From contig NZ_CP019633.1 in assembly GCF_001997385.1 (NCBI RefSeq), positions 1,950,001-1,982,000 of the forward strand: 32,000 nt of DNA, written 5' to 3'. This DNA comes from Sedimentisphaera cyanobacteriorum (GTDB lineage: Bacteria > Planctomycetota > Phycisphaerae > Sedimentisphaerales > Sedimentisphaeraceae). Under the pieces are notes generated by a model. That model did no database searches, had not been told where the DNA came from, and worked only from the letters and a program-made list of their open reading frames with translations. The position numbers and the translations under genes are program-made. Shown piece after piece: positions 1 through 32,000 of the stretch. Positions within the stretch are counted from its first letter, which is position 1. The number at the start of each line of letters is the position of its first letter.

Positions 1-141
1 AGCGGTACTATGACAGGCATAAAAGCGCTTGCAGGATACTGCTTTACTGATTCGGGAACGTACATATTCTCGATAATTACCAATAATGCCAACGGGCATA
101 CAAGAAAAGCAATAAACGATATTGTGAAATCTGTTTTTTAG
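1..141 (+). CDS. C-terminal fragment of a PBP4/DacB-like D-alanyl-D-alanine carboxypeptidase/endopeptidase (5' end outside the window)
   Basis: Frame 1 is open from base 1 to the TAG at 139-141. It reads SGTMTGIKALAGYCFTDSGTYIFSIITNNANGHTRKAINDIVKSVF. The GT..G...LAGY...F.SI..N pattern resembles the C-terminal end of peptidase S13 family proteins. It is absent from the ORF track because it has no start codon in the window. Confidence 0.5.
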   Translation, partial: SGTMTGIKALAGYCFTDSGTYIFSIITNNANGHTRKAINDIVKSVF

Positions 142-158
142 AAGCAGAAGGAATATTT

Positions 159-455
159 ATGCTAGTACACTCAGTATTTTTCTGGCTCAAGGAAGACCTC
201 TCCGAGGCCGAGCTGTATCTTTTCAGGGAAAAGCTCGAAACGCTCAAGCAGATACCTGCCGCTCATTCGGTTTATATCGGCACTCCAGCAAGCACCGACC
301 GGCCGGTGATAGACAGGAGCTACGATTTCGCTCTTACGGTTGTGTTCGAGGACATCGGCAAACACGATAAGTACCAGACAGACCCGCTGCACAAAACATT
401 CCTCAACGAATGCAGCAATATGTTCGAGAAGGTGCTGATTTACGACGCTGATTAG
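159..455 (+). CDS. Dabb (stress-responsive alpha/beta barrel) family protein
   Basis: The 98-aa ORF begins MLVHSVFFWLKED and ends with a ..H..F.. segment, typical of single-domain Dabb proteins. A hairpin plus T-tract follows immediately. Confidence 0.75.
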   Translation: MLVHSVFFWLKEDLSEAELYLFREKLETLKQIPAAHSVYIGTPASTDRPVIDRSYDFALTVVFEDIGKHDKYQTDPLHKTFLNECSNMFEKVLIYDAD

Positions 456-500
456 CTTATAAGCAGGCTCTCTGAGTTTGCCTGTATAAGCCGTTTTTTT
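455..500 (+). terminator. Rho-independent terminator after the Dabb gene
   Basis: GCTTATAAGCAGGC...GCCTGTATAAGC forms an imperfect stem with a 2-nt bulge. It is followed by CGTTTTTTT. Confidence 0.5.
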
Positions 501-537
501 ATCAGCGCCGCAGATTATCAATTTCCATTGAGCGAGT

Positions 538-1986
538 TTAATACTTCGCCACAAACCCTTTGTCTGATTCGAGATTTACGAAGAAGTAGCGAAGGGCATC
601 GATGTAATGGTCGTATATCCCATCTTTTTCCGGAAGTTCATCGCCGGTGCATTTAGCGGGGTAATGATAGCTTTCCATCGCCTCAATAAGGTTTACGCAG
701 GAGCGGTCTATAAAGAGCCTTGGCCTTCCTGCTGCATTTCTAATATGCTGCCTTATCATCTCGAGTCCCGGGGCGATTCGGCTGGCCTTCCACCTGAGAT
801 TTATCCCTTGCTTGCGGAATTCGCTTACAACGCTTGTTCCGCTAATCTGAGATGTCTGGGAGCCTGCCGGGTCGCAGAATGTTCCCGCAAGGCTCGCTGT
901 TTTGGGCGTAAGCTTTCGAACATTTTCGCAGTTTACAGCAGCGGTTTTCTGCCTTGCCACATATTCTTTGATCACAAAAACATTCCCCGCGCTGTCCTGC
1001 TCTATCCAGAGGCATACAAACGGATTCACGAAGCCGAAATCTATAGAGCGAAAGAGCCTTCTCGCTGCGCTGAAATCCTGCCTGCATACATTCACGCTCC
1101 TCTCGAACGAGGGGAAAACGCACCTGCTTGCCGAAGGCTTTCTGCACAGCATCTCCGATTCCCAGCTGCTCCTGCTTGCCCTGTTCATCTGAGATACAGC
1201 ATCGTCTATGCGGTAGTAGCCTCCGGCATCTTTTGCAATGCCGCGGCAGTCTTCCCAGAGCGGGCAGCTTGAGCAGGTTCTCTCGGTGCATTTTTCGATT
1301 ACATCCCAGAGATTCCATCTAAATACGGGCATACAGGCTTTTTTTGCCGTGCTTACCGCCTCGGACATTATCCCGTACGGTTCGTGCATTGTGGATGCGG
1401 CCTCCATGGCAGACGTTATGCCATTGCCGGATTTTGTTATATACTGAGCAGCCTGATAAACCTCCGGATCGAAAAGTTCGATCTCATCGCAGCGGAGCTT
1501 ATGTATATGCCTTCCCCGCACGTTCCTTGAAGACTGAGTGAGCACTTCTACACTGCTTGAATTCTCAAGCCTGAGCGAGCTTTTGGTAATCTTTCCGCTG
1601 AGCATATCGGGGAATCCCTCTTCCATAAACCGGGCAGCATATTCATACATCCGCCTTGCCTGTTCCTGCGAGCCTGAGAGGATTTTGATGCTGCAGCCCG
1701 GGCGAAGCACGGCATCCAGCACAGTTAGCACTGCTCCGCAGAGAGTTTTTCCTCCGCCCCTGTTTGCCCACACCAGACAGTCGCCGTTTGGCCTTCCTTC
1801 AAGCTCGGTGGAGTATGCATGCCAGAGATAATCGAAGGGGCTTGCTGCACCCGAGAGGCTTTTATCAGGCAGGGATACCCCGAGAAAAGTTTTTATGTAG
1901 CCCTTGAGCTGTTTGCGGTTTTTTGGAGGCTCAGTTCTAAGCGCAGAGAGAACCGAGCTCAAATGGTTTTCGTTTTGAGTTTTCAT
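538..1986 (-). CDS. Phage terminase large subunit (TerL)
   Basis: The 482-aa ORF has a Walker A-like ANRGGGKT and a Walker B LRCDEIELFD. The C-terminal RNaseH-like nuclease part has acidic motifs SIDFGF, FCDPAG and DHYIDALRY. There is a Cys-rich insert CTERTCSSCPLWEDC. RBS GGAGAAGGA lies upstream of the ATG. Confidence 0.85.
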   Translation of the reverse strand: MKTQNENHLSSVLSALRTEPPKNRKQLKGYIKTFLGVSLPDKSLSGAASPFDYLWHAYSTELEGRPNGDCLVWANRGGGKTLCGAVLTVLDAVLRPGCSIKILSGSQEQARRMYEYAARFMEEGFPDMLSGKITKSSLRLENSSSVEVLTQSSRNVRGRHIHKLRCDEIELFDPEVYQAAQYITKSGNGITSAMEAASTMHEPYGIMSEAVSTAKKACMPVFRWNLWDVIEKCTERTCSSCPLWEDCRGIAKDAGGYYRIDDAVSQMNRASRSSWESEMLCRKPSASRCVFPSFERSVNVCRQDFSAARRLFRSIDFGFVNPFVCLWIEQDSAGNVFVIKEYVARQKTAAVNCENVRKLTPKTASLAGTFCDPAGSQTSQISGTSVVSEFRKQGINLRWKASRIAPGLEMIRQHIRNAAGRPRLFIDRSCVNLIEAMESYHYPAKCTGDELPEKDGIYDHYIDALRYFFVNLESDKGFVAKY

Positions 1987-2023
1987 TTTTCCTTCTCCTC
2001 AACATTTTTTCTATTCAGGGCAG

Positions 2024-2461
2024 CTAACTGCCCAGATTCTCTAACGCTTCGATGCGTTTGATATGCCTTCCGCCTTCAAATTCAGTGCTGAGCCATATAT
2101 CCACGATTTCATAAGCGGCCTCTATCGAGATCATTCTCTCACCTATAGCGAGCATATTTGCGTTGTTGTGCATACGGGAGAGCCTTGCGGTTCTGTTGTT
2201 CCAGCAGAGCGCGCAGCGGATTGCCCTGATCTTGTTGGCGGCTATAGCCTCGCCGTTGCCGCTGCCTCCAAGAACAATGCCTCTATCGCAAATTCCCTCC
2301 GAAACGGCTCTTGCTGCAGGGATTATGAAATCCGGATAACTGCAACACTGTTTAGTGTATGTACCGAAGTCTTTAACAGCCCAGCCGTTTTCACTGAGAT
2401 ACTCTTTGATCTTTTCTTTGTACTTAAAACCTGCGTGGTCTGATGCTAATGCTATTTTCAT
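2024..2461 (-). CDS. rpiB: Ribose-5-phosphate isomerase B (RpiB/LacA/LacB family)
   Basis: The 145-aa ORF starts MKIALASDHAGFKYKEKI and contains GSGNGEAIAANK and a C-terminal GGRHIKRI. These are typical RpiB motifs and length. Confidence 0.9.
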   Translation of the reverse strand: MKIALASDHAGFKYKEKIKEYLSENGWAVKDFGTYTKQCCSYPDFIIPAARAVSEGICDRGIVLGGSGNGEAIAANKIRAIRCALCWNNRTARLSRMHNNANMLAIGERMISIEAAYEIVDIWLSTEFEGGRHIKRIEALENLGS

Positions 2462-2543
2462 AATTCTAACTCATTTTGATGATAACCATTTTACCGTTCT
2501 GAAAAGCGGCGATTATATCGAAAACAAATTTTATTTCACCTTC

Positions 2544-2918
2544 TTATTCCGCCAAAATTTCAAGCAGTTTTGCCTTTTTCTCCTCGCTCAGGGTTGGGCC
2601 AGAAGATTCCTGTCTGCATTGCAGGAGCTCTTTCCTAAGCTGCATAATGTCGATGCAGGCTTTTCTTGCCGTTTCTTCTTTGTCGCAGCATGCAAGGCCG
2701 GCAAGCTTCTCCGCCGCAGTTAGGCCTGCCTTCGCAAGAACGACTTGGGTAAGCAGGTTCACGGTTTCAATCTTATTCAGCATCTCTTCACGGCAGTTCT
2801 CATTTTTCAGACGCTTGTCGAGGGCCTTTATGCTGAGCTGGTTTTTCTCGAAAGCCTCTTCAAGGCTGATTGCAGGTTCGAAAATCTCGGCAATAAAGGT
2901 TTCCATTTTTTTGCTCAT
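2544..2918 (-). CDS. Hypothetical helical protein, possible terminase small subunit (Terminase_2/P27-like pattern)
   Basis: The 124-aa ORF has an ATGA start/stop overlap with the upstream gene. The N-terminal FIAEIF..ISLEEAFEKNQLSIKALDKRLKNENCREEM resembles the HTH region of small terminases (F..eYl..n...Aa..aGys...a...rLlkn..v). Position upstream of TerL is consistent. The call rests on pattern memory only. Confidence 0.4.
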   Translation of the reverse strand: MSKKMETFIAEIFEPAISLEEAFEKNQLSIKALDKRLKNENCREEMLNKIETVNLLTQVVLAKAGLTAAEKLAGLACCDKEETARKACIDIMQLRKELLQCRQESSGPTLSEEKKAKLLEILAE

Positions 2919-3637
2919 TTTTCCGCCTCTCTGATAAGTTTTGGGTTTTTGATAAAAAAGCAGTATTCGGGTTTAAGCTCGAGCTTCTCAACTGCCTTTT
3001 CGAGAATCTCTCCTTCAGCCCTTCGGGATAGAGAGCCGTAGCTCTTGAGAAGATTTACTGCTGCTCTTTGAATCTTTTCTTTCTGTGCGTATGAGGCATT
3101 CTCGAGAGCTTTCTTTCTTTGGGCTTTTGATGTCCGGGCGAGTGGAATCCTGTTTTGAGTGAGCAGTGCTTTCAAACGCATCTTTTTCTCGCTCTCAGCA
3201 GGCCTGCACCTCTTGAAACCCGCAGAGGCAAACAGATTCCCCAGCCTTGCAGATGCGCTCAGCGCCTCAACGCAGCCTGCACTGCAGAATTGTACGGTTT
3301 TGATCAGAAATTTTCTTCCGATGCCCAGCCCGCGGTATTCCGGGAGTATTACAATTCTCGAGACAATCCTGAAATGAGCGTTTACCGCTCTCAGCCTTTG
3401 GCCGCCGGCCTGCGGGAAGCGTTTTAAGAGTTTACCGAAAACAGCGTTCCTGCCGGCACAGTTTGCAGGCGGGTAGGAGAATGTGATAATTCCGGCCTTC
3501 TCGCCTGCAATCCCTCGAAGCAGAAAAGCCTCGCACACCAGCCCGGGACGTGAGGCGCAGTAGTGCCATCTTTCGAAACCGTCATACTCCTCTGCGCCGC
3601 AGCGACGGATAACCAGCTCTGGCAGTTCAATAAGCAT
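2915..3637 (-). CDS. GNAT-fold (acyl-CoA N-acyltransferase-like) protein with an N-terminal ERWHY motif and a basic helical C-terminal extension
   Basis: The 240-aa ORF contains RIVILPEYRGLGIGRKFL, which carries the canonical GNAT motif A (R-x-x-G-x-G). An upstream FERWHYCASRPG...AGIITFSYPP resembles Mom-like/phage GNATs. Strong RBS AAGGAGG. It overlaps the ATPase stop by 11 nt. Confidence 0.6.
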   Translation of the reverse strand: MLIELPELVIRRCGAEEYDGFERWHYCASRPGLVCEAFLLRGIAGEKAGIITFSYPPANCAGRNAVFGKLLKRFPQAGGQRLRAVNAHFRIVSRIVILPEYRGLGIGRKFLIKTVQFCSAGCVEALSASARLGNLFASAGFKRCRPAESEKKMRLKALLTQNRIPLARTSKAQRKKALENASYAQKEKIQRAAVNLLKSYGSLSRRAEGEILEKAVEKLELKPEYCFFIKNPKLIREAEK

Positions 3638-4280
3638 TTGCCCCTCCTTTCCGTCTCACTTCCGGCCTGCCTGTTCGGCTGAGCGTAATTACCACTTCGG
3701 GAATAAGGAATTTTTCAAGCTCTTGACGAGTTGTGCACAGTATAAAGCTCTTTCGGGTTCTCAGGGCTTCAAGACGCAGCTTTGCTGAGAGAAGTTTGGC
3801 CTGAGTGCAGTCGAGACTGCTGCAGAATTCATCGCAGATAATCGTTTGCTCATTCCTGCTAAGCGCAACGGCAAGGCGAAAACGGAACTTCTCCCCAACG
3901 CTGAGAGCGCTGAAAGGCTTAATCATGCTCCAAGCATTTGCAAGGCCTGTTTCTCTAAGTCTTTTCATGCCGCCGGTAAGCGTGGGGAAGCAGTCTATAA
4001 TGCTGCATTGCCTGCTGAATTCGAGGCCATCTAAATCCGTAAAGCTCTCCTCCGGCAGCGAGCTTTTGATGCTCGAAAGCAGGGTGGATTTCCCCGCTCC
4101 GCTCGGCCCTTTAATCAGCACTATCTCCGCCTCAGAGAAGCTGAAATCAACCTTCAGGCGAAACTTCTCGCTCAAGCGGCTTTCGCTTATCCCGAAGGTT
4201 TGCATTATTATCCCGCTTCTCCTGCTGAGTGAGTATCTTCTGGGGATAGACGAATCAATTTGAATCTTTTTTCGTTTCAC
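3627..4280 (-). CDS. Soluble ABC-type ATPase with no transmembrane partner
   Basis: The 217-aa ORF has Walker A GPSGAGKSTLL, a degenerate signature LSVGEKFRFRLAVAL, and Walker B/D-loop IICDEFCSSLD. The GTG start overlaps the TGA of the upstream HTH gene (GTGA). Confidence 0.75.
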   Translation of the reverse strand: MKRKKIQIDSSIPRRYSLSRRSGIIMQTFGISESRLSEKFRLKVDFSFSEAEIVLIKGPSGAGKSTLLSSIKSSLPEESFTDLDGLEFSRQCSIIDCFPTLTGGMKRLRETGLANAWSMIKPFSALSVGEKFRFRLAVALSRNEQTIICDEFCSSLDCTQAKLLSAKLRLEALRTRKSFILCTTRQELEKFLIPEVVITLSRTGRPEVRRKGGANAY

Positions 4281-4666
4281 CGTTCAGCCCCCGCTTTCTT
4301 CTTTTTGTAAATTTCAGCGAGCCTGATATGCTTTCTAACTCTGTATTCTGAGCATCTGCGATTTTTGCTTATCTCGCGAATGCTCATCCCGCGAAGGAAA
4401 TAATCTCTTGCGATCGCCCCGCCCAGCGTGCTGCGGGGGTAGCAGGCGTTGTAGTTTCTGAGCCGTTTGAGCAGTTTTCTGATTCTGCTCGAGATGGTCT
4501 GGCGGCATTTTCTGCGAGATTTTGCCAGATTTGTGATGCTTCTGCCCTCAAGGAAGTACTGCTCTATAAGCTTTCGGTCTTTTCGTTTGAGTCCGCGGGC
4601 AGCTCTGAGCATATCTTCCACTTTCTCACGCATGGCTTGGCGGTGGTCGTAAAGATTTTCATCCAT
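4277..4666 (-). CDS. Small DNA-binding protein with two tandem sigma-70 region 4/LuxR-like HTH repeats
   Basis: The 129-aa ORF has an internal duplication: LIEQYFLEGRSITNLAKSRRKCRQTISSRIRKLL and IARDYFLRGMSIREISKNRRCSEYRVRKHIRLAEIY. RBS GGAGGAG. It is the first gene of the minus-strand operon. Confidence 0.7.
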   Translation of the reverse strand: MDENLYDHRQAMREKVEDMLRAARGLKRKDRKLIEQYFLEGRSITNLAKSRRKCRQTISSRIRKLLKRLRNYNACYPRSTLGGAIARDYFLRGMSIREISKNRRCSEYRVRKHIRLAEIYKKKKAGAER

Positions 4667-4720
4667 TTTTCTCTCTCCTCCGAAAAATTAACATTTATTT
4701 TTACCTCACCCCGTATGTTA

Positions 4721-4766
4721 TTAAGCAAATGCTTAACTTTAAGAAAAAAGTTAGATATTTGCTTAA
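4721..4766. promoter_or_regulatory. Candidate operator: perfect palindrome TTAAGCA-AA-TGCTTAA plus a third TGCTTAA half-site
   Basis: TTAAGCAAATGCTTAA at 4721-4736 is a perfect 7-bp inverted repeat. ATTTGCTTAA recurs at 4757-4766. It lies about 55-100 bp upstream of the HTH gene start, in the AT-rich divergent intergenic region. Confidence 0.3.
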
Positions 4767-4937
4767 TATTATTTCTGCATTAACGCAGTTAAAACTGAAA
4801 TCAGTTACAATATTGTATTTATATGCAAATATTAAAACAAATTTGTAGCATACTTTTTTGGTGAAAATTTTTATTTTATTTAGTAAGTACTTTTATTGCA
4901 GGTGTTTGCAGCGTATTTTGCTTTTTTCGTTTTGTTT

Positions 4938-4952
4938 TGGCACATCAATTGT
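4938..4952 (+). promoter_or_regulatory. Sigma-54 (-24/-12)-like promoter upstream of amtB-glnK
   Basis: TGGCACatcaaTTGT matches TGGCAC-N5-TTGC with correct spacing and one mismatch (final C->T). It lies about 74 nt upstream of the amtB ATG. Nitrogen-regulated amtB-glnK operons are often RpoN dependent. Confidence 0.4.
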
Positions 4953-5025
4953 AACAGCAGGTTTGAAAAGTTAAAAAAGCTCGCTTCCAATTTGTATTTT
5001 TGTCCCTTTTTGAAAGGAGAGTTCT

Positions 5026-6396
5026 ATGAAGAACAAAGTTACAACTGCTGCAATTGTTCTGCTGCTTGCAGGTACGTTATCTGCGGCAGAGCCGGCTGCG
5101 GACGCCGGCGGCCTCGTCGAACTGAAGGCCGAACTGCAGAACAACCTAAACATTGTATGGACGTGCATCGCAGCGTTTCTGGTATTCTTTATGCAGCCGG
5201 GATTTGCGATGGTTGAGGCAGGGTTCACAAGAGCGAAAAATTCAGTGAACATCATAATGAAAAACCTGATGGATTTTTCACTCGGCACCCTCACCTTTTT
5301 CTTTCTCGGATTCGGACTTATGTTCGGGGAAACGAACGGTTTTTTCGGCACATCTGATTTTATGATAGCCGGCTCACAAGGCGACCCTGCAAGCTGGGAC
5401 TGGACGTTCCTGATCTTCCAGACTGTATTCGCAGGCACTGCAGCAACGATTGTATCCGGTGCTATGGCCGGCAGGACTAAGTTCCGCTCTTATATGTTCT
5501 ACAGCGTCCTGATATGCGGACTTATCTATCCGATCTCAGGGTCTTGGGCGTGGGGCGGCCTTGCCAACGGCAGCGGATGGCTCGAAAACCTCGGCAGCGG
5601 CTTCACAGATTTCGCAGGCTCAAGCGTAGTGCATTCTGTAGGCGGATGGCTCGCTCTTGCAGGTGCGATAGTTCTCGGCCCGAGGCTCGGGAAGTACGGC
5701 CCTGACGGAAAGCCCAAGGCTATCCCGGGACACAACATCACCCTCGCTGCCTTAGGCGTTTTTATCCTCTGGTTCGGATGGTTCGGGTTTAACCCGGGCT
5801 CAACCACCATCGGCGACGGCGAGATTGGCAGGGTTGCAGTAACCACGAACCTCTCAGCCGCTATGGGAGCTATCGCAGCTATGGCGACAGTTTGGATGGT
5901 AAACGGCAAGCCCGATGCTTCAATGAGTCTCAACGGGGCTCTGGCGGGGCTGGTAGCAATAACAGCAGGCTGCTACACTGTTACCCCGTTTGGAGCTGTC
6001 ATAATCGGATTATGTGCAGGCGTGATCGTGGTATTCAGCGTGTACTTATTCGACAGGCTCAAGATCGACGACCCAGTTGGTGCGGTGTCCGTACACGGGG
6101 TATGCGGGGCATTCGGCACAATAGCCTGCGGGCTTTTCAATGCTGAGGCAGCCCTCGGACTCGCCGAAACCAGTACCGGCCTTTTCTACGGCGGCGGAGC
6201 AGGCAAGCTCGGTGTTCAGCTCGTGGGAACTGCGGCATACTTCATCTGGGCATTCGGAATTGGATTTTTGATGTTCTCTGCAATTAAGTACACTGTAGGG
6301 CTGAGAGTGAGCAGGGATGAAGAGCTCAAAGGGCTCGATATTACCGAACACGGAAACGAAGCCTATGCAGGGTTCCAGGTCTTCAGCACTACATAA
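5026..6396 (+). CDS. amtB: Ammonium transporter (Amt family) with signal peptide
   Basis: The 456-aa ORF contains FFMQPGFAMVEAGFTRAKN, DFAGSSVVHSVGGW and VHGVCGAFGT (twin-His pore motifs). RBS GAAAGGAG. Confidence 0.95.
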   Translation: MKNKVTTAAIVLLLAGTLSAAEPAADAGGLVELKAELQNNLNIVWTCIAAFLVFFMQPGFAMVEAGFTRAKNSVNIIMKNLMDFSLGTLTFFFLGFGLMFGETNGFFGTSDFMIAGSQGDPASWDWTFLIFQTVFAGTAATIVSGAMAGRTKFRSYMFYSVLICGLIYPISGSWAWGGLANGSGWLENLGSGFTDFAGSSVVHSVGGWLALAGAIVLGPRLGKYGPDGKPKAIPGHNITLAALGVFILWFGWFGFNPGSTTIGDGEIGRVAVTTNLSAAMGAIAAMATVWMVNGKPDASMSLNGALAGLVAITAGCYTVTPFGAVIIGLCAGVIVVFSVYLFDRLKIDDPVGAVSVHGVCGAFGTIACGLFNAEAALGLAETSTGLFYGGGAGKLGVQLVGTAAYFIWAFGIGFLMFSAIKYTVGLRVSRDEELKGLDITEHGNEAYAGFQVFSTT

Positions 6397-6417
6397 GCTT
6401 TAATAAAAGGAGAAATT

Positions 6418-6762
6418 ATGATGAAACTAATAATTGCATACATACAGCCTCACGCACTTGAAGCGGTGAAGGAAGAGCTTTCCAAGAAGGATATCGCAAA
6501 GATGAGCGTTACAAACTCGCTCGGCTGCGGAGCACAAATGGGATATCACGAAAGCTACAGAGGCGTTGAGTTTGATGTGAACCTCTTAAAGAAAGTTCGC
6601 CTCGAGATTGCTGTCAACGATGAGTTTGCAGATGCTGCAGTCGAAGCTATCACAAATGCAGCAAGAACAGGCGAGATCGGAGACGGAAAAATTTTCATAA
6701 TCAACCTCGAGGAATGTATCAGGATAAGAACAGGACAAAAAGGGCCGGAAGCAATTGGGTAA
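6418..6762 (+). CDS. glnK: Nitrogen regulatory protein P-II
   Basis: The 114-aa ORF has a T-loop with the conserved ...ESYRGVEF... (Tyr51 equivalent) and the C-terminal signature [11 protein letters not shown]. It starts 21 nt after amtB, which is the classic amtB-glnK pairing. Confidence 0.95.
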
Positions 6763-6772
6763 GGCCTTTAAC

Positions 6773-6808
6773 GGGCTCCTCTTCTCTGACGGGGGAGCCC
6801 TAAATTTT
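6773..6808 (+). terminator. Rho-independent terminator of amtB-glnK
   Basis: GGGCTCC (6773-6779) pairs with GGAGCCC (6794-6800) and is followed by TAAATTTT. The IS left end starts 3 nt later. Confidence 0.6.
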
Positions 6809-6810
6809 GA

Positions 6811-6830
6811 TAACGTCCCAAAGTTTGTGG
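6811..6830. repeat. IS left terminal inverted repeat
   Basis: TAACGTCCCAAAGTTTGTGG is the exact reverse complement of 8241-8260. Confidence 0.9.
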
Positions 6831-6905
6831 ATAAATTGCAAAAGGCTTGAGAAGTGATATAGTGTTATAGATAAGATAATACTTTTATCACAGGAGTCTC
6901 AAGCC

Positions 6906-8261
6906 ATGCAGAACATTATATCATTAGAACTGATAAGTGCCACATCAGAAAATGGATTTTCTTTAGATGAATTGGTTTTCAGGACCAAAGAGTTATTTGA
7001 AACTGAGGCTATGGCAGGTTTTGTAAGCCTGATTCTTCAGTTGATTGATGAGCGAATATGTATGAACATTGTTCAAGGTAAATCGGATAATACCGGCCAA
7101 TCATGCTGCTGCAATGAGCGGTTTGAATATCATGACAGGTCTCTTCGCCAGTTCAGGACTTCTGTCGGCACAGTCAAGATTAGCTGGCGTCGCTTAAAGT
7201 GCGTTAAATGCGGCAAGACAATAACTCCTTTGAGAGATTTTTTAGGCCTTGCACCCTACCAGTCAAAGACATTGGAGTTGGAAAAGCTGGTTACAGAAAT
7301 TGTAAGCGAACAAAGTTATCGCCGAAGCAGCACTCATCTTGAATCTATCGGCAGCATACCTGTTCCAAAGAGCACTGCCCATCGCTGGGTTGTACAGACC
7401 GACTGCGATCAGATTGATACCGGCACAGATACATTCAGTCTTCTTTTTGCTGACGGCACCGGCTTTAAGCGTCGGCCCGATAAGGACAAACGCATAAGTA
7501 ATCGCGGTGAGCTCAGAGTTGCCTTAGGAGTCACCAGAAGTAGTTCTGTGGTGCCTTTAGGGGCATTCAGCGGTAAAAGCTGGGACGAGATATCCTCGCT
7601 GGTCAAGGGCGAACGTAAGAACAAAGAGCTTGTTGCCGATATGCTTGTAAGCGAGGGCGAAACAGGTCTGGTTAAGAGTCTGGCCAAACTTTGCAATGAT
7701 AGCCAAAGAAGCCATTGGCACCTGGTTCGGGATCTGAATTATACGATGTGGAAGGATGATGCCGGCAAACTTGAACGTAAGCAAAAGCAGAAAGAATTGA
7801 ATGCCGTAATTGGTATTGAAATTCCCGAGGAAGATTTTGAAAAGGTCTGTGATGATGACAAGAAAGATTTGCAAGATGCTGTCAATAGTGCCGAAAGTGA
7901 TCTTCATAAGCTGATAGGCAAACTGCTGGAGAAGGGATATAAAATAGCAGCCGATTACCTGAACCGTTCAGCTAAAAATATGTTCAGCTATGCTCGCCGC
8001 TGGCTGGAGACAGGTATTGTAACTCCGCGGGTTTCCAGCATGATAGAACGGATGATGCGAGAGCTTGGTCGACGCCTTAAACGCATCGCATTTGGCTGGA
8101 GCGAAGAAGGAGCGGCAAAGATGGCCAGAATTATCATTAAAAGATTTACTTCAGAAAATCAATGGGAAAAATACTGGCACGAAAAACTGAGGTTATTGGA
8201 CAATGTAATGCTTGCTCTAAAGACTATAAAAGTACAGAACCCACAAACTTTGGGACGTTAA
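6906..8261 (+). CDS. IS transposase (DDE type, zinc-ribbon N-terminal region)
   Basis: The 451-aa ORF has a Cys cluster CCCNERF...LKCVKCGKT followed by LLFADGTGFKRR (candidate first catalytic Asp). The stop codon lies at the very end of the right IR (8259-8261). Family assignment is from memory of UPF0236/ISKra4-like proteins and is not verified. Confidence 0.75.
   Translation: MQNIISLELISATSENGFSLDELVFRTKELFETEAMAGFVSLILQLIDERICMNIVQGKSDNTGQSCCCNERFEYHDRSLRQFRTSVGTVKISWRRLKCVKCGKTITPLRDFLGLAPYQSKTLELEKLVTEIVSEQSYRRSSTHLESIGSIPVPKSTAHRWVVQTDCDQIDTGTDTFSLLFADGTGFKRRPDKDKRISNRGELRVALGVTRSSSVVPLGAFSGKSWDEISSLVKGERKNKELVADMLVSEGETGLVKSLAKLCNDSQRSHWHLVRDLNYTMWKDDAGKLERKQKQKELNAVIGIEIPEEDFEKVCDDDKKDLQDAVNSAESDLHKLIGKLLEKGYKIAADYLNRSAKNMFSYARRWLETGIVTPRVSSMIERMMRELGRRLKRIAFGWSEEGAAKMARIIIKRFTSENQWEKYWHEKLRLLDNVMLALKTIKVQNPQTLGR
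8241..8260. repeat. IS right terminal inverted repeat
   Basis: CCACAAACTTTGGGACGTTA is the exact reverse complement of 6811-6830. Confidence 0.9.
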
Positions 8262-8391
8262 TAATTTTTTTGTTAGATTTCTGCTTTCCTGTTAAAACTC
8301 GTGATTAAAGGGCTTGGGGCAGATGAATTGTTTTTCGGGGCGTTTTATGAGCATATACAGGCGGGGTGCGAGAATCTCCGCGCATAAAAAA

Positions 8392-8477
<86 letters not shown>

Positions 8478-8563
8478 AAAAGAGAATAGGGAATTTTAAT
8501 GTTTTAGCTGCTTATATCAAGAATATTTGCTGAAAAAATTCAATTCTTTTTGATTTTTTCGCT

Positions 8564-9469
8564 CTACTGCTTTCCTGATTTCTTAATTACAGCATCAATC
8601 TTGGCTGCGACCATCTCTCCGAATATAACAAGATAGTCTAAATCTGTAATTGCGTAATGCTCCTGTTCGCATGTATTGTCCACATAAGCAGCAAACCTTG
8701 TGCTGTCTTCCAGCACGAAAGAAACAATCAGAGCAGAGCGAAGGTTGAATTTCTGATTTGCCCTGAGCATCCTCGGCACTAAGACGTGCTCCATCTGCTT
8801 TATGGAATATATGATATGGTTATTCAGTTTGATATCGTCAAACGTTACTTTCGTGGAGTCCCTGTTTCTCCCGTAAGACTCAAGAACGCTTGTCGCTTCA
8901 GAATTCAGCACTCCTGCCCAGCTGTGGCAGGCGTGGAGGTCTTTTATTACTGTTCTTACCCAGTATTCGAGCAATTTGGGGGTTTCGTCTATGAGCAGAA
9001 CGTCCGCAAGGTGCTCGCGAATCTTGCGGAATCTATCATTGCTCAGACGCAGCATAGGGTTATCGTCCGAACGCATATTCCGCGTTATGATGTCCCTGCT
9101 CTTTATTTCAACGCTTTCTGAAACATCCAGCCCTTCAACAACTGTATCCTCGAGGTGCGCCGCCCTCGGACGCTCCTTGTTTTTGTGAATTCGGGGGCGA
9201 AGCTCAAAGCAGGATATGTTTATAACGTCTCCGGGCTTGATAATCGCCTTCCAAATCTCTTTGCCGTTGATTTTTGTGCCGTTGGAGGAATGCTGGTCTT
9301 CAATTACCCAGTTGCCGTCGTCGTCGTTGTACATTACGGCATGCTTCCTTGATACAGATGAATCCGGCAGAAAAACTTCTGAACCAATCTCCCTGCCGAC
9401 CCTTATCGGGCCGCTGTCAAAACGAAGTTCATTAACGCTTTCGCCGTCTTTGAGAACTGTCAAATTCAT
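8564..9469 (-). CDS. FHA domain protein with an uncharacterised (GAF-like?) C-terminal domain
   Basis: The 301-aa ORF has an N-terminal IRVGREIGSEVFLPDSSVSRKHAVMYNDDDGNWVIEDQHSSNGTKINGKEI, which is a canonical FHA core (R..SR.H....NGT.vNG). Confidence 0.85.
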   Translation of the reverse strand: MNLTVLKDGESVNELRFDSGPIRVGREIGSEVFLPDSSVSRKHAVMYNDDDGNWVIEDQHSSNGTKINGKEIWKAIIKPGDVINISCFELRPRIHKNKERPRAAHLEDTVVEGLDVSESVEIKSRDIITRNMRSDDNPMLRLSNDRFRKIREHLADVLLIDETPKLLEYWVRTVIKDLHACHSWAGVLNSEATSVLESYGRNRDSTKVTFDDIKLNNHIIYSIKQMEHVLVPRMLRANQKFNLRSALIVSFVLEDSTRFAAYVDNTCEQEHYAITDLDYLVIFGEMVAAKIDAVIKKSGKQ

Positions 9470-9648
9470 AAACGCCTCCCTCTGCGGTTTTTTCTATTGC
9501 GATTAAATTATCTCAAATCACACCGTAGAAGTCAAGAAAAATTGATTTCTGCAAGAACCTTTTCAGAAGGCTTAGCCTGTTTTGGCATACTGCCGGCAGT
9601 GTATAACTTACAAATTCCCCGTTGGTAAAGATGTTTTCCGGAATGGCA

Positions 9649-9679
9649 TAAAAAAAAGGCAGGCAAATTAATGCCTGCC
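9649..9679 (-). terminator. Rho-independent terminator ending the head-gene operon
   Basis: The minus strand reads GGCAGGCA-TTAATT-TGCCTGCC followed by TTTTTTTTT. The stem is at 9658-9679 and the U-tract at 9649-9657. It starts 13 nt after the stop of the lipoprotein gene. Confidence 0.65.
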
Positions 9680-9691
9680 CGCTGCCGGTTA

Positions 9692-10273
9692 TCAGCCGGC
9701 CTCGTCTTTCACCTGCCGCACGATCTGTTTTGTGGATTTGCTTTGCCCTACCTGGGCCTCGCTGAACGGTATTTTCGTATGCGGCTGGTTTTTCTTCATC
9801 ACCTCATTTCCTTTCACGATTTCCTCAAGCGCCTTGAGTTTCTTGCGAACTACAGAAGCCGCAGCGGCAGCCTTTGCAGCACCTGCCCCGCCGAAAATCC
9901 CGAAAAGAGCTATAACAATGTTAACCAGCGGATCGAAGAGGCTGTAGCCTGCGGTTCCGGCGGATGCCTGCAAACCAGCCTCCTCTGCTATCTTGCCGGC
10001 CATATTCTTTTTCAGTGAATCATAGTTTGGGGCATTTGCCGGCTGCTTTGGCTTTCCCATATATTCAGCCACAGCGCTGTGCTGCTTTGCTGCAAGCCCA
10101 GCAAGGGCCTTGATTCTCTCACTGCCTTCAGCCTCCGCCTGTTTTTCAGCAAGACCGATTGTCCGGCCGAGCAGATGGGCGTTTTGCTTCTGCACCTCGC
10201 CCGGGGCAAGCCTGAAAGCCCCGCACCCGCCTGCAAACAGGGCAAGCAGGATAATACAAATACAATTTTTCAT
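9692..10273 (-). CDS. Putative lipoprotein with an additional internal/C-proximal TM helix (spanin-like topology)
   Basis: The 193-aa ORF has an N-terminal MKNCICIILLALFAGGC, read as a signal peptide plus a lipobox-like AGGC. A second hydrophobic segment is LVNIVIALFGIFGGAGAAKAAAAA. Its start overlaps the upstream stop (ATGA). Confidence 0.55.
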   Translation of the reverse strand: MKNCICIILLALFAGGCGAFRLAPGEVQKQNAHLLGRTIGLAEKQAEAEGSERIKALAGLAAKQHSAVAEYMGKPKQPANAPNYDSLKKNMAGKIAEEAGLQASAGTAGYSLFDPLVNIVIALFGIFGGAGAAKAAAAASVVRKKLKALEEIVKGNEVMKKNQPHTKIPFSEAQVGQSKSTKQIVRQVKDEAG

Positions 10274-10533
10274 TTCCTCATCTCCTTCTGCATCTCTATC
10301 TGATTCTCTAAAACAGCAATTTCTTTTCCCTGCTCGGCCTGCCTTTTGCTCAAAACATCGAATTTGCCTGCCGAACTCTGCTGCTGGAGCTTTATCATCT
10401 CAACATCTTTCTGCAAAGAAGTGATTCTGGTTTGCAGGTCGCTCCAGCTGCCGATTATAAGCCCTCCGATAACAATAAGCTGGCAGGCCGTACGCACTGC
10501 CGAAAATACACTTGCCATAGACATAATCCTCAC
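10270..10533 (-). CDS. Small type-II membrane protein with a coiled-coil ectodomain (i-spanin/Rz-like topology)
   Basis: The 87-aa ORF has an N-terminal TM segment ACQLIVIGGLIIGSW followed by heptad-rich LQTRITSLQKDVEMIKLQQQ...IAVLENQIEMQKEMRK. The GTG start overlaps the stop of the upstream gene. An alternative ATG lies 9 nt downstream. Confidence 0.5.
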   Translation of the reverse strand: MRIMSMASVFSAVRTACQLIVIGGLIIGSWSDLQTRITSLQKDVEMIKLQQQSSAGKFDVLSKRQAEQGKEIAVLENQIEMQKEMRK

Positions 10534-11186
10534 CCCCTTTCCAGCTCGCCGCAGGCGAAGCAGTATTTCCGCTGCCTGCCTTCGGCATTCCTCATTTCAA
10601 CTATAAGAGCCTCTTTGCTCCTCTCGAACAGCTCTTCATACATCTCCCGCTTATCTGAGAGCAGAGCCTCATCCGCATCGGGATTGCCGCATTGAGCGCT
10701 GAGCATAAGCTGGGCGAGAGCTCCGGCGGCCGCGCAGTTTGCTGTGAGCCTGCTGTCGAGAATATCCTCCGCGCCGAACTCGGCATCGCTTACAGCAGGC
10801 CTTATACCCATCAGCGAGCAGAGCTCCAGAGAAACCGCCTCAATCACCGCGCTGAAGCTTGCAATCAGCAGATTCAGAGAGCCTATGCTGAACAGTTCTC
10901 CCGCCTGAAGTCCCTGTGCTGCGGGCGGGGCGATTGTGAGCTGGTTAGATGCATCACAGCTCAAAACGCTGAAATAGCCTTCAAATCCGCTTTCCGGCTC
11001 ATTCACGTAAACTGCGAAACCTTCCTGCACGCCTGCGGCAATGAAATCCACGCCGCCGCAAGTTAGCGAGCTGCCGGATATGCTCGCCCCGCCTCCGCGT
11101 ACAACGATAAACTGCTCGAGTCCTTCTGCCTTGAATATCCTGCTCTCAAAAGCTAAAAGGTCGCTGTCTTTGCAAAGCATTGTCAT
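10530..11186 (-). CDS. Hypothetical phage head-associated protein (position suggests a head-completion/adaptor role)
   Basis: The 218-aa ORF lies directly downstream of the capsid gene, with its own RBS (AAAGGA). I recognise no motif. The functional call is positional only. Confidence 0.5.
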   Translation of the reverse strand: MTMLCKDSDLLAFESRIFKAEGLEQFIVVRGGGASISGSSLTCGGVDFIAAGVQEGFAVYVNEPESGFEGYFSVLSCDASNQLTIAPPAAQGLQAGELFSIGSLNLLIASFSAVIEAVSLELCSLMGIRPAVSDAEFGAEDILDSRLTANCAAAGALAQLMLSAQCGNPDADEALLSDKREMYEELFERSKEALIVEMRNAEGRQRKYCFACGELERG

Positions 11187-11203
11187 TTTGTCTGTCCTTT
11201 CTC

Positions 11204-11237
11204 AAAAAGCCGCCTCGAGGTTTTGCCCCGAAGCGGC
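11204..11237 (-). terminator. Imperfect (probably leaky) terminator between the capsid gene and downstream genes
   Basis: The minus strand reads GCCGCTTCG...CGAGGCGGC, a 9-bp stem with one mismatch, followed by TTTTT. Placement after a major capsid gene is common in phages. Confidence 0.35.
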
Positions 11238-11247
11238 CGGTTAATTT

Positions 11248-12396
11248 TTATACAAGCCCGGTTATGATTCCGTGTGCCTGCTGGTTCTTGAGCTCGAGGG
11301 TGTATTCCCCTATAAGCTCGCCTCGTTCATAATCCCCACTGGATGCAAGCGGCTTGAAGTGCATACTTCTGCCCGTTAGAGGCATCACGCTTACCCGCGA
11401 GGAATCAAGCAGGAGGATTGTACCGCTGGGGACCCATCTGGAGAGAATTACCCTGCACACGCCGAAATCGCTTTCGTACATCTGAACCCCGCTGCGGACT
11501 CTGGTGTCTTCAGGGCCGTACCAGCGCGAGCCTTCGAGGAAGGAGTTTATCCTTCGCTTCTGAGCCCCGCCGGCAACGATCATATCAACATTCCCGCAGC
11601 TTTTCTCCCAAATCTGCCTCAGTGCCCAGTTGAGCATATTCTCTGTTAGCACATCTCCATCCGGAACGTCCCCTGAGCCCGCCTGGAAGATGTTTGTCTG
11701 AATGTGGCGGATTATTCCGCGCATCGTCCTTGTTTGCGAAGCGGTTCCTGCCGGGGAAGACTGCGCCATAGCACCGTTTATAACGGTATTCTCCAAATCC
11801 CTGAGCAGTTCACGCAGACGCATCTGCTTTTGATAGTCCATCTCTTCGGCGATACCTATGTGGTCTGCTGCCATATTAGACCCGCTCACCTCAACACCTG
11901 CGGTGAAGATTTGAGTCCAGTTGCCCTGTCTTGCCCTGGCGGTAAAGCGGCTTTCGGGAAAGTCTTCGCCTTCCACTGCCGAAGGGCCGATGATATTGAT
12001 CCTCTGGCCGTCTTCTATAGGCTCGGCGGATGTTCCGCCGTAGCCTCGGGTAACGTTGAGCGTGCTGCCAGTTTTGCCGATAACAAGCATTACCTCAGAA
12101 GAACCTTCAGGCTGGATCTGATCGTTTATGCGAAATTTGCTTATATCGGCCACATCAAATTCAGGACAGCTTCCGGGCATGGTAATATCCTGATCGTTTA
12201 TCACATCGCTGTTTGCAAGCAGGCTGTCTTCAAGCCATTCGTGATATGTACTGCGTGCTTCTCTCTGCGGGTCTCCGATTTCGCTTAGAAGAGGTGTTTC
12301 ATAAGGGGAAACAATCCCAATAACATCAGACACGTCTTCGGCTATTTCCGGCAGCTCCGCTCCAGCTGTAAAAGTTGCTTTTCCTGTAAAACTCAT
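11248..12396 (-). CDS. Major capsid protein, HK97 fold, DUF5309/SU10-like family
   Basis: The 382-aa ORF has an N-terminal ...AEDVSDVIGIVSPYETPLLSEIG....ARSTYHEWLEDSL.... This matches the family hallmark (eDLsD.I..IsP.dTPf.s.ig.....t.hEW..DsL). RBS AAGGAG. A scaffold gene lies immediately upstream. Confidence 0.8.
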   Translation of the reverse strand: MSFTGKATFTAGAELPEIAEDVSDVIGIVSPYETPLLSEIGDPQREARSTYHEWLEDSLLANSDVINDQDITMPGSCPEFDVADISKFRINDQIQPEGSSEVMLVIGKTGSTLNVTRGYGGTSAEPIEDGQRINIIGPSAVEGEDFPESRFTARARQGNWTQIFTAGVEVSGSNMAADHIGIAEEMDYQKQMRLRELLRDLENTVINGAMAQSSPAGTASQTRTMRGIIRHIQTNIFQAGSGDVPDGDVLTENMLNWALRQIWEKSCGNVDMIVAGGAQKRRINSFLEGSRWYGPEDTRVRSGVQMYESDFGVCRVILSRWVPSGTILLLDSSRVSVMPLTGRSMHFKPLASSGDYERGELIGEYTLELKNQQAHGIITGLV

Positions 12397-12412
12397 AATT
12401 TACTCCTTCATA

Positions 12413-12814
12413 TTAATAATTTGTGTTTTCAGTTTTTTCCCGGCGGACTCTCATATATTCGCTAACCTCTGCGGGTCTGCCGGTCTGAGCTGCTTTTCGG
12501 GCAGCTCCCTCAAGTTGGTTCTCGGTTTGCTCGGCTGCCTGAGCGATATTGCTGCGAAGCTCAGCAGGCCTGCTTCGGAACAGATAGGCCTTTTTCTCCT
12601 TGAGCCCGCTTACAAGCTCCTCTGGCTTCTTTTCGGGATTCTGTTTCTGCTTCTCTCTGCAAAGGGCCAAGCCTGCATCCAGATCGATAATCCCGCTTTC
12701 AGCGAGGGATTTGGCGGCTTCTTTTTCGAACTTAAGCCGCTCATTTTCAGCCTTGAGCTCTTCAGCGGGCAAGCTGCCGCCTTCAGGCGGAATGTTCTGA
12801 TTTTTCTTTTCCAT
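12413..12814 (-). CDS. Putative phage scaffolding protein
   Basis: The 133-aa ORF is acidic/basic, helical and coiled-coil (ELKAENERLKFEKEAAKSLAE...). It sits between the portal and capsid genes, and no prohead protease is present. RBS AAGGAG. Confidence 0.6.
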   Translation of the reverse strand: MEKKNQNIPPEGGSLPAEELKAENERLKFEKEAAKSLAESGIIDLDAGLALCREKQKQNPEKKPEELVSGLKEKKAYLFRSRPAELRSNIAQAAEQTENQLEGAARKAAQTGRPAEVSEYMRVRREKTENTNY

Positions 12815-12862
12815 GATAAATCTCCTTCTAAACTTAAATTAATATATTTCGAGGCCTTCGAT

Positions 12863-14248
12863 TCAGCCTGTTTCTTCTTTCGGATAAGCCCCAAATTCGC
12901 TGAAGACCTCCTCCTCCGGAAGCCCTGCCTCTTTTTTGAGAATAGCTTCATTGAGCTTATCTGTAGTGTTTTCGGGCAGTGGATCGGCAAACACGACCTC
13001 CACTTTCCTTTCTTCCCGACTCGTCTTAAAAATCCCCGCAGAATCTAACGCAAGCAGAAGCTTTCGGCAGAGCTGCCTTATTCCGTCTCCGTAAGCAGCC
13101 TTTCTGCGTTCGTTTTTGCTGAGGATCCCAATAAGCGTCATTTTGAGTGCAACTGCGCTGGAGAGATTGCCGATTTTTCCTCGCAATACCCCGGCAGCCA
13201 GCGGGGTTACTCCGCTTATCTTGTCCATCGCTGCACGTATCTGGTCTATATGGCTCTCCTCTCCCGGGCATGCGCTGTCTCCGCCGAACTGCTCAATGCT
13301 TGCGTCCTGATTCCATGTGTACCAGATTCGCCCAGGTACCACCTCTTTTGCCCCCGGGTCTTCAAGGCCTTTAGCCAGATAGAGCTTGAAAGACTGCATC
13401 GTTACGCGGAAAGCCCTGTCGCTAAGGCGGGTGTTCAGCTCGTCCTGAAGGGGTATCAGCGGGGCAACATCGCTCGCCCCTTCGTAGCTCTGCGGACGGC
13501 TTATATTCTGTATGTGAACTACTGGCAGCTCAGGTATCCGGCAGGGCAGCTCGCTTACCAGCCGGCCGTCGTGAAACCGCTGGAAAAGCTCAGGGCTGAA
13601 AAGCTCTGTTACCTGAATCTGTTTGCGGCTAAGCCCGCCTATGCCGGAATCTCCTGCCTGATTTATCTCCATTCGGAAATTCTGCAGATAACAGTTGATT
13701 CGGCCTGCATCACCTTCCTCAAGGACGGGAAGAGCCCTCTCAGCAGGTACAAGATCCAGCTTCACGTCCCTCGCTTCGGCATTTTCGCTGAAAAGCCCTT
13801 CAATGCGCAGAAGGATATCAACAAAGCCGTACACGCTGCCGAGAAGGGCTAGGCTCATAAAGAATTCACTGCCTCCGTTTGCCTCAAAAACTTCATTCAA
13901 AAGCGATTCAATCTTTCGAGCCTTGTCTCTGGTTTTCGAAAGGCTTTTGATTCGAATCTGCCGGCCGAAGAGAAAATCGTTCATCGAATTTATCCGCCAG
14001 CCGATATCGTTCTCGATTACAACTTCCTTGCGGCCTATCCCCTTCTCTGCGCTGCCGCGGATTCGTTCAGGCAGGCCTTGTATTTGTGCCTGCTGCATCT
14101 GGCCGGCCGAGCAGTTGTATCTGCAGTTGCTGTAATATTCGTAGAGCTTGCGGAATTCTCTCGCCCTTGCCGGCTGGTATTTCTCTATCAGCCAGCGGAC
14201 AAAACCTTCATCCAGCCTGAAGCCGAGCTTTGAAAAATCAAATTCCAT
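12863..14248 (-). CDS. Phage portal protein (SPP1 gp6-like pattern)
   Basis: The 461-aa ORF has an N-terminal ...FRKLYEYYSN... (the l..YY.g motif of portal N-termini). Size and position upstream of scaffold and capsid fit. RBS GGAGAAGGA. Confidence 0.7.
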   Translation of the reverse strand: MEFDFSKLGFRLDEGFVRWLIEKYQPARAREFRKLYEYYSNCRYNCSAGQMQQAQIQGLPERIRGSAEKGIGRKEVVIENDIGWRINSMNDFLFGRQIRIKSLSKTRDKARKIESLLNEVFEANGGSEFFMSLALLGSVYGFVDILLRIEGLFSENAEARDVKLDLVPAERALPVLEEGDAGRINCYLQNFRMEINQAGDSGIGGLSRKQIQVTELFSPELFQRFHDGRLVSELPCRIPELPVVHIQNISRPQSYEGASDVAPLIPLQDELNTRLSDRAFRVTMQSFKLYLAKGLEDPGAKEVVPGRIWYTWNQDASIEQFGGDSACPGEESHIDQIRAAMDKISGVTPLAAGVLRGKIGNLSSAVALKMTLIGILSKNERRKAAYGDGIRQLCRKLLLALDSAGIFKTSREERKVEVVFADPLPENTTDKLNEAILKKEAGLPEEEVFSEFGAYPKEETG

Positions 14249-14973
14249 TCTTCCTTCTCCTAAAAGTATTCTCTAAAACAAGGCTGAAATAATTAGCCCT
14301 CTCACCCTTAGAGCGAATGTTAAGGTTTTGCGCGGAAAATTTTTGAATTGAGCAGTTTCAGAGGGTTTGTAAATGCCTGAAAAGCAAAGGCTAAGAAAAA
14401 TCCAGTCTTTTTTAATTTCATCTCACTTTTGCCCGCCCTCAATTTAAGAAAAAGCAAAACAAATAACTTTTTACATTTCGTTTTAGCCTTTTATAAATCT
14501 TTCCGTTAAAGCATTACACATTATTCAGAACAAAGATATTCTGCGACAAAGCTGTTAAAGCTATCGCTCAAATCAGCAGGATTTTATCATCTCTCAACTT
14601 GCGTTTGCGCAGTTTGACGCAGCCGCTAAAAGACGGGTCAAACTGTAAAAGGTTAGAAAAACCTTCTTCAATCGGCCTTATCTGTTTACAAAGCGATTTT
14701 TTTTCTTAGAATTTTCCAGTTGCTTTTAGGGTGAACTCATCTTGTTACTGTATCTCGGCAGGAATAAAATATCCTGTTGTGCAGGATGAAGCCAAGGCTA
14801 ACAGGGCGAATTAAATAAGTGAATGTATTGTTTCATAATTCCACGGACAAGATCTTATTGCCCAAGTTATAAAAATAGTTACAAGAACAAAAAGCCGGCG
14901 TGTTTTTGTTTTTAGTAATGAGAATCAATGCTTATTTCTGTATTGATTGAAAATAAAATGTTTAATGTTTTAA

Positions 14974-16332
<1,359 letters not shown>

Positions 16333-16365
16333 TCATATTTCCAGCTAATCTGTAAAAGGTTTCCA

Positions 16366-16395
16366 AACGGCAGAGAAAAACTCTGCCGTTTTTTA
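16366..16395 (+). terminator. Rho-independent terminator of gdhA
   Basis: AACGGCAGAG-AAAAA-CTCTGCCGTT is followed by TTTTT. Confidence 0.75.
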
Positions 16396-16550
16396 TGCCC
16401 TGAATTAACCACCCAGCCGAGGCGTTTACAATTCCAGAAAACTGCTGATAAAATTTCTCAAAATCCAGCTTGCCGTCCGAATTCAGAATATTTTTTCACA
16501 TCTCATTTGAATTTTACCGATTGTTTAATACAATTTGCGCTTCTGCTTAA

Positions 16551-16624
16551 GCGCTCGTAGCTCAGTTGGATAGAGCATTGGATTCCTAATCCAAAGGTCG
16601 CAGGTTCGAATCCTGCCGGGCGTA
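16551..16624 (+). tRNA. tRNA-Arg (anticodon CCT)
   Basis: GCGCTCG TA GCTC AGTTGGATA GAGC A TTGGA TTCCTAA TCCAA AGGTC GCAGG TTCGAAT CCTGC CGGGCGT A. It folds as a cloverleaf with two G-U pairs in the acceptor stem. The anticodon loop is TT-CCT-AA. Confidence 0.9.
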
Positions 16625-17394
16625 CTTCCTTTTTACCCCCTTGCAAGCCCTTAAAATCGCCGTTTTGGGGGCTCTCAGGGGCGTTTTTATTGCTTTCAAT
16701 ATTCCTTGATTTTAAGTTTGTGTCGTTCGTTTGAGTTCGCCAAAATCCGCCTTTGGGCGCACAATCTGCGTGGATTTTTGCGGGGGTAGAAAATTCGCCA
16801 TTTCCTGCTGTTCCGGTCGCTTGTAAATCGGCCTGCTGATTTAAATTACAAATTTTAAATTTTCAAAGAAAGAGTATAACAGGGCGTATTGATGTTTGCT
16901 TAATAGGCTTTTACGATGAATATCTTTGACAAGCAGGCTCGTTATTCCCAAACACTCGCATAAGATGAAATGCAATGCATAAACGATAATAAACAAACCT
17001 TGGCGAATCGCCTTTGTGCGCGGCAATTTTTTTGGCAAAATGCAAATCATCATGCTGCAATGCTTTGCAGAATCTATTTACTGAGCCAGTCCACCTGCGG
17101 CGGAAAACTCGCTAAGGATTTTTTGTCTGCGGGTTTTGTTGGCGACCAGGGGCGAACCTGCGCGAGCGATCATCTCTCATCAGTGAAAAATCAGGGGAAA
17201 TTAGTCGTTCGTCAAATTCCTTAGCGTATCTTAGCGTTTCTCAGTGGCTGAAATATCTCAGTGCTTCTCGTGGTTTCAAACCAATCCCACGCCCCAAAAA
17301 TTGTGTTTTGTTTTACTACGAAGCCCTTGAATCAGCACTTAAAATATGTTAAGCTAACCTTTTGGTTTTATAATTTAACAAAGGAGGTAAAATT

Positions 17395-18519
17395 ATGCGT
17401 CTTAAGTTATGTGTTATCCTTTTAGTTTCGGCCGCCTGCGTTTATTCTCAGCTCCCGGGAGAGGGCACTCCCGAATCTCCCTGGGTGATAGATACCGCTT
17501 CGGATTTTGATACATACCGAAGAAATGCAGGCTTTTGGACAGGCAGCACTGTACTTGCGGGAGATATAGACCTTTCCGCCTACTCGCCTTATTCCAGATC
17601 GCCGATATCGCCTGACACAGATACATTACTGGGCAACTTCCAGGGAACTCCATTTTCAGGCACGCTCGACGGACAGGGATTCTGCATCACAGGATTATCT
17701 ATCAACCCCTACACAGCTTCGGGCAAAGACCACGAATACCTCGGACTTATCGGAAAAATTTCTTCCTCAGGGGTTGTAAAAAACCTCTCGATATTTTTGG
17801 ATATAAACCCCGCTGAAGACTGCGAAAGTTTTTGCGTGGGTGCCGCCGCAGGTAAAAATTTAGGGCTGATTACAAACTGCACATGCCATGCGGAGATAAC
17901 TCTTCTTGCAGGTGCAAATGTGTGCATAGGCGGGATAACCGGCTACAACGAAGGCAATATCCAACGCTCCACGAGTTCAGGATTTATAAAATGCGGAGGA
18001 GGCTCCAATCGGATTGGGGGAGCAGCGGGGTTCAACAGCTGCGGAGATATGATGCTCTGCTCTTCAAAAGTAAACTTCGTGCTCGGGGACAGCTCGCAAT
18101 ATATCGGGGGGCTTGTCGGATACAATATGGACGCCGAGATAAATCAGTGCTGGGCAGGCGGAGATATAACGAGGCTCTCCACGGCTGCTGATTATCCGGA
18201 CTATGCAGGAGGCTTAGCTGGACGGAACTGCTCAAACAGCAGTATCAAAAACTGCTTCGCATCAGGCGAGGTGGACGGCGATGAATATGCAGGCGGACTT
18301 GTCGGCAAACACGAAAATAGCGGCATAAGAAAATGCTATTCTACAGGAAAGGTAACGGGGAGCCTGCACGTTGGCGGACTTGCGGGCAAATCAGACTCCG
18401 ATGACCCAGACGTGTACGACAGCTTTTGGGACACCGAAACTTCAGGCCGGCAGACAAGCTCCGGAGGCACCGGCAAAACCACCTCCCAGCTCCAGCAGAA
18501 AAGCACGTTTGAAGGCTGA
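17395..18519 (+). CDS. Secreted GLUG-motif repeat protein, truncated relative to its in-frame continuation
   Basis: The 374-aa ORF has a signal peptide MRLKLCVILLVSAACVYS. It carries repeated GG[IL][AVT]G.N....I..C.A.G.V units such as YAGGLAGRNCSNSSIKNCFASGEV and YAGGLVGKHENSGIRKCYSTGKV. RBS AAGGAGG. Confidence 0.8.
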   Translation: MRLKLCVILLVSAACVYSQLPGEGTPESPWVIDTASDFDTYRRNAGFWTGSTVLAGDIDLSAYSPYSRSPISPDTDTLLGNFQGTPFSGTLDGQGFCITGLSINPYTASGKDHEYLGLIGKISSSGVVKNLSIFLDINPAEDCESFCVGAAAGKNLGLITNCTCHAEITLLAGANVCIGGITGYNEGNIQRSTSSGFIKCGGGSNRIGGAAGFNSCGDMMLCSSKVNFVLGDSSQYIGGLVGYNMDAEINQCWAGGDITRLSTAADYPDYAGGLAGRNCSNSSIKNCFASGEVDGDEYAGGLVGKHENSGIRKCYSTGKVTGSLHVGGLAGKSDSDDPDVYDSFWDTETSGRQTSSGGTGKTTSQLQQKSTFEG

Positions 18520-18675
18520 GATTTTATCGGCGTATGGAGAATAAGCCAAACTCCGTTCAATGAGTCCGATTATCCCGTGCTTCGTTTCTACAACCCCGCA
18601 GATATCGATATGTCCTGCGAGATTAACCTCAGCGATTTCGTGATTTTCGCACAAAACTGGCTAAGCGAAGACTGA
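18520..18675 (+). pseudogene. In-frame continuation of the GLUG gene beyond a TGA (WDF..VW box plus dockerin-like tail)
   Basis: Directly after the TGA at 18517-18519 the same frame reads DFIGVWRISQTPFNESDYPVLRFYNPADIDMSCEINLSDFVIFAQNWLSED*. This is the expected C-terminal part of this protein class. Confidence 0.6.
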
Positions 18676-18905
18676 TTCGGCAATAATATCTGCAAGGCTT
18701 AAGAAGATATGCCTGCATATTACTTAATCTATTTGGTATTATTCTTTCTTTTACCATACCTTGCAGTTTAAGAATGGCGATTCTATAATGCCGAGTACTT
18801 TTAAATTTTTGGCTGTTTTAGGAAACTCAACGATATATTTTTTCAAAAACTTTGAAATTTTCCACTTGAAATGACATTAATATATGAGTTTATTTATTAA
18901 ATTAA

Positions 18906-22031
<3,126 letters not shown>

Positions 22032-22073
22032 GCTAAAGATAACAAATAAGTTTTTAGAGCAAAGGAGCTGAGT

Positions 22074-23519
22074 TTGAAACGAAGAACGTTTTTAAGAAAT
22101 TTAGGATTTCAGGCGGCCGCCCTTACATTCGGGGCAGGCCTTGCCGGCGGGGCTGAGAAGAAAAGGCCGAATTTTGTTTTCCTTATCACAGACGACATAT
22201 CGCCCAATGATTTAGGCTTCTACGGCAATCAGCACGTTAAAACGCCAAATCTTGACAGCGTGGCAAAGCAGAGCCTCGTTTTTGATAATGCGTATCTTAC
22301 GATAAGCTCATGCTCTCCGAGCAGGTGTTCTATCATCACCGGCCGCTATCCGCACAATACTGGTGCGCCAGAACTGCACACCCCACTGCCCAAACAGCAG
22401 CGCACATTTATGCAGGAATTCCACAAAGCCGGCTACTACACAGCCCTTGCAGGCAAAAACCACATGGGCAGAAATAAATCGCTCGGGTTCGATTTGGTGG
22501 TAGATTCCCGCCCTTCGGGTTCTGAGAAGTGGATGGATGTGCTCAAGGGAAGACCAAAGAATAAGCCTTTCTTTATGTGGTTTGCCTCACACGATGCCCA
22601 CAGAGACTGGCAGATAAACGACAAGGCGCCGGAATACGAGCTGGAAGATGTGAAAGTTCCGCCGATGATGTACGACGGAACTGAGGCAAGAAAGAATCTT
22701 GCAGGCTTCTATCACGAAGTAAGCCGGACAGACCATTATGCAGGCAAAGTGATTGAAGAGCTCAAAAGGCAGGGCGAACTCGATAATACGTACTTCATCT
22801 ACACAGCAGACAACGGAAGGCCGTTCATACGCTGCAAGAATTATATGTATGAGAGCGGGATAAAAACGCCTTTGCTGATTAGAGGCCCGGGCGTTGAGCA
22901 GGGCAGAACAGATTCGCTGGTTAGCTCGATTGACTATTCTGCAACCTTCCTTGAGCTTGCCGGGCTCAAAAAGCCCGAAACCGTGCAGGGCGTGAGCTTT
23001 GCTAAAACGCTAAGCGATCATCAGCACCAAAGCAGGGATGCTGCATTCGCCGAGAGGAACTGGCACGTTTACAAGCTGCATGAACGGATGGTTCGCACGG
23101 GGGACTGGCTCTACATCTGGAACGCATACCCGGGAGAATACAACGTATGCGGCGAGAGCGCCAGCTATGGTTTTGCAGATGTGAAGGAATTCTGGAAAGC
23201 AGCACAAGAAGGCAGGCTAACGGAAAACCAGATGAAAGTTACAATGAAGAATCAGCCCGAAGAGCAGCTTTATAACGTGCGGGAAGACCCGCACCAGTTC
23301 TGCGACCGCTCCAAAGACCCTGCCTGCAAAGAGATAATGGACAAGATGCGCAGCCTGCTGGATAAATGGAAAAAGCAGACCGGCGACAGCGTACCGAAAA
23401 ATCCTACTCAGGACAGAGGCACTCTTCACGGCGGCGGTAAAATGGGCAAACGCGGGGATTTCCCGGGAGCGGCAAACAACGCCGCTGAGATAAACCGCCC
23501 CGGCCCAATCAAACTTTAG
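22074..23519 (+). CDS. Arylsulfatase-type sulfatase with a Tat signal
   Basis: The 481-aa ORF has a TTG start 8 nt after AAGGAG and a twin-arginine signal KRRTFLRNLG. It contains the formylglycine motif SSCSPSRCSIITGR and PNFVFLITDD. Confidence 0.9.
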   Translation: MKRRTFLRNLGFQAAALTFGAGLAGGAEKKRPNFVFLITDDISPNDLGFYGNQHVKTPNLDSVAKQSLVFDNAYLTISSCSPSRCSIITGRYPHNTGAPELHTPLPKQQRTFMQEFHKAGYYTALAGKNHMGRNKSLGFDLVVDSRPSGSEKWMDVLKGRPKNKPFFMWFASHDAHRDWQINDKAPEYELEDVKVPPMMYDGTEARKNLAGFYHEVSRTDHYAGKVIEELKRQGELDNTYFIYTADNGRPFIRCKNYMYESGIKTPLLIRGPGVEQGRTDSLVSSIDYSATFLELAGLKKPETVQGVSFAKTLSDHQHQSRDAAFAERNWHVYKLHERMVRTGDWLYIWNAYPGEYNVCGESASYGFADVKEFWKAAQEGRLTENQMKVTMKNQPEEQLYNVREDPHQFCDRSKDPACKEIMDKMRSLLDKWKKQTGDSVPKNPTQDRGTLHGGGKMGKRGDFPGAANNAAEINRPGPIKL

Positions 23520-23533
23520 ATTCAGCGCATAAG

Positions 23534-23561
23534 AAAGGCCGGCTTCAAAACCGGCCTTTTT
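23534..23561. terminator. Bidirectional terminator between the convergent sulfatase and fba genes
   Basis: AAAGGCCGG-cttcaaaa-CCGGCCTTTTT has A/T tracts on both sides. Confidence 0.65.
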
Positions 23562-23587
23562 AATTTCATACCGCTGAAACAATCAGC

Positions 23588-24538
23588 TTATCTGCATTCA
23601 GCAGCCTTGCCTGAACAGCCGAGAACTTCGAGCTTATGGAGAACCATATTTTCAATAGCATCGCGGCCTGGGCCGAGGTATTTACGCGGATCGAATTCGC
23701 TCGGATTGGTAGCGAAAACTTCACGAATCTTTGCGGTAAGAGCCATACGGAGGTCTGTATCGATATTAACCTTGCAGATAGCCATCTTTGAAGCTTCTGT
23801 AATAGCTTCCTCCGGCACGCCCATAGCGTCGGGCATATCGCCGCCGTATTTATTGATCAAATCCTTGAATTCCGGAAGCACTGAGCTTGAACCGTGCATA
23901 ACCAGCGGGAATTCCGGAATCTTCTCGGAGATCTTCTCAATCACATCGTAAGCAAGCTTTGGAGCTTCCTTGAATTTGTAAGCGCCGTGGCTTGTCCCGC
24001 AGGCGATAGCGAGCGAGTCAACGCCGGTTTTCTCTACAAATTCCACAGCCTGATCTGGGTTGGTCAGGTGCTTCATTACGTCTTCAGAAGAAACGCCTAC
24101 AACATCCTCTTCAATCCCGCCGAGCTGGCCGAGCTCTGCCTCTACAACTACGCCGTGGTCGTGAGCGTATTCAACAACCTTCTTTGTAATCGCGATATTT
24201 TCCTCAAGTTCGTGGTGTGAACCGTCGATCATTACTGATGTAAAGCCGTCATCAACGCACTGCTTGCAGGTTTCGAAGCTGTCGCCGTGGTCGAGGTGCA
24301 TGGCAATCGGAATGTCAGGATTCTGCTCTGCAGCAACATCAATAATTGCCTTGAGATAATTCATATTCGCATACTTCCTCGCCCCTTTTGACACCTGAAG
24401 TATCAGCGGAGACTTTGTTTTTGCGATTGCATTAACAATACCCTGAGTGATCTCCATATTGTTAACATTGAACGCACCGATCGCATAGCCGTTTTTATAA
24501 GCGGCATCGAACATCTTTTTGGTTGTTACAAGAGGCAT
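23588..24538 (-). CDS. fba: Class II fructose-1,6-bisphosphate aldolase
   Basis: The 316-aa ORF contains YAIGAFNVNNME, AMHLDHGDS, GTSHGAYKF and VMHGSSSV (metal-binding His motifs). Confidence 0.95.
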   Translation of the reverse strand: MPLVTTKKMFDAAYKNGYAIGAFNVNNMEITQGIVNAIAKTKSPLILQVSKGARKYANMNYLKAIIDVAAEQNPDIPIAMHLDHGDSFETCKQCVDDGFTSVMIDGSHHELEENIAITKKVVEYAHDHGVVVEAELGQLGGIEEDVVGVSSEDVMKHLTNPDQAVEFVEKTGVDSLAIACGTSHGAYKFKEAPKLAYDVIEKISEKIPEFPLVMHGSSSVLPEFKDLINKYGGDMPDAMGVPEEAITEASKMAICKVNIDTDLRMALTAKIREVFATNPSEFDPRKYLGPGRDAIENMVLHKLEVLGCSGKAAECR

Positions 24539-24776
24539 TACACGCTCCTTTATCTTAAAAGATTCTTAAATTTATCAATTGCGTTAAAAAAGCGCAGACT
24601 CTCTGCGCTCAAACAAGAAGAATATATTATTCAATCTTCACGGCTTGTCAAGCGTGCTGCCAAAGGCAAAAAACCAGAGCCGCCCCGTCAAGCACAAGGA
24701 GACAAGCAGGCAGAAGAGTATGGAATATAAATCGCCGAACTTCAAAGTGTTTAAAGGCTTTAGAAATTCGCCCCAA

Positions 24777-24803
24777 GTAAAAAGCCTGCAAATTATGCAG
24801 GCT
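24777..24803 (-). terminator. Rho-independent terminator of the EF-G-like gene
   Basis: The minus strand reads AGCCTGCA-TAATT-TGCAGGCT followed by TTTTTAC. It starts about 10 nt after the stop codon. Confidence 0.7.
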
Positions 24804-24813
24804 TTTAATTAGT

Positions 24814-26841
24814 CTATTCTTTTTCCTCTTCGGCCTTGTATTTCTCTATTACCTTCTGCTGCACATTCGGCGGAACTACATCATAATGGCTAAGTTCCAT
24901 TGAGTAGCTGCCTTGTCCTCCGGTCATACTCTTAAGCTGGCCGTCATAGTTTGCCACTTCCGAAAGCGGAACAAGCGCCTTCACCGAGGCCATATCCCCC
25001 GAAAGCATTTCCTGGCCCTGCACCCGGCCTCTCTTGCCGGATATATCGCCGGTAACATCGCCGATGAATTCGGTTGGAACGGTAATCTCCATATCAACCA
25101 CAGGCTCGAGCAGACAGGGCTTTGCCTTCTGCACAGCATCAATAAATGCCCCTTTGCCCGCAGCTCTAAAAGCAACTTCCTTGGAATCTACAGGGTGATG
25201 CTTGCCGTCGTAGATGCTTACCTTGATATCCTGCATCGGAAATCCTGCTGTTACGCCGGACTCCATCACATCCTCAATACCCTTAACTACTGGCGTTTCA
25301 AATTGAGAAGGGATGGAACCGCCAAAAATATCCCAGCTGTAAGACAGCGATGGTTCCTGATCGCGTTCGCCGGGCTCCACCCTGAGATAGACCTCGCCGA
25401 ACTGACCAGCCCCGCCGGACTGTTTCTTGTGCCTGTAATGGCCTTCTGCTTTAGCTGTGATAGTTTCTTTGTAAGGAATTTTTGGCGGCTTGGTGTTAAC
25501 ATGGACCTTGTAAATCTTTTCCATTTTGGAGAGCATAACTTTCAGATGCATCTCTCCCAAACCCTTGATTACAAGTTCCTTTGTGTTGGGGTCGTGCCCT
25601 TCCGCGAAACAGGGATCCCCTTCACAAAGCCTTTCCAGAGCCACGCCGATTTTCGTCTCATCCCCTTTGGACGCAGGCTCCAATGCGAGAGCAAACATAG
25701 GCAGCGGGAGTTCTGTAAGTTCAAAACTTCCGCTAACCTTACCGTCATGAATAAGATCACCGTATTTCAGGTCATCGATTTTCGCAAGACATATAATATC
25801 ACCCGCCGAAGCGCTTTCGATCTCGTCTGTTTCAGCTCCCTGAGGCCTTAGAATATGCCCGGGACGCAAAGCCTTTTTCTCATCATTGCAGTGCATCTGA
25901 GTATCGGATTTAATTGTGCCGCTGAAAAGGCGGATGAATGAATATTTCATATGGGTTTTGGGGTCCGTACCCACTTTGAAAACAAGTCCTGCAAGCGGGC
26001 CTTCCGGATCCGCCTTGAGCTCTGTTTTATTCTCACCGTCAGTTAGAACTGCGGGTTTGGCCTGGTCAGGTGATGGAGCGCTTTCATAGATCACCTCGAG
26101 AAGCTCCTCAATCCCTGCTTCATTTTTTGCGCTTGTGAAAACTATTGGAACAACGCTGCCTTCCAGCATCGCCTTCACAAAAACCTCTTCCACCTTCTGC
26201 TTGCTTATCTCTTCTCCGCCGAGGTATGCCTCCATGAGGTCATCATCGCATTCGATAATGCTCTCTACGAGCTGCGTATGAGCGTCTTCCGCTGTGATAA
26301 AGGATTCTCCCTGATCATTAGATACGCAGTCTATAACGGATTTATGGTCTAAGGTTGGAAGGTTCGCACATCTGCATTCTGTTCCGAAGGTCTGTTGAAT
26401 CTGCTCAACAAGCTCGGCACATTCTGCGTCATCGTGATCGAGTTTGTTTACTACAATAATCTTGCACAGGCCAGCCTGATCTGCTGCCTTGTACATCCTT
26501 CTGGTGTTCACTTCTATGCCGTTGCTGGCATTTACTACAATAAGAGCTGTTTCTGCTGCTGAAAGGGAGGAAAGGGCTCCGCCTAAGAATCCCGGATAAC
26601 CCGGACAATCGATAAAATTGATTTGTTTGCCTTTGTAGTCGGTATGAGCTATTGCTGACTGAATTGAATGCTGAATTTCTTTTTCTTCGTCGTCGTAATC
26701 ACAGACGGTATTCTTTTCCTCGATCGTTCCGTGCCGGTTTATCTGACCGGTCTTGTGGAGAGCCGCCTCCACAAGCGTGGTTTTCCCAGAACTTCCATGA
26801 CCGAGGAGTACAACGTTTTTTATGTCGCTTACTTTAGCCAC
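24814..26841 (-). CDS. Elongation factor G family GTPase (EF-G2-type paralogue)
   Basis: The 675-aa ORF has a G1 motif GHGSSGKTTL instead of the canonical AHIDAGKTT, as in EF-G2-type proteins. It also has G3 DCPGYPGF and G4 NKLD, plus complete domains II-V. Confidence 0.9.
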   Translation of the reverse strand: MAKVSDIKNVVLLGHGSSGKTTLVEAALHKTGQINRHGTIEEKNTVCDYDDEEKEIQHSIQSAIAHTDYKGKQINFIDCPGYPGFLGGALSSLSAAETALIVVNASNGIEVNTRRMYKAADQAGLCKIIVVNKLDHDDAECAELVEQIQQTFGTECRCANLPTLDHKSVIDCVSNDQGESFITAEDAHTQLVESIIECDDDLMEAYLGGEEISKQKVEEVFVKAMLEGSVVPIVFTSAKNEAGIEELLEVIYESAPSPDQAKPAVLTDGENKTELKADPEGPLAGLVFKVGTDPKTHMKYSFIRLFSGTIKSDTQMHCNDEKKALRPGHILRPQGAETDEIESASAGDIICLAKIDDLKYGDLIHDGKVSGSFELTELPLPMFALALEPASKGDETKIGVALERLCEGDPCFAEGHDPNTKELVIKGLGEMHLKVMLSKMEKIYKVHVNTKPPKIPYKETITAKAEGHYRHKKQSGGAGQFGEVYLRVEPGERDQEPSLSYSWDIFGGSIPSQFETPVVKGIEDVMESGVTAGFPMQDIKVSIYDGKHHPVDSKEVAFRAAGKGAFIDAVQKAKPCLLEPVVDMEITVPTEFIGDVTGDISGKRGRVQGQEMLSGDMASVKALVPLSEVANYDGQLKSMTGGQGSYSMELSHYDVVPPNVQQKVIEKYKAEEEKE

Positions 26842-27060
26842 AATGTCGCCTCCGTGTATAGTAAAACTTTAGTTTAAAAGCAAGGCAATTTTTGACAGTA
26901 GTGGGATGTTACTGAAATCTTTTTTCTTGGCAAGCAAAATTGTGGGAAAAATCCAAGTTTAACAATAAAAAGTTTGATTAGAGCATTATTAGCATACCCT
27001 AAAAACGGGATTAAACTTTTATTCGCTTTCAGTAAGCAGCAGATTCATTCCGGAAAATCC

Positions 27061-28224
27061 CTAAAGCTCTTTGAGCCAGTTGTCCGCAAATTCTATGAGG
27101 TCGAGCTCATCTGTAATTGAATCCCTGTTAAAATCAGCATTCGGATCATCAGTTTTCCAGACACTTGAAAACGCCGAATAATCCGACTGGTCTATCTTCC
27201 CGTCGCCGTTAAGGTCTCCAAAGAGAGAATGAAAATTAATGCGGTAATAGCCGTCATTTGCGTGCATATCATCATCAATAAGAGTTCCGCCTTCAGCATC
27301 AATTACTGAATCGCAGCTGATCTCTAATACGAAATTCCCGTCCGGAAGCGGCGCGTCCGGCGTTATGCTAAGCCCCTCTAAATCCTCTTCAATTAACACA
27401 GAAGATGGAATAATCTCTGAATTGCTCGTATTTCGAATATTTATCTCAGGACTGGATTCTGAAGCGAGCGGCTCGCTGAATTGCAGAGATATATCATCAA
27501 TCCTTGAATTCTGCGTCAAATCCTCAAGCGAGCAGTGCTCAACATAAACAAAGGGCTGTATGCTCCCGTAGGCTTCAAGCTCCAGAACTGTGGTAAACGG
27601 GTAGCTCCCGCCGGCAGTTCCTGAAATTCTTGCCTTGGTGCAGACGATCGGGTCAAAATTAAATTCTATATCCTGATACATCTTTAGCTTTTCAAGAGGC
27701 TCGGACTGGGTGATATTTGAAGGCTCTGCATATTCGCCGTTCTTAAATACCTCAATCTTTATATCCTCAAAAAATCCGCCCTTGAGAGGATTATCCGCCA
27801 CATAGGTATTTACCCCGTTCCAGACAACATCACCTTCATAAAATCTTACCGAATCAATCAATACAGGTTCGCCGAATTCAAGCTCATACCAGTCCTGCTC
27901 GCCGCTGAGGCCTAAGCTCCAGTAAGGACGATGCCCGTTATGAGAATTATCATAAACCCCGTCAATCAGAGAAAGGATATTGTATCTGTCATTGGAAGTG
28001 CTCGTGTGTTTTTTGGCCGCATTAACTGTTACATCAATCCCGTTTGCAAGAGCCTCTCCTGCAAGTCCCCTCGGGGATTCCGGAGAAGGATTTTCAGGCA
28101 GAGCCGAAGCCTGCTGGGTGTTGATTTGGTAAGTTATTTGTTCGCCGTCTATTTGTTTAGCACCGCCGTTTGCGAGTATATTAGTTTCTGCTAAATCAGC
28201 TGCCCTGTTTGCTATGCTGTTCAC
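27061..28224 (-). CDS. Discoidin/galactose-binding-like, Ig-like and dockerin-like domain protein; probably the 3' part of a frameshifted gene
   Basis: The 387-aa ORF has no signal peptide and only a GTG start in the track. It contains WYELEFGEPVLIDSVRFYEGD (F5/8 type C-like). The C-terminal DLNGDGKIDQSDY...DFNRDSITDELDLIEFADNWL is a pair of Ca-binding dockerin-like loops. Confidence 0.7.
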   Translation of the reverse strand: MNSIANRAADLAETNILANGGAKQIDGEQITYQINTQQASALPENPSPESPRGLAGEALANGIDVTVNAAKKHTSTSNDRYNILSLIDGVYDNSHNGHRPYWSLGLSGEQDWYELEFGEPVLIDSVRFYEGDVVWNGVNTYVADNPLKGGFFEDIKIEVFKNGEYAEPSNITQSEPLEKLKMYQDIEFNFDPIVCTKARISGTAGGSYPFTTVLELEAYGSIQPFVYVEHCSLEDLTQNSRIDDISLQFSEPLASESSPEINIRNTSNSEIIPSSVLIEEDLEGLSITPDAPLPDGNFVLEISCDSVIDAEGGTLIDDDMHANDGYYRINFHSLFGDLNGDGKIDQSDYSAFSSVWKTDDPNADFNRDSITDELDLIEFADNWLKEL

Positions 28225-28285
28225 TGATTCGTAAGAATTCAGGTTTAGCCTGTATATGTTTCGGTATGTATTGCTGCATACATCT

Positions 28286-29299
28286 TCACCGAACAGGTCT
28301 TGAGGGAGGCCGCTTCTGCCTTTTATTATGCCGATTATACCCCCCCCCCGCTGTGGCCGGGTTGCAGTCGCAGTCCCAGCCCGCTAAAATTCCTATCTGG
28401 GCAGTGTTTTTATAATCGCCATCACCATACAAAAGGCAAAGTACCGTTGCCCCCAGGTTGACAGTGGATTCTATCCAGTTGTGATATCTGCCATTGGCAA
28501 AATCTCCGCTGCCGTAATAATCATAAAGCAGGCTGCGGGTTTCCCGCCAATTTGGCGTTCCCTCGGCCATATCGGCCTCGTACCAGCTCAGCACATCTGA
28601 AACCACATCATAGCTTCTGCTGGTAGCTGGAAGAATATCCAATGCATTCTCAACAAGTGTTTTAATATCAGACTCAAAATAAGCCATTGAATACATTGCC
28701 CCGTAAAACTGGGCTGCGTGTACAGGGTAGCCGGCATTTGAAATATTCGCAAATGTATAAACAGTGTCAACGGTGCCTTGGGTAAGACCGGGGTAAACCG
28801 CACCAATTATCTCAGTAGTAATCTGCGAATCGATGGAATACCAGTGCATATTTCTGTGCCTGCTGCCTGTTTCCGGAGGAATATACCCATCGCCCATTAA
28901 AGACCAAGCCTGACGATTCGAAATGTAAACCCCTGACCCGCTTGAATTTATATGATCCAGCCATTGCCAAGCAAGCTGCTGACCCGTAGGGTTGGCCCCG
29001 TATTGCTCAAGCGTATCCATCGCAATATATTCGATATCAGTATCATCATCTCCCGGCCAATAATCATCAGGGCCTCTGAGGTCCCAATCAACGCTTTCAG
29101 CAGGATTAGGTGAACTGCCGCTGTAATGCCCTTCTGTTGACCGTCCGGCCATATTGGCCACAATCTGACCAAGCCACATCCCTTCGATACGGTCAACCAA
29201 ATCCGAACGCATAATTTGTTCCTGTGAGAAGCTCTCCTGCGGAAAGACCAAAGATATGCAGAAGAACATTATTAAACCCGAACTTACAAAAGTTTTCAT
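28286..29299 (-). CDS. Secreted ADP-ribosylglycohydrolase family protein, with the C-terminus derailed by a frameshift
   Basis: The 337-aa ORF has a signal peptide MKTFVSSGLIMFFCISLVFP and the acidic metal-site motifs WPGDDDTDIEY and GWDCDCNPATAGG. The last 20 aa (YNRHNKRQKRPPSRPVR) look like out-of-frame junk following the G10 tract. Confidence 0.75.
   Translation of the reverse strand: MKTFVSSGLIMFFCISLVFPQESFSQEQIMRSDLVDRIEGMWLGQIVANMAGRSTEGHYSGSSPNPAESVDWDLRGPDDYWPGDDDTDIEYIAMDTLEQYGANPTGQQLAWQWLDHINSSGSGVYISNRQAWSLMGDGYIPPETGSRHRNMHWYSIDSQITTEIIGAVYPGLTQGTVDTVYTFANISNAGYPVHAAQFYGAMYSMAYFESDIKTLVENALDILPATSRSYDVVSDVLSWYEADMAEGTPNWRETRSLLYDYYGSGDFANGRYHNWIESTVNLGATVLCLLYGDGDYKNTAQIGILAGWDCDCNPATAGGGYNRHNKRQKRPPSRPVR
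28340..28349. repeat. Homopolymer tract C10 (G10 on the coding strand)
   Basis: Ten consecutive C residues were counted directly in the sequence. They lie exactly at the ORF break. Confidence 0.95.
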
Positions 29300-29538
29300 A
29301 CTAACCCCATATAAATATACAAATTTAGCTAATTAGCACTTTTCTACATTAAAGGTTTGGTAAAGTCAAGTTTAAATAAGTGTAGTTTAGCAGAATTATT
29401 TAAAACAAAACTAATAAGTTTAAAGGCAAAACTTGAGCCTCAGTTTGTGTTTTTGCATTATAGCTCGAAAAGCCTGCAAATTCCGGCACTGATATTCGAG
29501 AATTCACGCTTTAAGATTGCTTTTAACATTCCGAGAAG

Positions 29539-31254
29539 CTAATCTTCTGCCGGCCTGCGGGCGAAAACAATTCCTGCCTCTATTGTTACCCAGAGAGCGA
29601 GCAGGAATACCAGCCCCCCGATAGCCACGAGCAGGATATTTCCGTTCTCGGCAAATCTTATTTCGTTGAGCACCATCGCCCAGTTTGTGATAATCAGCAT
29701 AAATATGCAGGGAATCAGGGCGAAGATAAATTTCTTCCCGCCTTTGGTGCGCAGATAAAGCGTTATTACCAGAAGAGCCAGTGCAGCGAGAAGCTGATTT
29801 GCGCTTCCGAAAAGCGGCCAGAGAACCAGAGCCCCTTTTCCGCCTGCGCCGTTTGCAAAAGCCAGCCCTGCTGCTGTGAGCACTGCAAGGCTTGTGGCTG
29901 TCCAGCGGTTTTTCAGCCAGCTGATTTTGAAGTCCTGAGCCAGTTCGCCCACCACATACCTCTGAAGACGCACTGAAGTATCGAGAGTTGTGCTTGCGAA
30001 AGAGGCAATGAAAACGCCCATAAGCGTCGTGCCAACGGCTGCTGGTATCCCGATAGAGCCCATCATATTTGCCGCACCTAACACTACAGGCCTTAGTTTG
30101 CTGTTCAGACCCTGCGAGCCGATATAGTTTGAATACTGCTCGTTCCACGCTGCAGCACCCGTGAGGGTTTGCCCGTCAACCTCAAGAGCCATTCCGATTC
30201 CCGCAGATACACATACAATCACCAAAAGCGCAAGCACCCCCTCCAGCAGCATTGAACCGTAGCCAACGAAAAGCGAATCGGTTTCTTTCTCCACCTGTTT
30301 CGGGCTTGTACCTGAGGCCACAAGCGAATGAAACCCGCTCACTGCCCCGCACGCAATCACCACAAACATAAACGGCCAGATCGCCGGGGTGGTTTCCGGG
30401 ACATTTTGATTTATCATCGGTGCAGACATCTCAAAATCTGTTGTAAAACCGGAAAAAACTGCTCCTGCAATAAGCAGAGTCAGTGCTACGAAAAGCTGCC
30501 ATGCGTTGATATAGTCCCTCGGCTGTAAAAGCGTTGTTACCGAAAGAGTGGAGGCAATCCATGCGTAGATAAGAAGAAGAATCACCCAAACCCCGGAGGC
30601 TGGAATCCCCATCATAGAGGGAATCTCAATCGGGAAGTAAGAACCTGCAATAATCATCAGATACATAGCTATAACCGCTGCTGCTGTGCTGATATTCACG
30701 TTCGCACCCATTTTGTAAACCGCTTTACCGAGCAGTACAGCTATCGGTATCTGAAACCATACAGGAATCACCGAATTGGGAAAGAGGGTGAATACGCTCG
30801 CTATTACAACGCCGAAAACCGCTATCAGAATCAGCAGTGTTAGGAATACAACCGCAAAGAATATAAATCGCACGCGTTTGTTGATGTATTTCGCTGCGGC
30901 TTCCGATACGCTCCTGCCCTCATTACGCATTGATATTACAAGCGAGCCGAAATCGTGCACGGCACCCATAAATATAGAGCCGAGAAAAATCCACAGAACC
31001 GCCGGAAGCCAGCCCCAGATTATACCGATAGCAGGACCTACAATCGGGCCGGTGCCCGCAATGGATGTGTAGTGATGGCCGAAGATTATGCCTCGCTTCG
31101 AGGGGACGTAGTCTATCCCGTCGTTTATCTTTCTGCTCGGAACCTCTCTTGAGTTGTCAAGCCGGAATATCTTGCGGGCGAGAAACCTGCCGTAGGTGTT
31201 GTAGGCAATAATATAACCAACAAAACAGACTGCTAATAAAATAAGCGTTTCCAA
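29539..31254 (-). CDS. cstA: Carbon starvation protein A (peptide/pyruvate transporter family)
   Basis: The 571-aa polytopic membrane protein contains FGHHYTSIAGTGPIVGPAIG, the CstA N-terminal hallmark. Confidence 0.9.
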   Translation of the reverse strand: METLILLAVCFVGYIIAYNTYGRFLARKIFRLDNSREVPSRKINDGIDYVPSKRGIIFGHHYTSIAGTGPIVGPAIGIIWGWLPAVLWIFLGSIFMGAVHDFGSLVISMRNEGRSVSEAAAKYINKRVRFIFFAVVFLTLLILIAVFGVVIASVFTLFPNSVIPVWFQIPIAVLLGKAVYKMGANVNISTAAAVIAMYLMIIAGSYFPIEIPSMMGIPASGVWVILLLIYAWIASTLSVTTLLQPRDYINAWQLFVALTLLIAGAVFSGFTTDFEMSAPMINQNVPETTPAIWPFMFVVIACGAVSGFHSLVASGTSPKQVEKETDSLFVGYGSMLLEGVLALLVIVCVSAGIGMALEVDGQTLTGAAAWNEQYSNYIGSQGLNSKLRPVVLGAANMMGSIGIPAAVGTTLMGVFIASFASTTLDTSVRLQRYVVGELAQDFKISWLKNRWTATSLAVLTAAGLAFANGAGGKGALVLWPLFGSANQLLAALALLVITLYLRTKGGKKFIFALIPCIFMLIITNWAMVLNEIRFAENGNILLVAIGGLVFLLALWVTIEAGIVFARRPAED

Positions 31255-31439
31255 AATAAACTCTCCGAAAAAAATTATGTTATGCTGAAATATTATAATA
31301 GTATTAAAATCATATCAAACCAAAAAGGCGATTTTCGAAAAGAAATTATATTTGCTATTTAAGTGAAAAGTGCTGATAATTACGGCTGAAAGCTGATTAT
31401 TTAAGGTAAAGTTTTGTTAAACGAACCATTCAAGGCTAT

Positions 31440-32000
31440 ATGACAGCGAGAAAGAAGAACAATTCCGCCCCGCCTTTGAGGGCAAAGGGAAAAACAAAAC
31501 CCGGCACGCACAAGCCGGTGCTCGAAAGAGAGATTCTGAAAAATCTCTCACCCGGCATGGGAGAAACTGCCGCAGACTGCACGCTCGGCTACGGCGGGCA
31601 TGCGGGCAAAATTATGGAAAAGCTGGGCGAAGAAGGCCTGCTTCTCGGCTTTGATGTTGACATCGCTGAGCTGAAGAAGACCGAAAAAAGGCTCAGCTCT
31701 CTGAAGTGCGGATTCAGGGGGATAAACAGGAATTTCCGTTTTATCAAAGAAGCAGCAGCAGAGCTTGGAATCAGCGGATTTGATGTTATACTCGCTGACT
31801 TAGGCGTTTCGAGTATGCAGGTGGATAATCCGCAAAGGGGAATAAGCTACAAGTCAAACGGGCCTCTGGATATGCGAATGGACACCAGCCTTGAACTTAC
31901 AGGCGAGAAGATTCTCCGTGAGTATTCCGAGGGAAAGCTCTCAGAAATATTCGACAAATATTCCGATGAACCCGACAGCGAAACCATCGCCTCCTTTATA
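31440..32000 (+). CDS. rsmH: 16S rRNA (cytosine1402-N4)-methyltransferase, N-terminal 187 codons (3' end outside the window)
   Basis: Read by hand from the ATG at 31440, open to the window end. It contains HKPVL, DCTLGYGGHA, LADLGVSSMQVDNPQRGISY and GPLDMRM. It is not in the ORF track because there is no stop codon in the window. Confidence 0.85.
   Translation, partial: MTARKKNNSAPPLRAKGKTKPGTHKPVLEREILKNLSPGMGETAADCTLGYGGHAGKIMEKLGEEGLLLGFDVDIAELKKTEKRLSSLKCGFRGINRNFRFIKEAAAELGISGFDVILADLGVSSMQVDNPQRGISYKSNGPLDMRMDTSLELTGEKILREYSEGKLSEIFDKYSDEPDSETIASFI

Follow-up and report, generated by a model that had tools for sequence, protein, structure and literature searches.

Structural modules of tailed phages have been domesticated repeatedly in a lineage-specific manner, as in BaGTA of Bartonella, VSH-1 of Brachyspira, Dd1 of Desulfovibrio and VTA of Methanococcus, to which the element considered here would add a further case; to our knowledge, all of these described examples are tailed and none has the capsid family of this element. 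RcGTA of Rhodobacter capsulatus (Alphaproteobacteria), the loci of which are dispersed in the chromosome, can be likened to the element in that both comprise a phage-derived head and packaging cluster without integrase and replication genes and both appear to be vertically inherited over an order-level clade, under purifying selection and from dispersed chromosomal loci. However, the capsid of RcGTA is of the HK97 kind and comes with a protease, and its siphovirus tail includes a tape measure, whereas the element, residing in another phylum and evidently of independent origin, combines an SU10/DUF5309 capsid with a scaffold; its relatives carry a short podovirus-like tail block, and Sedimentisphaera cyanobacteriorum carries none. 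The ABC ATPase and the GNAT-like gene of its packaging block also distinguish it from RcGTA.

The cf-PICIs resemble the element in having their own capsid, portal and terminase genes and no tails (which is true of S. cyanobacteriorum, but not of 53 long-form relatives), but they are mobile, possess an integrase, alpA, replication genes and att sites, and spread horizontally, while the element lacks all of these and occupies fixed, vertically inherited sites. Phage SU10 shares with it the capsid family (SU10_MCP, PF17236), the order of portal, scaffold and capsid genes and the dependence on a scaffold. The portal of the element, in contrast, is of the SPP1 type and not SU10_portal. The window (the whole 32-kb stretch of the S. 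cyanobacteriorum chromosome that was analyzed) yielded no match to SU10_adaptor or nozzle families, and the element is a non-replicative part of the chromosome that different species have conserved.

We regard the two blocks of phage-derived genes in the window, with a probability of about 0.6, as an old, vertically inherited and domesticated GTA-like element (a "viriform") in a short, tail-less form. Its genes are intact, evolve under purifying selection, occupy orthologous sites and are not accompanied by functions of integration, replication or lysogeny. No published description was found in the literature, and the element looks like a previously undescribed one.

Gene content of the head and packaging blocks

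The phage-derived genes recognized in the initial annotation were all confirmed at their positions on the minus strand and at full length. The head operon (14248 to 9692) begins with the portal gene (12863..14248, 461 aa; Pfam SPP1_portal, E 5e-17; PHROG portal, E 6e-23), the product of which is 88% identical in S. salicampi and which is intact in 66/66 relatives when gene copies not at a contig edge are considered. Between it and the capsid gene lies p133 (12413..12814, 133 aa), a scaffold-like protein, orthologues of which match Phage_scaffold and PHROG scaffolding families; it is charged, has no hydrophobic segment, is probably helical as judged by its sequence, and shows a dN/dS of 0.10 against S. 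salicampi. The major capsid protein of the SU10_MCP/DUF5309 type (11248..12396, 382 aa; Pfam E 1.6e-86) has over 4,500 homologues, and the 120 best ones, 382–392 aa long, are 61–69% identical to it; its gene is intact in 80/80 loci. The following gene, p218 (10530..11186), universal in this post-capsid position, was found in 82 loci with a constant product length of about 219 aa and is intact in 74 of 76. Its AF2 model (pLDDT 93) combines a helical bundle and a beta-barrel inserted into it and has no global match in the PDB upon structure comparison; the best structural matches, which are weak (TM 0.25–0.34), are the N-terminal parts of phage tail fibers and tailspikes and one head-to-tail adaptor. 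Judging by this model, p218 is probably a component of the portal vertex or a fiber anchor.

The operon is completed by p87 (10270..10533) and p193 (9692..10273). By hydropathy and sequence, the former has an N-terminal transmembrane helix and a coiled coil, an i-spanin-like topology, and its only PHROG match is a weak one to holin; its homologues lie near the operon end in both long and short forms (dN/dS 0.084). The latter, the last head-operon gene in all forms, encodes a lipoprotein of o-/u-spanin-like topology with a signal peptide, a lipobox (G16-C17, invariant in 19 orthologues) and an internal second hydrophobic segment at about residues 108–135. These features suggest a spanin-like membrane pair conserved across the family. 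Consequently, the initial annotation stands as far as integrase, replication, tail and endolysin genes are concerned, since none of these families matched any window ORF in the Pfam, PHROG and NCBIfam scans, but its extension to all lysis genes was too strong. Neither a recombinase other than the IS transposase, nor a baseplate or fiber gene, nor a primase/rep module or AlpA-type regulator is present in the window. An intrinsic terminator (9657..9680, minus strand; a 9-bp GC-rich stem followed by T8) begins 12 nt past the p193 stop codon, and on the opposite side of the operon a putative promoter/leader region (14249..14440, minus strand) of about 190 nt adjoins the portal gene upstream; S. 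cyanobacteriorum shares it in conserved form with the two S. salicampi strains, although the flanking genes differ.

The packaging operon was initially proposed to end at 2918, but it extends to 4666 (4666 to 538, minus strand), as the three additional genes, sig129, p217 and p240, keep their synteny with TerL even in distantly related genomes. The product of sig129 (4277..4666) contains two sigma70-region-4/Q-like HTH domains, namely Sigma70_r4 (residues 25–71) and Phage_antitermQ (residues 86–120), both above the Pfam cutoffs, along with a below-cutoff NCBIfam match to the sigma70-ECF superfamily. By its domains, it is a regulator-like protein and a candidate for the dedicated regulator of the element. 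In S. salicampi, in Limihaloglobus and in the long-form relatives, the packaging block starts with this gene. Next, p217 (3627..4280) encodes a complete, soluble ABC-type ATPase, the Walker A region (residues 43–75) and the signature/Walker B region (118–191) of which match many ABC nucleotide-binding-domain models; homologues of 214–217 aa occupy the same position in Limihaloglobus, MAG bin49 and S. salicampi, and the phage counterpart is fused to the next gene (phrog_11143). The p240 protein (2915..3637) has a GNAT-like acetyltransferase fold according to sub-threshold GNAT matches in Pfam and to a profile of 15 orthologues, which matches PDB acetyltransferases at the acetyl-CoA motif (E 0.008–0.02) and in which P99, R102 and G105 are invariant.

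The small helical protein p124 (2544..2918) had been called TerS-like. It matched nothing in Pfam, PHROG, NCBIfam or PDB; its orthologues (124–165 aa, in 8 relatives) share a conserved N-terminal "LSKKQ..." segment, and tblastn detected no homologue in Limihaloglobus. Its position upstream of TerL and its size are the only features that point to a possible small terminase. Downstream, the host housekeeping gene rpiB (2024..2461; LacAB_rpiB, E 2e-55) precedes TerL, the large terminase (538..1986, 482 aa; Terminase_6C and PHROG TerL families), in which Walker A (GGGKT), Walker B (CDE), the nuclease residues D316/D372/D459/D463 and a four-cysteine cluster are invariant. TerL is 88% identical in S. 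salicampi. The location of rpiB between the accessory genes and TerL recurs in three distant lineages (Sedimentisphaera, Limihaloglobus and MAG bin49), which indicates an old, fixed chromosomal location.

As noticed initially, several genes overlap by 4 nt at their starts and stops, and the ORF coordinates place such overlaps at sig129/p217, p240/p124, p218/p87 and p87/p193. The separation of the blocks by amtB, glnK, an IS (6802-8269, bounded by 29-nt terminal inverted repeats), a tRNA-Leu gene (8391-8478) and an FHA gene was also corroborated.

Conservation, descent and selection

At least 581 GTDB species genomes, assigned to Sedimentisphaerales and to other Phycisphaerae by the taxon labels of the NCBI records, contain the capsid gene, and among the best 80 loci the identity is 58–67%. 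Loci L001, L028 and L051 share chromosomal flanks at 80–93% nucleotide identity, i.e., they occupy orthologous positions. In comparison with S. salicampi (dS 0.6–1.1), all 12 phage-derived genes yielded dN/dS values of 0.08–0.17 with no change in length in any of the 12; the values for TerL, portal and capsid (0.092, 0.105 and 0.087), for which the initial annotation had proposed this calculation together with a comparison of synteny, point to purifying selection. Within the independent short-form pair L028/L051, dN/dS ranged from 0.05 to 0.19. Scans of the relatives' loci as well as of the window revealed no integrase or replication genes accompanying the cluster; a primase/HTH_17 island adjoins the head block of S. 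salicampi and was seen in no other locus. Apparently, Sedimentisphaerales and related Phycisphaerae have received the gene set by vertical descent at fixed orthologous sites, as suggested by its distribution and flanks.

In line with the earlier comparison to dispersed loci, a distance of 0.69 Mb separates the head block from the packaging block in S. salicampi, and in MAG bin49 this distance is 1.1 Mb, yet pairwise identities of the capsid protein and TerL correlate with r=0.92 over 7 genomes, in some of which the blocks are far apart. Thus, the two blocks co-evolve and are functionally kept together even at distances of 0.7–1.1 Mb.

Proposed function and alternative explanations

By analogy with the known systems, we infer a GTA-type function, that is, packaging and transfer of host DNA. 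The tandem-HTH protein sig129, which would be analogous to GafA of RcGTA as a small regulator with sigma-like HTH domains, would activate the packaging operon and probably that of the head genes too; this gene and the conserved upstream regions are the only pointers to host-controlled production. Procapsids would form from the portal, the scaffold and the SU10-type capsid protein, and TerL, given that its ATPase and nuclease motifs are intact, would fill them with DNA, most likely that of the host, by a headful mechanism, probably together with p124 and the ABC-ATPase/GNAT pair. p218 may bind at the portal vertex, and the p87/p193 membrane pair may help the particles cross or break the envelope.

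Delivery of DNA is a feature of GTAs for which no counterpart was found in the window, which has no tail, baseplate or fiber gene. In 53 of the 71 classifiable relatives p218 is followed by a six-gene tail-like block with a hypervariable beta-helix region, which would be receptor-binding; the block would add a short tail. The short form, devoid of this block, is represented by S. cyanobacteriorum and the other 18 relatives and persists under purifying selection in several lineages. With the block missing, the particles of S. cyanobacteriorum would be tail-less, unless an attachment device is borrowed from elsewhere. As far as we know, every characterized GTA has a tail, and it is not obvious how a particle without one would deliver DNA; this counts against the GTA reading.

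The suggestion of the initial annotation that tail genes may be found elsewhere in the genome would make the element a complete tailed GTA, its tail and lysis genes lying at other S. cyanobacteriorum loci, the tail module perhaps as a non-homologous or relocated one. Dispersal of the head and packaging blocks themselves in relatives and the precedent of RcGTA speak for it, but the tail-like block, wherever present in genome loci, lies in cis between p218 and p87, its 262-aa gene was preceded by the capsid gene in all metagenome loci that extended far enough upstream (30/30), and in none of these was the block seen apart from the capsid gene, which disfavors tails at another site. Furthermore, L028 and L051 lack exactly the 4.6-kb block at an otherwise orthologous locus, and no tail-block homologue occurs anywhere in the window; we therefore consider such relocation quite improbable. 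An ordinary defective prophage remnant that has so far escaped decay can be given hardly any weight: remnants typically do show phage-derived genes that lack an integrase and adjoin an IS and tRNA genes, but 12/12 intact genes with dN/dS near 0.1 at this divergence, the same set intact across at least 80 sampled species, orthologous positions and co-evolution of unlinked blocks contradict it. A prophage, whether functional or decaying, was rejected on the grounds of the host-gene flanks (gdh, Dabb, amtB-glnK), the absence of broken ORFs in the window and the lengths kept in S. salicampi; nor does a full prophage extend beyond the blocks, which are bounded on their outer sides by gdh and Dabb. 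As the same set is inherited by hundreds of planctomycete species under purifying selection, it represents, in our reading, a domesticated element rather than a dying prophage, and every test run favored domestication over decay.

It is conceivable, although unlikely, that the element is a chromosomally fixed, satellite-like capsid-forming element (similar to cf-PICIs) or a phage-interference system. Infection by a helper phage would then induce the capsids and terminase of the cell, which would package DNA into heads that acquire phage tails, or would divert phage components and lower the phage yield. The persistence of head and packaging genes under selection without tail genes, the absence of a tail block standing alone and the resemblance, by weak matches, of the p218 fold to fiber/adaptor docking domains of tailed phages are consistent with this. 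The element itself is set apart from phages, which favors the GTA-like reading. For the capsid protein, no relation to GenBank phages above 32% identity was found, this being the value for the closest one, and most IMG/VR phage capsids are at most 40% identical. Two phage contigs, however, carry a full-length extra copy of the element capsid gene (56–69% identity, nested in the family tree) and have complete structural modules of their own. In both, the extra copy lies among early genes (RecT/exonuclease/methylase), and the copies keep 132–134 of the 145 invariant residues. This agrees with the satellite-like reading, in which such a copy might serve the phage to counter the element or to exploit it. 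As these two contigs show, the capsid family is found outside chromosomes as well, and this weighs against the GTA reading: gene transfer may not be the sole role of the element, and an interaction with phages may be part of it. On the other hand, the PICI-defining integrase, AlpA-type regulator, primase/replication genes and att sites are absent, inheritance appears to be vertical at fixed sites, no match to known defense families was obtained, and the relatives' own tail-like block in cis would be needless for a tail stealer.

A more speculative reading, which we put forward tentatively and with rather low confidence, is that the capsid and terminase machine without a tail is maintained by selection in its own right in several lineages of Phycisphaerae, that of S. 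cyanobacteriorum included, its DNA-filled heads being released by p87/p193 or armed with phage parts, in an arms race with phages that bear the capsid copy as an early decoy. If true, this would be a new phage-derived cellular organelle or defense, neither a classical GTA nor a satellite.

Gene content of the two operons

The capsid protein encoded at the locus matches L21SP3_01589 at every residue, a protein of the 2.95-Mb chromosome of Sedimentisphaera cyanobacteriorum (Planctomycetota, class Phycisphaerae). The phage-related genes of the locus form two operons on the minus strand. The head operon comprises the genes of the portal protein (12863-14248), a scaffold-like protein p133 (12413-12814), the capsid protein of the SU10_MCP/DUF5309 family (11248-12396), p218 (10530-11186), p87 (10270-10533) and p193 (9692-10273), and is followed by a strong intrinsic terminator (9657-9680). 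The packaging operon (4666->538) is read in the order sig129, p217, p240, p124, rpiB and TerL. Its first gene, sig129, encodes a protein with two sigma70-region-4/Q-like HTH domains, p217 is a complete soluble ABC-type ATPase and p240 is GNAT-like, while the housekeeping gene rpiB (2024-2461) lies inside the block, with the accessory genes on one side and TerL on the other. The two operons are separated by the amtB-glnK pair (5026-6762, plus strand), an insertion sequence (IS; 6802-8269) with 29-nt terminal inverted repeats, a tRNA-Leu gene and an FHA gene; farther out, one flank is formed by Dabb and the other by gdh (14986-16332) and tRNA-Arg, all of them host genes. This gene map bears out the initial annotation, which described intact head and packaging genes, with two corrections: the packaging block extends some 1.7 kb further than was stated there, and the head operon, the genes of which are all present, ends in a pair of membrane proteins. 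Family scans of the window gave no match to integrases, replication proteins, repressors, tail proteins or endolysins, and an exact-sequence look-up of TerL in a contig index returned no match.

The IS is intact, encodes a 451-aa transposase of the DUF6431/UPF0236 type and is situated directly after the glnK terminator; no homologue of it was found in any fetched locus. The region upstream of sig129 (4700-4760, minus strand) includes the near-palindrome TTAAGCA-TT-TGCTTAA, which is preceded by a further TTAAGCAAAT copy at a distance of 33 nt. The leaders of both operons (4700-4760 and 14290-14330, minus strand) contain an 'AACAT...GGGTGAG' segment about 40-60 nt before the start codon, kept in three of the four upstream regions compared with S. 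salicampi. The resemblance is weak and not convincing as a regulatory motif common to both operons; judging by sequence, this segment and the near-palindrome are possible operator or promoter elements.

Conservation, descent and selection

Homologues of the capsid protein number in the thousands, and the best 120 are 61-69% identical to it and nearly all 384 aa long, the named ones among these 120 belonging mainly to Phycisphaerae/Sedimentisphaerales MAGs; the nearest capsid protein among GenBank phages is only 32% identical. When one genome per GTDB species was scanned, a relative was found in at least 581 genomes. In the best 80 of these loci (58-67% capsid identity) the capsid gene was intact in every case (80/80), as was the portal gene in 66/66 (cases cut by a contig end left out), and p218 was intact in 74 of 76. 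TerL is similarly conserved, sharing 88% identity with its S. salicampi counterpart and 50-53% with those of Limihaloglobus and numerous MAGs; the Walker A, Walker B and nuclease residues, as well as a cluster of four cysteines, are invariant.

Orthologous loci, the presence of which in relatives had been proposed as a check on domestication, were recovered, and in three related species (L001/L033, L028 and L051) the head cluster lies between the same host genes, with flanks of 80-93% nucleotide identity. The sister species S. salicampi shares all twelve genes, not one of which differs in length, and their dN/dS ratios between the two species are 0.08-0.17 at dS 0.6-1.1 (Nei-Gojobori), i.e., purifying and not near 1; this range matches the value of the embedded rpiB (0.07) and is slightly above those of amtB, glnK and Dabb (about 0.05). 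The head and packaging blocks are located at 2.77 Mb and 2.08 Mb, respectively, on the S. salicampi chromosome and 1.1 Mb apart on the complete MAG chromosome bin49, and despite this distance the divergence of capsid and TerL is tightly correlated (r=0.92 over seven genomes). In Sedimentisphaera (window 2024-2461), Limihaloglobus (L004:6407-6835) and bin49 (L131:5345-5782) alike, rpiB separates TerL from the accessory packaging genes; therefore, its association with the packaging block is ancient, which points to an old, fixed insertion site.

Taken together, the results on conservation, descent and selection rule out a deletion-riddled prophage remnant, one of the two readings initially considered, and vertical descent with purifying selection excludes a decaying remnant and a normal prophage alike; none of the outcomes named beforehand as refuting domestication was observed. 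The other reading, domestication, is supported by the conservation, the orthologous sites, the dN/dS values and the co-divergence of unlinked blocks.

The head block of S. salicampi occupies a rearrangement-prone site, the neighbourhood of which is wholly unlike that in S. cyanobacteriorum. In one strain an island of HTH_17, 56-aa, 248-aa and primase-helicase genes is found directly upstream of the portal gene (L086:3960-7060), and in the other strain two IS110 copies and four small genes stand between the island and the portal gene (L087:1-7333). Since it is absent from every other locus, the island was rejected as a part of the element and is considered an unrelated neighbour. In bin49 a gene of an HTH_3/Peptidase_M78 (ImmA/IrrE-type) regulator, with no counterpart in the window, immediately follows TerL (L131:11588-12700).

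Long and short forms of the head operon

Mapping the proteins of the window and of one reference relative onto all loci revealed two architectures. In the long form (53 of the 71 classifiable loci) six extra genes lie between p218 and p87: those of a 122-aa protein, a 260-aa protein, a very conserved 262-aa protein (72-77% identity, 1,828 homologues), a hypervariable stretch often coding for beta-helix proteins, one with an N-terminus matching a phage neck protein, and the genes of a 227-aa and an approximately 609-aa protein. The hypervariable stretch measures 1.3-3.9 kb (e.g., L060:14008-17876, L063:13904-15175), and both flanking genes, encoding the 262-aa and 227-aa proteins, are highly conserved, a pattern typical of exchangeable receptor-binding proteins. 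By its sequence organization the whole block looks like a short tail with such proteins, its components being identifiable neither by sequence nor by a usable model: searching PDB sequences with profiles of the 262-aa and 609-aa families produced no significant match, PHROG scans of 18 members of the latter were empty, and the AF2 model of the 262-aa protein was discarded because of its poor quality (pLDDT 49).

The short form (portal, scaffold, capsid, p218, p87, lipoprotein) is represented by the window and 18 sampled genomes and appears at no fewer than four places on the capsid tree. At the orthologous locus, L028 and L051 differ from L001 by an exact 4.6-kb absence of the block. The dN/dS values of the L028/L051 pair are 0.05-0.19, and those of the Sedimentisphaera pair are likewise low; hence, the tail-less version is maintained and is not decaying. 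As for the suggestion that tail genes could be encoded elsewhere in the genome, a metagenome scan for the 262-aa family placed the capsid gene upstream in 30/30 loci with enough sequence, and a Sedimentisphaera copy was neither shown nor excluded among the best 120 of the 1,828 matches; because the tail block was seen as a separate locus in none of these 30 cases, its presence elsewhere in the chromosome is unlikely. In L001 the usual 262-aa protein is only 146 aa long (13080-13520) and the usual ~609-aa protein is 355 aa long, some 245 aa being missing internally (15403-16470). In L028 and L051, the nearest relatives of L001, the whole block is gone. This lineage may be in the course of losing the block, its head genes remaining intact.

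The position of the packaging operon also varies. In several short-form genomes (L010, L066, L082) TerL lies a few kb downstream of the head operon on the same strand, and the window is arranged likewise, with amtB-glnK, the IS, tRNA-Leu and the FHA gene in between. The long-form loci L077 and L078 carry the packaging operon upstream of the portal gene and divergent from it, and in most other genomes it is not within 10 kb of the head operon. The packaging blocks of the long form contain an additional ParB_N/methylase-like gene.

Nature of the element and of its proteins

Judged from its genes, the element would work most like a gene transfer agent (GTA): it has no mobility or replication genes, is vertically inherited under purifying selection and is dispersed over separate loci; the delivery device of GTAs is lacking in the S. 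cyanobacteriorum window, from which the tail block is absent. Capsid-forming satellites of the cf-PICI kind are similar in encoding heads and packaging without a tail, but differ in possessing the integrase, replication genes and mobility by which they are defined. A rival, satellite-like or defence-like reading comes from phages that carry a second capsid gene of the host-element type among their early genes. Two IMG/VR contigs contain full-length homologues (L088:7023-8183 and L089:5970-7124), which share 56-69% identity with the chromosomal family, retain 132-134 of 145 invariant residues and fall within the family tree. The 41-kb contig of L088 has its own complete structural module with a P22-type portal, an SU10_adaptor-like protein and a Phage_capsid_3 capsid protein, which belongs to a different Pfam family and is unrelated to the extra copy; the latter is flanked by RecT/PD-(D/E)XK exonuclease and a cytosine methylase, and TerL of the contig lies about 9 kb downstream of it. 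The copy in L089 is placed in the same way, beside a replication initiator and a methyltransferase. Such placement suggests interference with, or exploitation of, the host capsid system, and the satellite-like or defence-like reading is retained as a rival for this reason; the copy could be a decoy or a counter-measure against the host element, which would represent a phage conflict with a domesticated capsid that has no earlier description.

On the genomic evidence, the description that fits best is that of a GTA-like viriform of Sedimentisphaerales/Phycisphaerae, new and of independent derivation. The variant carried by S. cyanobacteriorum is tail-less and is itself kept under selection; for steps other than capsid assembly and DNA packaging, we infer the mechanism. 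We know of only a handful of independent domestications of phages into GTAs, and of none in Planctomycetota. With its occurrence in hundreds of species and its different capsid lineage, the cluster would be a further case, one that is order-wide, in anaerobic, polysaccharide-degrading bacteria of sediments and mats. Close relatives with and without the tail-like block, both keeping head and packaging genes under selection, constitute a natural experiment, thus making testable both the selection for GTA-like elements and the need for a tail, and cultured strains exist (S. cyanobacteriorum, S. salicampi, Limihaloglobus). The searchable literature on Planctomycetota, Phycisphaerae and DUF5309 yielded no account of an element of this kind; among the works covered were a review of the phylum from 2025 and a genomic survey of the class from 2024. 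An extrachromosomal 'chronic phage' was reported in the Phycisphaerae strain ZRK32, and hexagonal particles without tails, seen once nitrate or ammonium had been added, were attributed to it (PMC10945688); being a different, extrachromosomal sequence, it was rejected as an explanation of the locus. The nitrogen-assimilation genes amtB-glnK (5026-6762) and gdh (14986-16332) flank the blocks, and any link of the ZRK32 particles to such a cluster is pure speculation.

Of the proteins encoded, p87 begins with a transmembrane helix and continues as a coiled coil, and p193 combines a lipoprotein signal, the Gly-Cys lipobox of which is invariant, with a second hydrophobic segment. In gene order, overlap and predicted topology they resemble an i-spanin/o-spanin (or u-spanin) pair and would presumably act in release; neither an endolysin nor a clear holin is encoded beside them, and p193 gave no significant match in the profile search of PDB sequences. 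The model of p218 (pLDDT 93) is a helical bundle with an inserted beta-barrel, with neither a global structural match in PDB nor a significant one in the profile search of PDB sequences. Its nearest neighbours in a viral structure library are one head-to-tail adaptor and the N-terminal regions by which tail fibres and tailspikes bind to the particle (E ~1e-4 to 1e-3, TM 0.25-0.34), so p218 might tentatively be regarded as a portal-vertex or fibre-anchor component.

The p240 protein keeps the GNAT acetyl-CoA motif and p217 has a full ABC nucleotide-binding domain, for which PADLOC gave generic ABC/SMC-type ATPase similarity and no defence system. The two are fused in phages (phrog_11143), which suggested one gene split by a frameshift; this was rejected, since p217 (214-217 aa) and p240 (240-246 aa) are separate in S. 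salicampi, Limihaloglobus and bin49, as in the window (4/4 genomes with gene calls). The designation of p124 as TerS-like is supported only by its position, size and N-terminal 'LSKKQ' segment; homology to known small terminases was not detectable, and the profile search of PDB sequences gave no significant match. Between the ATPase and nuclease domains of TerL, at residues 225-239 and beyond (window 1270-1314), the cysteines C233, C238, C241 and C247 form a CxxxxCxxCxxxxxC cluster that is invariant in 15/15 aligned homologues and looks like a zinc-binding insert, which to our knowledge is not typical of characterised large terminases.

Follow-up and report, generated by a model that had tools for sequence, protein, structure and literature searches.

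The 217-aa ABC ATPase and the 240-aa GNAT protein encoded at the head of a packaging operon of Sedimentisphaera cyanobacteriorum (Planctomycetota) appear from their sequences to be the split halves of one COG2401/'MK0520'-type enzyme (PHROG 11143/886). This ABC-GNAT enzyme repeatedly accompanies the large terminase, in phages as well as in domesticated elements. The gene set that contains it here is probably phage-derived, chromosomally fixed in Phycisphaerae-type Planctomycetota and vertically inherited. We hold this identity and context with considerable confidence. The explanation as a whole, namely a domesticated packaging set with ATP-gated acyl transfer at packaging, has in our estimate a probability of about 45%.

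The packaging operon and its proteins

The window (the whole 32,000-nucleotide stretch of S. cyanobacteriorum DNA that was analysed) carries the operon on its minus strand, in the order HTH, ABC ATPase, GNAT, TerS, rpiB, TerL.

4667..5025, no strand: upstream intergenic region, with a palindrome TTAAGCATTTGCTTAA at 4721-4736 and blocks conserved with S. salicampi
4277..4666, minus strand: double-HTH protein, 129 aa, first operon gene, putative regulator (Sigma70_r4, Phage_antitermQ, TIGR02937)
3627..4280, minus strand: soluble minimal ABC ATPase, 217 aa, putative ATPase half of a COG2401-type enzyme (ABC_tran 2.1e-11; phrog_11143 1.2e-21)
2915..3637, minus strand: predicted GNAT-fold acyltransferase, 240 aa, with HY motif and helical C-terminal domain, putative GNAT half of a COG2401-type enzyme (phrog_886 2e-9; phrog_11143 4.1e-6)
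2544..2918, minus strand: TerS family member, 124 aa (BLAST cluster with a 53-locus family)
2024..2461, minus strand: rpiB, ribose-5-phosphate isomerase B, housekeeping-type (LacAB_rpiB 2e-55)
538..1986, minus strand: TerL, 482 aa, T4-like Terminase_6 type (Terminase_6C/6N; five TerL PHROGs)

The genes of the cassette overlap. Specifically, GTGA (4277-4280), read directly, is common to the HTH stop and the ATPase start (4-nt overlap); the 3' end of the ATPase gene and the start of the GNAT gene overlap by 11 nt (3627-3637), and GGAGG precedes the GNAT ATG; ATGA (2915-2918) is common to the GNAT stop and the TerS start (4-nt overlap). The initial annotation had described three overlapping genes, confirmed here as minus-strand ORFs, as a cassette heading a packaging operon, and both points stand: the cassette runs into a member of a small-terminase family, and a large terminase lies downstream. 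The arrangement is not due to chance, because the sister species S. salicampi, a third contig and another 80 genomes repeat the gene order. The window copy of TerS gives no profile match by itself, and its assignment is made by its position before TerL and at the level of the family, in which 34 of 36 members match PHROG 2538, 'terminase small subunit' (best 1.7e-10). The rpiB gene, which the initial annotation overlooked, lies between the TerS and TerL genes; it occupies the equivalent position at 16 loci by ORF clustering and at 12 of 80 by tblastn.

The HTH protein matches Sigma70_r4 in two stretches (Pfam, 24.8 bits; cutoff 24.1) and Phage_antitermQ (33.6; cutoff 26), the latter with an alignment that spans just 35 of 118 profile positions. 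A homologue is the first gene at 63 of 80 related loci, and dN/dS of the gene against S. salicampi is 0.14. No common operator was found in front of the HTH and portal operons, only within-region blocks conserved between the two species, so a regulatory role gains no support from this comparison. The HTH protein is a plausible candidate activator.

In the ABC ATPase, Walker A GPSGAGKS, the signature LSVGE and Walker B IICDEF lie at positions that are invariant or nearly so among 70 family members, and Walker A, LSxG[QE], the Walker B DE and the D-loop are conserved across these homologues. The H-loop His is present in 61 of the 70; both Sedimentisphaera ATPases, including the window copy, have Arg at this position. 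The protein had been described as a soluble ABC-type ATPase with no permease partner, in agreement with the absence of permease and substrate-binding genes from the window and from 80 related loci. A transporter or housekeeping ATPase was rejected on this ground and because NCBIfam scores are far under all cutoffs. The best NCBIfam and PDB sequence matches are ABC-F proteins (ribosomal protection ABC-F, 5e-12; ExpZ, 7.6e-10), which would suit a translation-targeting pair in which an ABC-F-like ATPase and a RimI-like or tRNA-acetylating GNAT serve host takeover; RimI is indeed among the structural matches of the GNAT protein. However, the ABC-F matches span generic ABC motifs only, a single 217-aa cassette differs from the tandem ABC-F architecture, and the pair is tied to the terminase rather than to early or host-takeover genes, which makes such a function very improbable.

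All Pfam GNAT matches of the 240-aa protein fall under their gathering scores (24.2 against 27, 20.4 against 23.6, 17.6 against 20.7). Its AlphaFold2 model has a pLDDT of 90, and Foldseek with this model returns 24 PDB GNAT matches at E<=1e-3, so that the GNAT fold of the model is confirmed despite the sub-threshold scores. In structure it is closest to generic N-acetyltransferases of small molecules and of proteins, including RimI and amine acetyltransferases, and NAT10 appears at rank 49. Among 94 homologues, H25, Y26, R63, R94, R102 and E124 are invariant; in motif A, RGLGIG (R-x-x-G-x-G), G105 accompanies the invariant R102 in at least 90% of the sequences. The model and the invariance of H25-Y26 thus uphold the GNAT domain and the diagnostic HY motif ('ERWHY') that the initial annotation had assigned. 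The proposed likeness to Mu Mom fails: hhalign of Mom against the 94-sequence GNAT profile gives a probability of 0.2% (E 0.26). Neither family nor sequence searches matched the protein to a characterised metabolic GNAT family. With motif A, the invariant H/Y/R/E residues, a confident model and conserved ABC motifs, the ABC-GNAT pair has the predicted features of an active enzyme.

Recurrence beside the large terminase

The two proteins are covered by one profile, phrog_11143 (1.2e-21 for the ATPase, 4.1e-6 for the GNAT protein), and phrog_886 matches the GNAT protein. The homologue in phage Cyrano is annotated 'MK0520, ABC-type ATPase fused to a predicted acetyltransferase'. The cassette had been reported to match no nameable system; its ATPase-GNAT pair is instead the split form of a catalogued, uncharacterised enzyme. 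A literature search on COG2401 or the ABC-acetyltransferase fusion found nothing relevant. The GNAT relatives comprise 1189 representative proteins; among the best 150 of these, 46 are fused to an ABC domain, counted as representatives of at least 390 aa, and ABC_tran is N-terminal to GNAT in eight of ten long relatives examined. An ABC gene is present at 72 of 80 related loci. The suspected co-occurrence of ATPase and GNAT therefore holds wherever flanking sequence suffices, and fusions are frequent.

The ABC-GNAT pair occupies the terminase module in phages, IMG/VR viral contigs and chromosomal elements. Specifically, five phages of different hosts carry genes for ParB, ABC, GNAT and a DNA-binding protein, followed by TerL and portal. 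The fused enzyme adjoins TerL in 45 of 81 metagenome loci and in 39 of 63 IMG/VR contigs, and at one locus (L098) ABC-GNAT and TerL are divergent from the capsid and portal genes. Whether the pair travels with terminases or sits in defence islands had been posed as a question, and the phage, metagenome and IMG/VR neighbourhoods all point to terminases. The TerL proteins associated with ABC-GNAT belong largely to one related clade, and the TerL family HMM matches TerL of phages RHph_X66 and nickie. No viral contig of IMG/VR was matched by the planctomycete GNAT subfamily, and the small proteins of the fused-enzyme cassettes show no homology to planctomycete TerS, HTH or ParB.

A ParB-like gene, missed by the initial annotation, adjoins ABC-GNAT at 75 of 80 related loci and in the five phages. 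In most relatives this gene follows that of the GNAT, and its product is of ParB/Srx type and carries an NGHHR motif. The gene is absent from the S. cyanobacteriorum window and is judged to have been lost in Sedimentisphaera. Because of this loss and the H-loop Arg, the Sedimentisphaera copy of the enzyme may be atypical.

The phage region upstream of terS is a hotspot for anti-restriction genes, which favours a defence or anti-defence moron occupying the variable region upstream of the terminase genes. PADLOC results for the ATPase could be taken the same way, with a weak mad3 match (1.9e-13, C-terminal ABC part only) and P-loop-level matches to DndD, PtuA and AriA. However, PADLOC returned no match for the GNAT protein, and neither protein has a full-length match to the PARIS, Septu, Dnd/Pbe or MADS models. 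The defence pair of PARIS or Septu type that had been considered is not borne out, since the similarity is at P-loop and signature level for the ATPase and nil for the GNAT protein. Moreover, three unrelated lineages keep the pair in a fixed position with respect to TerL, no defence island was seen beside the examined loci, and purifying selection maintains the pair in the vertically inherited chromosomal clusters of at least 80 species. We consider the moron improbable.

Inheritance of the gene set

About 5 kb from the packaging operon lies a portal-scaffold-capsid cluster (9692-14248), with an IS element and host genes between the two.

12863..14248, minus strand: portal protein (SPP1_portal 5e-17; phrog_64)
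12413..12814, minus strand: scaffold-like protein, 133 aa, between the portal and capsid genes; the homologue at related locus L242 matches Phage_scaffold PF06810
11248..12396, minus strand: major capsid protein, SU10/DUF5309 type (SU10_MCP 1.6e-86)
10530..11186, minus strand: conserved head-cluster protein, 218 aa, which follows the capsid gene in related loci too
10270..10533, minus strand: i-spanin-like protein, 87 aa, with an N-terminal transmembrane segment and a coiled coil; in locus L243 and S. salicampi the cluster closes with its homologue
9692..10273, minus strand: predicted lipoprotein, 193 aa, last head-cluster gene, with a lipobox-like N-terminus; homologues in L242, L243 and L094

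The packaging cluster (HTH, ABC, GNAT, ParB-like, TerS, TerL) is paired with the head cluster in at least 80 Planctomycetota species genomes. All 80 genome loci kept for comparison are from Planctomycetota and have one gene order, and all of the best 120 capsid matches listed have 61-69% identity. In S. salicampi both clusters are kept 690 kb apart with identical gene lengths, and in another genome they are ~670 kb apart, compared with only 5 kb in S. cyanobacteriorum. Across the gene set, dN/dS against S. salicampi is 0.08-0.17 (0.09 for TerL), with identical ORF lengths in the two species, and pairwise identities follow those of the neighbouring RpiB and PfkB (rho 0.91-0.93). Because of this co-divergence, the low dN/dS and the 690-kb separation, the gene set resembles a gene transfer agent (GTA) rather than a prophage. 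A search for an integrase, flanking direct or att repeats and border tRNAs found none, and the prophage reading was rejected on these absences. That the operon belongs to a lineage-wide, vertically inherited, phage-derived set had escaped the initial annotation. A literature search on DUF5309 and gene transfer agents of Planctomycetes found nothing relevant.

The window contains no tail genes, and the S. cyanobacteriorum head cluster lacks six tail-like genes that other Phycisphaerae have, so particle function in this species is uncertain. The missing tail-like genes and ParB, together with the IS element and host genes between the clusters, might suggest inert remnants of a decaying prophage, and an ordinary transporter ATPase with a metabolic acetyltransferase belongs to the same disfavoured class. 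Such readings have hardly any probability in view of the low dN/dS, the equal ORF lengths and the co-divergence with housekeeping genes, and likewise of the absence of a permease, an integrase, att repeats and a match to a characterised metabolic GNAT family.

Proposed mechanism and comparison with known systems

In the mechanism that we propose, the HTH protein would turn the operon on. The ABC protein would form an ATP-dependent dimer that acts as a nucleotide-gated clamp or adaptor and places the acyl-CoA-dependent GNAT at the DNA-terminase initiation complex, with assistance in most relatives from the ParB/Srx-type NGHHR protein, whose gene Sedimentisphaera has probably lost. The GNAT would then acylate its substrate at packaging, most likely DNA. 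Our single best guess for the acceptor, tentative as it is, is the DNA awaiting packaging, or a nucleotide moiety that it carries. Every domesticated copy keeps the pair, which speaks against a DNA mark that serves anti-restriction only. A broader proposal, which we hold to be less likely than not, is a Phycisphaerae class-wide, vertically inherited GTA-like viriform whose packaging operon, as in many phages, would need a hitherto unrecognised step by an ATP-gated ABC-GNAT acyltransferase, usually with ParB/Srx, that chemically marks DNA or the terminase complex as packaging begins.

Next in likelihood to DNA as acceptor, and on balance unlikely, is a terminase or portal protein. To the same unlikely degree, ABC-GNAT might acetylate or chaperone one of the packaging-machine proteins (TerS, TerL, portal or capsid), perhaps as an ATP-gated assembly or regulatory step, and leave the DNA unmodified. 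This would agree with the N-terminal acetyltransferases such as RimI and the amine acetyltransferases among the nearest structural matches, with the largely single clade of associated TerL proteins, and with the strict retention of the pair beside TerL in domesticated elements, which have no need of anti-restriction. However, the invariant R63, R90 and R94 in and around the acceptor side point to an anionic acceptor more than to a basic lysine peptide, the pair usually has a DNA-associated ParB/Srx protein as its partner, and lineages that have ABC-GNAT in common differ in their capsid and portal families.

If the explanation as a whole is correct, a widespread, catalogued but unstudied enzyme could be assigned to the DNA-packaging module of phages as one of its accessories, with ATP-dependent acylation at packaging as a hypothesis open to testing. 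Pseudomonas phage nickie, Escherichia phage Cyrano, Rhizobium phages and streptococcal prophages offer tractable ABC-GNAT models. Phycisphaerae-type Planctomycetota would join the few lineages with a domesticated phage particle machine, of which the literature searched gave no description. They would provide a new system for how and why bacteria retain such machines, in which it could be asked which parts of the packaging module are indispensable.

The closest likeness is to COG2401/'MK0520' itself, with the same two domains in identical order, the HY motif and motif A, and direct HMM matches; the window enzyme differs in being split into two overlapping genes, and the family is named but functionally uncharacterised. 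TmcA/NAT10, an NTPase domain joined to a GNAT, acetylates cytidine in RNA. The ABC-GNAT pair likewise unites a P-loop NTPase with a GNAT, and NAT10 is the rank-49 structural match, but the TmcA/NAT10 NTPase is helicase-type rather than ABC, and there is no sequence relationship. Capsid-forming cf-PICIs likewise have head and packaging genes but no tail genes, which is also the situation in the S. cyanobacteriorum window; unlike these mobile islands, which carry an integrase and genes for replication, the Sedimentisphaera set has neither and co-diverges with its host.

Compared with GTAs (RcGTA; GafA/GafYZ), whose features we took from published descriptions (PMC5026251, PMC9638019), the set shares phage-derived head and packaging genes that are chromosomally fixed, vertically inherited and under purifying selection and that lie at distant loci in S. 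salicampi and one other genome. A small sigma-like or Q-like HTH gene heads the operon, which may be a likeness to the activators GafA/GafYZ. The differences are the phylum, the SU10-type capsid, the T4-like TerL, the ABC-GNAT (plus ParB) in the packaging operon and the lack of tail genes in the window.

Mu Mom is a GNAT-fold, Gly-tRNA-dependent DNA adenine modifier of dsDNA (PMC13219725). It is likewise a phage-encoded GNAT fold, and its late-acting DNA modification is a possible analogue, but the hhalign probability is 0.2% and Mom has neither an ATPase partner nor a terminase linkage. A DNA-modifying dioxygenase requires a phage ParB-like protein, and such genes co-occur with terminases (PMC13229309); fusions of a ParB fold to an acetyltransferase also exist (PMC12704722). 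The published enzymes are dioxygenases or other GNATs, and the ParB of the relatives, absent from the window, is of NGHHR type; the likeness is the ParB/Srx-fold protein that adjoins ABC-GNAT at 75 of 80 loci and in five phages. Thus, Mom, the ParB-dependent dioxygenase and the ParB-fold/acetyltransferase fusions provide precedents for a DNA-directed role of ABC-GNAT.

Packaging operon and head cluster

The packaging operon of the window contains six genes, all transcribed in the same direction on the minus strand. A second phage-like cluster, the head cluster (9692-14248), lies on the same strand.

Phage-like genes of the window
4277-4666, minus: HTH protein, 129 aa; Pfam/NCBIfam matches to Sigma70_r4 (two stretches), Phage_antitermQ and sigma70-ECF region 4
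3627-4280, minus: ABC ATPase, 217 aa; Pfam ABC_tran
2915-3637, minus: GNAT, 240 aa; sub-threshold Pfam/NCBIfam GNAT matches only
2544-2918, minus: small protein, 124 aa; no Pfam/NCBIfam match
2024-2461, minus: rpiB; strong Pfam/NCBIfam match
538-1986, minus: TerL-like protein, 482 aa; Terminase_6C and Terminase_6N
12863-14248, minus: portal
Head cluster, minus: scaffold-like gene, 133 aa
11248-12396, minus: SU10/DUF5309-type major capsid protein, E 1.6e-86
Head cluster, minus: 218-aa gene
10270-10533, minus: 87-aa gene; transmembrane segment and coiled coil
9692-10273, minus: 193-aa lipoprotein gene, end of the head cluster

The initial annotation described the first four genes as joined by GTGA, an 11-nt overlap and ATGA, and all three junctions are present in the sequence. 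The GNAT start, at the 11-nt ATPase/GNAT overlap, is preceded by GGAGG, and the encoded GNAT has the same sequence as L21SP3_01578 of Sedimentisphaera cyanobacteriorum. A perfect palindrome, TTAAGCATTTGCTTAA (4721-4736), which lies ~55 nt 5' of the HTH start codon and is nearly conserved in S. salicampi, could be an operator.

The two clusters are separated by an FHA-domain gene, tRNA-Leu, an IS-like transposase, glnB, and amtB; the transposase (DUF6431/UPF0236) and tRNA-Leu are at 6906-8261 and 8391-8478, respectively. No integrase and no flanking repeats were found in the window. The capsid protein search returned 4564 proteins in all at E<=1e-10. The best 120 hits listed share 61-69% identity with the capsid protein, are 382-392 aa long, and consist mostly of metagenome proteins without a name; hits with a name are from Phycisphaerae or other Planctomycetes. 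In other Phycisphaerae, about six extra genes, one of which encodes a beta-helix protein, lie between the 218-aa gene and an 84-aa gene that is followed by the lipoprotein gene (L242 11917-16470; L243 11913-18412). Homologues of these extra genes are absent from the window, and Sedimentisphaera lacks them at the head-cluster locus. The 87-aa gene overlaps the 193-aa lipoprotein gene in a layout like that of an i-spanin/o-spanin pair, and the two are kept in other Phycisphaerae.

The ATPase and GNAT form one unit of the terminase module

Positions 10-184 of the 357-position model PHROG 11143 match the ATPase and positions 204-284 match the GNAT, indicating that phages hold the same two-domain protein both fused and split; PHROG 886 covers most of the GNAT. 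Among annotated phages, 58 records have an ATPase match and 7 a GNAT match (tblastn), one of them named 'MK0520 protein, ABC-type ATPase fused to a predicted acetyltransferase domain', the name of COG2401. Exhaustive profile search returned 1189 representative GNAT relatives (519 at E<=1e-10). Forty-six of the top 150 are at least 390 aa long, and ABC_tran is N-terminal to the GNAT in 8 of 10 long forms examined. The fused P0041 (847 aa) carries a LAGLIDADG intein within the ABC domain. The family is catalogued yet uncharacterised; within an incomplete literature library, no paper was found that treats the family, its linkage to the terminase, or a GTA-like element of Planctomycetota.

Phages Cyrano, RHph_X66, and nickie share the order ParB, ParB, ABC, GNAT, small gene, DNA-binding protein, TerL, portal, preceded by an opposite-strand helicase gene. 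Gordonia phage Jace encodes ParB and a fused 364-aa protein. In streptococcal prophage 315.4, ParB and ABC are accompanied by a short GNAT-like segment, and TerL lies downstream. For the fused subfamily comprising P0034 and related proteins, metagenome contigs (some >500 kb) supply at least 545 relatives; TerL (Terminase_6N) adjoins the fused gene in 45 of 81 metagenome loci, usually directly upstream, and in 39 of the 63 IMG/VR viral contigs that carry the fused cassette. In L098, a locus flanked by host genes, capsid and portal genes of families other than those of the window are transcribed divergently from a group made up of ABC-GNAT, three small genes, and TerL. The planctomycete TerL profile matches TerL of RHph_X66, nickie, and the fused-subfamily elements. 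Across phages, viral contigs, and elements, the constant partner of ABC-GNAT is therefore the large terminase. The ATPase and GNAT are one unit and belong to the terminase module.

Two neighbouring genes are recorded in addition: an ASCH-domain gene two genes downstream of the ABC gene in prophage 315.4 (L003 7146-7523), and a gene annotated aspartate decarboxylase directly 3' of the fused gene in Jace (L096 6107-6532).

Conservation in Planctomycetota

When each species was represented by a single genome and one GNAT subfamily served as query, 114 genomes encoded a relative. All 80 kept loci are from Planctomycetota (labelled Phycisphaerae, Sedimentisphaerales, Phycisphaerales, 'Pirellulales', or Planctomycetota, MAG labels being taken as given). 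Combined tblastn and ORF clustering, with crude ORF calling, gives a constant order: HTH, ABC, GNAT, ParB_N protein, small protein, sometimes rpiB, and TerL. Matches, whose counts are limited by contig ends, were found in 75 of 80 loci for the ParB-like protein, 72 for the ATPase, 63 for the HTH protein, 58 for the small protein, and 39 for TerL. The HTH protein is first in those 63 loci and, from this position and its domain type, is probably the operon regulator. The eight loci without an ABC match have at most 4.2 kb of sequence upstream of the GNAT, and ABC-to-GNAT insertions reach 4.3 kb in other loci. PHROG 2538 'terminase small subunit' matches 34 of 36 members of the small-protein family, with which the 124-aa gene clusters. 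Thirteen loci have the portal-scaffold-capsid-218-aa cluster upstream, encoded on the opposite strand and in many cases beyond a PfkB sugar kinase.

The phage-derived set embeds two pentose-metabolism genes: rpiB, which separates TerS from TerL in many genomes (window 2024-2461; L011, L009, L050, others), and PfkB, often between HTH and portal genes. Variable inserts interrupt the packaging cluster of other genomes (L027 10242-11021; L023 4492-5352; L016 11341-11817; L030 7074-7703), namely HNH-AP2 homing endonuclease, DUF1376, and HTH_36 genes in the ParB-TerS gap and a DUF488 gene in the ABC-GNAT gap.

Between loci, GNAT and TerL diverge in step with neighbouring RpiB and PfkB (Spearman 0.91-0.93 for pairwise identities), and absolute identity levels are similar. 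S. salicampi has the same six-gene operon, flanked by amtB-glnB and a sulfatase; its portal-to-lipoprotein cluster is 690 kb away, so rearrangement has occurred. All 11 phage-like genes compared between the two species are identical in length, with dN/dS of 0.08-0.17 and dS similar to or somewhat greater than that of flanking host genes. HTH, ABC, GNAT, and the 124-aa gene are also kept on a third contig, of metagenomic origin. The ATPase and GNAT have been kept by purifying selection after domestication. Just 5' of the S. salicampi portal, an HTH_17 gene, two small genes, and a primase/AAA_25 gene (L093 3960-7060) form a block that is not in the window and may be a separate mobile element.

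Proposed function and comparison with gene transfer agents

The ATPase family keeps Walker A, LSxG[QE], Walker B DE, and the D-loop. At the H-loop, 61 of 70 homologues have His, which both Sedimentisphaera species replace with Arg (window 3627-4280, residue 185). Invariant residues of the GNAT family are H25, Y26, R63, R94, R102, and E124; at the level of sequence, both proteins are conserved with active-site-like residues. The AlphaFold2 model of the GNAT is confident (pLDDT 90; 94-sequence alignment) and comprises a core (residues 1-148) followed by a helical C-terminal domain. Foldseek matches are generic GNATs only (arylalkylamine and agmatine N-acetyltransferases, YhbS, SpeG, RimI), with NAT10 at rank 49, and profile search found no solved close relative. 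The GNAT profile shows no relationship to Mu Mom (hhalign probability 0.2%), and PADLOC gave no convincing defence assignment.

The ABC protein would dimerise in an ATP-driven manner and gate or position the GNAT on the DNA-terminase initiation complex. Where present, the ParB/Srx-type protein, characterised by an NGHHR motif and by matches to phage ParB-like and ParB-methyltransferase families, would act together with ABC-GNAT. We tentatively favour DNA or a nucleotide moiety as the acceptor of the GNAT, at a probability of about 0.35, because its partners are DNA-associated, because several arginines are invariant, and because of three precedents: dsDNA is a substrate of Mom (PMC13219725); a DNA dioxygenase needs a phage ParB-like activator, genes of this kind being found together with terminases (PMC13229309); and fusions of a ParB-fold with acetyltransferase exist (PMC12704722). 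The main rival, that the acceptor is a protein of the packaging machine, fits the retention of the ABC-GNAT pair in domesticated copies, and we consider it somewhat less likely.

The Sedimentisphaera copy, in which the ParB gene is lost, is a reduced variant with the H-loop Arg and without tail-like genes at the locus. Taken together, the conservation evidence from sequence indicates that the gene set is phage-derived, particle-type, vertically inherited, and selectively maintained. In its vertical inheritance, selective maintenance, and phage-derived, putatively particle-forming genes, the set is reminiscent of gene transfer agents.
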